DNA of 61,737 nucleotides from Candidatus Cloacimonadales bacterium. Lineage in GTDB: Bacteria; Cloacimonadota; Cloacimonadia; Cloacimonadales; TCS61. This document shows, one piece after another, positions 1 to 61,737 of the stretch. The notes under the pieces are model-generated. The model did not search any database and was not told the origin of the DNA. It saw nothing but the letters and a program-made list of their open reading frames with translations. The stretch covers positions 1 through 61,737 of the forward strand of contig JAUSOT010000147.1 of NCBI GenBank assembly GCA_030656075.1, in the 5' to 3' direction. The position numbers were made by a program, and so were the translations under genes. How positions within the stretch are numbered: position 1 is the first letter of the stretch; each line of letters opens with the position of its first letter.

Positions 1-1134
1 ATCGGTTCTATGCAGAGTTCGGGATTTTCCAAGGAAGGCGAAAGTACCAAGTATTCTGCTCAACAAATTCAGCAGTTGAAATCCGTCCGCTACGAAAAAG
101 CCCTGAATGACGGCATCGCGACCGGTTTATTCCTGATCGGAGCGATCATCCTTTCCCTGCTGTATGGCAATAAAAAAATGGGGAAATATCCCTATCTCAT
201 TCTCATCATGATCTTAGTTGTAGTAGATCTGCTAATTGTCGATAAACGCTTTTTACAGGATGTGGTTCTGCAGAAAGACCTTGAAAAAAAATATTCCAAA
301 ACGGATGCAGATAAATTCTTGGAAAAAGATGAAGAAACGTTCCGTATATATCCATTGTATATTCCAGGTTATAGTAGTGATTTCGGTAAAAATCAATGGG
401 CATATTATAATCAATCGATCGGAGGTTATCACGGCGCTAAACTGAAACGCTACCAGGAAATTCTGGATAATTGCCTGAATTACGAATTCCAAAATCGCGT
501 TCCCATCAATTGGAATATCGTGAATATGCTGAACGTGAAATACGTGATCTTCCCGGAAAATCTGCCCTTCGATAATTTAGAATATACATTTTATGACCGC
601 AAACAAAAACAAACGGTATTCCAAAATAAAACCTATCTCCCACGTGCCTGGTTTGTGAAAGGTATAGAAATGATCGAGCAGAAAGAGAACATCTGGAAAC
701 GCCTGAACCAGCAGGAATTCAACCCGGCTGAAACAGCAATCGTGGAGCAGGAAATCCCACCGGTTTCATCTCCTGCAAACACATCTGCAGTTTTGGAAAA
801 TTATGATCTGCATTATCTAAAGTTCGACGTTCAAACAGATTTGACCGCTTTTCTGACGATCAGCGAAATTTATTATCCTGCCGGTTGGAAAGCTTATGTC
901 GATGGAGCCGAAACGGAGATATATCCGACTAATTATATTTTGCGGGGAGTCATAGTTCCGGCTGGAGAACATGTAGTTGAACTGAAATTTGCACCGGAAG
1001 CTTATGCGCTCAGCCTGAAATTGAGTTTAGCCGGTTTGATCGTCACCGTCATATTGATCGTCATCGGTCTAATCGTTTATTATAAACAGAATTACAGAGG
1101 CGAGATCGTTTACACGATCAAATGTTCGGATTAG
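1..1134 (+). CDS. YfhO-family membrane protein, C-terminal portion (gene runs off the 5' window edge)
   Basis: The frame of ORF 10..1134 stays open back to base 1. Hydrophobic helices are present (LFLIGAIILSLL, ILIMILVVVDLLIV, GLIVTVILIVIGLIVYY). The C-terminal block YYPAGWKAYVDG...ILRGVIVPAGEHVVELKFAP is recognised from YfhO-type proteins. Confidence 0.6.
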   Translation: MGSMQSSGFSKEGESTKYSAQQIQQLKSVRYEKALNDGIATGLFLIGAIILSLLYGNKKMGKYPYLILIMILVVVDLLIVDKRFLQDVVLQKDLEKKYSKTDADKFLEKDEETFRIYPLYIPGYSSDFGKNQWAYYNQSIGGYHGAKLKRYQEILDNCLNYEFQNRVPINWNIVNMLNVKYVIFPENLPFDNLEYTFYDRKQKQTVFQNKTYLPRAWFVKGIEMIEQKENIWKRLNQQEFNPAETAIVEQEIPPVSSPANTSAVLENYDLHYLKFDVQTDLTAFLTISEIYYPAGWKAYVDGAETEIYPTNYILRGVIVPAGEHVVELKFAPEAYALSLKLSLAGLIVTVILIVIGLIVYYKQNYRGEIVYTIKCSD

Positions 1135-1135
1135 A

Positions 1136-1834
1136 ATGCTTACCAAAAGTAAATTGTACGTAGTTGCCACTCCGATCGGGAACAAAGACGACATCACGCT
1201 GCGAGCGCTCAAAGTTCTGCAGGAAGTGGATTTCGTGATTTGCGAAGAATACAAACCCGGCAGCAGGATTTTACATGCTTACGACATTAAAAAACCGCTG
1301 AAGCTTTTGAACGAACACAACGAAAAAGAGCAGAGTAAAATTCTCTTGGATCGTATGCTGATGAACGGTGAATCCGCCGCTCTGATCAGCGATGCCGGCA
1401 CGCCGCTGTTTGCCGATCCTGGCAATACGCTGGTCTGGCAATGCCAGCAAAACGGCATTCCGGTGGTTCCCATTCCAGGGGCTTCTTCCCTTATGGCAGC
1501 TTTGATGGGATGCGGTTTGGCTGCCGATAATTTTCTCTATTACGGATTTTTACCAGCCAATACAGAAAAACGCCTGGAAGCTTTAAAGAAAGTCCCGACT
1601 CATTTGAATGTGATCTTCCTGGAAGCGCCGTATAGACTGAAGCAAATGCTCCGTGATTTCAGAAAGGTTTTGGGGGATAATCGCCAGGCGATAATTACCT
1701 ACAAACTTACTCAACCGGAAGAAAAATTCTTCTGGGGAAATTTGAAAGAATTGGAAATTCAGACAACCGATCTGCCGAAAGGTGAATTTGTGTTTGTCTT
1801 GAAGAAGCTGGAATCAAGCCAAAAGAGAAGGTGA
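1136..1834 (+). CDS. rsmI: 16S rRNA (cytidine1402-2'-O)-methyltransferase RsmI
   Basis: N-terminus LYVVATPIGNKDDITLRALKVLQEVDFVICE, then LNEHNE, SDAGTPLFADPG and VPIPGASS. These are the tetrapyrrole-methylase-fold RsmI signature blocks. Confidence 0.85.
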   Translation: MLTKSKLYVVATPIGNKDDITLRALKVLQEVDFVICEEYKPGSRILHAYDIKKPLKLLNEHNEKEQSKILLDRMLMNGESAALISDAGTPLFADPGNTLVWQCQQNGIPVVPIPGASSLMAALMGCGLAADNFLYYGFLPANTEKRLEALKKVPTHLNVIFLEAPYRLKQMLRDFRKVLGDNRQAIITYKLTQPEEKFFWGNLKELEIQTTDLPKGEFVFVLKKLESSQKRR

Positions 1835-1912
1835 TCATTCCCCTCTTGAGAGGGGTGCGACTTTAGTCGTGGGGTGTGTTAATTTACTTAAGTGGAAAAA
1901 AAAGGAAATCTT

Positions 1913-2809
1913 ATGAACACTAAATGGTTTTTTATCGCAAATGCAAATGCCGGAAGAGGAAAAGCCGGTAGAATGATCAACAGCTTGATCCATTCCTTGA
2001 ACAATCACAAATTTGATTATGAATTAGAACTGACTCGAGCTCCCCTGCATGCTGCTGAGTTAGCCAAAAACGCAATCGAAAAAGGTTTCAGGAAAATCGT
2101 TGTCGTTGGTGGTGACGGCACTTTAAACGAAACTGTGAACGGCATTATGCAGTCTGGAAGACAATCCGAAGTAAAACTGGGATTGATCCCCGAAGGCGGC
2201 GGTAATGATTTTGCCATGAACTTCAAACTTTCCAACCATGTTGACAGAGCAATTGACATTTTGAAAAAACAAAAAACCATGCAGATCGATGTTGGTAAAA
2301 TTGAAAATTTCTATTTCATCAATGCTCTCGGGTTGGGATTCGATGCGCAAGTGGCGCGTATTTCCAACGGCATCAAATATCTGAATGGTCTTCCCCGCTA
2401 TTTAGTCGCAGTCATCATGGCATTGGTTAAACTCAAAAAATTCCAGGCAGAATTCATTTTGGACAATTGCACTTTGAACCAATCCTTCCTGTTGTGTTCC
2501 ATCGGCAACGGACTTTCCACCGGCGGTGGTTTCCTGCTCACTCCGGAAGCTCGGGTGAATGACGGACTTTTGGACATCTGCCTCATCGAAAATGTGACCA
2601 GAAGACGAATCCTCGGTTTACTGCCGCAGGCCATCAAAGGACAGCACCTGAAGCAGCCGGAAGTGGTGATACATCAAAGTAAAACCATCCGCGTGAAAAC
2701 CGAACAGATCCTGCCGATTTATTTCGACGGCGAACTTCCCGTCCTGGAAAATCCGCATGATTTCAGCATCGAACTGCTTCCAAAACAGATCGAGTTTATT
2801 ATCGGTTAA
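1913..2809 (+). CDS. Diacylglycerol/lipid kinase family protein (YegS/BmrU-like)
   Basis: Motifs NANAGRGKAG and VVVGGDGTLNE, plus GLIPEGGGNDFA. Start moved to ATG 1913, which follows aaggaaa, instead of GTG 1892. Confidence 0.8.
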   Translation: MNTKWFFIANANAGRGKAGRMINSLIHSLNNHKFDYELELTRAPLHAAELAKNAIEKGFRKIVVVGGDGTLNETVNGIMQSGRQSEVKLGLIPEGGGNDFAMNFKLSNHVDRAIDILKKQKTMQIDVGKIENFYFINALGLGFDAQVARISNGIKYLNGLPRYLVAVIMALVKLKKFQAEFILDNCTLNQSFLLCSIGNGLSTGGGFLLTPEARVNDGLLDICLIENVTRRRILGLLPQAIKGQHLKQPEVVIHQSKTIRVKTEQILPIYFDGELPVLENPHDFSIELLPKQIEFIIG

Positions 2810-2847
2810 AACGCTATCCCAAAATTAGTCTTTTTGATAAACCGTTA

Positions 2848-2886
2848 GCGGCAGATTTATCATTTCAATAATCTGCTGCATTTTAA
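2848..2886 (+). terminator. Putative rho-independent terminator after the lipid kinase gene
   Basis: Stem gcggcagat / atctgctgc (about 9-10 bp with one GU pair), 12-14 nt loop, followed by attttaat. Confidence 0.4.
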
Positions 2887-2999
2887 TCCGATAAATCTAA
2901 ACCTTCCTAACCACATACATTTCAACACATTAAAGCCGACCAGCTCATTTGGCATCGTAATTGCAATAGGCCTTCGCATAAGAAGAGTTTGGAGGAAAA

Positions 3000-3242
3000 A
3001 TGAAAAAGGTAGTAATTTTTTTAGCAATATTATCGATTGCCGTTTTATTATATGGAATTTCCCAGACAGACACATTCCGCAAAACAATTGAGGTTGGCAA
3101 AAATACAGAACTTGATCTCGAAAATATAAATGGCTCGGTAAAAATTATTGGCTGGGATAAAGATTTTGTCGATTTAACTGCAACCAAAACAACCAGCAAG
3201 GGCAGTATTCATATCTGCATTGACGAGAAGGTTGAATTTTAA
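3000..3242 (+). CDS. Small signal-peptide protein, possibly an N-terminal fragment of a DUF4097-like adhesin-type protein
   Basis: RBS ggaggaaaaatg. Hydrophobic leader MKKVVIFLAILSIAVLLYG. The NGSVKIIGWDKDFVDLTATK block resembles the first repeat of DUF4097 proteins, but the ORF stops after 80 aa. Confidence 0.3.
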   Translation: MKKVVIFLAILSIAVLLYGISQTDTFRKTIEVGKNTELDLENINGSVKIIGWDKDFVDLTATKTTSKGSIHICIDEKVEF

Positions 3243-3298
3243 CGCATCTCTCCGATGAGTAATATAGAACATTAAATTCCCCCCTATGATTTAATGTT

Positions 3299-3325
3299 GG
3301 CCCCGAGCAATCGGGGCTTTTTTGT
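3299..3325 (+). terminator. Rho-independent terminator
   Basis: ggccccga-gcaa-tcggggc stem-loop followed directly by tttttt. Confidence 0.65.
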
Positions 3326-3979
3326 TACCTTACGAAGATTTTTGAACTTCTTGCTCTTCTTGCTCTCCGCAAGGTTTAACTTTTTGCCACCGAAAGAACA
3401 CCGAAAACACCGAGATTTTATTAATTTGATTGTTCTTAGAAAAATGTCTTTCTGAGGACTCTTTTAGCCTGGTCCGCGAAGAATCTAATGAAAATTCTCT
3501 CAGCTTTACTTCTTTTCCCGCCGCGGATTTCCACGGATGAACGCTGATTTTTTTTTCACATCGAACCTGGCTTCTTGAAACTACGCCACGCAGGCAAAAA
3601 CGAACAAAAGAATGGCCAGAATGATGGTTTTGCATTTTCAATAATGAGATTCTTCGTCGAATGCCTATGGAGAATTCCTCAGAAAGACACTCTCAATAAT
3701 TCATTGTCCATCCGCGTTAATTAGCAGCTAAATATCTTTCCTAAAATTGCCTCAATGCACAGGATTGAGGTAAGAATGAGTTTTTCATTGGACTTGCTCT
3801 GTCTGAACCACTCAGGAGTGGTCAGATGATGCGAGAATAATGAATCTATATTCCCGCAATTCTCGACTCGTACTCCGTTACCGAGTCAAGCCTTGCTGTA
3901 TTTAACTCCACAGTTAAAAACATTTGACAGATAAAATCCACTTTTAATACTGAATTCCAAATGAAATTAGAGGATAGAT

Positions 3980-5296
3980 ATGAGTGATCAGATATCGCTG
4001 TTTGAAGAGACGAAGAAACCGACCAATGTGCCTTTGGCAGAAAAGATCAGACCGCAGGAACTGAACCAGGTTTTCGGTCAGCAAAAGCTGCTGGAAGATG
4101 GTTCGCAACTGCGCAACATGATCGAGACCGACAATTACAATTCCTTCATTTTGTGGGGACCTCCCGGCACGGGAAAAACTACTATTGCTCGTTTAATTCA
4201 AGGAAAAACATCACACCGATTCATCTCCTTCAGTGCGGTGCTGGCCAGCATCAAAGATGTGAAAGCCGTGATGAAAGAAGCTGAATACAACCTGAAAGCA
4301 CACAATAAAGGAACCATCCTTTTCATCGATGAAATTCACCGTTTCAATAAATCCCAGCAGGACGCTTTTTTGCATTACGTCGAATCCGGCGCTATAATTC
4401 TGATCGGAGCAACCACAGAAAATCCATCTTTCGAAGTGATCTCCGCCCTGCTTTCCCGCTGTAATGTCTTTGTGTTGCAGCAGCTTTCCGACGAAGATAT
4501 CATTAAGATCATCCAGCGTGCCATCGAGGCAATTTCTGTTAAAATTGATTTTGATGAAAAGAGCCTTCCCTACCTGGCGGAACTTTGCGGTGGTGATGCT
4601 CGAAAAGCGTTGAATTATTTAGAAATAATTTTGCAGAATGTGAAAGATGAAAAGTTGATCGATGTGCCTTTCATTTCCCACATTCTCAGCCGTAAAGCGA
4701 TGTTCTACGACAAAGACCGCGAGGAGCATTACAATGTGATCTCGGCTCTGCATAAATCTCTGCGCGGCAGCGATCCGCAGGCTGGACTTTACTGGCTGGC
4801 ACGCATGTTGGAAGCAGGAGAAGATCCGCTGTATGTGGCACGGCGTTTGGTGCGGTTTGCTTCCGAGGATGTAGGTCTGGCCGATCCGAATGCGCTGGTT
4901 CAAGCCATTGCCGTCAAAGATACGTGTCATTTTCTGGGAATGCCGGAAGCAAACGTTGCGCTGGCGCAACTGGTGGTTTACTTAGCCACCGCACCAAAGA
5001 GCAACGCACTCTACGAAGCATATAAAAAAGCCGCCGCCGATGCGCAGCAAACCAGTCACCTCGGTGTGCCGCTGCACATTCGGAACGCTCCTACGAAATT
5101 GATGAAAGAACTGGATTACGGCAAAGATTACACTTACGATCACATGCACGAAAATGCCTACAGTTATCAGAAATATTTTCCCGATGGAATGAACGAGAAA
5201 TCCTATTACAAACCTTCCCAATTCGGTTATGAAAAAGAAATCCAAAAACGGCTGGATTGGTGGAAGAAATTAAAAGATGAGCAGGAAAATAAATAA
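3980..5296 (+). CDS. rarA: Replication-associated recombination protein A (AAA+ ATPase RarA/MgsA)
   Basis: Walker A GPPGTGKTT, Walker B ILFIDEIHRFNK, GATTENPSFEV, and the C-terminal MgsA blocks HYNVISALHKSLRGSD and YWLARMLEAGEDP. Confidence 0.92.
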   Translation: MSDQISLFEETKKPTNVPLAEKIRPQELNQVFGQQKLLEDGSQLRNMIETDNYNSFILWGPPGTGKTTIARLIQGKTSHRFISFSAVLASIKDVKAVMKEAEYNLKAHNKGTILFIDEIHRFNKSQQDAFLHYVESGAIILIGATTENPSFEVISALLSRCNVFVLQQLSDEDIIKIIQRAIEAISVKIDFDEKSLPYLAELCGGDARKALNYLEIILQNVKDEKLIDVPFISHILSRKAMFYDKDREEHYNVISALHKSLRGSDPQAGLYWLARMLEAGEDPLYVARRLVRFASEDVGLADPNALVQAIAVKDTCHFLGMPEANVALAQLVVYLATAPKSNALYEAYKKAAADAQQTSHLGVPLHIRNAPTKLMKELDYGKDYTYDHMHENAYSYQKYFPDGMNEKSYYKPSQFGYEKEIQKRLDWWKKLKDEQENK

Positions 5297-5389
5297 AAAC
5301 TTGACTCAACAATTTTTTTGCAGAATTTGGCTTAATTAGTAAGAGATAATAAATTAGAAATAAATAGTTGCAACATACACGGAGGGGAT

Positions 5390-7207
5390 ATGTTTAATGC
5401 ATTCAAACGAACATTTTTTTTAGTTTTTGTTTTAATGTTAATCTCAGTAAATCTGGCAGCATCTCAATTCCTGCTGCAAAAGGGAAACCTATTTCGGGAA
5501 GACCGCTACGTAAGCATCGATCTTGAAACGATCAATCAAATTCAGGTTGTCTTCAGAATTTCGCCTGATGGCTGGTCATTTCCCAAAGACATTAAAGGGA
5601 TTGTGAAGGAAAACCTTTTTATAAAGCAAAATAATAAGAAGATCGCTGCCCTGGAAACTCAAGTTCTGGAAAATTATCTGCTCGCCAGTTTTTCGAGAAA
5701 TGATGTGAACATTTACCAGGAATTCTATTTTGAAAACCAGGAATTTTCAGAAAAATTTACCATTCGGGAAGAGTCCTGGCCTCGCTACGAAGAGTTTTTT
5801 CAATTTTATAACACTGCCCTGGAACAAATTACAGCCCTGGATTATATCGCTGCCTTTTCTACTTTAACACCTTTTTTACAGAATGCACCGGAAATCGAAG
5901 AATTCAGTATCACTGAAAAAGCACAGCAGAAAGCAGAAGACTGCCTAAAAAATTATTTCACTCAAAAGGAAATGTTCCTCAATACTCACAAATTGAAGCA
6001 TAAAACACAGATTAATGAACAGACTCTGGCAGAAATCGATTCTCTCATTCAAGCGATGAATTCCACCAATGAACTTTTCCAGCAGTATTATGTTTTTTCC
6101 CCGCAATCCGGCCTGCCGGAAAATTCCAGTAAATTGATTACGGATTATCAGGAATATCTGCAAAATCTGAAAACAAGATATTATAATGAAGTTCAGGATA
6201 TGCTCGCCAATTCTGATTACGGGAATAATAAATTTAAACTGATTCTCGATACACTGGTTCGATCTCTTTGCTATAAAGATTCTTTCTGCCTGATTTCAGA
6301 TTATAAAATTGCAACTCTAAATTATGTGCATTCCAATAAAGAACTTTCGGCAAAACTGAATAATCTGGAATGGATGAGCGACTTTGAACGGCTTGTGCTG
6401 GCTGTAAATTTGAACGTAAAAAATGATGGTATGTTCCTGCAGGCTGCCTGCATGGAAAGCTTGAAAGCTAAAGATAATACAGCTCCCCAGTCCTATTATG
6501 CCATTTTGCAATGCCTGAATTGTGCTTTGAATGCCAATTGGACTGATTTCACGATCAATATGAATACAGCTATCGACAGATGTTCGGATCGGGAACTTCT
6601 TTATTTTCTGGAAAGAATGAAAATAGCCTACATGGCTAAAATCATTGATAATATTCAGCCAAACGTGATAATTGAGATCAATCTTGGTTGGAAATATCTG
6701 GAAAAGAATGATTTTGAAAATGCCAAAAATTCCCTCCTGAAAGCAAAAAACTGGGACAGCAGTTTCGCTCTGACTGATTTCCTGCTGGGGAAAGTTTGTA
6801 TCAGCACCGGCGAATTCAGCAAAGCTGAAATTTATCTTGATAGCGCTATCCAGAAACAACCTCCATATTTAGAGCCATTATATACAAAATTAGATCTTTT
6901 GATCAAAAATGGCAAATACAAAGAAGCTGTCGATCTGATCAATGCCGGAATAACTTCCAATTCCTGGTTCAAGTTTTTCATGATCGGTAGATTGTACACC
7001 CTGCAAATGGACTACGCCAAAGCGAAGAAATATCTCGAAATGGCTCTTGATATCAATGCTTACAACTTTGACCTGCTGATTTTTCTGGGAGACACCTATA
7101 AAGAACTCAATGATAAAACCGGAGCTGAAAATTATTATAAACAAGCCGGTTCTTTAGATCCGGAAAACGATGTATTCTCTTCCAGGCTGCAAATGCTGAA
7201 TAATTAA
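5390..7207 (+). CDS. Secreted or membrane-anchored TPR-repeat protein
   Basis: N-terminal hydrophobic leader FFLVFVLMLISVNLAA. The C-terminal third has TPR-like repeats (NAKNSLLKAKNWD, GEFSKAEIYLDSAIQKQP, YAKAKKYLEMALDIN, GAENYYKQAGSLDP). Confidence 0.6.
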   Translation: MFNAFKRTFFLVFVLMLISVNLAASQFLLQKGNLFREDRYVSIDLETINQIQVVFRISPDGWSFPKDIKGIVKENLFIKQNNKKIAALETQVLENYLLASFSRNDVNIYQEFYFENQEFSEKFTIREESWPRYEEFFQFYNTALEQITALDYIAAFSTLTPFLQNAPEIEEFSITEKAQQKAEDCLKNYFTQKEMFLNTHKLKHKTQINEQTLAEIDSLIQAMNSTNELFQQYYVFSPQSGLPENSSKLITDYQEYLQNLKTRYYNEVQDMLANSDYGNNKFKLILDTLVRSLCYKDSFCLISDYKIATLNYVHSNKELSAKLNNLEWMSDFERLVLAVNLNVKNDGMFLQAACMESLKAKDNTAPQSYYAILQCLNCALNANWTDFTINMNTAIDRCSDRELLYFLERMKIAYMAKIIDNIQPNVIIEINLGWKYLEKNDFENAKNSLLKAKNWDSSFALTDFLLGKVCISTGEFSKAEIYLDSAIQKQPPYLEPLYTKLDLLIKNGKYKEAVDLINAGITSNSWFKFFMIGRLYTLQMDYAKAKKYLEMALDINAYNFDLLIFLGDTYKELNDKTGAENYYKQAGSLDPENDVFSSRLQMLNN

Positions 7208-7224
7208 TTATCTGATTTTGTATC

Positions 7225-8109
7225 TTGAGTCAGTTTTTAATTAAGTCGATAATTGCCGGAAAACTGCTTGGTAACGTAAAACAACCGGATGATTGGTTCG
7301 GTTTGAAATACAACCTGAACCTCTATCGCGGCTGCCAGCATCAATGCATCTATTGCGATACCCGCAGCGAATGCTACCAGATCGAAGATTTTGATCATGA
7401 AATTCTTTATAAAGAAAACGCCATCGAACTGCTGAGAAAAGAACTCTCCACCAAACGCGTGAAAGGTACTATCGGACTTGGCTCCATGAATGATCCATAT
7501 CAGCCGGTTGAAACTGAACTGCAACTTACTCATCGTGCTTTGGAAGTGATCGCTGAATTCGGTTTTCCGCTGCACATCATCACCAAAAGCAGTCATATTT
7601 TGAACGATTTAGAAATTTTGAAAAAGATAAATCTGGTTTATACTACCGTCAGTTTTACTATCACCACATCGGATGATGCTCTGGCAAAGATTTTAGAACC
7701 GGGTGCCTCACTTCCATCCGAAAGATACAAAGCGATGAAAATTCTTTCCGATAATGGCATTCAGGTTGGCATTTCCATGATGCCGATCCTGCCATTCATT
7801 GAAGATAATGTGGAAAACATTACAGCAATTCTGGAGAAAGCTCATCAGGCAGGCGTGAAATATATCATTCCGGCTTTTGGCATGACGATGCGGGATCGTC
7901 AACGCGAATATTTTTATCGAAAACTGGATGAACATTTTCCAGATTTGAAGCAAAAATATATTCGGAAATTTGGTGAAAATTATAGTTGTTCTGCTAATAA
8001 TCACGAGAAACTGAAAAACACATTTGATGCTTTATGCCGGCAATTCGGTATCTCTCCTAAGATCATTCCGTATCGAAGTGATGTGGGTGAACAGTTGAGT
8101 TTGTTTTAA
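7225..8109 (+). CDS. Radical SAM protein (SplB/DNA-photolyase-like family)
   Basis: CX3CX2C cluster motif in YRGCQHQCIYCDTR. Overall size and layout match Rv2578c/SplB-type radical SAM proteins. TTG start taken from the ORF track, so the start is uncertain. Confidence 0.7.
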   Translation: MSQFLIKSIIAGKLLGNVKQPDDWFGLKYNLNLYRGCQHQCIYCDTRSECYQIEDFDHEILYKENAIELLRKELSTKRVKGTIGLGSMNDPYQPVETELQLTHRALEVIAEFGFPLHIITKSSHILNDLEILKKINLVYTTVSFTITTSDDALAKILEPGASLPSERYKAMKILSDNGIQVGISMMPILPFIEDNVENITAILEKAHQAGVKYIIPAFGMTMRDRQREYFYRKLDEHFPDLKQKYIRKFGENYSCSANNHEKLKNTFDALCRQFGISPKIIPYRSDVGEQLSLF

Positions 8110-8115
8110 TTTTGA

Positions 8116-8211
8116 CTTTGCGAGTTTTCTTCCTGTGGCATCAGACGAAGCAATCTCAACTTGAAATTTATTAAAACCGTTCCGAAGGTTCTCCGACCGT
8201 TCGGAAGGTTT
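8116..8211. repeat. 96-bp composite palindromic repeat element, copy 1 (left flank of the GNAT gene)
   Basis: ctttgcgag...gaagcaatctcaac...aaaccgttccgaaggttctccgaccgttcggaaggttt. The 3' 62 nt match copy 2 (9143..9238) with one mismatch. Confidence 0.85.
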
Positions 8212-8284
8212 TAATCTCGTTCCCAAAGCCCCCTTGGGGAATGCGTCGTGAAGCGGAACTCCTGTTTCGCAAAGGAGAAGAATA

Positions 8285-9136
8285 TTGAGTGATACCGATT
8301 TACAAATCCGCACCATGAAACGCATCAACCTGAATTTCCTGATCGATCAGGCTGCCAATGAAGGCTGGAATCCCGGCCTACATGATGCTGACACATTTTA
8401 CCAAACCGATCCCGAGGGTTTTTTCGTCGCAGAATTAGAGGGGAAACCTGTTGGTTGTATTTCACTGGTGAAATATGATATTTCATTTGCTTTCCTGGGA
8501 TTCTTTATCGTCCTTGCCAAATATCGAGAAAAAGGCCTTGGAATGCAGCTTTGGAATCATGCTATAAAAAATGCAGGTAACTGCAATATCGGTTTGGATG
8601 GTGTGGTTGCCCAACAGGAAAACTACCAGAAAAGCGGATTCAAGTTTGCTTACAACAACAGACGTTATGAATTTGAAAAACAAACTGATTACAAAATTTC
8701 TAACCATGTTTTTTCACTCGAAGAAATCGACTTTGAGGAAATCCTGAATTACGATCTGAAATGCTTTCCCACCAGAAGAAGAACTTTTCTGAAATCCTGG
8801 TTGAGGCAAACCGGTTCACTTGCATTCGGAATTAAAGAAAATGCCAAATTAGCTGGCTTCGTTGTCATTCGTCTTTGTCGGGTTGGCTATAAAATCGGGC
8901 CGCTTTTTGCCGATTCAATTGAACAAGCTGAGAAGCTTTTCCAATCTGCAATTTCTCAAATTCCAAAGAGAGAAAAAATTTACCTCGATATTCCCGAAAT
9001 TAATCCTGAAGCAGTGAAATTAGTGCAGAAATACAAGATGCGGAAAGTCTTCGAAACCGCTCGCATGTACACCGGTGATTTCCCAAAAATCGAGATCAAT
9101 AAAATCTTCGGGGTCACCACTTTTGAATTGGGCTAA
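8285..9136 (+). CDS. GNAT family N-acetyltransferase (YitH-like two-domain type)
   Basis: N-terminal GNAT core (ELEGKPVGCISLVKYD, YREKGLGMQLWNHAI) followed by a second YitH-type C-terminal domain. TTG start. Confidence 0.7.
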   Translation: MSDTDLQIRTMKRINLNFLIDQAANEGWNPGLHDADTFYQTDPEGFFVAELEGKPVGCISLVKYDISFAFLGFFIVLAKYREKGLGMQLWNHAIKNAGNCNIGLDGVVAQQENYQKSGFKFAYNNRRYEFEKQTDYKISNHVFSLEEIDFEEILNYDLKCFPTRRRTFLKSWLRQTGSLAFGIKENAKLAGFVVIRLCRVGYKIGPLFADSIEQAEKLFQSAISQIPKREKIYLDIPEINPEAVKLVQKYKMRKVFETARMYTGDFPKIEINKIFGVTTFELG

Positions 9137-9142
9137 AACAGT

Positions 9143-9238
9143 CTTTGCGAGTGATCTGTTTACTATTTCTGACAAAGCAATCTCAACTTTAAATTTATTA
9201 AAACCGTTCCGAAGGTTCTCCGACCGTTCGGAAGGTTT
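9143..9238. repeat. 96-bp composite palindromic repeat element, copy 2 (right flank of the GNAT gene)
   Basis: Same length and orientation as 8116..8211. It shares the ctttgcgag head, aagcaatctcaac and the aaaccgttccgaagg...ccgttcggaaggttt hairpin. Confidence 0.85.
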
Positions 9239-9563
9239 CATGTTTGAACCAAAATTCTTCAGAAAGACGTTTTGAAACACTGTCTTAGCGAGTTGCCTTT
9301 CTGCGGTATCAAACGACTTGTCGCGCCGAAGTATTTAAAGACGGGAGCAATTTCTATCGGATGTTCTTTCATGTATTCTCCGACACCCTTCTCATAGATA
9401 GGAGAAGGGCTGGGGATGAGGTTGAGAAACGAGATTCTTCGAAAGAAAGATAGAGAGAATTTCTCAGAAAGACGTTTTGATTTAATCATTATTCCAAAAG
9501 TTCTTGTCATAGCTTGTTAAATTTTTCAGTTTGTTTCGGATAAAAAAATATTGGAGTTAGATT

Positions 9564-11984
9564 TTGAAAAAACTAATTTTCATTTTAATTATCGGGAGTA
9601 TTCTTATGAATATTTCAGCCAACGAAAGCGGTTACAAATTGCCTCCGCAAAATATTCAGGATATCTTTGATAAAGAGCGTCCACCCTATTATTCTTTCGT
9701 TCGCTTCACACAGCTTGGACTGGAAACAAATTATCAGCGCTATCAAACACTTGAGCAAATCAGCGATCCAACTGTGAAACTGGCCGGAGAAGATATTTCT
9801 ATCAAACTGAACGCTCCGGTTAAACAATATCCGCTTAATTATTTTGCCATTCATAATTTTGAAACAGACGAAAAGATAGTGATTGATTTTCCGGAAAATA
9901 TCAAAATCAGGGAATACAAACTTTCCCACGATCATAAACAGATCGCTTTTTCTTACGAAACAGATATGGGAGTGCAGATTTTAGTTGTGGAAACAGCAAC
10001 CGGAAAAATTACGTATTTTGATAATGTTCTGTTAAATGATGCTTTCGGCGATGAACCTTTCTGGTGGATGAGCGACAACAATACTTTGCTGCTTAAAGTC
10101 ATTCCAAAAGGAAGGGGAACAATGCCGCAGCGTTCTCTGATTCCTGAATCTCCAATTATGGAAGAAACCAGTGGAGCTGTTAGTACAAATCGTACTTATC
10201 AGAATTTATTGCAGGATAAATATGACGAAACACTTTTCGATTATTTTTTCACATCGCAGATCGCAACCTTGAATTCAAAAAACAAGAAACTAAAATTGAT
10301 CACTGCTCCTGCCGTTTGGGATGAGATTAAGCTATCTCCTAACAATCAATATATTCTCACCAACAAAATCAATAAACCATATTCCTACCAGGTTCCTTAC
10401 TATCACTTTCCACAGACATTTCAGGTTTTGAACAGGAAGGGAGAAAATATAAAAATGCTTTATGCCCGTCCTTTACAAGACCAGATTCCAATTGGCGGAA
10501 CAAAAAAGGGACCCCGGTTGTACAAATGGCAGCCGTTGAAAGGAGCAAGTCTGGTCTGGGTGGAAGCTTTGGATGAAGGCGATCCCAAAGTCGAGGTTTC
10601 ACACCGCGATAAGATCATGCGCCTGCAAGCACCTTTCCAAAATGAGCCGGAAGAAATATTCAAAACTACCTATCGCTATTCCAGCATTCAGTGGTCGGAA
10701 GCGGAAGATGAACTGATCTATGGAGAATATGACCGCGACCGCATCTGGAACCGATATTGGCTTTATCAGATCGGTTCGGACGAACCGCAATTGCTTTTTG
10801 ATATGAGCCGGCAGGAACGATATAATTTTCCTGGTAAACTGGTGATGAAAAAAACAGCGAGTGGAGAAGAAGTCTTCATCAAACAAAATAATATCGTGTA
10901 TTTAGATAACGAAATTGGGGCAACTCCGGAAGGAAATTTTCCTTATCTTGCCAAATTAAATCTTGAGACAAAAGAAAAAGAAATCCTCTGGCAATGCCAA
11001 CCCGATCATTACGAAACGTTTCTGTCTTTTTTGAATGAGGATTTGAATAAAATAGTTATCTGCAGCGAAAGCAGCATCAAATATCGAGATTATTTTTTCA
11101 TCGATCTGGTAACGAAGCAAAAGATTCAAATCACAAATTATCACAATCCTTATCCTGAAATGACAGATTTAAAAACTGAACTCATCGCGTATTCTCGCCA
11201 GGATGGCATTCCGCTTTCCGGAACCCTGATATTGCCGGCAAACTACCGGGAAGGGGATCGGCTTCCACTCATTTTTGAAGCTTATCCGGAAGAATTCGCT
11301 GATGCTTCTACGGCCGGACAAATAACTGGTTCGCCTTTTCGTTTTCCCAATTTCTGGGGAGCTTCCATCCGCTATTTTGTCTTGGAAGGTTACGCTGTTC
11401 TGATGAACGCTTCCATCCCGATCGTAGGTGACCCGGAAACGGTGAACGAAACTTTTATCACTCAAACCGTCAGCAGTGTTCAGGCTGCGATCGATTACCT
11501 CGATCAGCGCGGCATTATCGATCCGGACAGAGTTGGCATCACCGGTCACAGTTATGGTGCATTCATGGTAGCAAATGTGCTGGCACACAGTGATATTTGC
11601 GCTGCCGGAATTGCCAAGAGCGGTGCTTACAACCGTACTCTCACACCATTCGGTTTCCAGAGCGAACGTCGCACTTTGTGGGAAGCAAAAGATTTTTACA
11701 TGGAAGTCTCACCTTTCATGCAGGCGGAAAAGATCAACGAACCGATCTTGCTTATTCATGGAGAAGATGATCCCAATTCCGGCACATTTCCTCTCCAATC
11801 CAAACGCTTTTACCAAGCTCTAAAAGGCAACGGCGCAACCGCCAGATTAGTTATATTACCAAAAGAAGGACACGGCTATTTTGCACGTGAATCGCTGCTG
11901 CACGTGTTGGCGGAACAACTCGAGTGGTTTGATAAATATGTGAAGAACAGGAAATCCGGCTCCGATAAACTTCGTCGGGATTAA
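9564..11984 (+). CDS. S9 family (prolyl oligopeptidase/dipeptidyl peptidase-like) serine peptidase, secreted
   Basis: Signal peptide MKKLIFILIIGSILMNISA. Long beta-propeller-like N-terminal region. C-terminal alpha/beta hydrolase with nucleophile elbow GHSYGAFM, plus LLIHGEDDPN and EGHGY. Confidence 0.8.
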   Translation: MKKLIFILIIGSILMNISANESGYKLPPQNIQDIFDKERPPYYSFVRFTQLGLETNYQRYQTLEQISDPTVKLAGEDISIKLNAPVKQYPLNYFAIHNFETDEKIVIDFPENIKIREYKLSHDHKQIAFSYETDMGVQILVVETATGKITYFDNVLLNDAFGDEPFWWMSDNNTLLLKVIPKGRGTMPQRSLIPESPIMEETSGAVSTNRTYQNLLQDKYDETLFDYFFTSQIATLNSKNKKLKLITAPAVWDEIKLSPNNQYILTNKINKPYSYQVPYYHFPQTFQVLNRKGENIKMLYARPLQDQIPIGGTKKGPRLYKWQPLKGASLVWVEALDEGDPKVEVSHRDKIMRLQAPFQNEPEEIFKTTYRYSSIQWSEAEDELIYGEYDRDRIWNRYWLYQIGSDEPQLLFDMSRQERYNFPGKLVMKKTASGEEVFIKQNNIVYLDNEIGATPEGNFPYLAKLNLETKEKEILWQCQPDHYETFLSFLNEDLNKIVICSESSIKYRDYFFIDLVTKQKIQITNYHNPYPEMTDLKTELIAYSRQDGIPLSGTLILPANYREGDRLPLIFEAYPEEFADASTAGQITGSPFRFPNFWGASIRYFVLEGYAVLMNASIPIVGDPETVNETFITQTVSSVQAAIDYLDQRGIIDPDRVGITGHSYGAFMVANVLAHSDICAAGIAKSGAYNRTLTPFGFQSERRTLWEAKDFYMEVSPFMQAEKINEPILLIHGEDDPNSGTFPLQSKRFYQALKGNGATARLVILPKEGHGYFARESLLHVLAEQLEWFDKYVKNRKSGSDKLRRD

Positions 11985-11989
11985 GCGGA

Positions 11990-12111
11990 AATTGTGTTGG
12001 TTCAATCCCCGATTAAATCGGGGACTCGATTGAATCATACTTTTCTGCAGATCGTCCCGATCTGATAATTTTTAATAATGTTTTCGAGACGAAAACGCTA
12101 AACTCATGAAT
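11990..12111. repeat. 122-bp three-hairpin repeat unit, copy 1
   Basis: Matches 12199..12320 with 2 mismatches. Hairpins: tccccgat-taa-atcgggga (nested in ttcaatc/gattgaa), cagatcg-tcc-cgatctg and ttttcg-aga-cgaaaa. Confidence 0.9.
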
Positions 12112-12198
12112 GCTTAATCCTGCCAAGGTTTCTTTCACATCCAACCTTGACATTGCTAAATGCGAGATTCCTTGAAAGAAGCGATGGCAAGGTCACAT

Positions 12199-12320
12199 AA
12201 TTGTGTTGGTTCAATCCCCGATTAAATCGGGGACTCGATTGAATCATACTTTTCTGCAGATCGTCCCGATCTGATAATTTTTAATAATGTTTTCGAGAAG
12301 AAAACGCCAAACTCATGAAT
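12199..12320. repeat. 122-bp three-hairpin repeat unit, copy 2
   Basis: Direct copy of 11990..12111, offset by 209 bp. It lies between the convergent S9 peptidase and kinase-GNAT genes. Confidence 0.9.
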
Positions 12321-12351
12321 TCCTCGTGACGAGAAGTCCAACTTTATTCTG

Positions 12352-13842
12352 TTATCTCTCCATCATCGATTTATAAGCGTCTCGCACGTAATTCGCCAGC
12401 TCTTCACCAAACTCGGAAGCTGTGACGATCTCGTTGATATCGACTTCCACATTGTTCAAATATTGCAGTCTGAGCACATCTCCTTTGTCCATTTCGGGAA
12501 TGATGCCGGCAAAAAAGAAACCCAGCATTTCCAAAGAAGCGCAGAATTTCTGGCTGGCAGGATCTGCTAACGGCAGATCGATGTAAATGCAATCCAATTT
12601 GCGGAAACACAACTCGCGCAATCTGAATTTTATCAACTCGATAAAATCCTCTCCATATTGAGATATCTTCATGAAAGCAAAACCGTGATCGGGTTTCACA
12701 GACACATCAACCTGAGATTTTTTTACTAATTTCAAGTTTTTAGATGTTTCGTCAAAAGCAACAAATTCGCGTTCGATTTTATTCATGTCATAAATTTTGC
12801 GGATCATCGAGTTGTGATGGAAGGGCAGATAGAGTTTTTCTACCGGACCATCCAGAAGTTTGAAGTAGAAAAATACTGCCGGCTGGCGTTTATTTTTTTC
12901 TGTGGTCTGGATTTTCTTGAAAAACATCGTAGCAGGAACCAATCCCAGCAACACACCGGTTTCATGCGCTCCCAATGAAATATTTCCTTTCTGTGAATAA
13001 GGATGAACTGCCACTGCTTCACTATAAAAACCGCGAATCCCCATTTTCTTAGCATATTCAGCCATGAAAAGCTTCATGTTCTTAAACAATCCACGCCCCC
13101 GATAACGCGGATCGGTGACTGCCATGCCGGTTTCTCCTACCAGGTCATCATTGCTGGCTCGAATCATGGCAAAATGTCCCACGATTTCGTTGGTAGAATT
13201 CACATAAATGCAGGAAGTCAGAAAGCCGCTGGACAGCAACTCTTTCACTTTTTCGGGATAGTAAATAAATTCCCAACCGTAAGTATAGCCGTAAGATCGA
13301 TAGATACAACGCGCCATATTCACAGCATCTTCCGGCTGCATCAGGCGAATGGTCACAACTTCATCAGCCGGAGCGAGAGGAGCTTCCTTCTTTTCATCGT
13401 CTTCTTTGGTTTTCAGTTCTTCAATTTCTTCGTATGTCAGATTTTTGATCAGTTCCACTCGTTTGCCACCGCGTCCAATATTGGAAAATTTTATCTCATC
13501 GGCAAAAGCCCGCATCAAAAGCATTCCCAACCCTTTGTCCTCATCCGGTTTGAATTTGGTGAAATCAAACGGTAAACCGCGATCTTCTACAGCTACAACC
13601 ACTTTCCCCGGTTGTCTTTCAACGATGATTTCGTAAACTCCATTTTCTTCCGGATCGAAAGCATGTTCGATCACATTCAGGCAGGTTTCTTCCGTAACCA
13701 GTTCCAAATGTTTCGCTTCTTTTTTATCCAATCCCAGTCTCTTAGCCAATTCTCCCACAAAACTTATCACGTCGGAAAGATATTCGCCTTTTGCCAGAAC
13801 TTCGATTCTGGCAATTTGATGCTCGCTTTTCATTTCGTTCAT
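12352..13842 (-). CDS. Fusion protein: RsbW/SpoIIAB-like anti-sigma serine kinase (HATPase) domain + GNAT acetyltransferase domain
   Basis: N-terminal about 135 aa: EETCLNVIEHAF, VAVEDRGLPFD, GLGMLLMRAFADEI (GHKL ATPase of the anti-sigma-factor type). An acidic linker follows. GNAT core: IVGHFAM...VTDPRYRGRGLFKNM. Confidence 0.7.
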   Translation of the reverse strand: MNEMKSEHQIARIEVLAKGEYLSDVISFVGELAKRLGLDKKEAKHLELVTEETCLNVIEHAFDPEENGVYEIIVERQPGKVVVAVEDRGLPFDFTKFKPDEDKGLGMLLMRAFADEIKFSNIGRGGKRVELIKNLTYEEIEELKTKEDDEKKEAPLAPADEVVTIRLMQPEDAVNMARCIYRSYGYTYGWEFIYYPEKVKELLSSGFLTSCIYVNSTNEIVGHFAMIRASNDDLVGETGMAVTDPRYRGRGLFKNMKLFMAEYAKKMGIRGFYSEAVAVHPYSQKGNISLGAHETGVLLGLVPATMFFKKIQTTEKNKRQPAVFFYFKLLDGPVEKLYLPFHHNSMIRKIYDMNKIEREFVAFDETSKNLKLVKKSQVDVSVKPDHGFAFMKISQYGEDFIELIKFRLRELCFRKLDCIYIDLPLADPASQKFCASLEMLGFFFAGIIPEMDKGDVLRLQYLNNVEVDINEIVTASEFGEELANYVRDAYKSMMER

Positions 13843-13944
13843 ATCTACCTCTACATTTTTCTACTTTGTATAAATTGTTTAGAGCCTGTTTCTTTGTCAA
13901 TCTTTGCGAAATTAGCGCTCGCCTCACATGTCTGCTAAAAAAAG

Positions 13945-14007
13945 TTTGACAATCGTTAATCTGAAATTAATTTGTCCCTTGTTAGCAATGCAGTAAAGCT
14001 AATGCTA
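13945..14007 (+). promoter_or_regulatory. hrcA operon promoter region with degenerate CIRCE operator
   Basis: ttgaca at 13945..13950. A taattt-like -10 lies about 16-17 bp downstream. ttagcaatg-N9-taatgctaa at 13981..14007 matches the CIRCE consensus TTAGCACTC-N9-GAGTGCTAA in the outer TTAGCA / TGCTAA arms. Confidence 0.5.
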
Positions 14008-14027
14008 AGAAATGAGGTTAAGAGAAG

Positions 14028-15083
14028 ATGAAAAAGAATGAGATCAGGCAGCAGAAAGTTTTGTCGTATTTGATAGAAGATTACATCAAATCGATGGAGC
14101 CGGTATCATCCAAACTGATCTGTGAAAAATATATCAGGAACGCCAGTCCCGCTACGATTCGGATAGATCTGAATAAGTTGGAAAAGGAAAATCTGATTTT
14201 CCAGCCGCACACATCGGCAGGCCGCATTCCCACCATTCTGGGTTATCGCCGTTATTTGGAAAAGTTAGACCCGATCCTGAAAACTGTTAAATATGAAAAA
14301 TCGGATATCTTGCGCAATATTCTGATTAAATATTATAAAGATACACCATTGGCTCTGCATTATATAATGCAGTTCCTGGCTTCGGAAACCGACCAGTTGA
14401 GCTTTGTGGCCGAACCGGAAGTTTCTTATGGCTACCTGGAAAAACTGAAAGTTTTCAAAATTTCGGACAACAAGCTTCTTTTCGTGGTCAGTCTGGATTC
14501 CGGCCTGGATAAAACAGTTATCCTGAAATGGGATTACGGCATCACGGAGCAGCAACTGAGAGCGATCGTGCGTTATGCCAATGATGAATTTGTCGGTCAT
14601 AGAATTTATGATATTCAAACCAAATACCTGGAAGAAACTACCGAGAGGATCAGTGAAGAGAATAAGATTCTCAAGCTTTTCCTGGAAGAACTGCAAAAAG
14701 CTATTTCCGAAATCAGCAGTTATTTCATACATTTTGACGGCAATATCAGCTTTTTGGAACAACCCGAATTCGACAATAAAAGTTCGATCTTAACCTTTCT
14801 CGGTTTCATCCAGAGACAGGAACACCTGGTAAATCTGATGCAGAAAAGTGACGGAAAAAATGCTTATCATGTTCTGTTGGGAGAAGATCTTGGATTGGCT
14901 GAATTAGCCGATTATTCCTTGATTTATGCTAAATATGAAATCTTTGGGATTCCCGGGTTTCTGGGTGTTTTGGGTCCTGTCCGCATGAATTATAAACGCA
15001 ACATTCCCATCGTGCGTGATATTGCGGAGATCATCACGAAAACGACAAAAAAAGGTATGGTGGTGCCAAGTAATGAACGATAA
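14028..15083 (+). CDS. hrcA: Heat-inducible transcription repressor HrcA
   Basis: Family-typical N-terminal winged helix (RQQKVLSYLIEDYIKSMEPVSSKLI). The length and position ahead of grpE-dnaK-dnaJ also fit. Confidence 0.85.
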   Translation: MKKNEIRQQKVLSYLIEDYIKSMEPVSSKLICEKYIRNASPATIRIDLNKLEKENLIFQPHTSAGRIPTILGYRRYLEKLDPILKTVKYEKSDILRNILIKYYKDTPLALHYIMQFLASETDQLSFVAEPEVSYGYLEKLKVFKISDNKLLFVVSLDSGLDKTVILKWDYGITEQQLRAIVRYANDEFVGHRIYDIQTKYLEETTERISEENKILKLFLEELQKAISEISSYFIHFDGNISFLEQPEFDNKSSILTFLGFIQRQEHLVNLMQKSDGKNAYHVLLGEDLGLAELADYSLIYAKYEIFGIPGFLGVLGPVRMNYKRNIPIVRDIAEIITKTTKKGMVVPSNER

Positions 15084-15657
15084 AAATAACGAGAATATCA
15101 GAAATAATGAAACTGAAATTGATGAGAAAGCCGATTTCAAGAAAGTGAAGAAGAAACTCACTTCCAAAGATCAGATAGTTCTTTTGGAAATTGAACTGGC
15201 AGAATTGAAAGATAAATACATCCGCGCTGCAGCAGAATTCGAGAACTTCCGCAAACGAAATATCTCTGAAAAATCAAACTGGATCAAAAATGCCAATGAG
15301 AGGATCGTGCTGGATCTTTGCGATGTGATCGATAACTTCGAACGAGCCTTGCATCCTGAAGTGGAAATGAACAGAGAATCTTTTGAAAAAGGTATCAAAT
15401 TGATCTTCCAGCAGTTGAATAACCTTTTAAAGAAAGAAGGCGTAGAAAAATTGGAAGCGTTGGGAAAGGAGTTTGATCCGGAATTTCATGATGCCCTGGC
15501 TCACATTCCATCAGAATTGGAAGAAAACACGGTAATCGCCATCATTCAAAACGGCTATAAAATGAATAATAAAATAATCCGCCCGGTGCGAGTAGCTGTT
15601 TCCAACGGCGAAAAACCGGAAAAAATCTGCAACGAATCAGAAAGAAAAAAAAAGTAA
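15073..15657 (+). CDS. grpE: Nucleotide exchange factor GrpE
   Basis: Coiled-coil then RAAAEFENFRKR. C-terminal FDPEFHDALAHIPS and GYKMNNKIIRPVRVAVS. Start set at ATG 15073 (MNDKNN), overlapping the hrcA end, rather than the in-hrcA ATG 15016. Confidence 0.85.
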   Translation: MNDKNNENIRNNETEIDEKADFKKVKKKLTSKDQIVLLEIELAELKDKYIRAAAEFENFRKRNISEKSNWIKNANERIVLDLCDVIDNFERALHPEVEMNRESFEKGIKLIFQQLNNLLKKEGVEKLEALGKEFDPEFHDALAHIPSELEENTVIAIIQNGYKMNNKIIRPVRVAVSNGEKPEKICNESERKKK

Positions 15658-15883
15658 CTCAAACATCCTGTTTAAGAATAAAAATAGAAGTGTATAATTG
15701 AATATTAAATCTCGTTACGAAGTTTGCCAGTCTGGTCGAAGTATAACGAAGACTGATCTTCTTAACGTATAAACAATTTGCGATCCCAAGACGAACCTGG
15801 GATCGAGAAACTATTTATTGCTGTTAAAAAAACAAAAAAGAAAAATATATGATCAGACTGATGCAAGGCATCTGGTCTGATAA

Positions 15884-17875
<1,992 letters not shown>

Positions 17876-17974
17876 AACCCCCTTGATCCCCCTAATTAGG
17901 GGGAAATTGAGGAATCTGGCATTATTCGACTTGAAAGTAAAACGTCGAGTCGAAGGTGCATTAAATAATCGTGT

Positions 17975-18082
17975 CATTGCGAGTTATCTTTCTAAGATTT
18001 CTTGCGAAGCAATCTTAACGCAAATTAAATGAAAATGTGTTCTTAAGACCGTTCCGAAGGTTCTTCGACCGTTCGGAAGGTC
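17975..18082. repeat. Third copy of the gcgag/gaagcaatc + ccgttccgaagg hairpin composite repeat
   Basis: cattgcgag...cttgcgaagcaatcttaac...gaccgttccgaaggttcttcgaccgttcggaaggtc, in the dnaK-dnaJ spacer. Confidence 0.8.
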
Positions 18083-18103
18083 TTTAGATTTTAAGGAAAT
18101 TTA

Positions 18104-19264
18104 ATGGCAAAAAGAGACTATTATGAAGTGCTGGGGGTTGAAAAAAACGCCAGCGAAGTTGAGATAAAAAAAGCCTATCGTAAACTGGCAATGAAATTTC
18201 ATCCTGATAAAAATCCTGACAACAAGGCTGCCGAGGAAAGTTTTAAAGAAGCCTCTGAAGCTTATGAAGTTTTGAGCGATCCAACCAAAAAACAGAAATA
18301 CGATCAATACGGACATGCCGGATTGGAAGGCGCTTTTGGCGGCCACGGATTTTCCTGGGAAAATTTTACGCACGCTAACGATTTTTCCGATATCTTTAGT
18401 GGTGGTGGTTTAGGAAGCATTTTTGAACACCTTTTCGGCGGCAGTTTCGGTGGCAGCGGAGGCCAGACTTCACGCTCCGGCAATCGCGGTGAAGATCTGC
18501 AGATTTCACTTTCCCTTACTTTGGAAGAAATCAACAAAGGCGTCGATAAAAAAATTAAGATCAATGTGCAGGAAAGCTGTGAACAATGCAGCGGTTCCGG
18601 TTCGGCAGATGGCAAAACACAATCCTGCAGCCAATGTCATGGCTCAGGACAAGTTCGCCAGATCTCACGTTCTCTTTTCGGTCAGATGCAGACGATTGTT
18701 ACTTGTCCATCTTGTAATGGAACCGGAAAAATCATAAAAAATAAATGCCTTAAATGCGGCGGCGACGGCAGAACCGCCAAAACCAAAACGATCAGCATCA
18801 ATATTCCAGCCGGAGTTTCGGAAGGTCAGTATATTCGCCTGAGAGGTCAGGGTAACAGGGGAAAATTTGGCGGACAGAATGGTGATATCCTTGTTCTTAT
18901 CCACGAAAAAGAACATGATATCTTCGAACGCCAGGAAGCAGATCTGGTTTGTGATTATCCGATCAGTTTTGCTTCAGCAGCTTTGGGAACGGAAATTCTC
19001 TGCCCCACTTTATCCGGACAAGTTAAAATGAAAATTCCTGCCGGAACACAATCCGGTAAAGTATTCCGCTTGCGAAGTCAGGGACTGCCTCATGTGAACA
19101 GCAGCTATCATGGCGATCTTTTTGTGAAAGTACGAGTTATCACACCCACAAAACTGAGTTCAGAAGAAAAGGAACTTTTCCAGAAACTCATTCACTTTGA
19201 TTCTCAGCACAAGCTGCTGCCGAATAAAAGTTTCTTCAGTAAGTTGAAAGATTTTTTTGTGTGA
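18104..19264 (+). CDS. dnaJ: Molecular chaperone DnaJ
   Basis: J domain with HPDKNP, a G/F-rich linker and four CxxCxGxG zinc-finger repeats ([32 protein letters not shown]). Confidence 0.96.
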
Positions 19265-19394
19265 ACTCACCCCCGGCCCCTCTCTTCATCTCAAGCGAGG
19301 GGAGATTGAGAACGCTGTGAAAGAAAAAATAAATGTCGATCATGCAAAAATTGCATCCCCCTCTTATTTGAAGAGGGGTTAGGGGAGTTCAGCC

Positions 19395-20126
19395 ATGCCA
19401 TCCTTCTACACATCCCACCTTCAAATAAACGATAAAAATCTTACCATCGCTGGTGAAGAATTCCACCATATTTCTCATGTTTTCCGAAAAAGAATCGGCG
19501 ACGAAATCCTTCTGACCAGCGGAAACGGATTGCTGGCAAAAGCCCTAATTTATGAGATCGACAAGAAATTTGTCAAAGTCGAAATCCTTGATATCAAAAA
19601 AGAAAAATTCACCCATCCGGCAATCGCAGTTGCCTTCCCGCTTCTCAAGAGTAAACATGATTTTCTCATCGTGGAAAAACTTACGGAACTGGGAGTGAAG
19701 GAGTTTTTTCCAATCGTTACAAATCATTCTGTACGGATTTCTTCAATCAACACTCAAGATAAATTTGAGAAAGCAGCAATTGCCGCGATCAAACAATGCG
19801 ACAATGCCTTTTTACCCAAAATCCATCCAACTCAAAGATTGCAGGATTTTCTGGAAAATCTGACCGATTTCCAACCATTTGCAGCACTGGAAACAGGTAA
19901 ACATAAAACTCTTTTTAATCTTGTGAAAGAATTCAATGGTCAGCCAATTTGCTTGATCATTGGTCCGGAAGGCGGTTTTGATGACGAAGAAACAGAATTA
20001 TTTAAAATGAAGAATATCACAACTTTTACTTTAGGAAATCATATTTTACGCGCTGAAACAGCTGCTATTGCCGCAGCCGCACAGATCATGGCCATTCTGC
20101 TGGAAAATAATGAGAATTACTTTTAA
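19395..20126 (+). CDS. rsmE: 16S rRNA (uracil1498-N3)-methyltransferase RsmE
   Basis: PUA-like N-terminus (EEFHHISHVFRKRIGDEI). SPOUT C-terminus LIIGPEGGFDDEE...LGNHILRAETAAIAA. Confidence 0.85.
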   Translation: MPSFYTSHLQINDKNLTIAGEEFHHISHVFRKRIGDEILLTSGNGLLAKALIYEIDKKFVKVEILDIKKEKFTHPAIAVAFPLLKSKHDFLIVEKLTELGVKEFFPIVTNHSVRISSINTQDKFEKAAIAAIKQCDNAFLPKIHPTQRLQDFLENLTDFQPFAALETGKHKTLFNLVKEFNGQPICLIIGPEGGFDDEETELFKMKNITTFTLGNHILRAETAAIAAAAQIMAILLENNENYF

Positions 20127-21499
20127 TGCATAATTCAAAAGTTATCGATCTTATAAAAAAATCTATTACAAACTCCTCTTTCGCTGGTAAAACTTATGTT
20201 GTAGGTGGTTTTGTGCGTGACCTTGTGATGGAAATCGTCAGTGATGATATTGATATCGTAGTTGAATTGCCGGAAGGCGGCAGGAAACTGGCAGATTTTC
20301 TGCATGAAAAGAAGGTGGCTTCCCGTCCGGTAATTTATGATAATTTTGGAACTGCCCTGGCTGAAATTAATGGTTACAAAGTTGAATTCGTAATGACCCG
20401 CAAAGAAAGTTATCGCGATAAGGACCGCAAACCGGAAGTTGCCGGCGGAACTCTGGCGGAGGATATTTTTCGCAGGGACTTTACCATCAACTCGCTTCTG
20501 CTGGATGTGATCACTGGAGAAATCAAAGACATCACTGGCAAAGGGCTTTCCGATATTGAAAACGGTATTATCCGCTCAACTTCCGAGCCTGATATAATAT
20601 TTAAAGAAGATCCACTCAGGATGCTGCGCGCTGTTCGATTTGCTTCCCGGTTCAATTTTATTATCGAAGAAAATACCCAGACTGGAATCCGTAAAAATGC
20701 CAGAATGCTGCAGCATATCAGTTGGGAACGTCGCCGCGATGAATTTACGAAAATGCTGGCTCAACGCAATCCAATTCCGGCCTTGAAGATGCTGCTGGAT
20801 TTTGGTTTGCTGAAATATGTCGTTCCTGAACTGCTGGAAATTGTAGGCTTGCAGCAGGATAAGCATCACGACCTGGATGCCTGGGAACACAGCCTAAAAG
20901 TAGTCGAAAATATTCGACCGACCCTGAAACTGCATTTGATCGCACTTTTACACGATGTGGGAAAAGCCCGGGTGAAAAGCGAAGCTGAATACGGAATTCA
21001 TTTCTATAAACATGAGGTTGTCAGTTCCGAACTGGCTCACAAAATCATGCGCAGATTGAAATTCAGTAATGATGAGATCAAAGAAGTGGAGATCGTTATC
21101 CGCAACCATATGCGGTTGAAAGATGCCGGAACTGAAGCTGAAAAAATTTCAGATAAAGCGATTAGAAGGTTGATCCTGCAAACAGGGAATGTACTCGATC
21201 CACTTTTGGAATTGATCCATGCCGATAATATCAGCCATGCAAAGGCTTATAATCTGCCAATGCAAATTCCCAAGTTAAAATTGAGATTAGAAGCGATCAA
21301 AGAAGAGATGAAGAAAAAATCCCTTCCCATAACGGGAAGCGATATTATGAATTTTTTCAAACTTAAATCAGGAGAAGATATTGGTAAACTTCTTGACAGG
21401 GCAACCGAGATCTGGTTGGAAAGTCCTGATAAAAGCAGGGATGAGATTTTGATAGAACTTCATAAAGGATACAGCCAAAATATAGTTGGGAAATCCTGA
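20126..21499 (+). CDS. cca: CCA-adding tRNA nucleotidyltransferase / poly(A) polymerase family protein with HD domain
   Basis: Head domain VGGFVRDLVM..DIDIVV and RDFTINSL. HD region LLHDVGK. TAATG overlap with rsmE. Confidence 0.8.
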   Translation: MHNSKVIDLIKKSITNSSFAGKTYVVGGFVRDLVMEIVSDDIDIVVELPEGGRKLADFLHEKKVASRPVIYDNFGTALAEINGYKVEFVMTRKESYRDKDRKPEVAGGTLAEDIFRRDFTINSLLLDVITGEIKDITGKGLSDIENGIIRSTSEPDIIFKEDPLRMLRAVRFASRFNFIIEENTQTGIRKNARMLQHISWERRRDEFTKMLAQRNPIPALKMLLDFGLLKYVVPELLEIVGLQQDKHHDLDAWEHSLKVVENIRPTLKLHLIALLHDVGKARVKSEAEYGIHFYKHEVVSSELAHKIMRRLKFSNDEIKEVEIVIRNHMRLKDAGTEAEKISDKAIRRLILQTGNVLDPLLELIHADNISHAKAYNLPMQIPKLKLRLEAIKEEMKKKSLPITGSDIMNFFKLKSGEDIGKLLDRATEIWLESPDKSRDEILIELHKGYSQNIVGKS

Positions 21500-21545
21500 T
21501 TGAAGTAAAAGTGAGATTTAAATGAAACTCATAAGGAGGGTTATC

Positions 21546-21977
21546 ATGGAAAGTAAAGTTACCTCAAAAGTTAAAGATGGCGTTATCAAAGCCTTCCACG
21601 CAGGAGAAGACGTTGTAAAAGCTGTCGGCAATGTAACCAAAGAAATCATTTCTACAGCCAAAGCTGAAGATATGAATACAAAAGAAAAAGCTCAGAAACT
21701 GGCTAAAGATGCATTCCAGGGCGCCAAAGACGGCTATACGAAAGTTCAGCCTTCGGTAGAAGATTTTGCCAAAAAAGCTTCTAAAATCATTTTCGATACT
21801 TTCAAAACTTATGCGCCGAAAGTTGCTCATTTCACCAAAGATGTGTTTGAAGGCATCGTGGATGGAGCCAAAGAAGTGATCGATGAAAAGAAAAAATCCT
21901 GCTGCGATGAAGGCAAACCTTGTTGTGAAGACAAAAAAGAAGATAAGAAAACCCCCTGCTGCGGCGATAAAGAATAA
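21546..21977 (+). CDS. Hypothetical lysine-rich helical protein with C-terminal CC-X5-CC-X10-CC tail
   Basis: RBS aaggaggg before ATG 21546. No recognisable family. The tail reads SCCDEGKPCCEDKKEDKKTPCCGDKE. Confidence 0.5.
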   Translation: MESKVTSKVKDGVIKAFHAGEDVVKAVGNVTKEIISTAKAEDMNTKEKAQKLAKDAFQGAKDGYTKVQPSVEDFAKKASKIIFDTFKTYAPKVAHFTKDVFEGIVDGAKEVIDEKKKSCCDEGKPCCEDKKEDKKTPCCGDKE

Positions 21978-22003
21978 ACTTCTTCTTTAACTGATTTTTT
22001 TTT

Positions 22004-22038
22004 AAGCTCTTTTTCAACTTTGGAAGAGAGCTTTTATT
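22004..22038. terminator. Putative bidirectional terminator between convergent genes
   Basis: aagctct-N16-agagctt stem followed by ttttatt. It is preceded by a T-run, so it could work in both directions. Confidence 0.4.
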
Positions 22039-22106
22039 GTGTCTCAGACACTCTTGTCTGAGTCTTTGAGCTATTCGAGAATAACACACCCCGCTCAAGA
22101 GGGGAA

Positions 22107-23117
22107 TCATTTCAGCAATAAACACTTCCTGCTCACAACTACATCGCCAGCTTTCAAGCGATAAAGATAAATCCCTGATGAAACAGGATTGCCATTGTCA
22201 TCATCACCGTTCCAGGTGACGGAATAATAATTGTTCCCCGCTCGTGTCATCCTGAGCGGAGTCGAAGGATCACTGTTTTTGAATGTTCCCCGTACTTCGA
22301 CGCAGCTCAGGATGACAGGTAACATTCTCACTTTCTGACCTTTCAGATTGTAGATTTCAATTCGTGCAGATTCGCGCAAATTCGTGGTTTCAAAACTGAT
22401 CATTGTCGATGGATTGAAAGGGTTGGGATAATTGGATAATTTTATCTCATTTTCAGGGATTTCATTCCCAGCACTCAATGGAATATTCCTGCGCAACACA
22501 TAACCCTGATTGATAATATCCTGTAAAAGATCGTATTCATATTGCAGTACTCTGTTGTAAGTTCCCGAAGTCGCTTCGACGGTGATCACGTTATTGTCCT
22601 CTCCCCATTCGTAAAACAGACGTGCGTGAACTCCGGATTTCACGAAACAATCTCCCGGCTGCAGTTCTTCTACTGTAACTTCCTGGTAATTATTAGCAAT
22701 ATAAGTGCAATTGAAATACATCAGCAGCGTGTATTCATCTATTTCCCAGCAGCGTCCTACAAAACCCGAACAATCGATGCCGGCTGCCCAACCGAGCGAA
22801 CCGGGATAATGAACAGAATGTCCTCCAGGTCCGTAAACGCCATTCACATAATCTTCAGTCCATTCGTCAAAATCATCGCGACCGCCGTACTGGTATGGCA
22901 TCCCAATGGTGTATTCGCCGATCTGATCGACCCAGTCGCAGGGGTATTCATCGGTGTAACCTTGCTGCGGATCACCACTGGTAGTGTAATTTCCCAGAAT
23001 GTTATCGGATTCCACATACCAGATCAAATCACGATAATTTTCGGCAATTTCGAGAGGATCAGCCTGTAAAAGCAGAAAGCAGAAAGCAAAAAGCAGAAAA
23101 ACTAAATGACGCATCAT
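22107..23117 (-). CDS. Secreted NlpC/P60-family cysteine peptidase with T9SS C-terminal sorting domain
   Basis: Signal peptide MMRHLVFLLFAFCFLLLQA. Catalytic-Cys motif GIDCSGFVGRCW. C-terminal NYPNPFNPSTMISF...SGIYLYRLKA. ATGA overlap with the upstream gene sets the start at 23117. Confidence 0.72.
   Translation of the reverse strand: MMRHLVFLLFAFCFLLLQADPLEIAENYRDLIWYVESDNILGNYTTSGDPQQGYTDEYPCDWVDQIGEYTIGMPYQYGGRDDFDEWTEDYVNGVYGPGGHSVHYPGSLGWAAGIDCSGFVGRCWEIDEYTLLMYFNCTYIANNYQEVTVEELQPGDCFVKSGVHARLFYEWGEDNNVITVEATSGTYNRVLQYEYDLLQDIINQGYVLRRNIPLSAGNEIPENEIKLSNYPNPFNPSTMISFETTNLRESARIEIYNLKGQKVRMLPVILSCVEVRGTFKNSDPSTPLRMTRAGNNYYSVTWNGDDDNGNPVSSGIYLYRLKAGDVVVSRKCLLLK
22246..22316. repeat. 71-bp palindromic element embedded in frame in the T9SS C-terminal domain
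   Basis: gtcatcctgagc...gtcgaag...cttcgac...gctcaggatgac. Outer arms are 12/12 complementary. The same family occurs intergenically near 39726 and 56201. It encodes VILSCVEVRGTFKNSDPSTPLRMT. Confidence 0.85.
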
Positions 23118-24004
23118 TCTACTCTCGTCCATTGGCGGATTTCTATCTTATCCGGCATCGGAATCATCTGGTAGATTGCACCATTCAAGGTTACGACATT
23201 TGAAATTCCTCTGGCAAAATCCAAACCGAATTTCGTGTAATGCGGAAAGACTACATTAGTCTCTATAACTTCACCGGAACCGGAAATTATTCCCAGACTG
23301 GAATCTTGCCTTGGTTCTGAATAAATATTGAAGTAAAGATTTCCAATTTGATCAAATCCGAAAAGTGTGTACCCGATATCATTCGGCCAGATTTCGTTTA
23401 AATCTAATGCGATATTTTCTTCCGGAATAAGAACTTTTTGCCTTCCTTCTCTAACATTAAAATCCAAAAGGCAGTTATTCATTAAAACACCGTCAGTCGT
23501 TGAAAGTTCATTCCCATGAAAATTGAATTCCAGGAAGTTATTATTTCCCAGATTCAAACCGACCTTGCCATTTTGATTTACTGCCAGACTGTTCTTGCGA
23601 TTCTCGATTTGATGAGTATCGATCAGTTGGCAATTATCATCAAATCTTCTTAAATACACATTATTCTGATGATCTCCGCAAATTGTCCAGATCTGGTTTT
23701 GCTGAACTACAAAGGAAACGATCTGAATATCGGCTGCTCGTGTAGAACAAACAAATTCGCCAATTTCAGCAAATTTCTTAATCTGGTATCTATCTAAAAT
23801 ATAAATGCTTCCTTTTTCATCTATTTGAAAAACTATCGGACCTTCATCGGGTACGTCTATCAAATTATCGGGAGCATCAAAAACATAAATCTCATTTTTA
23901 CCATTTCCGGTGGGAAGTTCAATCGTCTGCATCTCAAAAATCCAGTTTTCAGCAAAAATAAAAGCAGCTATCAAAACGAAAAATACAAGAAAAACTTTCT
24001 TCAT
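23114..24004 (-). CDS. Hypothetical secreted protein (beta-rich), co-transcribed with the NlpC/P60 gene
   Basis: Start placed at MKKVFLVFFVLIAAFIFA (ATG 24004), a clear signal peptide. No recognisable family. Stop overlaps the downstream start (ATGA). Confidence 0.55.
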   Translation of the reverse strand: MKKVFLVFFVLIAAFIFAENWIFEMQTIELPTGNGKNEIYVFDAPDNLIDVPDEGPIVFQIDEKGSIYILDRYQIKKFAEIGEFVCSTRAADIQIVSFVVQQNQIWTICGDHQNNVYLRRFDDNCQLIDTHQIENRKNSLAVNQNGKVGLNLGNNNFLEFNFHGNELSTTDGVLMNNCLLDFNVREGRQKVLIPEENIALDLNEIWPNDIGYTLFGFDQIGNLYFNIYSEPRQDSSLGIISGSGEVIETNVVFPHYTKFGLDFARGISNVVTLNGAIYQMIPMPDKIEIRQWTRVE

Positions 24005-24304
24005 AACGCAATCCTCCACCAAGAATAAATTTAAATCATTACTGAAATTAGAAATGACTGAAGTTGTGTCAAAATAAATCTTTGTTTGAAACTTGCCGCA
24101 ATGCCATTCGGATCGTTCAACCATCTTGGTTGAATGAACATTTAATCAAGACCATCCTTAGTCTTGAAAGTACACCAAGATTGTGTATTAACCTCTGGTT
24201 CAACCTGGAAGATTGAATCGGCAATTTTTCTTCATTCATAGAATATATTTGACTTCAATCTCAATAAAAACTTTTCTCGATTCGTGATCTGAAAGGAGGA
24301 AATT

Positions 24305-25126
24305 ATGGCAAAGAAAGAAGCAAAACTTAGAAATCTGATGATGCTCAAAATTCCTCTAACTGAAGCAGAAAAAATACTGGAGAAACAGATTAAAAAAGGA
24401 AATGGCCTGCTGAAAGATCCCGTCAAAACGAGCGTATCATTGAAAATTGCTGAGAAATTATATAATCATTGGAACGGCGAAAATTATGATATCCTCAAAA
24501 AAATCTTCCAATACACCAACATTGCGCAGGATTATTCTATTTCCACCTGGTCGATCGGCGGCATCCTGATAAGCGACCTGAAATTAACCGAGAAAATCGA
24601 AAAACTGCATTCCAATATTCATGATAAAATTGCCAAACTTGAATCTATCACCGCCGGATTATTGCTGCTGGACGATGAAGCAAAGGTAAAAGCCGAATCT
24701 CAAAAAGTGTTCTTCGTGCACGGCACGGATTGCGACACTTCTGCCGGTGTTTTGGATTTTCTGAACGAACTGGGATTGGAACCGATCATCATAAAAGACC
24801 TGGCTCTGGCCGGAAAAACCATTATAGATGAAATCCAGAAAAGATCGGAGGTGAAATATGCCATAGGCCTGCTGACCCCGGACAATCTGGGCGGCACTCA
24901 TGCCAATGAACTCAATTTCCGAGCCGATCAAAACGTTCTCCTGGAATTGGGAATTTTTATTGGAAAACTAGGCCGAGAAAATGTGAGCACTCTCTTTGTG
25001 GAAGGTGTGGAATTGCCCGAGGATTTTCACGGATACGAATATATCGAAATCGACCGATCAGATGAATGGAAGACATCTCTTATAGAAGAACTGCAGGCAG
25101 CCGGATTCGAATTAGGAATATCATGA
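24305..25126 (+). CDS. TIR-like domain protein (PF10137 / Cap12-PycTIR-type predicted nucleotide-binding NADase-like domain) with unknown helical N-terminal domain
   Basis: C-terminal about 135 aa follow the PF10137 pattern: KVFFVHGTD, GLEPIIIKD..AGKTIIDEI, YAIGLLTPDNLGG, RADQNVLLELGIFIGKLGRENV, VELPEDFHGYEYIEID. RBS aaaggagg. Confidence 0.7.
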   Translation: MAKKEAKLRNLMMLKIPLTEAEKILEKQIKKGNGLLKDPVKTSVSLKIAEKLYNHWNGENYDILKKIFQYTNIAQDYSISTWSIGGILISDLKLTEKIEKLHSNIHDKIAKLESITAGLLLLDDEAKVKAESQKVFFVHGTDCDTSAGVLDFLNELGLEPIIIKDLALAGKTIIDEIQKRSEVKYAIGLLTPDNLGGTHANELNFRADQNVLLELGIFIGKLGRENVSTLFVEGVELPEDFHGYEYIEIDRSDEWKTSLIEELQAAGFELGIS

Positions 25127-26211
25127 AAATCGTTCGTCCAACTTTACTTTTGGATAAACAGAGATGCTTGAAAAACATCGAGCAGATGTCTGAAAAAGCG
25201 AAGCGAAATGAACTGATCTTTCGTCCTCATTTCAAGACGCATCAATCTATTCAGATCGGAAATTGGTTTCGTGATTTTGGTGTAAAACAGATCACGGTTT
25301 CCTCGGTGCAGATGGCACAGTATTTTGCAGCCGCAGGTTGGAAAGATATCACAATCGCTTTCCCATTCAATCAACTGGAAATAGAAGATATCAACAAATT
25401 AGCAGAGAAAATAAATTTAAATATTCTGCTCATTCATCCTGAATCGGCTGTTTTTCTGGAAAAACAGTTGAAGCATGAAGTTGGTGTTTTAATCAAAATC
25501 GATTGCGGCTATCACCGCAGCGGAATATTAGCTGAGAACACCAATGAAATAGACGAACTGGTGAACGCAATCTCACAAGTTGGAAAGCTGAATTTAAAAG
25601 GTTTTCTCACCCATTCCGGTGAGACATATCACGCCTATTCTCCCAAGCAGATCCATGCTATTCATGAAATGACGAAATATATCCTGAAACTCTTGAAAGA
25701 ACGCTATCTCTCACAGTTTCCGAATTTGATAATTTCTATCGGCGATACACCTTCCTGCAGTTTGGAAGATAATTTTTCTGGAATCGATGAGATCCGTCCC
25801 GGCAATTTTGTGTTCTATGATGTGATGCAGCTTAAACTTGGAGTTTGTTTTGCTGAGCAGATTGCAGTTGCCGTTGCCTGCCCTGTTGTTTCCAAAAACA
25901 AAAAGCGGAATGAAATCACCATCTACGGTGGTGGTGTGCATCTTTCCAAAGAATTCCTGTTAAGCCGGGATAGAATCCAAAAATTTGGGCTGGTGGTGGA
26001 ACTGTCTGAAAATGGCTGGTCTGCCCCGCTGGATGGAATGTATGTTTCGTCTCTTTCTCAGGAACATGGCACGATCAAAGTTCCTTTTGGAAAGCTTGAT
26101 CAATTCCAGATTGGTGATGTGATCGGAATTTTGCCTATTCATTCCTGTATGACTGCGAACTCGATGGGTGAGTATCTGACACTGGATGGAGAGGTACTGG
26201 AGCATTTGTAA
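25123..26211 (+). CDS. D-TA family PLP-dependent enzyme (D-threonine aldolase / D-serine dehydratase-like, alanine racemase N-terminal fold)
   Basis: PTLLLD...RPHFKTHQS (PLP lysine context). C-terminal HGTIK...GDVIGILPIHSCMTAN. Start at ATG 25123 in an ATGA overlap with the TIR-like gene. Confidence 0.75.
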   Translation: MKIVRPTLLLDKQRCLKNIEQMSEKAKRNELIFRPHFKTHQSIQIGNWFRDFGVKQITVSSVQMAQYFAAAGWKDITIAFPFNQLEIEDINKLAEKINLNILLIHPESAVFLEKQLKHEVGVLIKIDCGYHRSGILAENTNEIDELVNAISQVGKLNLKGFLTHSGETYHAYSPKQIHAIHEMTKYILKLLKERYLSQFPNLIISIGDTPSCSLEDNFSGIDEIRPGNFVFYDVMQLKLGVCFAEQIAVAVACPVVSKNKKRNEITIYGGGVHLSKEFLLSRDRIQKFGLVVELSENGWSAPLDGMYVSSLSQEHGTIKVPFGKLDQFQIGDVIGILPIHSCMTANSMGEYLTLDGEVLEHL

Positions 26212-26633
26212 TTTTCCTCACTACTTTCCGAAGCTTCACACAAAGGCTGTCTTGCAGATAAGATTCGGAAAGTTCAATAAAAGAAGTTATGCTGCAAGAA
26301 ATTACAGTAGATTCTTCGGGAGTTAAGCTACAAGAATCCTCAGAAAGACTGATTTTATGCGCCGAAAGATTTTCTTTGGTTCGTTTCTGTTTATTCTACG
26401 GGTTTCACCCGTAGTTATTCACATATAACTCCTGCGGAGTATTAATCACAATTTTGCTGATAGTCAATAATCCCGAAGGGATTGAACATGAATAACCGTA
26501 GATGTAATCTACGGTTATAGACACCACGATCCGGAACCCTGAAAGGGTTCAAAATAAAAACGAATCGGGAAATGTTGGTAATTTAAATAAAATCCGGCAA
26601 ATCCCATTAATCCTATTCATCCTGCTTCAAAAA

Positions 26634-26679
26634 TGAGTCTCATTCTCAAATTCACCTTGACACTGAGAATGCAATATCA
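26634..26679 (+). promoter_or_regulatory. Putative Fur operator pair around the fur promoter
   Basis: tgagtctcattctca (26634..26648; reverse complement tgagaatgagactca). ttgaca at 26657..26662. tgagaatgcaatatca at 26664..26679. The TGAGAATG-type half-site recurs at 27297 and 30644. Confidence 0.4.
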
Positions 26680-26714
26680 TTTTCTGCCGAAAGTTTAAAA
26701 ATTAAGGAGTTGAA

Positions 26715-27152
26715 ATGGAAGAACATAAACAATTATTCAGCGATTTCCTGAAGACAAAAGGACTGAAACTTACCGGTCCCCGCCAAATAATCCTTAATAC
26801 GATCTTTACATACCACCGCCATTTCAATGTAGATGCCCTTTATGATGTGATCCGCAAAGATCACCAGAACGTTTCGCGAGCCACTATTTATCGAACTATG
26901 CCGCTTCTGGTTGAATCCGGTTTGATCAAGCAATCTCTGCGCTGCCAATCCAAAGATCATTACGAGCACATCCACGGCCACGACGATCACCTGCACTTTC
27001 TCTGTATCAAATGCGGTAATATCATTGAAGTTAAAAGTAAAGTGATTGACGAAACTCTGGTTCAGTTGGCAGAAGAAAAGAAATTCATCCTGAACGATTA
27101 TAATCTTGGTGCCAAAGGTGTTTGCGAAGCCTGCAGCAAAAAGAAAGAATAA
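26715..27152 (+). CDS. fur: Fur family transcriptional regulator
   Basis: Winged helix (LTGPRQIIL...HFNVDALYD...VSRATIYRTM). Metal sites HGHDDHLHFLCIKCG and a C-terminal CEAC. Confidence 0.85.
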   Translation: MEEHKQLFSDFLKTKGLKLTGPRQIILNTIFTYHRHFNVDALYDVIRKDHQNVSRATIYRTMPLLVESGLIKQSLRCQSKDHYEHIHGHDDHLHFLCIKCGNIIEVKSKVIDETLVQLAEEKKFILNDYNLGAKGVCEACSKKKE

Positions 27153-27206
27153 TCGTCTTATGGAATTGCACTTTTTTTTTCTTGAAAAAAACCTCATCGA
27201 GGAACA

Positions 27207-27272
27207 ATGAAACAATTGAAAAAAGAATTTAACGTTGGAGCAAAAGGAGTATGTAAAAAATGCAGGAAATAA
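27207..27272 (+). pseudogene. Remnant of the 3' end of a second fur-like gene
   Basis: The 21-codon ORF MKQLKKEFNVGAKGVCKKCRK mirrors the Fur C-terminus ..NDYNLGAKGVCEACSKKKE just upstream, but uses AT-richer synonymous codons. Confidence 0.4.
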
Positions 27273-27296
27273 AGGTAAAAAAATTTATTTATCTAT

Positions 27297-27311
27297 TGAG
27301 AATGAATATCA
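27297..27311 (+). promoter_or_regulatory. Putative Fur box upstream of feoA
   Basis: tgagaatgaatatca, 22 bp before the feoA start. Same motif as 26664..26679. Confidence 0.4.
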
Positions 27312-27332
27312 AATGCAATTAAAGGAGAATTT

Positions 27333-27560
27333 ATGAAACTTAAAGACATTGAAGTAGGTTCAAATGTTAAAGTAATCGGCTATGCTACAAAAGACAGACA
27401 TTACAGGGAAAAACTTCTCAGAATGGGATTGGTCAAAGGAACTGAATTTTCTATTACCAGAAAAGCACCGCTGGGTGATCCGATAGAAATTAAACTAAAA
27501 GGATTTAATCTAACCTTGAGAAAAACAGAAGCTGATGCTCTGGAAGTAGAGGAAATTTAA
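27333..27560 (+). CDS. feoA: Ferrous iron transport protein A
   Basis: 75-aa SH3-like FeoA (GSNVKVIGY...LLRMGLVKGTEFSITRKAPLGDPIEIKL) immediately upstream of feoB. Confidence 0.88.
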   Translation: MKLKDIEVGSNVKVIGYATKDRHYREKLLRMGLVKGTEFSITRKAPLGDPIEIKLKGFNLTLRKTEADALEVEEI

Positions 27561-27561
27561 G

Positions 27562-29847
27562 ATGAAAAAGATCACAATCGCTTTAGCAGGAAATCCAAAC
27601 TGCGGAAAAACCACACTTTTTAATGCTCTCACAGCTTCAACTCAAAGAGTGGGAAACTGGCCCGGTGTAACTGTGGAACGAATCGAGGGAGAATATAAGT
27701 ATAAAGACCATAAAATTGAAGTTATAGATCTACCGGGAATTTATTCGTTCTCTGCTTATTCTTTGGATGAGAAAATCGCCCGTGAATATATCCTTATGGA
27801 TAAACCTGACCTTGTCGTAAATATTGTTGATGGAACCAATCTGGAAAGGAACCTCTATATCACCACCCAACTTCTGGAAATGAAAATTCCGGTTGTGGTT
27901 GCTTTGAATATGATGGATATTGCCAAACAACGAAAGATCCATATTGAAATTGAACATCTTACCACCCACCTGGGATGTCCGGTAATTCCAATGGTGGCAA
28001 GCAAAAAGCAAGGGCTGGAAGAACTTAAAGACACAATAAATATTACTGCAGAGAAACACGAAATTTCCCAAACTCAGGTTCTGTACGATTCTGTTATTGA
28101 AGAAGCTCTCACGAGAATTGTGGAAAAAGCTGCTTCCTTTGCTGAAGAACATAAAGTTGATGCTCGCTGGCTATCGATAAAACTTCTGGAAGCGGATGAA
28201 CTTGCAATTCAGATGACAAACAATAAATTAGAAGAATTAATTTCCTTAGAAAGTGCAAAAATTGAAAAACATGTTGGTGATGAAATTGATATCATAATTG
28301 CAGACGGGCGTTACGGTTTCATTCACGGATTATCCCGCGATGTTGTTCATCGTCATGACCAGATCAGGAAAACCGTTTCCGATAATATCGATAAAGTCGT
28401 CCTGAATCGCTTTCTGGGAATTCCCATCTTCTTCGGTGTTATGTATCTGATGTTTATGCTCACTATCAATGTGGGAGCACCGTTCATAGACTTTTTCGAT
28501 ATTTTTATGGGAACTATCTTCGTCGATGGATTGGGAAGTCTTCTGACTTCACTTAATTTACCAAGCTGGTTAATAACTTTTCTTTCGGCAGGTATTGGTG
28601 GAGGTATTCAAACTGTTGCTACTTTTATTCCTCCCATTTTCTTTATGTTCCTTTCACTTTCCATTTTGGAAGATTCCGGTTATATGAGCCGTGCTGCTTT
28701 TGTGATGGACAGGTTTATGCGCTTTATCGGTCTGCCCGGAAAGGCATTCATCCCGATGCTGGTTGGATTTGGCTGCAATGTGCCGGCAATTATGGCAACC
28801 AGAACGCTGGAAAATAGCCGAGACAGGATCCTGACGATTCTTATAAATCCTTTTATGTCCTGCGGAGCGAGATTGCCTGTTTATATTCTTTTTGCCAGCG
28901 TTTTTTTCCCGAGAAATGGCGGACTCGTAGTTTTTACAATATATTTCATAGGAATTATACTCGCTATTATTTCCGGTTTATTATTCAAGAAAACTATTTT
29001 AAAAGGTGAAAGCTCTACTTTTGTGATGGAACTTCCACCCTATCATATTCCAACAATTAACGGAATTATGCTCCACACCTGGCAGAGATTGAAAACATTT
29101 CTTCTAAGAGCCGGGAAAGTAATCATCATCGTGGTTATCGTTCTCAGTTTCCTGAATTCTATTGGAACAGACGGCAGCTTTGGTAACGAGGATTCGGAAA
29201 ATTCCATACTCAGCAGTATCGGGAAAAGCATTACTCCGATTTTTAAACCTATGGGAATTTCAAGCGAAAATTGGCCGGCAACAGTTGGTCTCTTCACGGG
29301 AATTTTCGCTAAAGAAGCAGTTGTGGGAACTCTGGATGCACTCTATTCACAATTAGATGAAACCGGAGAAGCAGAAGAAGAATTTGATTTCTGGGGAGGA
29401 ATTGTTGAATCTTTCAAAGCAATTCCGGAAGGATTCAAAGGATTTGAAGAAACTGCAGCAGACCCGATGGGTTTATCTGTGGAAACTTCCGACCAGGAAA
29501 TCGTAGAGGAAGAACTTGAAGTCAATGCTCAAATTTTTTCTGAAATGAGTTCACGCTTTGGTGGAAAAAACAATGCCTTTGCTTACCTTTTATTCATTCT
29601 TATTTATGTTCCCTGCGTAGCTGCAATTGCTGTTATTTATCGCGAAACAAATCTTAAATGGACAATTTTTTCCAGCCTTTATCTCACTTTTCTCGCCTGG
29701 TTAATTTCAACATTATTTTACCAGGTCAGCATATTCATAGTTCAACCTTCTGTTTCAACGATGTGGATAGCGATTATAATTGCTATTTTCATTATATTTT
29801 ATAATGGAATGAAAAGTGTCTCAAAAAGAAAGACCTTCAGCAGTTAG
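27562..29847 (+). CDS. feoB: Ferrous iron transport protein B (full length: G domain + helical domain + permease)
   Basis: G1 [13 protein letters not shown]3 DLPG, G4 NMMD. Permease blocks [20 protein letters not shown] and [16 protein letters not shown]. Confidence 0.96.
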
Positions 29848-29856
29848 GGACAAAAA

Positions 29857-30570
29857 ATGAAAAACATCGGTTTACAGACGATTATATACACATTATTATT
29901 CTTCGGATTTACTTATATGCTGCTGGTTTTTACGAGTCGAGCTGGGAATATTCCTTATTTTTTAGCAGGTTTCATTCTGCTTTTTGTTGGAGTAATTCTG
30001 TTTCTTAAATCACAAAAGAATACTCAGATGTTTCAATCCCCGATTAAATCGGGGACCCTGTTGAATCATCCTGTTAATAATAACACCGCCACAGTGTTGG
30101 ATGAAAAAAAGGTTTTCTACTCCAATCTCCTGGCGATCATCAGTGGAATTTCTCTCTGGGGATTTTTCGGTGAATTTTTGGAAAATGCTGATTTATTCAT
30201 CAAAGATGCAACTGTAGAAATTGCCCATTGGAATTTCCTGCCGGTCATGATCTTAATGATCTTTCTATTCCTGAATGTAAGAAAGCACTTTCCGGTTCCT
30301 GTTCAATTCTCCCTTTCCAGTTTCCTGCTCATCTGGTCGATGCATTACATAATGATCTTCCAATATGAAGTGCTATCAAGGACGCATTTCACAACTTATA
30401 TTATGTGCGGGATTTTCTTAATTTTAACAGGTCTTTCTATTTATAAAGCGAGAAAAGGTAAGCAAATCAATTCTATTATGTTTTGGTCGTATTTCGGGCT
30501 TTTATGTGTCTGGAGCGTTCTGGAATATATCTGGGGCTGGAGATTGATCCCGGGACCTTATACGATTTAA
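29857..30570 (+). CDS. Hypothetical polytopic membrane protein
   Basis: About 6 hydrophobic helices and no recognisable family. It carries an in-frame repeat-element insertion in the first loop. Confidence 0.5.
   Translation: MKNIGLQTIIYTLLFFGFTYMLLVFTSRAGNIPYFLAGFILLFVGVILFLKSQKNTQMFQSPIKSGTLLNHPVNNNTATVLDEKKVFYSNLLAIISGISLWGFFGEFLENADLFIKDATVEIAHWNFLPVMILMIFLFLNVRKHFPVPVQFSLSSFLLIWSMHYIMIFQYEVLSRTHFTTYIMCGIFLILTGLSIYKARKGKQINSIMFWSYFGLLCVWSVLEYIWGWRLIPGPYTI
30032..30069. repeat. Copy of the tccccgattaaatcgggga hairpin element inside a coding sequence
   Basis: ttcaatccccgattaaatcgggga..ttgaatcat matches the core of the 122-bp units at 11990 and 12199. It is translated as QSPIKSGTLLNH. Confidence 0.85.
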
Positions 30571-30643
30571 AAAGAAATCACAATGAAAGAAAAAAGGAGT
30601 TGCGATGGATATTTAATTTAAGGTTATTTTTTTTTTCATCATT

Positions 30644-30658
30644 TGAGAATGCGTCTCA
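30644..30658 (+). promoter_or_regulatory. Putative Fur box upstream of the porin gene
   Basis: tgaga-atgcg-tctca, a perfect 5-5-5 palindrome sharing TGAGAATG with the fur and feoA sites, 34 bp before the start codon. Confidence 0.35.
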
Positions 30659-30691
30659 ATCACAAAAAAATAAGTAATAGGAGAAAAAATT

Positions 30692-31702
30692 ATGAGATTA
30701 TTTATAATGATCGCATTAGTACTGATTTTACAGATGACTTTATTTGCAGAACTGCCGAACATCCACTCATCTATTGTGTTGGATGCAAAATTCTACTCCG
30801 GAGGTAATTCCAATACTGGAAGTTATGACACAGACAACAGGATTCAAATTAGAAAAGCAGCTTTGGAATTTACAGGAACGCTCGATAAAAAAATCGAGTA
30901 TGCTATTGAATTTGGAACTGCTACTTGCCAGGGAACAGGTTTAAACCTGAAACTTATGGATGCTTCCATATTTTACAATTTTAATGAAAATATCAAAGCA
31001 GGATTATTACAAGGTCACATCTTACGAGGTTTTGTTGGAAAAACAGAATGTTCCGAACGCTTAACATTGGAAAAACCTGTGTTTTTTAAAACTTTTGCTC
31101 CCTGCCATCCTACCGGATTTGTAGTAAATACAAATTTTGATCTGGGAGAAGTTGCAGGATTGGAAACAGAACTTGCCTTAATGAACGGTGTTAACGGAAC
31201 ATTCGATGGAGAACACGATTATAATCTCGGTCTGATCTTTCATACACCGCTTTCAGGTCTTTCAATTTCAGCGGACTATAATCATACCGAAAAAGGATTT
31301 TATGATGATAATTCCCAACTTTATTCGGAAACAGGTTATCGTTCCATTTGCGGATTAAAATTCGATAACTATAATTTTCGAGCAACAGGAGAATATTTAA
31401 TGGGAAAAGGATTCACTTATGATGATCAGGAAATGACAGCATATTATTTGCAGGCAGGATATGCTTTTCCAATGAAATGTAAATTCCTGAATTACATTCA
31501 ACCTTATGCAGTGTATGAATTCTGGGATAAAAATTCTGCTGAAGATGACGAAAGTGAATATACTTACATCAATGCCGGTTTGACGATTGGTCTGACTGAA
31601 TCAACAAGAGTCAGATTTAATTATATGAAGCCGCAGGATAAACCAGAAACCGCTCCTGAAGAAGCAGCGAGCTTTATTGTCAGGTTGCAGACAGGATTTT
31701 AA
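30692..31702 (+). CDS. Outer-membrane porin (OprO/P-like beta-barrel)
   Basis: Signal peptide. Alternating beta-strand pattern. The terminal aromatic ...IVRLQTGF is typical of OM barrels. Overall resemblance to phosphate-selective-porin-family proteins. Confidence 0.6.
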   Translation: MRLFIMIALVLILQMTLFAELPNIHSSIVLDAKFYSGGNSNTGSYDTDNRIQIRKAALEFTGTLDKKIEYAIEFGTATCQGTGLNLKLMDASIFYNFNENIKAGLLQGHILRGFVGKTECSERLTLEKPVFFKTFAPCHPTGFVVNTNFDLGEVAGLETELALMNGVNGTFDGEHDYNLGLIFHTPLSGLSISADYNHTEKGFYDDNSQLYSETGYRSICGLKFDNYNFRATGEYLMGKGFTYDDQEMTAYYLQAGYAFPMKCKFLNYIQPYAVYEFWDKNSAEDDESEYTYINAGLTIGLTESTRVRFNYMKPQDKPETAPEEAASFIVRLQTGF

Positions 31703-31715
31703 AAAAGGAGGAACA

Positions 31716-32606
31716 ATGAAAAAGTTAGTAATGATCTTATCGATTTTAGTTATTTCTGCATCGATTATGATTGCAGATACAGTTATTATCGTACCGTGCG
31801 ATGATATGTACACAGATCCCGATCATCCGGGAACAAATCCAACAATTACAGAACTTTGGACAGCAGATTTTAATCCTTCGGGACATTTTGAGCGAATTAT
31901 GATCAAATTTGATATTTCTCCATATATTGGTCAAACAGCAGATAGTGCAATTCTGCATTTAACTCGCTTTTACAGTTGTCCGAGCGGTGGAACAACAGCA
32001 TCGACTTTTTATGCAATCACAGAAGAATGGACCGAAGAAACCTGGGATCACACAGTGCACATTCAATATGATCCTTCCGCAAGTATGCCGTATGTTTTTT
32101 CCGGTAATGGTGGAAATACGATCGTGCAATTCGAGGTAGATATTACGGATTTTATTAACACCTTTTTAGAGGGTTCATTTGAAAATAATGGATTTATCAT
32201 CAAAGCAAATCCCAACCAGAAATTCAGTAAATTCTATTCAAAAGAATATTCCAATACAAATTATCGTCCCAGCCTTGCAATCACATTTCCCGATATAGAT
32301 GTTGATGAGCAAGAGATAACCGGAAATATCGAATTTCTCAGAAATTATCCTAATCCATTCAATCCGGAAACAACAATTTCTTTTTTAACCACAGAGAACA
32401 CTGAGAACACAGAGATTTTAATCTATAATTTGAAAGGACAGATTGTGAAAACATTTCTTATTCACAATCCATCATCAATAATACCTAATCAGATTATCTG
32501 GAATGGTAGAGATGAAAGTAATAATCCCGTTACCAGTGGAATTTATTTTTATCGAATAAAAACGGATAATTCTATTAGAACGAATAAAATGCTTTTACTT
32601 CGTTAG
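31716..32606 (+). CDS. Secreted DNRLRE-like domain protein with T9SS C-terminal sorting domain
   Basis: RBS aaaggagg and signal peptide MKKLVMILSILVISASIMIA. N-terminal domain has ERIMIKFDIS..AILHLTR...ITEEWTEETW. C-terminus NYPNPFNPETTISF...SGIYFYRIK. Confidence 0.55.
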   Translation: MKKLVMILSILVISASIMIADTVIIVPCDDMYTDPDHPGTNPTITELWTADFNPSGHFERIMIKFDISPYIGQTADSAILHLTRFYSCPSGGTTASTFYAITEEWTEETWDHTVHIQYDPSASMPYVFSGNGGNTIVQFEVDITDFINTFLEGSFENNGFIIKANPNQKFSKFYSKEYSNTNYRPSLAITFPDIDVDEQEITGNIEFLRNYPNPFNPETTISFLTTENTENTEILIYNLKGQIVKTFLIHNPSSIIPNQIIWNGRDESNNPVTSGIYFYRIKTDNSIRTNKMLLLR

Positions 32607-32614
32607 GTTTAAAG

Positions 32615-33136
32615 ATGAAAATTACTATTTGCGTTGCAGGAATTCTATTAGCAGCTTTCACTGTTTCTGCTATTGATTTCGATATCAGTAATAAAGATTT
32701 CATCTTGCTTGCTCATTTTTCGATAAAAGCCGACAGTATAACTTTCTGCACTATTAAAGATGTTAGATTCGCACAATACAATGATGAAGAAGACAATCCG
32801 GTCTTCTTCATCATTTCTTCCGATTTTTCCAAACCTGTCGGATATGAAGGTATCACGAATGTTGGAATAAATCTTGATGCAACAGGAAAAGTGTTATCTG
32901 TTAAAATTCTTTCCAGCGAAGATACACCTGCTTTCGTGAAAAGAATTAAAAGAAAATGGTTCTTAAATCAGTTTATCGGATATTCTGAAAATAAGAATAT
33001 CACAATGATCACAGGTGCTACAAAAACTTGTAAAGCAGTAAAAATTTCTATTGAAGAAGCGATTGAGAAATTTGTGCCGATTATTGAATTAATAAATCAG
33101 GAAAATAATAAAGGAAAAAACAATGCAAAAAAATAA
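32615..33136 (+). CDS. FMN-binding domain protein, exported or anchored
   Basis: Signal or anchor MKITICVAGILLAAFTVSA. FMN_bind pattern GYEG.I.VGINLDATGKVLSVKILSS.DTP ... ITGATKTCKAV (flavinylation-type T in GAT-x-T). Confidence 0.65.
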   Translation: MKITICVAGILLAAFTVSAIDFDISNKDFILLAHFSIKADSITFCTIKDVRFAQYNDEEDNPVFFIISSDFSKPVGYEGITNVGINLDATGKVLSVKILSSEDTPAFVKRIKRKWFLNQFIGYSENKNITMITGATKTCKAVKISIEEAIEKFVPIIELINQENNKGKNNAKK

Positions 33137-33677
33137 AGATCGCGTTTGCCCCGTCTGGATGGCATACACATTTGATAATCCTTTGCGGAAGCTCTTTCAT
33201 AATCCAACAAAAATGCTGCAGCCTTATTTGAGTGATGGAATGACTATATTTGATATTAGCTGCGGGATGGGACATTTCACGCTTGGAATGGCCAAAATGC
33301 TGGATGACAGCAGCAAAATAATTGCGGTTGATCTGCAGCAGGGAATGCTGGATATTCTGCTGAAAAAAGCTAAAAAAGCCAGATTGGAAAAACGCATCCG
33401 CCCGATTAAATGCCAGTCACACGATTTTTGTTTGGATGAAAAAGCAGATTTTGCTCTGGCGTGTTGGGTGATGCACGAAACTCCGGACGTGAAAAATTCA
33501 CTGCGCCAAATTTATGACAGCTTGAAGCCGGGTGGGAAATTTCTTATGATCGAACCGGCGATGCATGTTTCGGAAGAAACGGTGGAGAATGCCAAAGAAA
33601 TTGCTGCCGGTCTTGGTTTTTCGTTGATCGCAGAACCGAAAGTCAGACTGAGCAGAGCGCTGCTTTTGCAGAAGTAA
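33123..33677 (+). CDS. Class I SAM-dependent methyltransferase
   Basis: Motif I IFDISCGMGHF. Post-I acidic VDLQ. Motif III-like LKPGGKFLMIEP. Overlaps the FMN-binding gene by 14 nt. Confidence 0.75.
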   Translation: MQKNKDRVCPVWMAYTFDNPLRKLFHNPTKMLQPYLSDGMTIFDISCGMGHFTLGMAKMLDDSSKIIAVDLQQGMLDILLKKAKKARLEKRIRPIKCQSHDFCLDEKADFALACWVMHETPDVKNSLRQIYDSLKPGGKFLMIEPAMHVSEETVENAKEIAAGLGFSLIAEPKVRLSRALLLQK

Positions 33678-33852
33678 TTTTCAGCTTTCATTCTCTTCAT
33701 TCTCGTTGCATAGCTCCCGCTGTGCAACGTAAAATTTTGCAGCTCCTGCTGCCGATCAATAATCATTTTGAGCAGCTAGAGCTACGAATCTCTTCTTCAC
33801 ATATCAGGAGCTATATGACGAGTTAATGAAAAAATTATTTTTTGCTTGACCG

Positions 33853-34503
33853 CTAAATTCTAAATCCATAAATAAAATTTGATTCAGCTTTTCTCCAAAA
33901 GGGATTGTTAGAAAAACTCCATTCAAAAGGCAATGTCATCCTATATTTAGCCTGATAAATCCACCCTATCCCACTTTTCGACATCAAGGCAGGATCTACC
34001 ATCCAATATTCCTGGAACTCGTAACCATCGTCATTCACAAAAGCTCTGAATTGTTCGTTCGTCACCTCAAATTTACTGATGTAAAATTCTTTTGTGGAAA
34101 TCATCTCGATGATATTTTCCTCTTTTACAGCTCCCTACGAGCCTGCTTTGAATTTCTCCATTTCGTAATATATTCGATCTTTATATATCAGTTTCGGAAA
34201 GATGATATAGTCAGCAAGATTGAAATCTTTCGGTAATTCATCTAATATTATTTGCAATTCATAAAATCCTTTTTCTCTAAAAAACCAAAATCTCCGGTTA
34301 CAGATTCTGATTGTATCTTTATAATTTCATTATCTGATCTTCTAAAACATCCAATTTCTATTCTCATATTCTCTGCAGGATTTTCGATTTGCCTGGAAAT
34401 TACTATCTTGTCTTGCTTAATAATTTCTACATTAAGTAAAATCGGAATAGCAGATAATCCGGTTATTACTAAAAATAAAAATAATACTTAATGCTTTTCG
34501 CAT
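33853..34503 (-). pseudogene. Degraded formylglycine-generating-enzyme (SUMF1/FGE-sulfatase) family gene
   Basis: The 83-aa ORF (33853..34104) carries the FGE block FYISKFEVTNEQFRAFVNDDGY, but the domain is cut short. Upstream on the same strand, a signal-peptide start (ATG 34503, MRKALSIIFIF...) is readable only across a frameshift and stops. Confidence 0.5.
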
Positions 34504-34586
34504 GAACAATTTCCTCTTTGAGTATAAAAATATCTTGCTCTAAAAACGTAAACAAAAAATATAAATTTCTTTAAAGGAATGAATGA

Positions 34587-35138
34587 ATGAGAAAGTTTGT
34601 CATAATTTGTTTTATCTTGTTTTCCATGCAGCTTTTTTCACATCCGCATGTTTGGATAGAATATGCAGTCGAAGTTGTTTTTTCCGAAGAAGGTTTGCAA
34701 GGATTAGAGATAGAATGGACATTCGATGAAATGTTCAGTTGGCAGATCGTGATGGATTACACCGAAGACCAGGATTACGAGATAAGTGAAGAAGAAAACA
34801 AAATGATCGAGAAGGAAGCTTTTGCATATCTTGCAGAATTCGACTATTTTGCCGATTTTTATTTGAATGGCAAAAAGTTTGAAGTAAAGAAAGCGGAAAA
34901 TTTTCATGCCAAATGTAAAGGTGAATTTCTTGTTTATCATTTTTATATTCCCTGGAAAGTACCGGTAAAAAAGGAAACTACATATTTGAAAATATCATTT
35001 TTTGATGAAACGATCTTTTGTGAAGTAGTTCCCAAAAAGGATGGTCTAAAGATCAAAAAAGCTGAAAATATTTCTGCGGAATATTCCATGCCGGATAGAA
35101 TAACATATCAATTAAATTTCTGGATGAACAAAGAATGA
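34587..35138 (+). CDS. DUF1007 family periplasmic metal-binding protein (partner of NicO-type transporter)
   Basis: Signal peptide then the HPHVWIEY motif typical of DUF1007. ATGA overlap with the NicO-type permease. Confidence 0.65.
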   Translation: MRKFVIICFILFSMQLFSHPHVWIEYAVEVVFSEEGLQGLEIEWTFDEMFSWQIVMDYTEDQDYEISEEENKMIEKEAFAYLAEFDYFADFYLNGKKFEVKKAENFHAKCKGEFLVYHFYIPWKVPVKKETTYLKISFFDETIFCEVVPKKDGLKIKKAENISAEYSMPDRITYQLNFWMNKE

Positions 35139-35995
35139 AAACATTAAGAATAGTATTAATCGTTTTTTTTCTTTTGAGTTGTGTTTTTATCTTCACACGA
35201 GAAAATCCTCTAACAGGAGAAAAAGTGTCAATAGGTCAATCATCGCTTTTACAGAAAAGCTCGCTCTGGCATACAATCGCTGGCTGGCAAAAAGATATGA
35301 ACAGTAAATTAAACCACATCTTAAAAGATATGAAACAGAGTTTTAAACTTAAATATTTTCTTATCCTGATTTCTGTTTCTCTTTTGTTTGGAGTGATACA
35401 TGCAATTGGTCCCGGCCATGGAAAAATGATCGTGGGAGCTTATTTTCTGAAAGAAAAAGCTTCACCTATAAATGCATTGAAGTTAGGTTCTATTATTGCC
35501 ATTACTCACAGCGGTCTTGCTATTCTGTTGGGAATTCTTTTCGGGATAATTGTGAAATCAATGAAAATGCACGGAAGGATAGATGTTCAGAACTATATCG
35601 GGATAATAAGCGGAGCTTTTATCACGCTGTTGGGGATATTCTATTTCTGGCAAAAGATCAAATGTAAAAACCACTCTCTTCCGGGAAAGAAAAATGAAAT
35701 CCTTCTGGGCATCTTTTCCGGCATGATTCCCTGTCCCGTATCGATGACCATCATTCTTTTCAGTATTTACCTGGATGTGTTCTTTTTCGGTTTTCTGAGC
35801 GTGCTGTTCTTTTCGGTGGGAATGGCATGTACAATTTCTCTGCTTGGTTTCATAATTATTAAATCACGACACCTGATCTCCCGGATATCCATAAAGAATA
35901 AACAGAAAGCTCAGGCCATACAGAGAGTATTCGGTATAGTAACATCACTTCTAATTATCATCATCGGATTAAACTTGATTTTCACCAGGTTATAG
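35135..35995 (+). CDS. Nickel/cobalt (NicO/RcnA-type) metal transporter permease
   Basis: Polytopic protein with the signature GVIHAIGPGHGK and a second half GIFSGMIPCP. Confidence 0.72.
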   Translation: MKTLRIVLIVFFLLSCVFIFTRENPLTGEKVSIGQSSLLQKSSLWHTIAGWQKDMNSKLNHILKDMKQSFKLKYFLILISVSLLFGVIHAIGPGHGKMIVGAYFLKEKASPINALKLGSIIAITHSGLAILLGILFGIIVKSMKMHGRIDVQNYIGIISGAFITLLGIFYFWQKIKCKNHSLPGKKNEILLGIFSGMIPCPVSMTIILFSIYLDVFFFGFLSVLFFSVGMACTISLLGFIIIKSRHLISRISIKNKQKAQAIQRVFGIVTSLLIIIIGLNLIFTRL

Positions 35996-36055
35996 GATAT
36001 TTTTACTATCTGAAATTATGTATCTATCTTTTCCATTGTCATTCCCAACTTTATT

Positions 36056-37582
36056 CTGATCATTGCCGACGGACGTTACGGCTTCATTCACGGCCTGGCC
36101 AAAGACGTGGTGCATCGTCAAGCGGAGATCAGCAAGACAACTTCCGATAAAATCGATAGATTTGTTTTGAGCCGCTATCTGAGCGTTCCCATTTTCTTTT
36201 TTGTGATGTACCTGGTTTTCATGCTCACGATCAATGTTGGCGCTCCTTTCGTGGATTTTTTTGATCGCTTTATCGGCACGATTTTCGTGGATGGTCTGGG
36301 AAATCTGCTGCATTCCTGGCAGACTCCCGCCTGGCTGATCACACTGCTGGCAACCGGGATCGGCGGCGGTATTCAAGCTGTTTCCACTTTCATTCCACCC
36401 ATTTTTTTCATGTTCTTTTCACTTTCCATTTTGGAGGATTCCGGCTACATGAGCCGCGCCGCTTTCGTGATGGATCGTTTCATGAGATTCATCGGCTTGC
36501 CCGGCAAAGCCTTCATTCCTATGATCGTCGGATTCGGCTGCAACGTTCCCGCCATCATGGCTACGCGCACTCTGGAAAATCGCAAAGACCGCATCCTCAC
36601 CATTCTCATCAATCCGTTCATGTCCTGCGGAGCGCGTCTGCCGGTATATGCTTTTTTTGCCACTGTTTTCTTTCCCAGGAACGGTGGATTTATTATTTTC
36701 ATCATCTATCTAACAGGAATTATTCTCGCTGTTCTGTCCGGGCTGCTTTTTAAAAAAACACTTTTCAAAGGAGAAACTTCCACTTTCGTGATGGAGCTTC
36801 CCTCCTATCATATTCCCACTTTCAATGGAATTATGATGCACACCTGGCAGCGGTTGCGGGATTTCATTCTACGAGCAGGGAAAATCATTATCAGCGTGGT
36901 TGTGCTGCTCACTTTGCTCAATTCCATCAGCACAGACGGCAGTTTTGGCAACAAAGATTCAAGTAATTCGATATTGAGTTATGTGGGAAAAAAGATTACT
37001 CCTGCCTTCCAACCAATGGGCATAACCAATGAAAACTGGCCGGCAACTGTGGGACTGATCACGGGGATTTTTGCCAAAGAAACCGTGGTGGGAACGGTGA
37101 ACGCACTTTACAGCCAGATGGATGAATCGGTCGAAACGGAAGATTCTTTCAATTTTAAAAGCGGCATTCTGGTAGCAATGAAGGCTGTTCCGGATGGTTT
37201 CAAAAAGTTGGGAAAAGCCATTTTCGATCCGCTGGGAATTTCCGCCGGTTCGGAGGAAAATCACGAATTTGAATTCGCAAGCAATTCATTTGCAGAAATG
37301 CGAGCTCGGTTCGGACACAAAAATAACGCTTTTGCTTATCTTCTGTTCGTGCTCATTTATATACCGTGTGTAGCTGTGGTTGCCATTATTCAACGGGAAA
37401 TTGGGACGCGCTGGGCAATCTTCTCTGTTGTTTATCTCACAATTCTGGCGTGGATCGTTTCAACAATATATTTTCAAATTTCAATTTTTGCTTTGCAGCC
37501 AATTGCATCAATCATCTGGATTGCGATCTGCCTGGCAGTGATCAGCGGTTTCTTGGCAATTTTGAAATTTAGGACAAGTTAA
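36056..37582 (+). pseudogene. feoB: 5'-truncated feoB paralog (permease part only; G domain and feoA missing)
   Basis: Homology to FeoB 27562..29847 begins abruptly at [13 protein letters not shown] (about residue 255 of the full protein). It then runs to the C-terminus with long identical blocks ([81 protein letters not shown]). The upstream frame hits a stop at 36011. Only a GTG at 36107 could start it. Confidence 0.72.
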
Positions 37583-38187
37583 TGAAAAAAAAATGGGGAT
37601 TTTTACGAGAAACTGATGCTATGGCTAAAAAGGCTGGTATAGATAAAGATACAGGTCTGCATAGGACTGGACTGGAAGATTATCTGAAAGTAATTTTTCC
37701 GAAAATAGACGACTGGATACACGACAAAGCATTAGGTATGGTAAATGACACACTTTACAGAAGTCGTCCCGATTACAGAAGTGAGAAATTAAAACTTATA
37801 ATCGAATTTGATGGATTACAGCATTATACGAAACCCGATATTATTGAAAAAGATTTAAAAACTACTGAGCTATACAAAAACTTTGGATATAAAGTTGTTC
37901 GGATTCCGTATTTTATACAACTGACCAACAAAGCCGTTAAAACTTTATTTGATGTAGATGTATCAGAAGAATTATTTGATGAAACAATATCTTCGTTAGG
38001 CATTAAAGGTCAAAATACGCCTGCATATTTATGTCCAGCTGGAATAAAACGAATGGCAAGAGAATTTAAGAAATTCCCAGAACAATATAAAACGAATATA
38101 GATTTTCTAAAAAAACAAAATATCCCTTTTAGAAGTGGAGTGGAGTTTTTAGAAAACGAGTACAATAATAAAAACACCTGCACCTAA
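37582..38187 (+). CDS. DUF559/Vsr-like (PD-(D/E)xK fold) endonuclease-domain protein
   Basis: RPDYRSEKLKLIIEFDGLQHY...GYKVVRIPY resembles the restriction-endonuclease-like core of DUF559 proteins. TAATG overlap with the truncated feoB. AT-rich by eye. Confidence 0.5.
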   Translation: MKKKWGFLRETDAMAKKAGIDKDTGLHRTGLEDYLKVIFPKIDDWIHDKALGMVNDTLYRSRPDYRSEKLKLIIEFDGLQHYTKPDIIEKDLKTTELYKNFGYKVVRIPYFIQLTNKAVKTLFDVDVSEELFDETISSLGIKGQNTPAYLCPAGIKRMAREFKKFPEQYKTNIDFLKKQNIPFRSGVEFLENEYNNKNTCT

Positions 38188-38401
38188 CACATAGTATAGT
38201 GCAATGCGGGATTCAGTGGTTTTCGAAGCTTTGTGGCCCGTAAAAAAAGTAGTTGTTATTTGATAGGAAAGTGCTTCGAAATCGGTAACTAACCATACCG
38301 CATCCGTTAAACCTTACACTGATTATAATTATCCCTTGAACTTCTCCCACCTTTTCAGTTTCGTTTCAAAGCTCCAACTATATAATGTAAATCTTTCGCA
38401 A

Positions 38402-38465
38402 GGGCTATAAATATGTCGTCACTCTGTGACTGAATTATTTGTAAATCCTGTTATCCCGTCAAAAA
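38402..38465. repeat. 64-bp intergenic direct repeat, copy 1
   Basis: gggctataaatatgtcgtcactctgtgactgaattatttgtaaatcctgttatcccgtcaaaaa, containing the hairpin gtcac-tct-gtgac. Confidence 0.85.
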
Positions 38466-38598
38466 AACTAACTATCCACGTCCAACTGCAATAAAAAATA
38501 TTATCCTTCGTGATTCTTAGCGTTCTTAGCGGCTGAAAAAATATCCCGCTCCGAGGAGTTATTTTGATGTTTTTTTTTATTCCCAGGGCTTACACCCT

Positions 38599-38662
38599 GG
38601 GCTATAAATATATCGTCACTCTGTGACTGAATTATTTGTAAATCCTGTGATCCCGTCAAAAA
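38599..38662. repeat. 64-bp intergenic direct repeat, copy 2
   Basis: Same sequence as 38402..38465 with 2 substitutions, 197 bp downstream. Confidence 0.85.
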
Positions 38663-38783
38663 TGAATTAAAATTATCCGTGTTTATCTGCGTTAATCCGC
38701 GGCTAATAGAGAAGTAATGCTGAAAGAAATTTCAAGAGATTTTTCCATAGTAATGCTGATAGACACGTCAGAAAGACAATTAT

Positions 38784-39683
38784 TTATCGGTTAAATTTTT
38801 TCCATCTTTCCTGTTCACGTTCCAGATGAATCCGAAATTTAGACGGTTCTTCAATTTGAAAATTCAACTTTTTCCCGCTGATCGGATGCAGAAAATCCAA
38901 TTCCACAGCACAGAGAAAAAGCCCTTTTCCTTGGAAGACATGATGCTCTTCCCCGTAAAGTTTATCGCCCAAAATGGGATGTCCGATGCCGGCAAGATGA
39001 ATCCGCAATTGATGCGTTCTGCCGGTTTTTGGCCAGAGATCGACCAGCGAAAGCCAGCCGCTGCGCAGGGATGGAATCGATTCGATCAATTTGAAATCCG
39101 TGATCGCTTCCTTTCCTTCGACGGGTGAATCTATCGTTCCCTGATCCGCTATTTTTGCCATCACGATGCCGCGATAGCGTTTTTGGATTTCTTTGTTGGC
39201 AAATTGCTTGCCCAATTCGATGCGAGCGGAAGTTGTTTTGGCAATTATTAAGAGTCCGCTGGTGAGTGCATCTAATCTGTGAACCGGTTTGGGAAGAGAC
39301 AGGGCATCAGCTTCATTCGATATTGCAATATTATATAGAAGTGCATTTTCAATGGTTTTAAAGCGGTTGCCGCTTACGGGAAATCCTGCCGGTTTATTGA
39401 TCACCGCCAGAAATTCATCTTCGTAGATCACCTCAAATTTGAGAGAAAATATTTTTGGATTCTTTTTCTCACTTTCGATCAATTCCAGCAGCATTCCCGG
39501 CTGCATCCAGCGTCCGTATTCTGCCGGTTTCCCATCAATCAGGATCTCTCCACGTTTTATTGCTTTCCTAACTCCCTGTCGTGATGGAATGATCGTAAAA
39601 ATCTGCCGGGCATAATCGATGAAACGAACTTGTGGAATATCTTCGGGAACTCTATGTGATTGGATAACTTTTTTAGATTTCAT
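38784..39683 (-). CDS. RluA family pseudouridine synthase
   Basis: Catalytic motif HRLDALTSGLLIIAKT, plus KRYRGIV and GRTHQLRIHLA. Confidence 0.82.
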   Translation of the reverse strand: MKSKKVIQSHRVPEDIPQVRFIDYARQIFTIIPSRQGVRKAIKRGEILIDGKPAEYGRWMQPGMLLELIESEKKNPKIFSLKFEVIYEDEFLAVINKPAGFPVSGNRFKTIENALLYNIAISNEADALSLPKPVHRLDALTSGLLIIAKTTSARIELGKQFANKEIQKRYRGIVMAKIADQGTIDSPVEGKEAITDFKLIESIPSLRSGWLSLVDLWPKTGRTHQLRIHLAGIGHPILGDKLYGEEHHVFQGKGLFLCAVELDFLHPISGKKLNFQIEEPSKFRIHLEREQERWKKFNR

Positions 39684-39738
39684 TTTTCGACCTCATCGCC
39701 TCATCCGCCCTGATCCTTCGACTACGCTCAGGATGACA

Positions 39739-40365
39739 TCAGGACATTTTCTCCAGAATGTCATCAAGTTTGTAAAACATCAAAGTTGGAGAAAGAGCTT
39801 TCAACGCTTCTGAAGCATTATAACCCCAGGCTACGGCACCAACCGGTAAATCTATTTTTTGAGAAGCATGAACATCCCGTAATTCATCTCCGATATAAAT
39901 TGCTTCTTCTTTGGCAATCCCAGCCAATTTCAGGACTTTTTTCAGTTTGGCTTCCTTACCGAACAAGGAAACGCCACCGACAAAAAAATCATTCAGTTTC
40001 AAGAGTTCATATCCCATCACTTTAGCTATATTTTCCTGGGAATTTGTGCTGACGATTGCGATTTTATGACCTCTGGCTTTCAGCTCTTTCAGCAGTTTTG
40101 CTGCGCCTTCAAAGAGTTTTACATCTTCAATCTGTTCGGTCATCAACTTGCGCATGTAGGTTGCAATTGAGGGAAGTTTATAGAGTGGAATTTTTAAATG
40201 TTTCAGAAAACTGGCAGCATCCAGTTTTCGCAATTCTTCTGTTTTGTTTTTGTTGATTTTAATAAGATCGAATTTTTCTGCTACCCGATCCAAAGTCTTC
40301 AAAAACCAGGGGAAGATGTCAGCCAGGGTTCCGTCAAAATCAAATATTACCAGTTTATATTTCAT
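39739..40365 (-). CDS. HAD family hydrolase (phosphoglycolate phosphatase-like)
   Basis: Motif I VIFDFDGTLAD, motif II VSTNS, motif IV YIGDELRD. Confidence 0.78.
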   Translation of the reverse strand: MKYKLVIFDFDGTLADIFPWFLKTLDRVAEKFDLIKINKNKTEELRKLDAASFLKHLKIPLYKLPSIATYMRKLMTEQIEDVKLFEGAAKLLKELKARGHKIAIVSTNSQENIAKVMGYELLKLNDFFVGGVSLFGKEAKLKKVLKLAGIAKEEAIYIGDELRDVHASQKIDLPVGAVAWGYNASEALKALSPTLMFYKLDDILEKMS

Positions 40366-41070
40366 AAATTATAAATCATCTTTCCAATTAAACTTCCGAA
40401 GTTTCAAATTATGATGAAATTCTGAAAGCTAAACTTCGGAAGTTTTGGATATTCATCATCACTTCTTCCTTATGATTTTAGAAGCTTGATCCGAGGTTTT
40501 GGTGTCAATGATTTTCAAATTTATGCCGCTAAGAACACAAAGAAACACGAAGCTAAATTTGATTTAGTAATTCGATTTTTCAATTATCATGAAACGAAGA
40601 AAGTGCTGAGACCAACTTTTCAAATCGCGATCTTACTACTTGATCCTAAAAAACTGTCTTTCTGCTTGCCAAACCGAAGTCAAACGAAGGTTGGAGAAAT
40701 TCTTGCCATCCTTCTCACGAAGAATCTCAGTTTTTTAAACAGGCTGATTTGATAGTTTAAACGGATCGGGACAATCCAGCAAAATAAATGATTCAATCGA
40801 GACGATTGAACCAACGCATTGAATGATTTTCTACCCTTCGCCTGCTAATTTTATTGAAATTAACGAATTAGGAGAGGGGCTGGGGTGAGGTAAAAAACTC
40901 CGACTCACTTCGGAATGCATCCCGATTTTTCGGGATTCTTACGAATGTTGAGAATTCCTATCATCTTTCCAACATTCGGATGATCTGAGAAAGAAATTAG
41001 AAAAGAAAATCAGAACAATCCGAAGTTTGAAAAAACTTGACTCAAAAACCGTAATTAGATATTTAGGCAA

Positions 41071-41098
41071 AAGACTAAATAATCGAAATGTTAGTCTT
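41071..41098 (+). promoter_or_regulatory. Palindromic candidate SdpR/ArsR operator
   Basis: aagactaa-N12-ttagtctt (perfect 8-bp arms), between ttgact (about 41035) and the sdpR start at 41121. Confidence 0.4.
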
Positions 41099-41120
41099 GG
41101 TGGTAATTGGTGAGGTATAG

Positions 41121-41384
41121 ATGTTCAATGATAAGGTTTTTAAAGCTTTGGCCGATGTCAATCGGCGCAAGATCGTTTCATTGCTCAAGCAGCGGGATAT
41201 GACGGCTGGTGAAATCGCCGATCAATTCCAAATTTCCAAGCCTTCCATCAGTGAACATCTAAAAATATTGAAGAATGCCAACCTGATTGGTTCGGAAAGG
41301 AATGGACAATTTATCAGATATTTTCTAAATACTTCCATCATTGAAGAAGTGATCAGTTATTTCATGGAGATTTCCAGAAAATGA
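41121..41384 (+). CDS. sdpR: ArsR-type autorepressor, SdpR family
   Basis: 87-aa wHTH: FKALADVNRRKIVSLL..MTAGEIADQFQISKPSISEHLKILKNANLI. An SdpI-type membrane protein follows. Confidence 0.7.
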   Translation: MFNDKVFKALADVNRRKIVSLLKQRDMTAGEIADQFQISKPSISEHLKILKNANLIGSERNGQFIRYFLNTSIIEEVISYFMEISRK

Positions 41385-41540
41385 AATAGAAATTAGTTGT
41401 CTTTCTGAGGATTCTTTTGGCTTTGCTCACGAAGAATCTGCTGAAATTTCTTTCAGCTTTTCTTCTTGTTGGAAAACAGAGATTCTTCCTCAGAACAACG
41501 TGCGAGAAACGTCAGAATGACAATAATTTAAGGAGCAGTA

Positions 41541-42200
41541 ATGAAAATTAAGAATTTTAGAATTGCAATTGTTATCATATTGATACAAATAATCTTATCT
41601 CTGTATCTGGGATTGTCTTTGCCTGCTGATGCCAGGGTTCCATCGCACTGGAATCTACAAGGCGAAATAGACGATTGGAGTGGAAAATGGACGGCAATAT
41701 TTCTTTTTCCCGGCATCAATATCGGAATGCTGCTGCTGGTTATTTTCTTTCCGTCTCTATCTCCCCGCTATCGGAAAGATCCGGAACGTTTCCAGAAAAT
41801 CATGCCTGCCTTCATTAACATCCTGGTTTTCTTTTTTGCCGTGATCCACGCTTATACCCTTCTGCTCGCCAGAGAAGTCGTTCCTTCTTCCAGCCATTTC
41901 ATTCTTATTCTAATCGGGTTAATGTTTGTCTGCCTGGGAAATCTAATGCCGAAAATCCCTTCCAATTTTTATCTGGGAGTGCGCCTTCCCTGGACGTTAA
42001 GTTCAGAGAATGTGTGGCGAAAAACGCATCGCATTGCCGGCTGGAGCTTTTCACTGGGTGGAGTAATTTTCATTATTATCGGGTTCGTCGGAGAAGAGAC
42101 TTCGGCAGTTCAAATCATCCTGATCGCCGCTTTCCTGCTGATTGTTCTCGTTCCGACATTGTCTGCCTTCCTGATCTACAAAAAGGAGCAGAAAGGCTAA
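41541..42200 (+). CDS. sdpI: SdpI/YhfL family membrane protein (DUF1648 + SdpI domains)
   Basis: DUF1648 motif VPSHWNLQGEIDDWSGK. SdpI block NFYLGVRLPWTLSSENVWRKTHRIAGW. Multiple TM helices. Confidence 0.7.
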   Translation: MKIKNFRIAIVIILIQIILSLYLGLSLPADARVPSHWNLQGEIDDWSGKWTAIFLFPGINIGMLLLVIFFPSLSPRYRKDPERFQKIMPAFINILVFFFAVIHAYTLLLAREVVPSSSHFILILIGLMFVCLGNLMPKIPSNFYLGVRLPWTLSSENVWRKTHRIAGWSFSLGGVIFIIIGFVGEETSAVQIILIAAFLLIVLVPTLSAFLIYKKEQKG

Positions 42201-42349
42201 TATTTTCCACCGGTAAGCATAATTCTGATTTTTCCCAACGAATCGAATATTATATTTAGATAATAATATTAATCGTGAATAGGGTTGACACGTTTATTTC
42301 CATTCCCAAATTTGCTATCAAAAAATATATAAAAACTCGGAGGAATATA

Positions 42350-43669
42350 ATGAGTAAAAAAGTAACAATCTTCGGAGCGGGACTTGTCGTGAAGCCGATG
42401 GTGGATTACCTGGCAAAAAAAGGTTATATTGTTACCGTTGCCAGCCGAACTTTAAGCAAAGCTGAAAAATTAGCTGCCCCACATCCCAATGTTTTCGCCA
42501 GACATTTTCTTACCAAAGATGAATCTGCTATGGAAGAATTGGTGAAAAACAGCGATCTGGTTGTGAGCTTGCTTCCAGCAACTTTACACGTTGAAGTCGC
42601 CAAAAAATGTATCGAATTTAAAACAGATATGGTCACCACATCCTATATCAGCCCGGCCATGCGAGCTTTGGATCAGAAGGCCAAAGATGCCGGAATTATC
42701 ATCCTGAATGAAATCGGCGTCGATCCCGGTATCGATCACATGAGCGCCATGAAGATTTTCCACAAAGTTGAAAAAGAAGGCGGCAAGATCGTCAGTTTCA
42801 TGAGCTACTGCGGCGGACTGCCGGCTCCCGATGCCAACACAAATCCTCTGGGTTATAAATTTTCCTGGGCTCCCAAAGGTGTTTTGAAAGCTGCCGGAAA
42901 TGGCGCCAAATATATGAAAGACGGCAAGATCATCGAAATCGACGGACCGGATCTTTTCAAAAATTACTGGTTTGTGGACGTGGAAGGTGCTGGAACTTTT
43001 GAGGCATATCCGAATCGTAATTCTCTCGATTATATCGGCATTTACAATCTGAAAGACGTCAAAACCATGTATCGTGGAACGTTCCGCAATATCAGTCACT
43101 GCGACACATGGTACATTCTTTCTCAGATGGGATTTTATAAAGAAGACGAAATTTTCGACAACCTGACCGGTACGGTGAAAGATTTCATTCTCACTAAAAT
43201 GTTCAAAGTTGGAAAAGACAAATGCTTAAAATGTCTGCTGATGGAAAAATATAATCTTCCGGCCGAAAGTGTGATCCTGAAAAAATTTGCCTGGCTGGGC
43301 TTCTTCGATGAAACGCCGATCCCGATCAAAAAAGGCGGCGCCGTGGATGTGCTGACGGCTATAATGCTGGAAAAAATGTCTTATGAAAAAGGCGAACGCG
43401 ATCTTCTGGTTCTGCATCACCAGTTTGTCGCCGAATATCCCGACAAAACCCAAAAGATTACCTTAACCATGATCGACTACGGAATTCCTAATGGCGATAC
43501 ATCCATAGCTCGCACGGTTTCACTTCCTGCCGCCATCGGCGTGCACATGATCCTGGAAGACAAAATTACTGTGAAAGGCGTTCATATGCCGATCCTGCCG
43601 AATATTTATAATCCTGTGTTGACGGAACTGGAGAAATTGAACATAAAGTTAGTTGAGAGATTTTATTGA
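42350..43669 (+). CDS. Saccharopine dehydrogenase (LYS9 / AASS C-terminal-type, glutamate-forming)
   Basis: Rossmann start KVTIFGAGLVVKP. Long collinear match to the SDH half of eukaryotic AASS/Lys9: TSYISPAMRALD, ILNEIGVDPGIDHM, YCGGLPAP...NPLGYKFSWAPKGVL, EAYPNRNS, YRGTFR. Start at ATG 42350 after cggagg. Confidence 0.85.
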   Translation: MSKKVTIFGAGLVVKPMVDYLAKKGYIVTVASRTLSKAEKLAAPHPNVFARHFLTKDESAMEELVKNSDLVVSLLPATLHVEVAKKCIEFKTDMVTTSYISPAMRALDQKAKDAGIIILNEIGVDPGIDHMSAMKIFHKVEKEGGKIVSFMSYCGGLPAPDANTNPLGYKFSWAPKGVLKAAGNGAKYMKDGKIIEIDGPDLFKNYWFVDVEGAGTFEAYPNRNSLDYIGIYNLKDVKTMYRGTFRNISHCDTWYILSQMGFYKEDEIFDNLTGTVKDFILTKMFKVGKDKCLKCLLMEKYNLPAESVILKKFAWLGFFDETPIPIKKGGAVDVLTAIMLEKMSYEKGERDLLVLHHQFVAEYPDKTQKITLTMIDYGIPNGDTSIARTVSLPAAIGVHMILEDKITVKGVHMPILPNIYNPVLTELEKLNIKLVERFY

Positions 43670-43790
43670 TCTCAAATTACCGACATAAAAATAACTCGTT
43701 CCCAAGTTTCAGCTTGGGAACATTTTGTAATAATGGTTATCAGCGTCGTTACGAAGATGAAACTTCGTAACGAGATAAAAAAGGAATTTT

Positions 43791-45086
43791 ATGAAAACAC
43801 TTGGAATAGTGAAAGAAACAAAAAATAAATGGGAACGCCGCGTTCCTCTGAATCCGCAAGCTGTAAAGGAATTGATCGAAAAAGGCTTCGAAGTTATTAT
43901 TCAGCCGTCTGAAATACGCATTTATACAGATGACGAATTTGAAGCTGTTGGCGCAAAGATAAGTGATGATCTGTCTCAATGTGATTTTGTTATCGGAGTA
44001 AAAGAAATTCCCATCCCTGACATAATTCACGGTATTCCCCATCTTTTCTTTTCTCACACCATCAAAGGACAGGAATACAATATGCCAATGCTGCAATACA
44101 TTTTGGATAATAGCGTTACCTTGCTGGATTATGAAAAGATCGCAGACGAAGAAAACCGCCGCCTGGTTTTCTTTGGTGAATATGCCGGAAATGCCGGCAC
44201 GATAGATACTTTGCATGGCCTTGGCAGAAGATTGAAAGAGCATTATGGTCTCGATACTCCCTTCCTGAAAGTTAAACATGCGTTTCAATATAAATCGGTG
44301 AAAGATGCGATCAAACATCTGAAAACGATCGGTAAAGAAATTGAAGAAAATGGCCTTCCCGATAAAATCGTTCCCTTCAATGTTTTCCTGATGGGATACG
44401 GACACGTGTCGCATGGAGCCAGATTGATCCTGGAAGCGCTTCCCATAGAAGACATTCAGCCGGAAGAATTATTGGCAAAACAATCCGAACTTAAAAACAA
44501 CAAAATATACCTGACCACTTTCAAAGAAAAACACATGGTGGAACGCAAAGATGACGGAGTGTTCACTTTGCCGCATTACTACAACAATCCAAGCAGATAC
44601 AAATCACGGTTAGAAAATTATTTGAATTATTGCAGCGTTTATATCAATGCTATTTATTGGGATCCTCATTCTCCCGTATTTCTGTCAAAAACCGTGTTAC
44701 AAACATTGCAGGGGAAAAAACAAAAACTGATAATTATTGGCGATATTACCTGCGATATCAAAGGCTCGGTAGCCGCCACTGTTAAACATACCTGGCCGGA
44801 TAATCCGGTATTTATCTACGACGCAAAAACAGGAAATATTGCCGACAGTTATGAAGGCGAAGGATTTGCCGTGATGGCGGTGGATAACCTTCCCTGTGAA
44901 TTTCCCAGAGAATCATCAGATAATTTCTCGGCTGGATTAATGCCCTTTATGCAAAGCATGCTTTTGAACGATTATTCTAAATCGATCCATGATTCCAGTC
45001 TGCCGGATGAGATCAAAAAAGCCTGCATCACGCATCAGGGAAATTTGGAAAAAGATTACAAATATTTGAAAGAAGATTTAAAATAA
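43791..45086 (+). CDS. Lysine-ketoglutarate reductase-like protein (LKR/LOR, AlaDH-PNT fold; saccharopine dehydrogenase, lysine-forming type)
   Basis: N-terminus GIVKETKNKWERRVPLNPQAVKELIEKGFEVIIQPS..RIYTDDEF mirrors the LKR half of bifunctional AASS. C-terminal ITCDIKGS...AVDNLPCEFP. Confidence 0.8.
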   Translation: MKTLGIVKETKNKWERRVPLNPQAVKELIEKGFEVIIQPSEIRIYTDDEFEAVGAKISDDLSQCDFVIGVKEIPIPDIIHGIPHLFFSHTIKGQEYNMPMLQYILDNSVTLLDYEKIADEENRRLVFFGEYAGNAGTIDTLHGLGRRLKEHYGLDTPFLKVKHAFQYKSVKDAIKHLKTIGKEIEENGLPDKIVPFNVFLMGYGHVSHGARLILEALPIEDIQPEELLAKQSELKNNKIYLTTFKEKHMVERKDDGVFTLPHYYNNPSRYKSRLENYLNYCSVYINAIYWDPHSPVFLSKTVLQTLQGKKQKLIIIGDITCDIKGSVAATVKHTWPDNPVFIYDAKTGNIADSYEGEGFAVMAVDNLPCEFPRESSDNFSAGLMPFMQSMLLNDYSKSIHDSSLPDEIKKACITHQGNLEKDYKYLKEDLK

Positions 45087-45555
45087 AAGAATTTACTCTG
45101 CCATCGCTTCATTCAATATATCTTGCAGTTAGCAATGTCAGGGTGAGATGAATAGAGTGAAATTTCATTTAAAGTAGAAGTGAAAGAAACCTTGGCAGGA
45201 TTAAGTATATCGCCCGATGTGAAAGAAATCCTGACAAGGTTAATAATCTTTCTCTCGTTCCCAAAGCCCTCTTTGGGAATGTCTATGGAAGCGAAACTCC
45301 TGTTTCGCAGATAGTTTGCAGCTTGTTCCTAAGTTTTTTGGGGGGAACACCGGATAGCGTTACGAAGACGAACTTCGTAACGAGAAAAATAGAGTGTGAT
45401 TTATAAAAGATTTAGCCCCTCCCTGCCCTCCCCAAAGGAGAGGGTAAAGAGTTTATGTCTTTGAAATGCTTTTCCTTCTCCATTGGAGAAGGTGGCTGAG
45501 TGAAACGAAGACGGATGAGGCAACAAAAGAAAATTTATAAAATATAGGAGTAATC

Positions 45556-46740
45556 ATGGCTAAAATCAGTACAGCCGGAAATTATGGAAAGGAAATCCGC
45601 TCCGATTGTATGGCAACACTCGAACTTACCAAAAGCGGCGGATTGAAAATAGATCTGATCAGTAAAGTTAAAGATTATTTCGGAGATCAGATCATTTCCC
45701 TGGCAAAAGAAGAACTCAAATTCTTTGGCATCAAAAACGCCAAATTAAAGATCGAAGACCAAGGAGCACTGGATTTTGTGATCGCTGCCAGAATTGAGGC
45801 GGCAGTAAAACAACTGATCGAAACCGACCAAGAATATCTGCTCGAAATCATTCCGCAAAATACCGATCAAACTGCGAAAGACCGTCCGAGAAGATCTCGT
45901 CTTTACCTGCCGGGAAACACACCCAAACTTGCTTTGAATGCCGGCATTTACAAACCGGACGGTATCATTCTTGATCTGGAAGATTCTGTGGCTCCCGACA
46001 AGAAATTTGAAGCAACCATCCTGGTGCGAAACACGCTTCGTTCTGTGAACTTCTATGGTGCGGAAAGAATGGTTCGCATCAATCAACTGCCGCAAGGACT
46101 CGATGATCTCGATCACATCATTCCGCAGCATGTGAATGTGATTCTCGTGCCAAAATGCGAAACAACAGACCAGCTCAAAGCAGCGAATAATAAAATTGCC
46201 AAAATCAAAAAAGAGAAAAATCTGAATTATGAAGTCTGGTTAATTCCGATCATAGAAAGTGCATTGGGAGTGATCAATTCCTATCAAATTGCCTGCTGTG
46301 AAAATGTGGTTGGACTGGCTATCGGTTTGGAAGATTACACCGCCGATCTGGGAACGCAGCGAACTGCCGAAGGCAACGAATCTTTCTTTGCTCGCTCTCA
46401 AATTGTGAATTCCGCTCGGGCAGCCAAAGTTCAGTCGTTCGATTCGGTGTTTTCTGATGTGAATGATATGGAAGCCCTCAAGCAGAATGTTCTTACTTCC
46501 AAATCTCTGGGTTTTGATGGAATGGGCTGCATTCATCCCCGCCAGATTCCGGTGATCCACGCTAATTTTGCTCCGACTGAAAAGGAAATCGAAAAAGCAA
46601 AGCAGATAGTAGCTGCCTTCCAAGAAGCAAAGGAAAAGGGATTAGGAGTCGTGTCTCTTGGTTCCAAAATGATCGACGCACCGGTGGTAAAACGGGCTCA
46701 GAAAGTATTGGAACTAGTAAGCGTCGGAGGAAATAACTAA
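45556..46740 (+). CDS. citDE: Citrate-lyase-type fusion: acyl carrier (gamma, CitD) domain + citryl-CoA-lyase (beta, CitE) domain
   Basis: Residues 1 to about 95 are CitD-like, with the prosthetic-group serine context GKEIRSDCMATLEL. The rest is CitE/HpcH-like: RRSRLYLPGNTPK, GIILDLEDSVAP, RINQL, VPKCET, IESALGV, GLEDYTADLG, DGMGCIHPRQI. Confidence 0.8.
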   Translation: MAKISTAGNYGKEIRSDCMATLELTKSGGLKIDLISKVKDYFGDQIISLAKEELKFFGIKNAKLKIEDQGALDFVIAARIEAAVKQLIETDQEYLLEIIPQNTDQTAKDRPRRSRLYLPGNTPKLALNAGIYKPDGIILDLEDSVAPDKKFEATILVRNTLRSVNFYGAERMVRINQLPQGLDDLDHIIPQHVNVILVPKCETTDQLKAANNKIAKIKKEKNLNYEVWLIPIIESALGVINSYQIACCENVVGLAIGLEDYTADLGTQRTAEGNESFFARSQIVNSARAAKVQSFDSVFSDVNDMEALKQNVLTSKSLGFDGMGCIHPRQIPVIHANFAPTEKEIEKAKQIVAAFQEAKEKGLGVVSLGSKMIDAPVVKRAQKVLELVSVGGNN

Positions 46741-48302
46741 TGAAAAAAGCAGATAAATTTGTGCTGAATGCTGCGGGACGAATGGTTCCAACCATCGTGA
46801 ATGGAAGAAAAGTGATCCCGTTCATGGGAGTGAATAAATACTGGCCAACTCACAAAGGCGCTGCTCCGCACGTTCCTACCTGTATCGATTATCCGGCAGA
46901 TGGAAATAAGATCGTCGAAACATTAAAAGAAGCTCTCATCAAATCAGGTTTGAAAGATGGAATGACGATTTCAACTCATCATCATTACAGGAACGGAGAC
47001 TTCCTGGCTAACCAGGTTTTCGACATTGCAGCGGAACTCGGCGTGAAGAATTTGATCTGGGTTCCCAGCGCAGCTTTTCCCTGTCATGCACCGATCATCA
47101 AACATATTGAATCCGGCGTTGTTCATCATATCGAAGGAAGTTTGAACGGACCTTTGGGAGATTTTTGCAGTCGTGGAAAAATGCCCGGATTGGGCTATTT
47201 GAGAAGTCATGGTGGAAGATATCGCGCCATTGCTGATGGTGAACTACACATCGATATCGCTGTGATGGGCGCTTCAGCTTCAGATATGACCGGTAATGCC
47301 AACGGTGTGATGGGAAAGCATCCATTCGGGCCAATGGCTTTCACCAAAGCCGACGTGAAATATGCCGATCGAACTATCGTTGTCACCGACACGTTGATTG
47401 ATTTTCCCTGCTATCCCTGGGAGATCATGGGAAATGATGTCGATTTTGTCGTGGTGGTCGATCAAATCGGTGATCCTGATCAAATCGTTTCAGGAACTAC
47501 CAAGATAACAAATAGTCCCGATAGATTATTAATCGCGGAATATTGCGCCAAATTCATCGATGCCGCCGGCATTCTGAAAGATGGAATCAGCTTCCAGGCT
47601 GGCGCCGGAGGAACTTCCCTCGCTTTTGTTCATTTCGTGAAAGAAATTATGCTGAAAAAGGGAATCAAAGCAAAATGCCTAATGGGTGGCAGTACAAAAT
47701 TCCTGGTCGAACTTTTGGAAAGTGGGCTAACAGAATATATTTTTGAAGGTCAGGCCTTCGATCTGGATGCGATCAGATCATTGCGTGATAATCCCAATCA
47801 CATTCCCATCGCAGTTTTTGATTCCTATGATTTTCATGCCAAAGGGAACCTGGCCAGAATGATGGATGTGATCGTGCTGGGCAGCACAGAAGTTGATGTC
47901 ACTTTCAATGCCAATTGCGTTTCTCACAGCGACGGCAGAATGCTACATGGAATTGGTGGTTTTCAGAATTGCATGATAGCCAAATGCACAATTCTCGCAG
48001 TTCCATCTTTCCGGGACAGAATTCCGGTGATCAAAGATGAAGTGACAACGCTCGTTGCTCCGGGTGAATTGGTCGATGTGATCGTTACAGAGCGTGGGAT
48101 CTGCATCAATCCTCTTAGAAAAGACCTGATCGAAGCAACTAAAGATTCCGGCCTACCAATTCGGGACATAAAAGATTTGAAGAAAGAAATCGATCAAATT
48201 TGCGGAATTCCGGCAAAACCAAAATTATCTGATGAAGCAGTCGCCGTAGTCGAGTGGATCGACGGCACAATTCTCGATACGATCAGAAAAGTAGAGAAAT
48301 AA
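46740..48302 (+). CDS. citF: Citrate lyase alpha subunit (citrate CoA-transferase) family protein, paralog 1
   Basis: CitF blocks GMTISTHHHYRNGD, IHHIEGSLNGPLG, LRSHGGR, AGAGGTSLA, GSTEVDVTFN, LHGIGGFQNC. TAATG overlap with citDE. Confidence 0.85.
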   Translation: MKKADKFVLNAAGRMVPTIVNGRKVIPFMGVNKYWPTHKGAAPHVPTCIDYPADGNKIVETLKEALIKSGLKDGMTISTHHHYRNGDFLANQVFDIAAELGVKNLIWVPSAAFPCHAPIIKHIESGVVHHIEGSLNGPLGDFCSRGKMPGLGYLRSHGGRYRAIADGELHIDIAVMGASASDMTGNANGVMGKHPFGPMAFTKADVKYADRTIVVTDTLIDFPCYPWEIMGNDVDFVVVVDQIGDPDQIVSGTTKITNSPDRLLIAEYCAKFIDAAGILKDGISFQAGAGGTSLAFVHFVKEIMLKKGIKAKCLMGGSTKFLVELLESGLTEYIFEGQAFDLDAIRSLRDNPNHIPIAVFDSYDFHAKGNLARMMDVIVLGSTEVDVTFNANCVSHSDGRMLHGIGGFQNCMIAKCTILAVPSFRDRIPVIKDEVTTLVAPGELVDVIVTERGICINPLRKDLIEATKDSGLPIRDIKDLKKEIDQICGIPAKPKLSDEAVAVVEWIDGTILDTIRKVEK

Positions 48303-48304
48303 TG

Positions 48305-48418
48305 CGTTACGAAGACAAACTTCGTAACGAGGTTATTTCTTGAACAAAAAAGAATCTTGTTCCCAGGTTCGTCTTGGGAATGCAAGAACAGAAGTGTTAC
48401 GAAGACGAACTTCGTAAC
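48305..48418. repeat. Hairpin trio in the citF-citF' spacer
   Basis: Three hairpins: cgttacgaagacaaacttcgtaacg (48305..48329), gttcccaggttcgtcttgggaa (about 48359..48380) and gttacgaagacgaacttcgtaac (48396..48418). The same families occur at 43698, 43747, 45257 and 45358. Confidence 0.85.
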
Positions 48419-48430
48419 GAGAGTAATTAT

Positions 48431-49987
48431 ATGCCAATAAACCAAATAAAAAACGGCGTGGGACGAATGATCCCGACCGAGATCAATGGCAAACCAGTAA
48501 TTCCTTTTATGGGTCTGGGGAAGCATCGTCCAACAGGAAAGATTATTGGACCTTCCATTCCCACCTGCCTGGATTTTCCTGAAGATGGAGATAAAACTCT
48601 ACCTTCTTTGAAGGAAGCGTTACTGAAAGCAGGTTTGAAAGACGGTATGACTATCTCTACTCATCACCACTTGCGAGACGGCGATCTAATTGCCAATGAA
48701 GTTTTTAAAATTGCCAGCGAACGGGGAATCAAATATCTGATCTGGTATCCATCCGCATCTTTTCCATGCCATGAACCGCTAATTGAATATTTGGAAAATG
48801 GCACAATTCATCATATCGAAGGTAGCATGAATGGCCCTTTGGGACGTTTTACTTCCCGCGGAAAAATGAAAGGTGTGGGAATTTTAAGATCTCATGGCGG
48901 CCGCGTTCAAGCTCTTAAAGACGGTGAAGTGATAATCGATATTGCTGTACTGGCAGCTCCAACCTGTGATATGTTTGGCAATTCTACCGGTCAGCACGGA
49001 CCTTCTGCCTGCGGTGTGTTGGGCTATGCCAAAGCTGATGCATTATTTGCCGAAAAAGTGATAATCGTTACTGATAACCTGGTGGATTTTCCCTGCATGC
49101 CGATGGAAATTGAAGGAAATTACGTCGATTACGTTGTGGTTGTAGATAAAATTGGACTTCCCGAAAAAATCATTTCAGGCACAACTCAAATCACCAAAAA
49201 TCCCGACCGGCTTCAATTGGCAGAATTAACAGCTCGTTTTCTGCTGGAATCGGGAATTTTGAAGGATAAATGTTTTATGCAAGCCGGAGCAGGCGGAACT
49301 TCCCTTGCTATCGGCGATTATGTGCATCAGATTTTCAGGGAAAAAGGCTGGAAAATTCAGGTTGGTTTCGGCGGCAGTACCAAGTATATGGTGGACATGC
49401 TGAAAGACGGCACGATGGAACACATCCTGGATGCTCAAGCCTTCGATCTGGAAGCTGTTCGCAGCATTGAAGAAAATGCCAATCATCATCACTATCCGGT
49501 TTTCAATGCTTATAATTTCCACTCCAAGGGAAACCTGAATTCCATGATGGATATTTCAATTTTAGGAGCTACGGAAGTCGATGTGAATTTCAACGGCAAT
49601 GTCGTCACTCACTCAGACGGCTATTTGTTGCATGGAATCGGCGGTTGGCAAAACTGCCTGCATGCCAAAAATGTGATTCTTCCACTTCCACTGGTTCGCC
49701 ATGGTATTCCTGTTATTCGCGATGAAGTGACAACAGTTGTTGGACCGGGAGAATTAATTGATGTGATCGTTACACAGTTTGGAATTGCGATCAATCCGAG
49801 ACGAACAGATTTGTTGGAAAAAATGAAAAATTCCAATCTTCCAATTAAAACTATCGAAGAATTGAAAGAAGAAGCCGAACGTATCTGCGGAGTTCAGGAA
49901 AAACCAAAATTCACAGATAAGATAGTGGCAGCAGTCAAATGGGTGGACGGCACCGTGATCGATGTAGTGAGACAAGTGGAGGAATAG
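48431..49987 (+). CDS. Citrate lyase alpha subunit family protein, paralog 2
   Basis: Collinear with paralog 1 (GMTISTHHHLRDGD, IHHIEGSMNGPLG, LRSHGGR, AGAGGTSLA, GATEVDVNFN, LHGIGGWQNC). Start at ATG 48431 (MPINQIKNG), parallel to the paralog-1 N-terminus. Confidence 0.8.
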   Translation: MPINQIKNGVGRMIPTEINGKPVIPFMGLGKHRPTGKIIGPSIPTCLDFPEDGDKTLPSLKEALLKAGLKDGMTISTHHHLRDGDLIANEVFKIASERGIKYLIWYPSASFPCHEPLIEYLENGTIHHIEGSMNGPLGRFTSRGKMKGVGILRSHGGRVQALKDGEVIIDIAVLAAPTCDMFGNSTGQHGPSACGVLGYAKADALFAEKVIIVTDNLVDFPCMPMEIEGNYVDYVVVVDKIGLPEKIISGTTQITKNPDRLQLAELTARFLLESGILKDKCFMQAGAGGTSLAIGDYVHQIFREKGWKIQVGFGGSTKYMVDMLKDGTMEHILDAQAFDLEAVRSIEENANHHHYPVFNAYNFHSKGNLNSMMDISILGATEVDVNFNGNVVTHSDGYLLHGIGGWQNCLHAKNVILPLPLVRHGIPVIRDEVTTVVGPGELIDVIVTQFGIAINPRRTDLLEKMKNSNLPIKTIEELKEEAERICGVQEKPKFTDKIVAAVKWVDGTVIDVVRQVEE

Positions 49988-49988
49988 C

Positions 49989-52043
49989 ATGAAAATTTTG
50001 ATCGTTTTTGTAGTTTGTTTATCGTTTCTGCCGCTGCCGGGCAAAGTTACTATGAACGAATACGGACATATTTCCAATATTGAGAAGCAACTTGATGAGA
50101 AATTTCTGGTCGAAGATAATGAGTATTTCATCCGGATCGACAACCTGAAATTAGCAGGAAATTCCCTGTTTGAATTACCTAACGGTTATTTGACTTTGGT
50201 AACGATAGAAGAAAACATTCCCACCTGGCTGCGAATTTATGACAAAAACGGTTACGAAAGATTTCTTCAGAAATTTCCGAAAGTCATCAATTTATCATTA
50301 TCCGAAAACAAAAGTTTTGCAGCATTTTCCGATGGAAAGGAACTTGTGGTTTTAAACTTGGAAAATTTCAATATCGACAGATTTCCAAATTCGGTTGTTT
50401 TTGCTGTAGATAATTTTGGACGTCCTGCCTTCATTACCGATAATTCGCTCATTTTGATAAATCGTAATTTCAGTTTGGAAAGCATTCCGCAAAAAATCCT
50501 TTTTTTCAGAAATGAACCTTTGATTTTCACCTCCGAACATATTTATAAAATCGCAGATAATCTTAAATCATTATACACATTTGGCGGCAAGTATTTCGAG
50601 GCAGAAGTTATTGATGAAAAGCTATATTTCGTAGAAAGAACCAAGCTGGAAACCGGATTTCGTTTTCAACTTTTTTCAAGTTTCGATTTGATGAATTTTT
50701 CCGGAGAAACTACCTGCGATTATCAACAGGAAAAAAACCGTACACATGAAGAGATTCAATGCCCTCTGCTTTACGGAATCGGAGATTATGCCTTTCCTGT
50801 TGGCAACAGTTACGGAGAACATCAAAATTACGGAGGCGATTCCTATGCTCATCCCGGTGTAGATTTTTTGGGCGAAGATTATCAGGAAGTTTATGCCGTG
50901 CACGACGGTTATGTGAAAGCCGTGCTGACTACCGGTGGAAGCGCTTACTGGAGAATTGCCATTGCCGATCAGAATCTTCCGGAGGAAACAGAGGGCTATC
51001 TTTATGCTCATCTGAATCAAAATTCAATCACTGTGAATGCCGGAGGCGAAGTGCAGGCCGGCGATCAACTCGGCACTCTTTACGATTGGCCTGTTTATGG
51101 TTTTACACACACGCATTTTGCGCGGGTAAAAGATGAAGGAACTTTCTGGAATGGAACCTGGTGGACGGTCGATAATCCTCTGGTGGATGTTACCAACATA
51201 CAGGATTCGATCCCGCCTGTATTTGAAAATGCTATTAATGACGACAAGTTCGCTTTTCGAACTGCTGCAGGAAATTATCTCGATCCGTTAAATTTGCAGG
51301 GAGAATTTGATATCATTGCCAAATGTCATGATTTATGCAATTGTGATTGGCGGATCGACGTGTGGGATTTACGTTTTTCACTGCACCCTGCCAGCAATCC
51401 CGATTCCACTTTGTACGAACTGTTTAGCTTCAAATTCGATATGTTGCTCGATGAGTATTTCGGCAATTATTGGACTGACCTGGCTGTTAATACTATCTAT
51501 TCCCAAGACGATATCTGTCAATCGATGGGTAATTATGACGTGCGGGATTATTATCATATAATCACAAATTCCGATGGAGATTCGCTCATCACAGAAAATG
51601 ATGAGCCGCAGCTTTTCGATTCGACCCAGTTCGACGACGGCTTCTATTATTTCAAGGTTACCGCTCGTGATGCCTGCCTGAACACGACAATCGATTCGAT
51701 GGTTGTATCTTTCAATAATGGCGTTTCAACTGAAAATGAGCTTCCTGAAAATGAAGTCTTTCTGACCAATTATCCGAATCCGTTCAATCCATCCACAACC
51801 ATCTCGTTTGATTTAGACACCGAAAATACCGAAATCGAAATTTATAATTTGAAGGGGCAGAAAGTAAAAGTTTTGGAATGCAGCAATTCTTTTGCTGCAT
51901 ACGCGAGGGACTCGCGTTCTACGCACTCCATAATCTGGGATGGAACAGACCAAACCGGCAAACCGGTTACTTCCGGAATTTATTTTTATAAATTGAAAAC
52001 AAACCATTTTGAAAAAACAAAAAAGATGATTTTGATGAAATAG
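49989..52043 (+). CDS. Secreted M23 (LytM-type) metallopeptidase with T9SS C-terminal sorting domain
   Basis: Signal peptide. M23 motifs HPGVDF...AVHDGYV and GFTHTHFA. C-terminus NYPNPFNPSTTISF...SGIYFYKLK. Confidence 0.75.
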   Translation: MKILIVFVVCLSFLPLPGKVTMNEYGHISNIEKQLDEKFLVEDNEYFIRIDNLKLAGNSLFELPNGYLTLVTIEENIPTWLRIYDKNGYERFLQKFPKVINLSLSENKSFAAFSDGKELVVLNLENFNIDRFPNSVVFAVDNFGRPAFITDNSLILINRNFSLESIPQKILFFRNEPLIFTSEHIYKIADNLKSLYTFGGKYFEAEVIDEKLYFVERTKLETGFRFQLFSSFDLMNFSGETTCDYQQEKNRTHEEIQCPLLYGIGDYAFPVGNSYGEHQNYGGDSYAHPGVDFLGEDYQEVYAVHDGYVKAVLTTGGSAYWRIAIADQNLPEETEGYLYAHLNQNSITVNAGGEVQAGDQLGTLYDWPVYGFTHTHFARVKDEGTFWNGTWWTVDNPLVDVTNIQDSIPPVFENAINDDKFAFRTAAGNYLDPLNLQGEFDIIAKCHDLCNCDWRIDVWDLRFSLHPASNPDSTLYELFSFKFDMLLDEYFGNYWTDLAVNTIYSQDDICQSMGNYDVRDYYHIITNSDGDSLITENDEPQLFDSTQFDDGFYYFKVTARDACLNTTIDSMVVSFNNGVSTENELPENEVFLTNYPNPFNPSTTISFDLDTENTEIEIYNLKGQKVKVLECSNSFAAYARDSRSTHSIIWDGTDQTGKPVTSGIYFYKLKTNHFEKTKKMILMK
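51879..51917. repeat. Twin perfect hairpins embedded in the T9SS C-terminal domain coding sequence
   Basis: tgcagca-attcttt-tgctgca followed by acgcgag-gga-ctcgcgt. Translated as ECSNSFAAYARDSRS, at the same position as the insert in the NlpC/P60 CTD. Confidence 0.8.
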
Positions 52044-52153
52044 TGTCCGTACTGGGGACACAAATAAATTCGATCTTTAAAATAAAAAACAATAAAAATA
52101 CAGTCCGGTTTCTGTCCTTCCCAAAAGACTACGCCGGAACAAGGAGAAAGCAA

Positions 52154-53341
52154 ATGAGCAAAAGAACAATAGTTACGATGCCGGGAGACGGCATTGGCAA
52201 AACTGTATTGCCAGAAGCGATCCGTGTGCTGGATGCTGTGGGCTTTGAGGCCGATTATGTGCATGCCGATATCGGCTGGGAATTCTGGTGCAAGGAAGGC
52301 AATCCGCTTCCGCAACGAACACTTGATCTGATCGAAAAGCACAAAATCGCTCTGTTTGGAGCCATCACTTCCAAACCAAAAAGCGAAGCAGTCAAAGAAC
52401 TCGACCCCGCTTTAGCCGGTAAAGGCTATGTTTACTACAGTCCCATCGTGGGATTGCGTCAGCATTTTATGCTGGATATCTGTCAACGTCCCTGCATTTC
52501 TTTTAAAGGAAATCCGCTCAATTTCATCCGCAAAGGACCGAATGACACGATCGAAGAACCGGAAGTAAATGTAGTTGTCTTCCGTCAGAATACGGAAGGA
52601 TTGTATGGCGGTGTGGAATGGACAGATCCGCCACAGCAGGTTTATGATGCTTTTATGACACATCCTAAGTTCAGTAAGAATTTCGGCTGGTGTCCCAAAG
52701 ATGAATTAGCGATTTCTACGCGAATTTTCACCAAAAAATATTCGGAAAGAATTATTCGAGCGGCATTTGAATATGCCAAAAAATTCGGTTACAAACGCGT
52801 GACTTTATGCGAAAAACCAAATGTAATCCGCGAAACCAGCGGCATGATGCTGGCTATCTGCCGAAATATGACAAAAGAATATGAAGGCATCCACTTCGAT
52901 TACACAAACATCGATGCACAGATGATGTGGCTGACCAAAGATCCCGAAAAATATGGTGTAATTATCGCTGGAAATATGTTTGGTGATATTGTTTCCGATG
53001 GTTTTGCGGGTTTAGTTGGTGGTCTTGGATTTGCCTGCAGTGCCAATATTGGTGAAGAAGTTGCTATCTTTGAACCTACTCACGGTTCCGCTCCGAAATA
53101 TGAAAATCTAAATCCTTCCATAGTCAATCCCATCGCGATGATCATGAGCGCCTGCATGATGCTCGATTATCTCGGTGAAGTGGGCAAAGCAGATCGTATC
53201 CGTAAAGCAATTGCTAAAGTTGTGGAAGAAGGCAAAGTTCGCGCCTATGATATGCTAAAACTGCGCGGCAGTCAGGAAGTTATGCAACAAGGCGCTGCTT
53301 CCACATCTGAAATGACAGATGCAATTATTGCGGCATTATAA
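52154..53341 (+). CDS. Beta-decarboxylating dehydrogenase (isocitrate / homoisocitrate / isopropylmalate dehydrogenase family)
   Basis: TMPGDGIGKTVLPEA, substrate loop YYSPIVGLRQHFMLDICQRP, NTEGLYGG, NMFGDIVSDGFAGLVGGLG, FEPTHGSAPK. Start at ATG 52154 after aaggag. Confidence 0.82.
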   Translation: MSKRTIVTMPGDGIGKTVLPEAIRVLDAVGFEADYVHADIGWEFWCKEGNPLPQRTLDLIEKHKIALFGAITSKPKSEAVKELDPALAGKGYVYYSPIVGLRQHFMLDICQRPCISFKGNPLNFIRKGPNDTIEEPEVNVVVFRQNTEGLYGGVEWTDPPQQVYDAFMTHPKFSKNFGWCPKDELAISTRIFTKKYSERIIRAAFEYAKKFGYKRVTLCEKPNVIRETSGMMLAICRNMTKEYEGIHFDYTNIDAQMMWLTKDPEKYGVIIAGNMFGDIVSDGFAGLVGGLGFACSANIGEEVAIFEPTHGSAPKYENLNPSIVNPIAMIMSACMMLDYLGEVGKADRIRKAIAKVVEEGKVRAYDMLKLRGSQEVMQQGAASTSEMTDAIIAAL

Positions 53342-53418
53342 ACAACCAAAACTTCCGAAGTTTCTTGTGGGATTTTCTTGGAAGATAAACTTCGTAAGTT
53401 CTAAATAGGAGAAAAAAA

Positions 53419-53967
53419 ATGATGAATATGCTGGAACTCTGGCCGGAAATCGAATGGATTCAAGATGATGATTTACGCGAAAAAGTTACCAGAACCTGGG
53501 AAGCTGCTTTGCAGAGAAGTGTACTCACTGCTACCGATTTGCAGACTATTCCTTTCACTTTGCTCTGCGGTCCCGACCTGAAAGTTACTTTCATGGATCA
53601 TAAACGCAGCGTGGTGCATATTGCCAAAGCTGCCGGTGAAAAATGTAATGAGTTTTATCATGGTGAACTTCCCGTTAACATGGATGTTCTTATTGCTGGT
53701 GCGATTCTGGCAGACGTTGGAAAACTTTTGGAATATGTACTGGATGAAAACGGCAAAGCTGTGCAGGGAACGTATGGCAAATATTTGCGGCATCCCTTCA
53801 GCGGTGTTTCATTGGCAGAAGAATTTGGCATTTCAGCAGAAGTTTGTCACATCATCGCTACTCACGCCGGAGAAGGTGACATGGTGAAAAGAACCACTGA
53901 AGCTTATCTGGTTCATCATGCCGATTTCATGACTTTCCTGCCGTTTAAGAGCAGATTGCAGGTGTAG
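53419..53967 (+). CDS. HD-domain-like protein with variant metal motif
   Basis: HD-superfamily layout (DHKRSVVHIAKAA ... AGAILADVGKLLEY ... HIIATHAGEGD ... LVHHAD). The canonical H-D doublet reads A-D. Confidence 0.5.
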   Translation: MMNMLELWPEIEWIQDDDLREKVTRTWEAALQRSVLTATDLQTIPFTLLCGPDLKVTFMDHKRSVVHIAKAAGEKCNEFYHGELPVNMDVLIAGAILADVGKLLEYVLDENGKAVQGTYGKYLRHPFSGVSLAEEFGISAEVCHIIATHAGEGDMVKRTTEAYLVHHADFMTFLPFKSRLQV

Positions 53968-54155
53968 AGCGACCATGTCTTTCTGACGTTTCTTGCACGC
54001 CGTTCTCAGGAAGAATATAAAGTAATAGATGTGCAAACTCCCCTTCGTAAGGGGAGACTCAGAGGGGTTTGGCAAGATCAATAATAACTGATCTTTTGAG
54101 GAAAACCCCCTATAAGTCCCCCTTCCAAGGGGGAAGAAGAAACAAGGAGTAAAAT

Positions 54156-55961
54156 ATGGCTTTAACATTAATAGAAAAAATCCTGGCAAACCACAGTGGC
54201 AAAGATGTGGTGAAGCCGGGAGAAATCATCGATATTGAAATCGATGTGCGCGTTGCCCGTGATTTCGGCGGTGCTAATGTTGTAAAAAATTTAGTGAATA
54301 ATGGTTTGGAAGTTGATGATGTTTTCAAGACGTTTTTCACTTTTGACTGCAATCCCACCGGCAGCGACCAAAAGTACGCAGCCAATCAGCAATACTGCCG
54401 ACTTTATGCTCGCGAAAAAGGCATCAAAATTTATGATATCGATGCCGGAATTGGAACTCATCTCGTCATTGAAAAAGGCATTGCTTATCCCGGTTGTACC
54501 ATAGTTTCCACCGATTCCCACGCCAATATTCTGGGAGCGATCGGCGCTTTTGGCCAGGGAATGGGAGATCAGGATATTGCCGCAGCCTGGGCAAATGGCA
54601 AGAGCTGGTTCAAAGTTCCCAAATCCGTGAAAATTACTTTGAACGGCAAGCGTCCGGCTAACGTTTATGCCAAAGATATCGTGCTGAATCTGCTGAATAA
54701 ATTCGGTGCCAATCAGCTTCTGGGATATTCTGTGGAAATCTATGGCGAAGATGTCGAGAACTTCACTCTGGATCAGCGCATCACGATATCTTCCATGGCT
54801 ACCGAGATGGGAGCGATCATCATTCTCTTCCCACCCAATGACGAAGTCATCAAATACGCCGAAGAACGTTCCGGACGGAAAATTGCCAAAATTCTGGCAG
54901 ATGAAGATGCTGTTTACGAGCAGAAATTTGAATTGGATATGAGCAAATTCGTACCGATGATGTCACGCCCCGGCCATCCCGACGATGCCATCGATATTAA
55001 GGAATTGAAGGGATCGAAGATCGATTCCGCTTTTATAGGCAGCTGTACGAACGGCCGTTACGAAGACATGAAGCTGGTGTCCGAAATTCTGAAAGACCGT
55101 AAAGTTGCACCCGGCGTAGTCTTGAAAATCGTTCCTGCTACCGATGCAATCTGGCAGCAACTCTTAGCAGAAGGCATCATCAATATCTTCAAAGATGCCG
55201 GAGCATTGGTCAGTAATGCCGGTTGTGCGGGTTGCGCTGCCGGGCAGGTGGGACAGAACGGACCGGATGAAGTAACCGTGAGTACCGGAAACCGTAATTT
55301 TGCCGGGAAACAGGGAAAAGGAAAAGTTTATCTGGGATCACCTGCCGAAGTTGCCGCTTCTGCTGTTGCAGGTTACATCACCACTCCCGACGACATCCCA
55401 GAAAAACCGGCTGAATTTGCTGCTAAAGGCGGTTTCGGAAAAGTTGCCAAAAAGAAAAAAGCTGTGAGTGAAAAACCGACAGTGGTAGAAGGAAAAGTTT
55501 GGATCATTGAGCAGGATGACATCGACACAGATATGATTTTCCACAATCGTTATCTGACGATCACCGACATCAACGAAATGGGACAATATGCTTTTGATAA
55601 TCTGGCAGGTTGGGAAGATTTTGCTAAAAAAGCCGAAGTCGGTGACATCATCATCACCAACAAAAACTTTGGTGCCGGAAGTTCCCGTCAGCAAGCAGTG
55701 GATTGTTTCAAATCTCTGGGAATTCAAGCGATTCTGGCTGAATCATTCGGTGCGATCTACGAACGAAACGCCATCAACGCCGGCTTCCCAATTCTGACTT
55801 ATTGTTGCATTTCCGAACTGCAATTGAAACAGCGCGATATGATCAAAGTTGATTTGGAAAGTGGAGAAGTTACAAATTTGGAAAATGGCAAATCTCTCAA
55901 AATCAATTCATTCTTCGATGTGCAGATGGAAATTTATAAGAGAGATGGGTTGTTGGGATAA
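54156..55961 (+). CDS. Aconitase-superfamily hydratase, fused large (LeuC/HacA-like) + small (LeuD/HacB-like) subunits, paralog 1
   Basis: N-terminus MALTLIEKILANHSG. Fe-S ligand contexts STDSHA, GSCTNGR, GCAGCAAGQ. Linker with KKKK. Swivel domain GKVWIIEQDDIDTDMI...NFGAGSSRQQA. Confidence 0.82.
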   Translation: MALTLIEKILANHSGKDVVKPGEIIDIEIDVRVARDFGGANVVKNLVNNGLEVDDVFKTFFTFDCNPTGSDQKYAANQQYCRLYAREKGIKIYDIDAGIGTHLVIEKGIAYPGCTIVSTDSHANILGAIGAFGQGMGDQDIAAAWANGKSWFKVPKSVKITLNGKRPANVYAKDIVLNLLNKFGANQLLGYSVEIYGEDVENFTLDQRITISSMATEMGAIIILFPPNDEVIKYAEERSGRKIAKILADEDAVYEQKFELDMSKFVPMMSRPGHPDDAIDIKELKGSKIDSAFIGSCTNGRYEDMKLVSEILKDRKVAPGVVLKIVPATDAIWQQLLAEGIINIFKDAGALVSNAGCAGCAAGQVGQNGPDEVTVSTGNRNFAGKQGKGKVYLGSPAEVAASAVAGYITTPDDIPEKPAEFAAKGGFGKVAKKKKAVSEKPTVVEGKVWIIEQDDIDTDMIFHNRYLTITDINEMGQYAFDNLAGWEDFAKKAEVGDIIITNKNFGAGSSRQQAVDCFKSLGIQAILAESFGAIYERNAINAGFPILTYCCISELQLKQRDMIKVDLESGEVTNLENGKSLKINSFFDVQMEIYKRDGLLG

Positions 55962-56344
55962 ATAAAATAATCTGAGTTTTACTACAGAAATCTGGTGTTT
56001 CGACTACGCTCACCATGACAGATTTCTGTGTTTGAATAAAATATTGTAATCCTGCCTGCCTGACCGAAGCTTGACGAAGGCTGGAGCGAAGTTGAAGAAT
56101 GTGCGCAGGGCATCTCCTGGTTTCCAGGCCCCTGCTTGGAAACCTATTGTAAAAAATAAGTGTGTATCTAATTCTATTTATTCAAAATGCTGAGCTTGTG
56201 TCATCCTGAGCCCTTCGACAAGCTCAGGACAGGCTCTGTCGAAGGACGAAGCATTTGAAAGATATAAATTAACGTCCGAAATCGTTCTTAACTCGCACTT
56301 CGTTGCAAGTCAAGTCCGATTTACAATTCACATTGGAGGAAATA

Positions 56345-58150
56345 ATGGGAAAAACCTTTGTAGAAAAAATTCTGGGAGCGGAAACTGGAGCAATCGTTTT
56401 TCGCAAACCCGATATCATTCTCACTCACGATAACACAGCCAGCATCAAAGTCACGTTCAATAAAATGGGTGGAACCAAAGTTGCCGATCCTGATCAGCTT
56501 TTGGTGGTACTCGATCACAACGCTCCGCCCACCGATGCCAAGCTGGCAAATCAGTATCAAACAATCCGCAATTTCGTCAAAGATCAGGGCATCAAAAAAT
56601 TCCATGACGTCTGCGACGGCATCTGTCACCAGGTGATGAGCTATCATGCCAAACCCGGCATGATCATCGTGGGCAGCGACAGCCATACCTGCACTGCCGG
56701 CGCTTTTAATGCTCTCGCTGCCGGTATCGACCGCACAGAATCGGCCGGAATCTGGAAACGTGGTGAAACCTGGTTCCGTGTTCCCAACACACTCAAAGTA
56801 ACATTGAAAGGAAATCTGCAGTCCGGCGTTTATGCCAAAGATATTTCACTTTGGATAATTGGTATGATTGGCTCGGATGGTGCTAATTATATGAGTATCG
56901 AATTTCACGGTGATGGTGTGAAAACACTTTCCATTTCCCAAAGAATGACCCTGGCCAATCTGGCATCGGAAATGGGTGCTAAAAATGCTGTCTTTCCCGC
57001 TGATGAAGTTCTGGAAGAATTTCTTAAAACCCAAACTTCCGAAGTTTTGGAAACTTCGGAAGTTTTGAAGAACGGCATCTGGGCAGACAAAGATGCCAAA
57101 TATGAAAGAGAGATCGAGATCGATTTAGATAAAATTTTCCCGCTGGTGGCTGCGCCGCATCATGTGGATAATGTGAAAGCTGTTTCAGAAGTGCAGGGAA
57201 TAAAACTTAATCAAGGTTTGATCGGAACCTGTACGAATGGCAGATTGGAAGATTTGGGAATTGCCGCGAAAATCTTGAAAGGCAAAAAAGTAGCGGATGG
57301 ATTCCAACTCTTAGTGATCCCAGCCAGTCGCGAAATTTATTTGGAAGCGATGGAAAAAGGTTATATCAAATCCTTCATCAACTCAGGCGCCAGCGTGCTG
57401 GCAGTTTCCTGCGGTCCGTGTTTGGGAACAGGTCAGGGCATTCCTGCTGATGGTTACACGGTAATTTCCACAGCCAACCGCAATTTCAAAGGCCGCATGG
57501 GAAACAAAGAAGCACAGATTTATCTGGCTTCTCCGGCCTGCGTTGCTTTTAGTGCAATTGCCGGTGAGATCACCGATCCGCGTGGCAAAGCATTTAATGA
57601 TAAATTCCCCTATCCCAAAGCACAAAGTTCAACGGTGGATATCGAACCGGATGATAACAGAAAAGAAAAGGGTGTCTGGAATTATTCCGATGTGGATAAC
57701 CTGAACACCGATCAGATGTTTGCCGGAAATCTCACTTACCAGGTTCTCAGTTCCGATCCTGCTGCCATCATGCCCCATCTTTTCGTGGATTTTGATGAGA
57801 ACTTCGTTAAGAAAGTACAAGCTGGAGATGTGATCATTGCCGGTGAAAATTTCGGCTGCGGCAGTTCGCGTGAACATCCCGCAGTTGGTCTGGCTCATGC
57901 CGGGATAAAAGCCGTCATCGTCAAGTCGGTGAATCGAATATTCTATCGTTCTTCGGTAAATCAGGGTCTGCCAATTATTGTGCTACCGGAAGTGGTAGAT
58001 GCTTACAAACAAGGTGATAAAGTATTTGTGGATATGGAAAACGGTTCTATTAAAATCAATGAAAAAGAATTCAAATTCGCTCCGCTTCCTAAAGAATTGA
58101 TGGCAATTTTCGAAATGAAGGGATTGGTTAACTGGATGAAGGAAAATTAA
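56345..58150 (+). CDS. Aconitase-superfamily hydratase, fused large + small subunits, paralog 2
   Basis: MGKTFVEKILGA, LDHNAP, GSDSHT, GTCTNGR, SCGPCLG. Swivel domain VWNYSDVDNLNTDQM...NFGCGSSREHPA. Start at ATG 56345 after ggaggaa. Confidence 0.82.
   Translation: MGKTFVEKILGAETGAIVFRKPDIILTHDNTASIKVTFNKMGGTKVADPDQLLVVLDHNAPPTDAKLANQYQTIRNFVKDQGIKKFHDVCDGICHQVMSYHAKPGMIIVGSDSHTCTAGAFNALAAGIDRTESAGIWKRGETWFRVPNTLKVTLKGNLQSGVYAKDISLWIIGMIGSDGANYMSIEFHGDGVKTLSISQRMTLANLASEMGAKNAVFPADEVLEEFLKTQTSEVLETSEVLKNGIWADKDAKYEREIEIDLDKIFPLVAAPHHVDNVKAVSEVQGIKLNQGLIGTCTNGRLEDLGIAAKILKGKKVADGFQLLVIPASREIYLEAMEKGYIKSFINSGASVLAVSCGPCLGTGQGIPADGYTVISTANRNFKGRMGNKEAQIYLASPACVAFSAIAGEITDPRGKAFNDKFPYPKAQSSTVDIEPDDNRKEKGVWNYSDVDNLNTDQMFAGNLTYQVLSSDPAAIMPHLFVDFDENFVKKVQAGDVIIAGENFGCGSSREHPAVGLAHAGIKAVIVKSVNRIFYRSSVNQGLPIIVLPEVVDAYKQGDKVFVDMENGSIKINEKEFKFAPLPKELMAIFEMKGLVNWMKEN
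57033..57065. repeat. Inverted pair of aaacttccgaagttt palindromes embedded in frame in the hydratase gene
   Basis: aaacttccgaagttt-tgg-aaacttcggaagttt, translated as TSEVLETSEVL. The same units occur intergenically at 40390, 40431 and 53349. Paralog 1 lacks these residues. Confidence 0.88.
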
Positions 58151-58258
58151 GCTAAACCGCAAAGAGCGCGAAGACGCAAAGTTAAAATCTGTGCGTTTCC
58201 GTGAAAATCCGTGAGCTAAAAATATCAGTTCCCATGCTGAATAGTGTGGGAACATTTT

Positions 58259-58483
58259 CTATAAATTTAAGATGTAGGTATCTCTTTCATCGGAAAGTGA
58301 ACACATTCCACAGCCCGTGCAGCCTGTTTCACACTCCAGGTGTTTTCTGCTGATCTTACCCTTTTTCACCAGTTCATTCAGCATTCCCTGCATGGCAGAT
58401 TTATCAATATTAAAATGCAGAGAAAGATCGCTCAAAGAGATGGTCTTTCTTTCTTCAAATAATTGCAGAATTTGTAGCAGCAT
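58259..58483 (-). CDS. feoC: FeoC-like winged-helix protein with C-terminal Cys cluster
   Basis: 74-aa wHTH (LSDLSLHFNIDKSAMQGMLNELVKKGKI) followed by C-X3-C-X2-C-X2-C (CETGCTGCGMC). TAATG overlap with the upstream feoA-like gene. Confidence 0.6.
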   Translation of the reverse strand: MLLQILQLFEERKTISLSDLSLHFNIDKSAMQGMLNELVKKGKISRKHLECETGCTGCGMCSLSDERDTYILNL

Positions 58484-58770
58484 TATTTAATGCGAATTCG
58501 ACCGGCGAGTTCGCGCGGGATTATGTAGCGTGAATCTCCCACTCCGATCACAATGTTTTGATTGTCCTCTTCATTTTTATGAACCGTGATCACGCCACCG
58601 CGATAGAGCCCCATTTCCATGGTTTTCAGGTCGGGATTATTGAGGATGATGTATTTCTTTCCAACTTCAGCTTCCGTTAAAAGAGAAGCATCCCGGCAGG
58701 AACGATGCTGATGCTTTCCGCATTCTTTACCGCCGCCGCCTTTGCCAAATCCTCTGCCTATTCCAAACAT
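58483..58770 (-). CDS. FeoA-domain protein with Gly/Cys/His-rich N-terminal extension
   Basis: C-terminal FeoA fold (GKKYIILNNPD...MEMGLYRGGVITVHKN...IVIGVGDSRYIIPRELAGRIRI). N-terminal MFGIGRGFGKGGGGKECGKHQHRSC. Confidence 0.65.
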   Translation of the reverse strand: MFGIGRGFGKGGGGKECGKHQHRSCRDASLLTEAEVGKKYIILNNPDLKTMEMGLYRGGVITVHKNEEDNQNIVIGVGDSRYIIPRELAGRIRIK

Positions 58771-58827
58771 TTTCAGTCTCCATTTTTTTATGAATAAACT
58801 AACCTAAAACCAACGAGTTGCAAACTG
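58704..58827. repeat. Left copy of a >=123-bp perfect direct repeat (5' end and upstream region of the feoA-like gene)
   Basis: gatgctgatgctttccgcattctttaccgcc...aaccaacgagttgcaaactg matches 61615..61737 over every base that can be compared. The right copy is cut by the window end. Confidence 0.92.
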
Positions 58828-59189
58828 TTCTCATTTACCGCCTGTGTCAAGTTTGGTCTTTATATTTCTCCTTCATTTCCCATTATTAAGGATTATTCTC
58901 GCTTAACCCTGCCAGCGTTTCATTCAAAGAATCTTCCTGCTTAACGCTGTCAGGGTTTCTTTCAAAGCATCATTTGCATCTTTTGTAAATTGCTCACCCA
59001 AGTCGAGTTTTTGAAGAACCCGACTCGATTGAGATATTGTGCTTGACTGCTAACATTCGATTTTATAAATAATTCCATATAATAAAAATGAAAGCAGAAA
59101 TAAGCAATGAAACGAAGAGGAAGGTGGTTGTGATGGGTAAAAGAAAAAATAAACACCATGGCATTTTGAAACCGAATCATTATCATATT

Positions 59190-59259
59190 AAAACGAATTA
59201 TATCGTATCATTGCACATCGAATATTTATCGGATAAAAACGAATCATATCGTATCACTG
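59190..59259 (+). promoter_or_regulatory. Direct 24-bp repeats (candidate operator or iterons) upstream of the Fic gene
   Basis: aaaacgaattatatcgtatcattg (59190..59213) and aaaacgaatcatatcgtatcactg (59236..59259), 46 bp apart. A weaker third copy is near 59168. ttggtatattt lies just before ATG 59286. Confidence 0.4.
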
Positions 59260-59285
59260 ATAACTAAAATTGGTATATTTGTTTT

Positions 59286-60326
59286 ATGGAAAATATAGTG
59301 CACACTTTCAAACTAAACCTCGACTGGAAATTAGTAGGACTAATTAGCCAAATTGATAGATTTGATGCTTCGTGGGCTTCAATAGAAAAAAAAGAAGGTC
59401 AAAGTTTAAAACAACTAAAATCAATCGCAACGGTAAGAAGTGTTGGGGCTTCGACTCGAATTGAAGGTTCCAAAATGAGTGACAAAGAAGTTGAAGTTCT
59501 ACTCAAACAAATTGATATTACAAAACTTTCAGATAGAGATTCACAGGAAGTTGTGGGATACTTTGAAACTTTAGATATTATCACGGAATCATTTGAAGAT
59601 ATTGCCATTAAAGAAAGTAGTATTAAAAATCTGCATAATATCTTAATGAAATATAGTAAAAAGGATGAATGGCATAAAGGTGATTACAAGCAACACACGA
59701 ATGCAGTTGAAGCCAGCTATCCTGATGGGGCTAAACAAATAATTTTTCAAACGGCCGAAGCAGGATTCGCAACACAAGATGCAATGAGAGCTTTAATTGA
59801 CTGGTACAAAAAAGATAAAACAACTCACCCATTAGTTAAAAGTGCATTGTTTGCGTATGAGTTTGTTAGCATTCATCCTTTTCAAGATGGAAATGGCAGA
59901 TTAAGCAGGCTCTTATCAACTTTGCTATTATTGAAAAATGGATATAAATGGATTCAATATGTAAGTTTTGAGCATGAAATTGAAAATAGGAAATCAGAAT
60001 ATTACAGAGTATTAAGAAGTTGTCAGGCTCAAAGACCAAATGAAAATGTAAATGATTGGGTAAATTTCTTTTTTGATGCATTAAAGAATATTCAAAATCA
60101 GTTATTAAATAAACTGGAACAAAGCGGTATTGAGACACAATTATCACCAAGAGAAAAATCTATTATCACATTTATTGGCAATAATCCTGGATGTAAATCA
60201 GGAGATATTGCTAAAAAGCTTGATATACCAAGCCCAACCGTAAAGAGAATTCTACCTGAACTGATAAATAAAAATTTAATTGAAAAGCATGGAACTGGAC
60301 CCGGGACAAATTACTCAATAAAATAA
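59286..60326 (+). CDS. Fic family protein (class II, with N-terminal inhibitory motif and C-terminal winged helix)
   Basis: Fic motif HPFQDGNGRLSRLL. Inhibitory-helix motif [ST]xxxE[GN] present as STRIEG. C-terminal wHTH (GDIAKKLDIPSPTVKRILPELINKNLI). Confidence 0.9.
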   Translation: MENIVHTFKLNLDWKLVGLISQIDRFDASWASIEKKEGQSLKQLKSIATVRSVGASTRIEGSKMSDKEVEVLLKQIDITKLSDRDSQEVVGYFETLDIITESFEDIAIKESSIKNLHNILMKYSKKDEWHKGDYKQHTNAVEASYPDGAKQIIFQTAEAGFATQDAMRALIDWYKKDKTTHPLVKSALFAYEFVSIHPFQDGNGRLSRLLSTLLLLKNGYKWIQYVSFEHEIENRKSEYYRVLRSCQAQRPNENVNDWVNFFFDALKNIQNQLLNKLEQSGIETQLSPREKSIITFIGNNPGCKSGDIAKKLDIPSPTVKRILPELINKNLIEKHGTGPGTNYSIK

Positions 60327-60331
60327 AAAAA

Positions 60332-60943
60332 ATGAAAGCAGAAATTAGCAATGAAACGAACGGCTTGACAATGGCAAAACAACAAATTGAGACAGTTAGA
60401 GAATTGATTTACTTATCATACTCGAATTTGGCAATGGCTCATACTGCTGTTGACAAGAAACAAGAGAAATATGGAGCGTTTAACTTCATGGTTAGATCCA
60501 GATTATTCAAAGGGCTTAAAGATGGAACGATGAATATGCGGACAATTTTTGACGATGAGAAAATCAAACTTCAAACTGGACAGATTTGTAATTATTGCGG
60601 TTCGACAGATAAGTTAGCTTTAGATCATATTTTTCCTCAGAAGTTTGGAGGAAAGGACGATGCAGAAAATTTAATTTTTGCATGTAGAGTTTGTAATAGT
60701 TCCAAAGGGAAAAAAGACTTAATGGAATGGATGAATTTTAGGGGTCAATTTTTACCATTAATGATAATCAGACGCTATTTAAAGCTGACTTTTAATTATT
60801 GTAATGAGAACGGACTTTTAGACAAAAAAATTGAGGATTTGAAAGACTTGGAATTACCTTTTAAAATTGACTTGTTGCCAATAGATTTTCCAAGTCCTAA
60901 CGAATTGATATTAAACATTAACGCAAATAGAAACGCCATATGA
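60332..60943 (+). CDS. HNH endonuclease
   Basis: CNYCGSTDKLALDHIFPQKFGGKDDAENLIFACRVCNSSKG (CxxC...DH...N...CxxC HNH zinc finger). Confidence 0.8.
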   Translation: MKAEISNETNGLTMAKQQIETVRELIYLSYSNLAMAHTAVDKKQEKYGAFNFMVRSRLFKGLKDGTMNMRTIFDDEKIKLQTGQICNYCGSTDKLALDHIFPQKFGGKDDAENLIFACRVCNSSKGKKDLMEWMNFRGQFLPLMIIRRYLKLTFNYCNENGLLDKKIEDLKDLELPFKIDLLPIDFPSPNELILNINANRNAI

Positions 60944-61707
60944 GTAATAAACTCGAAATTGGAGAAAAAATATTTGCGACCAAAAAGGACGCATTAAATC
61001 ACTTTAAGACTATTTTGAATTCTTACGACTTTGGAGAAAAATTAAACCAAGACGACTTTAAAAACATTTTAGAGTTACTTGAAACTCATCCAAAAGTTAA
61101 AGAAAAAATTGGTGTTGGTATAGAATGCATTAGAATTGCAAGGCTTAAATACAACACAAAATCATTTGAATTGGTGAGGACGGACAATTCGACCGAATAT
61201 TTTTCATACACAAAAAGAATAAATGCTCCGAAAACTTACTTTACAAAATTCAGCGAAGCTTGTAGACAAGCAATTCAAAAAGATTTAAGAAACGTAAAAC
61301 TTGCCTATTTTGACAAATTTTCTAAGAAAGGACAGGTAAAGTGCCAGGAGACAGGAGAACTTTTGAAATATGAAGATCTGACCGTTGACCACAGACAGCC
61401 TAACACTTTTTCAATTATTGTCGACAGATTTATAGAAGTTTACAAAATTGACATTCAAAAAATAGAGTATTTACAAGTTGACGGTGGCTCAGACGAACTT
61501 GCAGATGAAGACCTGAAACAAAAATTTAGAGAATACCATAAAGATAAATCCAATCTTCGGATTGTAAAGAAAAGTTTAAATTTAGGACGTTCATTTCAAG
61601 CGAGAGTTAAAAGGATGCTGATGCTTTCCGCATTCTTTACCGCCGCCGCCTTTGCCAAATCCTCTGCCTATTCCAAACATTTTCAGTCTCCATTTTTTTA
61701 TGAATAA
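60940..61707 (+). CDS. DUF3223 (DCL-like) domain protein with C-terminal HNH-like module; the 3' end reads into the direct repeat
   Basis: N-terminal FATKKDALNHFKTILN...ETHP...VGIECIRIA...FELVRTDNSTEYFSYTKRI resembles DUF3223. Then C..TGE...TVDHRQP...NLRIVKKSLN (H-N-N). The last about 30 codons (MLMLSAFFTAAAF...) are antisense to the duplicated feoA-like 5' end, so the true C-terminus is uncertain. ATGA overlap with the HNH gene. Confidence 0.6.
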   Translation: MSNKLEIGEKIFATKKDALNHFKTILNSYDFGEKLNQDDFKNILELLETHPKVKEKIGVGIECIRIARLKYNTKSFELVRTDNSTEYFSYTKRINAPKTYFTKFSEACRQAIQKDLRNVKLAYFDKFSKKGQVKCQETGELLKYEDLTVDHRQPNTFSIIVDRFIEVYKIDIQKIEYLQVDGGSDELADEDLKQKFREYHKDKSNLRIVKKSLNLGRSFQARVKRMLMLSAFFTAAAFAKSSAYSKHFQSPFFYE

Positions 61708-61737
61708 ACTAACCTAAAACCAACGAGTTGCAAACTG
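61615..61737. repeat. Right copy of the >=123-bp direct repeat (window ends inside it)
   Basis: Matches 58704..58827. On the minus strand it carries a second copy of the promoter-proximal region and the first 22 codons of the feoA-like gene. Confidence 0.92.

Follow-up and report, generated by a model that had tools for sequence, protein, structure and literature searches.

A conserved Cloacimonadota operon that may encode an undescribed route linking lysine, 2-oxoadipate, 2-oxoglutarate, and acetate

Lysine catabolism through saccharopine relies on AASS in animals and plants and on separate lkr and sdh genes in some marine bacteria. Citrate lyase, composed of CitDEF and accompanied by CitC, CitX, and CitG, is described in Klebsiella, E. 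coli, and Lactococcus, and enzymes of this type are known as cleaving enzymes. The upper part of the alpha-aminoadipate pathway occurs in fungi, in Thermus, and in the Aks system of methanogens, and the isomerization of homocitrate in fungi needs two enzymes (PMC3556520). The reductive TCA branch, in turn, leads from 2-oxoglutarate through isocitrate and citrate to oxaloacetate and an acetyl unit. Here, we describe an operon whose gene content points to a possible undescribed route linking lysine, 2-oxoadipate, 2-oxoglutarate, and acetate.

The window, that is, the whole stretch of 61,737 nucleotides that was analysed, comes from a Cloacimonadota bacterium, an uncultured anaerobe, and its genes were called from the list of open reading frames and from Pfam and NCBIfam profiles. 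A sequence-only reading of this DNA had described a run of ten genes, all on the + strand; its coordinates stand essentially as claimed, and its enzyme classes are borne out by Pfam, NCBIfam, and PDB matches.

42350..43669, + strand: SDH, stand-alone and glutamate-forming, corresponding to Lys9 or the C-terminal half of AASS (Pfam, PDB)
43791..45086, + strand: LKR, stand-alone, of the AASS N-terminal type (Pfam, PDB)
45556..46740, + strand: CitD-CitE fusion (CitDE), proposed homocitryl-ACP lyase (Pfam, NCBIfam)
46740..48302, + strand: CitF1, acyl-ACP:acid transferase, alpha subunit (Pfam CitF, TIGR01584)
48431..49987, + strand: CitF2, paralog of CitF1 (Pfam CitF, 451 bits)
49989..52043, + strand: M23 peptidase with a T9SS sorting domain (Pfam Peptidase_M23 and Por_Secre_tail)
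52154..53341, + strand: DH, NADP-type beta-decarboxylating dehydrogenase, proposed homoisocitrate dehydrogenase/2-oxoadipate reductive carboxylase (Pfam Iso_dh)
53419..53967, + strand: HD-fold protein, HD/HDIG-like (NCBIfam HDIG, 29 bits)
54156..55961, + strand: Hyd1, fused LeuC-LeuD Fe-S hydratase, proposed cis-homoaconitate hydratase on the homoisocitrate side (hacA_fam)
56345..58150, + strand: Hyd2, fused LeuC-LeuD hydratase, proposed homocitrate dehydratase (hacA_fam)
58228..58253, + strand: terminator-like hairpin 3′ of Hyd2, made up of an 11-bp stem and a T-rich 3′ tail; its function is uncertain because it belongs to a repeat family

The first two genes are well matched by solved enzymes. 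SDH carries the Sacchrp_dh_NADP and Sacchrp_dh_C domains (Pfam) and matches yeast Lys9 over its full length (2AXQ, 314 bits), as well as 1E5L (305 bits) and the SDH domain of human AASS (255 bits). LKR contains the N and C domains of AlaDh_PNT (Pfam), and its residues 4-427 match residues 26-463 of the LKR domain of human AASS (8DDA) with 266 bits, while yeast Lys1 reaches only 64 bits; judging by sequence, it is of the catabolic AASS type and not of the fungal Lys1 type.

The synteny of these two genes with the lyase, dehydrogenase, and hydratase genes proved to be conserved across Cloacimonadota. Since LKR lies directly 5′ of CitDE in 13 of the 14 loci with enough upstream DNA, the arrangement is not due to chance, and SDH adjoins LKR in nine loci of this phylum. 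The adjacency of LKR and the lyase persists down to 56% LKR identity, in locus L089, where LKR is the first gene of the operon, 13 nt 5′ of CitDE, and the gaps within the operon measure 3-16 nt. The usual order is LKR, followed by CitDE-CitF-DH-HD-Hyd1-Hyd2. It had been proposed that the M23 peptidase and the HD-like gene interrupt the run, and this holds for the former only: the peptidase is found at this position in some Cloacimonadota (L006, L009, L011, L016, and L017), is absent from the L003, L010, L088, and L089 loci, and is a lineage-specific insertion outside the conserved module. The HD gene, in contrast, belongs to the module as the best-conserved partner of DH, which it adjoins in 56/83 loci, with 81-93% protein identity across phyla. 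Its product has a degenerate HD motif (LADVGK), and its AF2 model (pLDDT 81) has the HD domain of YhaM as its best PDB match.

The core of the module, DH-HD-hydratase with or without CitDE-CitF, extends well beyond this phylum: DH copies of at least 71% identity occur in 589 or more species genomes from many anaerobic phyla, all of them without LKR and SDH. The earlier view of a lysine-specific cluster thus does not hold. We distinguish the core, which would interconvert 2-oxoadipate and 2-oxoglutarate plus acetate, from its Cloacimonadota version, which would serve anaerobic lysine catabolism, and we give this reading a probability of roughly 0.4. The core would repeat the isocitrate-aconitate-citrate branch in a “homo” version, running through 2-oxoadipate, homoisocitrate, cis-homoaconitate, and homocitrate to 2-oxoglutarate and acetate, with an enzyme of the citrate lyase type substituting for homocitrate synthase. 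In Cloacimonadota, it is co-transcribed with the AASS-type LKR and usually with SDH. Lysine would be converted through saccharopine to aminoadipate semialdehyde, and this to 2-aminoadipate and 2-oxoadipate by two enzymes encoded outside the cluster. Reductive carboxylation of 2-oxoadipate with NADPH would then give homoisocitrate, which would be isomerized to homocitrate and cleaved to acetate and 2-oxoglutarate, returning the co-substrate of LKR. The substrates throughout, the flux direction, and any role of the HD protein are assignments that we infer; cleavage is favoured because LKR is of the AASS type, DH has an NADP motif, and citrate lyases are known to act in that direction. The route by itself would conserve no ATP, which counts against it. 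Overall, we regard the proposed pathway variant as new, plausible, and interesting, and as partly supported.

The dehydrogenase is central to this proposal. Its specificity loop is YVYYSPIVGLRQ, as the sequence-only reading gave it, and its assignment of S-P-I-V-x-L-R as a homoisocitrate dehydrogenase (HICDH) loop was correct: in the structure of S. pombe HICDH (3TY3), the loop is GYSSPIVALRK, and the S-P-I-V of DH matches it exactly. All isocitrate dehydrogenases (IDHs) surveyed have an S-x-N-V loop, and Asn115, a residue of every surveyed IDH-clade sequence with the canonical loop and of all solved IDHs examined, is missing from the DH family. DH has Val at the position of Arg85 in Thermus HICDH, and the R85V mutant reportedly keeps its activity on homoisocitrate and loses that on isocitrate. 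DH also retains Ser96 (the position of Icd Ser113, within SPIV) and Ser73 (the position of Thermus HICDH Ser72, within ITSKP). When its phylogenetic placement was computed, DH fell outside the S-x-N isocitrate dehydrogenase clade in 88/100 NJ bootstraps. To all appearances, DH is no normal isocitrate dehydrogenase. Against a homoisocitrate substrate, however, DH was excluded from the Thermus/fungal HICDH clade in 60/100 NJ bootstraps, and it scores below every NCBIfam equivalog cut-off, including that of HICDH, with AksF as its best match (276 bits). Similar hydrophobic loops in archaeal IPMDH-like enzymes also weaken our proposal.

In published genome papers, these genes are taken to encode enzymes of the TCA or reverse TCA cycle. 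For instance, Williams et al. 2021 call the Cloacimonadota cluster citrate lyase, aconitase, and IDH, and the Caldithrix paper lists the probable DH ortholog as IDH, EC 1.1.1.41. On such a reading, CitDE-CitF would be a citrate lyase, the hydratases aconitases, and DH an NADP isocitrate dehydrogenase, interconverting citrate and 2-oxoglutarate, be it within a reductive TCA route or in the conversion of glutamate to acetate and oxaloacetate, with LKR there only as a user of 2-oxoglutarate. DH offers some support for this, as it has the NADP motif APKY...Y...K and two insertions, of which the IDH-like one is, together with the NADP site, common to E. coli Icd, and its conservation and spread suggest a central function. 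The DH-HD pair can also stand alone (L090 and L062), and in a Latescibacterota locus (L041), it adjoins a true PRK07229 aconitase; both observations, like the spread of the core without LKR/SDH, count against our proposal. Nevertheless, the absence of Asn115 and the position of DH outside the IDH clade argue against an ordinary tricarboxylate branch, and so do the hydratases.

Hyd1 and Hyd2, which share 31.6% identity, both pass NCBIfam cut-offs of the hacA/LeuC-arch subfamily and fail all aconitase equivalogs, which agrees with their earlier assignment as LeuC-LeuD hydratases. Hyd1 reaches 391.9 bits with hacA_fam (cut-off 385.7) and 331 bits with the PRK07229 aconitase (cut-off 612), while Hyd2 reaches 495 bits with hacA_fam and 436 bits with HacA_Meth (cut-off 550). 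DH and both hydratases lie below the HICDH/HacA equivalog cut-offs, and, to the detriment of our proposal, the Arg found in the YLRT loop of methanogen homoaconitase is missing from both hydratases. The most likely start of Hyd2 is ATG 56345, and its gene contains a 10-aa in-frame repeat insertion at 57027-57069. In Cloacimonadota, Calditrichota, and Bacteroidota, DH-HD is usually followed by Hyd1 (64-89% identity), and Hyd2 is kept 3′ of Hyd1 in Cloacimonadota and in L028. Five lineages combine the lyase with a second dehydratase, either Hyd2 or a PrpD-like protein, and where the lyase is missing, this enzyme mostly is too. The pattern matches the fungal requirement for two enzymes, whereas citrate needs no two dehydratases. 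Furthermore, the genes of five Ignavibacteria/Bacteroidota loci run DH - HD - TIGR00139 homoaconitase - PrpD-like dehydratase - CitDE - CitF, in the same order as the steps of the proposed pathway. The homoaconitase there is a fungal-type equivalog (864-871 bits, cut-off 530), and its presence in the hydratase slot is independent support for seven-carbon “homo” substrates and speaks against the tricarboxylate branch.

The lyase itself gives a mixed picture. The fusion consists of Pfam ACP and HpcH_HpaI domains, conserves the prosthetic-group Ser of CitD, and passes the NCBIfam cut-off for citD (73.9 bits, cut-off 63.5) but not that for citE (283 bits, cut-off 443). CitF1, whose start shares 1 nt with the end of CitDE, has 447 bits with Pfam CitF and 495.5 bits with TIGR01584, and CitF scores of 495-501 bits lie only 1-6 bits from the true citF cut-off of 501.45, a point in favour of citrate as the substrate. 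CitF2 is 57.7% identical to CitF1; its open reading frame begins at TTG 48374, but a palindromic repeat (48393-48427) lies inside this longer frame, and ATG 48431 is the most likely start. Two CitF copies had been taken as part of the right copy number, but they are peculiar to the window, related genomes carrying one. The search for an aminoadipate-semialdehyde dehydrogenase, an aminotransferase, citC, citX, and citG, run on the window and 86 related loci, yielded no candidates, which counts against our proposal. The clusters also lack a citrate transporter and oxaloacetate decarboxylase, which, like the lack of citC/X/G, would be surprising for a citrate lyase locus. Homologs of homocitrate/isopropylmalate synthase were found in none of the 86 loci, at least 35 of which have the lyase. 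Finally, Caldithrix abyssi can do without the module in its TCA cycle, as it encodes a canonical citrate synthase, AcnA, and a monomeric IDH elsewhere. Taken together, we consider the tricarboxylate branch rather unlikely.

A biosynthetic alpha-aminoadipate pathway seems to us quite improbable. DH and the hydratases would then make lysine, with SDH and LKR working in the fungal direction from the semialdehyde through saccharopine, and the lyase would run in reverse, forming homocitrate from acetate in acetate-rich habitats. The citrate lyase reaction is near equilibrium, so the conversion of 2-oxoglutarate and acetate to 2-oxoadipate is thermodynamically open; to our knowledge, however, no enzyme of the citrate lyase type acts as a synthase. 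SDH is nearest to fungal Lys9/saccharopine reductase, but LKR is of the catabolic type, and aminoadipate reductase and LysW-type genes occur in no locus. DH is also of the NADP type, unlike the NAD-type HICDHs known from biosynthesis. Caldithrix has LysWXZYJ and Hcs, with homoaconitase/HICDH genes “scattered, some in TCA loci”, for which DH and Hyd1 are obvious candidates. Nevertheless, the presence of Hcs in Caldithrix speaks against this reading, and, conversely, a homocitrate lyase would make a futile cycle there unless regulated, which counts against our own proposal.

The same architecture might instead act on alkyl-malates and, working in reverse, take one carbon unit off another 2-oxo acid, with LKR adjacent for a different reason. 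Examples would be the conversion of 2-oxobutyrate into pyruvate and acetate, with 3-methylmalate and citramalate as intermediates, or a route from 4-methyl-2-oxopentanoate through isopropylmalate. Citramalate lyase is an ACP-type enzyme, DH has Ile and Val at the positions of IPMDH Leu90 and Leu91, the IPMDH-evolved Thermus mutant 3AH3 has Met for Arg85, and the hydratases are equally far from IPM isomerase equivalogs. We find this very improbable, as DH retains both serines and the loop of fungal HICDH, the Ignavibacteria cluster holds a homoaconitase equivalog, and the linkage to LKR/SDH would be left without explanation.

Compared with the described systems, the window contains the alpha, beta, and gamma functions of citrate lyase, with the ACP Ser conserved and around 39% identity to E. 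coli CitE (39%) and CitF. In contrast to that enzyme, gamma and beta are fused, the citE score is low, the accessory genes are absent from the window and the 86 loci, and the neighbours are homoaconitase- and HICDH-type genes instead of oxaloacetate decarboxylase or a citrate carrier. The two AASS halves are collinear with LKR and SDH, but a strict anaerobe here encodes the latter as separate genes, which have no adjacent semialdehyde dehydrogenase and are followed by the lyase/hydratase/dehydrogenase set and not by 2-oxoadipate dehydrogenase or the glutaryl-CoA route. The reductive TCA branch follows the same reaction scheme with one carbon less and likewise uses an NADP-type carboxylating dehydrogenase, but the loop, phylogeny, and hydratase families of the module are not those of IDH and aconitase. 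The upper alpha-aminoadipate pathway uses the same three superfamilies for isomerization and oxidative decarboxylation, and the likeness includes the S-P-I-V loop of S. pombe HICDH, the two dehydratases as in fungi (PMC3556520), and TIGR00139 in the Ignavibacteria version. The module differs from it in having a CitD-CitE/CitF ACP-dependent lyase in place of homocitrate synthase, an NADP-type DH with two insertions and an HD-fold partner, and a proposed direction that is reversed.

Ten genes on the + strand form the cluster, as the sequence-only reading had described it, and both ORF listing and profile searches agree with that description:

42350-43669, + strand: SDH, a stand-alone saccharopine dehydrogenase (Pfam Sacchrp_dh_NADP and Sacchrp_dh_C)
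43791-45086, + strand: LKR, a predicted stand-alone lysine-2-oxoglutarate reductase (AlaDH/PNT N- and C-terminal domains, PF05222 and PF01262)
45556-46740, + strand: CitDE, a CitD-CitE fusion (ORF and profile searches)
46740-48302, + strand: CitF1 (ORF and profile searches)
48374-49987, + strand: ORF of CitF2, likely start at 48431
49989-52043, + strand: M23 peptidase with a T9SS tail
52154-53341, + strand: DH, an Iso_dh-family dehydrogenase
53419-53967, + strand: HD, an HD/HDIG-like protein
54156-55961, + strand: Hyd1, a fused LeuC-LeuD hydratase
56345-58150, + strand: Hyd2, a fused LeuC-LeuD hydratase

The window spans the entire contig, and outside the cluster it contains housekeeping genes. 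Among its other features are an Acido-Lenti-1 RNA (RF01687, 38582-38628, + strand, 38.8 bits with a gathering score of 37) flanked by a DUF559 gene and a pseudouridine synthase gene, and a complete FeoB (27562-29847) with a second FeoB-like gene (36107-37582) in which Pfam recognises the membrane part (Gate, FeoB_C) but not the N-terminal G domain. A TIR-domain protein of the CAP12/Pycsar-effector type (24305-25126) and, immediately 3' of the cluster, a Fic-HTH protein, an HNH endonuclease and a DUF3223 protein (59286-61707) may represent defence or mobile islets. Three short palindromic repeat families (CGTTACGAAGACGAACTTCGTAACG, GTTCCCAAG..CTTGGGAAC and AAACTTCCGAAGTTT) are found in the intergenic gaps of the cluster, and palindromic repeats lie at 40390-40459, 43695-43779, 45254-45390, 48303-48427, 53347-53405, 57027-57069 and 58228-58253. 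One repeat copy lies within the long CitF2 ORF, at its 5' end, and in Hyd2 one tandem repeat copy in frame adds 10 residues (TSEVLETSEV) that are missing in three orthologs.

By its domains and its full-length collinearity with the LKR domain of human AASS (8DDA, 266 bits, residues 4-427 against 26-463), LKR is of the AASS LKR domain type and is predicted to be a lysine-2-oxoglutarate reductase; yeast Lys1 is a weak match (64 bits). SDH is similar over its full length to yeast Lys9 (2AXQ, 314 bits) and Magnaporthe saccharopine reductase (1E5L, 305 bits), and it matches the SDH domain of human AASS (5L78) at 255 bits. The top matches of both DH and LKR are Candidatus Cloacimonadota. The alpha (CitF), beta (CitE) and gamma (CitD) functions of citrate lyase are all present in the window, and the prosthetic-group serine is kept in the CitD part, where the Ser of IRSDC aligns with Ser14 of E. 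coli CitD. The equivalog cut-offs are not reached by the CitE part (283.3 bits, citE cut-off 443.4) or by CitF1 and CitF2 (495.5 and 500.9 bits, citF cut-off 501.45). Two CitF paralogs had been reported from the sequence, and both are there; the second, which shares 57.7% identity with the first and has palindromic repeats on its flanks, turned out to be unique to the window.

The simplest account that uses all of the conserved genes would be a C7 tricarboxylate branch, running from 2-oxoadipate through homoisocitrate, cis-homoaconitate and homocitrate to 2-oxoglutarate and acetate. DH would be an NADP-dependent homoisocitrate dehydrogenase, or 2-oxoadipate carboxylating reductase, with the HD-fold protein as its obligate partner. 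Hyd1 (or a Lys4-like enzyme) would act on the homoisocitrate side as a dedicated homoaconitate dehydratase, Hyd2 (or a PrpD-like enzyme) would act on the homocitrate side, and CitDE-CitF would be an ACP-dependent homocitrate lyase. In Cloacimonadota, the branch would complete an anaerobic saccharopine pathway from lysine to glutamate/2-oxoglutarate and acetate. We give a probability of roughly 0.4 to this reading, both as a C7 branch that is catabolic in Cloacimonadota and as an unrecognised "homo-tricarboxylate" branch, spread over at least 589 species genomes, together with an anaerobic saccharopine pathway in Cloacimonadota. Full-text literature searches found nothing on a homocitrate lyase, on an aminoadipate pathway run in reverse or on saccharopine in Cloacimonadota. 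The interpretation is partly supported; it is composed of known enzyme kinds and is without a description in the searchable literature.

For Antarctic Cloacimonadota, Williams et al. (2021) interpreted the cluster as citrate lyase, aconitase and isocitrate dehydrogenase (IDH) of a reverse TCA cycle, and a 2025 survey described Cloacimonadota TCA cycles as very incomplete, with citrate synthase almost never present. We consider such an ordinary citrate/isocitrate reading unlikely. The solved structure nearest to DH is an NAD-IDH (6LKY, 209 bits), followed by the homoisocitrate dehydrogenase (HICDH) of Thermus (179 bits). DH retains the residues that determine NADP use in E. coli Icd (APKY, with a Y and a K close to the C-terminus), where the HICDHs of Thermus and fungi carry the NAD-type APDI. 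DH stays under all NCBIfam equivalog cut-offs, the top model being AksF_Meth, the methanogen homoisocitrate dehydrogenase (276 bits against 500), and the top IDH model reaching 241 bits against a cut-off of 510. When DH was aligned with E. coli Icd, LeuB, Thermus HICDH (100% identical to 3ASJ) and two solved IDHs, its specificity loop, S-P-I-V-G-L-R preceded by Y, fell opposite S113-L-N115-V-A-L-R of Icd and G-A-I-R85-Y-L-R of Thermus HICDH. The pair that binds the gamma-carboxylate in IDH (Ser113 and Asn115 in E. coli) is changed throughout the DH family, which keeps Ser and has Ile for Asn115. The position of Thermus Arg85 is Val in DH; the R85V mutant of Thermus HICDH reportedly loses isocitrate activity and keeps homoisocitrate activity, and the Val of DH fits this behaviour. 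The S. pombe HICDH (3TY3) reads GYSSPIVALRK, so that Y-S-P-I-V-G-L-R of DH matches its S-S-P-I-V-A-L-R, and the sequence-only reading of S-P-I-V as a loop of the HICDH type proved correct.

Among 1.84 billion cluster representatives, a search recovered 474 relatives at E <=1e-30. Full-length sequences of the IDH clade typically read KGPxTTP...S-x-N-V-x-L-R, a few having Asn replaced by Thr or a different residue. The pattern FGAITSKP, an insertion of 13-15 residues (with Lys90 and Tyr94 invariant) and S-P-[IV]-[VIL]-x-L-R is shared by the DH family and another clade, large and uncharacterised. In 88 of 100 bootstraps of a neighbour-joining tree, the group descending from the ancestor of the S-x-N IDHs does not include the DH family. 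The DH clade leaves out the HICDHs of the Thermus-like type in 60 of 100 bootstraps; this, which would put DH outside the known HICDH clade, is a weakness of the C7 branch. The homoisocitrate assignment proposed from the sequence stands in its loop and in its separation from the IDH clade and equivalog; the HICDH equivalog cut-off is not reached, and the tree does not group DH within the Thermus/fungal HICDH clade. The nearest relatives outside the family, which have in common the insertion and an S-P-V-I loop, belong to the uncharacterised clade and are fusions of Iso_dh with MoCF_biosynth, a CinA-like molybdopterin-binding domain (proteins P0257, P0265, P0268 and P0304), or with an RraA-like aldolase/decarboxylase domain (P0274).

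The hydratases also depart from aconitase. Both reach the subfamily models hacA_fam (391.9 bits for Hyd1 and 495.2 for Hyd2, cut-off 385.7) and PRK00402 (418.6 and 502.9 bits, cut-off 385), and both carry CTNGR and CxxC motifs, with three Cys ligands for an Fe-S cluster. All aconitase equivalogs failed, PRK07229 giving 331 and 403 bits against 612 and the AcnA, AcnB and mitochondrial aconitase models far less. The IPM isomerase and homoaconitase equivalogs failed too (for homoaconitase, HacA_Meth, 305 and 436 bits against 550; TIGR00139, 238 and 347 bits against 530), so the homoaconitase role suggested by the sequence-only reading survives as far as the subfamily and not at equivalog level. 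The small-domain loop is NRYLTIT in Hyd1 and GNLTYQV in Hyd2, compared with GPYLRTT in homoaconitase 2PKP, ARYLVYT in the IPM/citramalate isomerase 3VBA and GRYNLTK in 1V7L, and the Arg of the methanogen YLRT loop is absent from both.

The decisive outside observation on the hydratases comes from the Ignavibacteria-type enzymes in the equivalent slot of the cluster, five of five of which match TIGR00139, the fungal LYS4-type homoaconitase equivalog, at 864-871 bits (cut-off 530). Their loop, GKYTY, is similar to those of Hyd2 and the split hydratases. After each of them come, in order, a divergent dehydratase of the MmgE/PrpD family and the lyase genes. A second dehydratase, either Hyd2 or PrpD-like, accompanies the lyase in five lineages and is mostly absent where the lyase is absent, which agrees with what is documented for fungi, where the conversion of homocitrate to homoisocitrate takes two enzymes (PMC3556520). 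The PrpD-like gene also prompted us to consider a methylcitrate cycle, which we dismissed: 2-methylisocitrate, as a tertiary alcohol, cannot serve as a DH substrate.

The HD protein is the most constant partner of DH, with 81-93% identity across phyla, including between Cloacimonadota and Bacteroidota. Its AF2 model (pLDDT 81) has a generic HD phosphohydrolase fold, and its top PDB match is the YhaM HD domain (E 2.5e-4). Two subtypes occur (window 53419-53967 and loci L001, L030, L054, L055 and L061 from other genomes): the HD dyad is intact (LHDVGK) in Caldithrix, Aminicenantes and Fermentibacteria, and the histidine is replaced by Ala, Ile or Cys in the others, such as LADVGK or LIDIGK, including the window copy. 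Our guess is that this protein is a regulatory or accessory subunit of DH.

A scan with the DH alignment, using one genome per species, found at least 589 genomes that encode a DH relative. The best 80 of these loci (71-89% identity) were retrieved and analysed by tblastn and ORF clustering, with counts made over 83 loci.

Genes at the 83 loci
DH: 83 of 83
HD adjoining DH: 56 of 83
LeuCD-type hydratase: 47 of 83
CitF: 38 of 83
CitDE: 35 of 83
LKR: 11 of 83, Cloacimonadota in every case
SDH: 8 of 83, Cloacimonadota in every case

Distant LKR homologs led to two further Cloacimonadota loci with unchanged gene order; for instance, L089 (LKR 56% identical) reads LKR-CitDE-CitF-DH-HD-Hyd-Hyd with gaps of 3-16 nt and no adjacent SDH. 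Since LKR lies immediately 5' of CitDE in 13 of the 14 Cloacimonadota loci with sufficient upstream DNA (the exception being L015), its linkage is an operon feature, and the chance adjacency of LKR and lyase genes that the sequence-only reading had left to be checked can be discarded. This linkage is restricted to one phylum, and the presence of the core in many phyla without LKR or SDH is a weakness of the C7 branch.

The order is TrmB-like regulator, DH, HD, Hyd1, CitDE, CitF in Calditrichota; DH, HD, a 656-667-aa hydratase, PrpD-like protein, CitDE, CitF in Ignavibacteria/Bacteroidota; and CitDE, CitF, DH, HD, split hydratase, PrpD-like protein in Anaerolineae. Thermodesulfobacteriota resemble Cloacimonadota minus LKR, Lentimicrobiaceae and some other Bacteroidales have DH, HD and Hyd1 only, Aminicenantes/Clostridia have a split hydratase and then DH, and L090 has DH-HD without other core genes. 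The M23 gene is an insertion confined to a sub-lineage, and the inserts between module genes of single loci (AAA_21/DUF4276, CstA, BipA, a T9SS protein) are mobile or unrelated. In a related Cloacimonadota genome, another and shorter gene of the saccharopine dehydrogenase family (377 aa) occurs some 2 kb 3' of Hyd2 (L003:18562-19695), and the window is without it. Further Bacteroidales have a methylmalonyl-CoA decarboxylase operon, followed by CitDE, CitF, (pepD), DH and HD. At seven such loci (L040, L056, L059, L065, L066, L074 and L076, about 1-8200), methylmalonyl-CoA epimerase and the Na+-translocating decarboxylase operon directly precede CitDE-CitF, with no hydratase <10 kb away. Citrate fermentation with oxaloacetate decarboxylase was rejected for these Bacteroidales, as the adjacent operon is without OadA; it carries an acyl-CoA carboxyltransferase and methylmalonyl-CoA epimerase.

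The same genes could be read as part of aminoadipate biosynthesis. The Caldithrix abyssi genome paper reports a Thermus-type LysWXZYJ and Hcs locus, with homoaconitase and HICDH genes "scattered, some in TCA loci", and a futile cycle with Hcs would be a potential objection to the C7 branch in this organism. It also reports canonical citrate synthase, AcnA (COG1048) and monomeric IDH (COG2838), besides an "IDH 1.1.1.41, COG0473" whose position makes it the probable ortholog of DH. We regard the biosynthetic reading as quite unlikely. We found no LeuA/homocitrate-synthase homolog in the window or the loci. By our own reasoning, the overall C7 reaction should be near equilibrium, so that its direction would be set by sources and sinks, and the catabolic direction is favoured in Cloacimonadota because an AASS-type LKR heads the operon, DH is of the NADP type and a lyase replaces the synthase. 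An alkyl-malate reading is very improbable.

Two further points count against the C7 branch. Candidates for the conversion of the semialdehyde to 2-oxoadipate and for ACP activation were not found in the window or loci: the window has neither an aldehyde dehydrogenase nor an aminotransferase, and there is no citC, citX or citG in the window or the related loci searched (tblastn, E. coli proteins, E 1e-3). A true aconitase also stands beside DH-HD in one Latescibacterota locus, as a divergently oriented PRK07229 aconitate hydratase (L041:332-2260, - strand, 963 bits, cut-off 612). No riboswitch or RNA leader, in particular no lysine riboswitch, was detected near the cluster at the gathering score or at E <=1.

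If the C7 branch is real, genes annotated as IDH, aconitase and citrate lyase, and now counted as TCA or reverse-TCA enzymes, including in claims of carbon fixation, would be misassigned, and metabolic reconstructions of Cloacimonadota, Calditrichota, Ignavibacteria, Anaerolineae and many uncultured Bacteroidales would be corrected. The very conserved and widespread pair of dehydrogenase and HD protein would gain a function, and ACP-dependent homocitrate lyase would be a new enzyme activity. Cloacimonadota would then possess a new anaerobic route of lysine catabolism, unlike both aminomutase fermentation and the glutaryl-CoA route.

Follow-up and report, generated by a model that had tools for sequence, protein, structure and literature searches.

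SoFic has been reported as a single-gene anti-phage system, a Fic AMPylase associated with abortive infection (PMC12249575). HamC, which carries DUF3223, has been reported as an accessory protein of Hachiman type II, and the DCL protein was left without an assigned function (PMC8565338). Relatives of these proteins are encoded close to each other at the end of the window (the whole stretch of DNA that was analysed, 61,737 nt). The window is part of a Candidatus Cloacimonadota chromosome, and the genes lie between two copies of a 124-nt repeat that covers the start of feoA. The features of this locus are listed in Table 1.

Table 1. Features of the feoA locus, with coordinates in the window.
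Feature	Coordinates	Strand	Evidence
feoC-like winged-helix gene, 74 aa	58259..58483	-	Pfam FeoC, E 8e-15
feoA-like gene, 95 aa, intact; first 22 codons inside left repeat copy	58483..58770	-	Pfam FeoA
Left copy of 124-nt exact repeat, resident	58704..58827		Native sequence continuous at both edges
Native feoA upstream region	58828..59033		Homologous in L087-L096 (~83%); 58828-58852 also in L086
Conserved promoter-like block	58828-58856		Within feoA upstream region
Two 15-nt near-palindromes	58905-58919, 58943-58957		In feoA upstream region
5' end (promoter, 17 codons) of a decayed XerA/integron-integrase-like tyrosine recombinase gene	59034..59138	+	Similarity to L014
Integrase coding remnant, 17 codons	59088-59138	+	
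D3 left copy, 38-nt repeat	59079-59116	+	Within first integrase remnant
Four CGAATnATnATC-type repeats, 22-24 nt spacing, directly upstream of Fic	59173..59259		Repeat families D2, D4
Class II Fic (AMPylase-type) gene, C-terminal winged helix, SoFic-like	59286..60326	+	Pfam Fic and MarR/HTH
D3 right copy, a further remnant of that integrase gene start (-9 to codon 10) that runs into the HNH upstream region	60323..60360	+	
HNH endonuclease gene, 190 aa from ATG 60371	60371..60943	+	Pfam HNH, E 3e-12
DUF3223 / 'DCL family' (HamC-like) gene, codons 1-225, truncated	60940..61613	+	Pfam DUF3223
Novel junction, DCL codon 225 joined to antisense feoA codon 22	61613..61614		Both flanks and native DCL 3' ends compared
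Right, ectopic repeat copy, cut by window end	61614..61737		Sequence comparison

The Fic protein appears SoFic-like. It matches the PADLOC SoFic model over its whole length (E 4e-48) and carries a catalytic Fic motif (HPFQDGNGRLSR at residue 197). It also has an inhibitory motif on the same chain, STRIEG at residue 56, which lies N-terminal to the Fic core. A motif of the form (S/T)xxxE(G/N) in this N-terminal position places the protein in class II, as had been proposed. It differs from SoFic in that no small downstream antitoxin gene was recognised and in that it scores only 61 against the cut-off of 550 for the NCBIfam SoFic equivalog. The protein is therefore a relative of SoFic and not an orthologue. 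An identical copy of the Fic gene is found on Logan contig L001, and the four repeats ahead of the gene possibly act as an operator.

The second and third genes form an HNH-DCL pair. The HNH reading frame is open from 60332 to 60943, and the gene probably starts at ATG 60371 as its homologues do. The original prediction of an HNH nuclease gene is borne out by Pfam (Table 1). The gene that follows had been described as an overlapping DUF3223-HNH gene. Its DUF3223 part is recognised by Pfam, and its HNH part is not confirmed, as Pfam returned nothing in residues 111-225 even at E 0.1. The DCL protein resembles HamC in matching PADLOC HamC2 nearly end to end (E 4e-41). However, the locus differs from Hachiman type II, as neither hamA (DUF1837) nor hamB (helicase) lies within 58100-61737 and the partner is a small HNH nuclease, as it also is in 10 other loci. 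Those 10 loci have DCL ahead of HNH, and the order here, HNH ahead of DCL, is permuted.

A close counterpart of the pair is found in Aquipluma nitroreducens (Bacteroidota), where the DNA is 91% identical for the HNH gene and 87% for the DCL gene. The Aquipluma unit sits between two copies of a ~135-nt hairpin-forming repeat with the inverted ends GGCCTATAAC...GTTATAGGCC, and at least 10 such repeats separate co-oriented small genes in that genome. The attC-like hairpin bounding is thus present around the homologous unit in Aquipluma. These sequences show that the HNH-DCL pair is of cassette origin and that it travels elsewhere as an integron-type gene cassette. On a circular map of the cassette, the ends of the HNH-DCL segment lie within ~36 nt of each other. 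Entry as a circle was considered from this closeness and is not relied on, as selection for two intact genes gives the same picture.

The locus shares with integron cassettes and sedentary arrays this 87-91% identical unit and a dead integrase gene of the XerA/integron-integrase-like family. It differs from them in its permuted gene order, in having no attC-like site in the window and in integrase homologues that stay under the integron cut-off (222 against 265 bits). A search for attC-like inverted repeats in 58700-61737 with low-stringency settings gave none that was convincing. The two 15-nt palindromes upstream of feoA were considered as attC and rejected; they are local operator-like sites.

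The first integrase remnant shares 74% identity with the 5' region of the L014 integrase gene across 97 nt (E 6e-12), and the reading frame of this L014 gene matches Pfam Phage_integrase. The N-terminus of the remnant, MKAEISNETKRKVVVMG, is colinear with full-length homologues, for example MKTEIIDETRKKLVVMGYSENTQ. These homologues score 215-225 bits against the cut-off of 265 for TIGR02249 (integron integrase). The same homologues pass NF040815 (XerA / integron integrase) with 226-237 against 220, with the exception of P0132 (215.6). The second remnant has a coding part of 10 codons (60332-60360) ahead of the HNH gene. Its D3 copy differs from the left one by 2 mismatches in 38 nt (1 in the 29-nt core) and is identical to the version of the relatives at 33/33 nt. 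Logan contig L001 spans the D3 right copy. D3 was also considered as a component of the HNH-DCL cassette and rejected, as it is found only in Cloacimonadota loci. It had been stated that no integrase is present. No intact gene was found, and that part stands; the two 5' remnants of a tyrosine integrase gene had been missed.

The two copies of the repeat, 58704-58827 and 61614-61737, were compared directly and are identical at 124/124 positions. The right copy had been placed at 61615, one base too late, while its identity over at least 123 bp holds. The copies start 2,910 nt apart, and the final base of the window is the last matching base, so that the window stops inside the right copy as was originally seen. 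Including 58701-58703 and 61611-61613 extends the match to 127 nt with 1 mismatch (AAC against AAG). An exact repeat of 124 nt cannot arise by chance within 62 kb. The terminal 20-50 nt have no further exact copy anywhere in the 62-kb window, and an exact search of JGI metagenomes with the right half of the repeat gave no match. The repeat holds 22 feoA codons and 57 nt upstream of the feoA ATG (58770), which agrees with the promoter-proximal part and 22 codons first reported for this minus-strand feoA-like gene.

The DNA between the copies had been called AT-rich by eye. Its computed GC is 32.5% against 40.9% in the remainder of the window, and it is the lowest-GC 2.8 kb, with 0 of ~1,120 other 2.8-kb windows as low. 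By this composition and by the 87-91% DNA identity to Aquipluma, the cargo is foreign.

The left copy is the ordinary resident start of feoA, because relatives align straight through both of its edges. Ten contigs of relatives align unbroken from 58360 through the repeat, the furthest to 59166 (~340 nt past the repeat). The alignment of a more distant relative without the island, L086, ends at ~58852-58856, ~30 nt beyond the repeat. Six Logan contigs from k=31 assemblies of relatives (L088, L090-L092, L094, and L096) cross the repeat sequence without a break, and it is single-copy there; the duplication is thus specific to this lineage. Relatives of the feoA protein within its 90% cluster are present in other assemblies, and Logan contig L002 encodes a protein identical to the feoC-like product.

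The region that varies between strains starts at ~59080-59166, at the integrase remnant and not at the repeat; a narrower estimate of its start is ~59117-59166, behind the 17 codons of the remnant. The same slot holds a DUF2806 or a HARE-HTH gene in relatives, and the content of this accessory slot is therefore strain-variable. The L086 arrangement is an empty site, PepM29-166 nt-feoA. PepM29, permease, and LemA are absent from the window. A strain-variable insertion that broke the assembly at the repeat had been one of three options offered. Its variable cargo is confirmed and its boundary is misplaced. By family, the genes in the slot would be of anti-phage type.

The right copy is different. 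The fused DUF3223 frame (60940-61707) reads 31 codons into the repeat, as expected for the last gene from the original prediction, and the minus strand of the copy carries a predicted 29-aa reading frame with feoA codons 1-22 and 7 more. Twelve of 12 aligned DCL homologues (from 812 matches, with listed lengths of ~228-286 aa) end in ...SFQARVxRQKKDLTI. The DCL protein of the window tracks them up to R225 and then continues with repeat-encoded residues, so that the conserved QKKDLTI is lost and the gene is cut 8-13 codons short of its conserved end. The microhomology at the joint is only 1-3 nt, as the flanks have just AA-G in common. With a truncated DCL gene and hardly any microhomology, the right joint is a scar that illegitimate recombination has left, and not the end of an element. 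The joint is also present in the reads of SRR13727525. Logan contig L002, from the k=31 assembly of that run, stops at 58733, which is k-1 = 30 nt inside the repeat. The reads therefore branch at 58703/58704, as expected if a second predecessor joins at 58704.

One illegitimate joint suffices for everything visible. We tentatively favour a head-to-tail duplication of a 2,910-bp unit, or its circular equivalent, and give this reading somewhat less than an even chance. A slot for accessory genes lies upstream of feoA and is read away from feoA. The slot is headed by the promoter and first codons of the dead XerA/integron-like tyrosine integrase gene, and filled here by the SoFic-like Fic AMPylase and the HNH-DCL (DUF3223, HamC-like) pair. 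The right copy is a second feoA start that illegitimate recombination has fused to codon 225 of the DCL gene. A single joint of this kind would be the product of a tandem duplication of unit 58704-61613; the same joint would follow if the unit had been cut out as a circle or had gone back in through homologous recombination. The assembler would have re-entered sequence that it had already used and stopped.

The joint resembles known tandem segmental duplications by illegitimate recombination in linking the distal end (DCL codon 225) to the proximal start (feoA codon 22), in its near lack of microhomology, in copies that are identical as far as visible and in forming a cycle in the assembly graph. 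It is unlike them in that just 124 nt of the second unit are visible. Against this reading, nothing shows the right copy running on into the sequence from 58828 onwards, and both the head-to-tail order and a right copy that continues as the unit does would be extrapolated from these 124 nt. An intact DCL 3' end of this sequence is not on record, and the 90% cluster of the DCL protein has 1 member; this counts weakly against the duplication, as the sole matching sample is shallowly assembled. Among the three options first offered, a recombination-generated duplication fits best, given the lost DCL C-terminus, the 1-3 nt at the joint and the plain resident left copy.

As the copies are identical at every position, the event is probably recent. 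An argument from assembly counts against a fresh tandem copy. When a contig closes a cycle, the overlap at its end usually has the length of the assembler's k. This k is odd in SPAdes and MEGAHIT, and a value of 124 would match only the maximum k of IDBA-UD. If the assembler was of the SPAdes type, the length of the terminal copy, exactly 124 nt, suggests a difference between the copies directly after base 124. An older or diverged duplication, or another right flank, would account for such a difference better than a new tandem copy.

Integration of a cassette with an att site that takes in the 5' end of the gene, as first stated, is not supported by the left copy. The position 58827/58828 is no insertion boundary, and relatives align through it, so that the repeat copies do not bound the inserted DNA (the alignments reach 59166 at the furthest and ~58852 in L086). 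A weaker version is kept as a rival because the integrase remnants adjoin the left copy and because relatives have an integrase of the same family beside cassettes flanked by copies of a gene end. In this version a XerA/IntI-like integrase element would have inserted at the 5' end of feoA and brought its own copy, leaving a decayed integrative island with att-type flanks. The left copy, the upstream region and the integrase remnant would be attL and the left arm of the element. The right copy would be the native feoA start, moved aside by the insertion, with the native upstream DNA and the PepM29 gene beyond it. Later deletions would have taken the DCL 3' end and the greater part of the integrase gene.

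The neighbouring aconitase gene of relatives shows the order that this rival expects, namely gene end, cassette and a second copy of that end. In L010, L024, L006, and L014, toxin-antitoxin cassettes lie between 35-247-nt copies of the aconitase 3' end, and at least one of these loci also has an integrase of the same family as the remnant. In L014, a 35-nt copy is followed after ~215 nt by the promoter and gene of that integrase, and the remnants here lie 216 nt past the left copy. This arrangement favours the att-type rival over the duplication. The empty L086 site, where homology ends ~30 nt beyond the repeat, agrees with it, as does the block of exact identity that ends at 124. The missing PepM29, permease, and LemA may lie just past the end of the window. 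Genomic islands at gene ends are tyrosine-recombinase elements with att direct repeats that bring a replacement for the gene end. In common with them, the locus has a direct repeat over a gene end, an integrase remnant beside one copy of the repeat, foreign AT-rich cargo and a distant relative whose site is empty.

However, the edge of the repeat is not the insertion boundary, and the right copy abuts a truncated cargo gene, so that its boundary is not clean. The upstream region and integrase remnant are common to relatives, which makes the insertion old, while the repeat is single-copy in those relatives (k=31) and 100% identical here, so that gene conversion or a second event would be needed. 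No core-site motif is evident at either edge, and of an integrase gene only the 17-codon and 10-codon remnants were found and no intact copy. We regard this rival as unlikely, though it keeps a real share of the probability.

An assembly or library artefact is improbable. The last 124 nt would come from chimeric fragments or a wrong path, and the genome would continue from 61613 into the native DCL 3' end. The feature does lie at the very end of the contig, and the joint does truncate a gene. A second assembly with the joint was not found by exact-protein and cluster look-ups. The exact look-ups have no record of the feoA, HNH, or DCL protein, nor of two partial proteins predicted at 60407-60943 and at 58962-59159 on the minus strand. 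Against an artefact, the break in the k=31 assembly of SRR13727525, which is independent, falls precisely k-1 nt into the left copy and is hard to explain unless a second sequence joins at 58704, and the rest of the island, including the Fic-D3-HNH joints, is 100% identical on L001.

A short copied patch or complex rearrangement is very doubtful. About 124 nt of the feoA start would have been template-switched past DCL during repair or replication, followed by unrelated DNA or the rest of DCL, and the 38-nt D3 between Fic and HNH would be a second such patch. Two junctions of the island do carry short copies of nearby upstream sequence (38 nt of D3 and 124 nt of the repeat), and an identity block that ends at 124 would fit a SPAdes-type repeat edge. 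However, the D3 right copy is closer to the version of the relatives (33/33) than to the D3 left copy, so that the left copy as it now stands was not simply its template, and to our knowledge templated patches of ~124 nt are not well documented in bacteria.

A phage or plasmid origin is not supported, as the sole match in a plasmid collection was 84 nt of the Fic motif on one Bartonella plasmid, a phage collection gave no match and viral contigs gave no DCL relative; a small plasmid of 2.9 kb, suggested by iteron-like CGAAT repeats, is rejected as the unit has no replication gene and includes chromosomal feoA sequence. Rfam gave nothing on 57900-61737 at E <= 1.

The repeat thus marks where a rearrangement took place, on the distal side of a slot that varies between strains, and does not represent both ends of a clean mobile island. 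The case is ordinary, though instructive. The locus is not to be entered in annotation as an att-bounded mobile island, and the DCL gene is to be entered as a truncated fusion. The end of the contig conceals a duplication or an unresolved flank.

A wider reading, which we consider a long shot, is a cassette platform of Cloacimonadota in which a XerA/integron-like recombinase would add small cassettes for defence or toxin-antitoxin functions one after another where housekeeping genes end, with gene-end copies of 35-250 nt in place of attC hairpins. The target would be the aconitase 3' end in relatives and the feoA 5' end here, and the 124-nt repeat would be one working recombination site of an integron-like system of new design. 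If this were true, the gene-end copies at feoA here and at aconitase in relatives would point to a cassette-stacking mechanism that standard integron finders miss.

The locus shows a slot for defence genes beside feoA whose content differs between close strains. It also shows that the HNH-DCL (HamC-like) pair moves between phyla as an integron-type cassette, at ~90% DNA identity. As DCL is without an assigned function (PMC8565338), its free-standing two-gene version would be a simple unit for anti-phage testing.

The perfect direct repeat claimed in the original prediction is borne out by all 124 of 124 bases. The two copies are spaced 2,910 nt apart, the window closes with the right copy, and extension of the repeat by three bases leftward gives AAC versus AAG. 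The repeat contains the first 22 feoA codons and the 57 nt upstream of the start codon (58770). The AT-richness of the segment, formerly judged by eye, is confirmed by the computed GC content, which is 32.5% between the copies versus 40.9% elsewhere in the window and the lowest among all 2.8-kb windows. A class II Fic gene, an HNH gene, and a DUF3223 gene (hereafter DCL) lie between the copies as had been described, and the 3' end of the third gene does enter the repeat, where its reading frame continues for 31 codons into the right copy. The assignment of that gene as DUF3223-HNH holds for the DUF3223 half; the C-terminal half exhibits a DH...N...H pattern by eye and no Pfam match. The coordinates are listed in the table.

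Coordinates of features in the window and in comparison contigs
Sequence	Feature	Coordinates	Remark
Window	Repeat, left / right copy	58704-58827 / 61614-61737	124 nt
Window	feoA-feoC pair	58259-58770	no adjoining feoB
Window	Near-palindromes (AACCCTGCCAGCGTT / AACGCTGTCAGGGTT)	58905-58919 / 58943-58957	15 nt each, 38 nt apart
Window	D3 copies	59079-59116 / 60323-60360	38 nt, 2 mismatches
Window	Four CGAATnATnATC-type repeats	59173-59259	spacing 22-24 nt, directly upstream of Fic gene
Window	Fic gene	59286-60326	
Window	HNH gene	60371-60943	
Window	DCL gene	60940-61613	continues as fused ORF
L010	Aconitase-end copies	7486-7644 / 9562-9720 / 10481-10566	
L024	Aconitase-end copies	11692-11850 / 13798-13956	
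L006	Aconitase-end copies	6539-6784 / 7469-7711	
L014	Aconitase-end copies	11759-11793 / 12623-12657	
L007	Direct repeat	6681-7108 / 7677-8104	428 nt, 91.6% identity
L083 (AP018694, 5463718-5480416)	Aquipluma repeats	about 496, 1379, 2526, 3387, 4231, 4822, 6987, 7847, 9270, 9889, 11201	roughly 135 nt
L084	Stand-alone DCL, deletion form	8655-8750	
L085	Stand-alone DCL, deletion form	1749-1850	
L097	Stand-alone DCL, deletion form	6643-6730	
L098	Stand-alone DCL, deletion form	3373-3460	

The feature is a rearrangement joint within a slot for defence genes, itself of decayed integrative or cassette origin, and all of its parts are of known kinds. The left copy is ordinary resident sequence. Clustering of the FeoA protein at 90% identity gave access to two sets of relatives for the feoA locus. 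The 352-kb JGI contig L086 (about 80% DNA identity to the window) exhibits the gene order LemA-TPM-TPM-permease-PepM29-(166 nt)-feoA-feoC without Fic, HNH, and DCL genes at that locus, and its homology to the window spans feoC and the whole repeat as far as about 58852. Ten further contigs (L087-L096; about 83% DNA identity) align unbroken from 58360 across the repeat, the furthest reaching 59166. Therefore 58827/58828 is not an insertion boundary, and the proposal of an att site that includes the gene 5' end and bounds an inserted cassette finds no support in that form. Six of these ten contigs are Logan assemblies (k=31) that traverse the repeat sequence unbroken, therefore the repeat sequence is single-copy in those genomes. 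The stretch of the FeoA-like protein that the repeat covers is an N-terminal extension rich in glycine, with Cys/His (GKGGGGKECGKHQHRSCR). The near-palindromes upstream of feoA, which number about three in relatives, may serve a dimeric regulator as its operator.

The right copy is fused to a cut DCL gene. The DCL family (the NCBI name) is very widespread and strongly conserved, with 812 hits of 70-87% identity from Bacteroidota to Methanolobus. The C-terminus ...SFQARVxRQKKDLTI is common to all 12 aligned members, some of which carry a short tail behind it. The window protein tracks these 12 homologues up to R225 and consists of repeat-encoded residues thereafter, therefore the joint at 61613|61614 removes 8-13 DCL codons. 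The flanks of the two repeat copies have only AA-G in common, and the repeat does not resemble the native 3' ends of DCL genes. This combination bears the signature of illegitimate recombination and not of a recombinase site. Four stand-alone DCL genes in other contigs (see the table) are deletion derivatives of a DCL-HNH pair. They diverge past ...QKKDL and finish in a tail with homology to the C-terminus of HNH (...NAI*); a shared attC-like sequence comes next. The DCL 3' end is therefore a recurrent rearrangement point, as in the window.

Our tentative first choice for the origin of the repeat is a head-to-tail duplication of 58704-61613, or its circular equivalent put back by homologous recombination. 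A single new joint, from DCL codon 225 to feoA codon 22, would account for all visible features. The duplication would yield exactly this joint, and excision of the same stretch as a circle followed by reinsertion through homologous recombination would yield an identical one. Duplication would also keep feoA intact and account for both the 100% identity and the lack of the repeat in relatives. The assembler would stop upon re-entering the already used sequence of the duplicated unit. The main weakness of the duplication reading comes from assembler behaviour. Contigs closing a cycle usually terminate with an overlap equal to the assembler k, and an even overlap of 124 is compatible with neither SPAdes nor MEGAHIT. 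If a SPAdes-type path had ended on the whole repeat edge, the copies here would presumably differ directly past base 124. Three rivals were kept because of this weakness.

The best placed rival, although unlikely, is that the copies are decayed att-type flanks. It draws support from Cloacimonadota relatives, in which copies of the final 35-247 nt of the aconitase gene recur downstream of it with 75-88% identity and border small toxin-antitoxin cassettes (HTH + ImmA-like; MNT + HEPN). In L014, the promoter and gene of an integrase family matching the window remnant come about 215 nt after one such aconitase-end copy, a distance that agrees with the 216 nt from the left repeat copy to the integrase promoter in the window. 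The L014 integrase gene is internally deleted. The position of the MNT-HEPN cassette varies among genomes, and L016 has a short remnant (23 aa) of an integrase C-terminus about 130 nt past the end of its aconitase gene.

An assembly artefact is improbable. No contig covering 61613|61614 itself was recovered in the look-ups for other assemblies. The Logan contig L002 (SRR13727525, k=31) matches 57037-58733 with 100% identity and ends exactly 30 nt (k-1) inside the left copy, which is what a second sequence joining at 58704 produces. The stretch 59130-60436, with the Fic / D3 / HNH joints in it, is borne out by Logan contig L001. The contigs of SRR13727525 also end where the window has no repeat (L001 at 59130 and 60436, L002 at 57037), which points to strain variants, or to other HNH-DCL cassettes in the sample with common stretches of at least 30 nt. 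A short copied patch, kept for the same assembler reason, is the least probable of the three.

The fused aconitase-family neighbour genes exhibit up to 86% protein identity to Candidatus Cloacimonadota MAGs. Synteny with 80 related loci extends no further than position 58150, where the second aconitase gene ends. In the aconitase-locus relatives, 0.7 to 8 kb of variable DNA precede LemA; all sequence right of 58150 therefore belongs to a variable region. Downstream of aconitase, feoC, feoA, HNH, and DCL genes are all missing from the 80 loci (0/80), and the sole Fic match is weak (L040; 40% identity over 48 residues). PepM29, permease, TPM, and LemA were not found in the window and, by synteny, may lie past its right end. 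In one relative, L007, a direct repeat surrounds the orthologue of window gene 53419-53967, which may be another flanked single-gene unit.

The D3 repeat is the 5' end of a tyrosine integrase gene. The region 59034-59130 (promoter and first codons) is 74% identical over 97 nt (E 6e-12) to the 5' region of the L014 integrase gene, whose ORF matches Pfam Phage_integrase. Full-length homologues have 279-295 aa with Phage_int_SAM_4 and Phage_integrase domains. Three of four tested homologues (P0133, P0134, and P0149) reach the cut-off of the NCBIfam XerA / integron integrase model, and all three fall short of the integron-integrase one. The homologues begin with MKTEIIDETRKKLVVMGYSENTQ and the window counterpart with MKAEISNETKRKVVVMG, followed by unrelated sequence, therefore the left-copy integrase gene is dead past codon 17. 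The right D3 copy keeps only -9 to codon 10, fused to the HNH upstream region. The reported absence of an integrase is thus correct for an intact gene and overlooks these two 5' remnants (17 and 10 codons). The contigs of feoA-locus relatives end shortly before D3 or hold other cargo behind it, namely a DUF2806 gene (L090) and a HARE-HTH restriction-type gene (L093). The slot is therefore strain-variable, as one option of the original prediction had it, with its proximal boundary at about 59080-59166 and not at the repeat.

The Fic protein has a C-terminal winged helix, a Fic motif at residue 197, and an inhibitory motif STRIEG at residue 56. It matches PADLOC SoFic (E 4e-48) but scores only 61 bits against the NCBIfam SoFic equivalog (cut-off 550), and is accordingly a SoFic-like relative. 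SoFic proteins provide defence through AMPylation and abortive infection (PMC12249575). The repeats upstream of the gene may be binding sites for the winged-helix domain (autoregulation).

The DCL protein matches PADLOC HamC2 nearly end to end (E 4e-41). The matches to its N-terminal domain are PDB 2K0M and the C-terminal domain of plant Pol IV/V. In Hachiman type II, the accessory gene with DUF3223 is HamC (PMC8565338); unlike that system, the window locus has no hamA or hamB beside the DUF3223 gene. DNA identity to Aquipluma nitroreducens (Bacteroidota) is 91% over 60368-60941 and 87% over 60953-61609, where the Aquipluma order is DCL then HNH. A repeat of roughly 135 nt, with the inverted ends GGCCTATAAC...GTTATAGGCC and a long predicted hairpin of about -27 to -29 kcal/mol, stands on either side of the Aquipluma pair and has at least 10 copies between co-oriented small genes. 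Those small genes include two Gp49/HTH pairs and the DCL-HNH pair, and the region looks like a sedentary integron-type cassette array adjoining a type I restriction system. The module is also flanked by direct repeats in L110 and L134. Among 45 loci, 10 have the order DCL-HNH, L130 and the window are the only two with HNH-DCL, and many hold DCL alone, at least four (L084, L085, L097, and L098) as the deletion form with the HNH-derived tail. No attC-like site was found at the window copy of the pair.

A gene-end-targeting cassette platform in Cloacimonadota is improbable. Worth noting are the integrase remnants as markers of the slot, the copies of gene ends found in relatives, and the HNH and DCL pair as an inter-phylum cassette.
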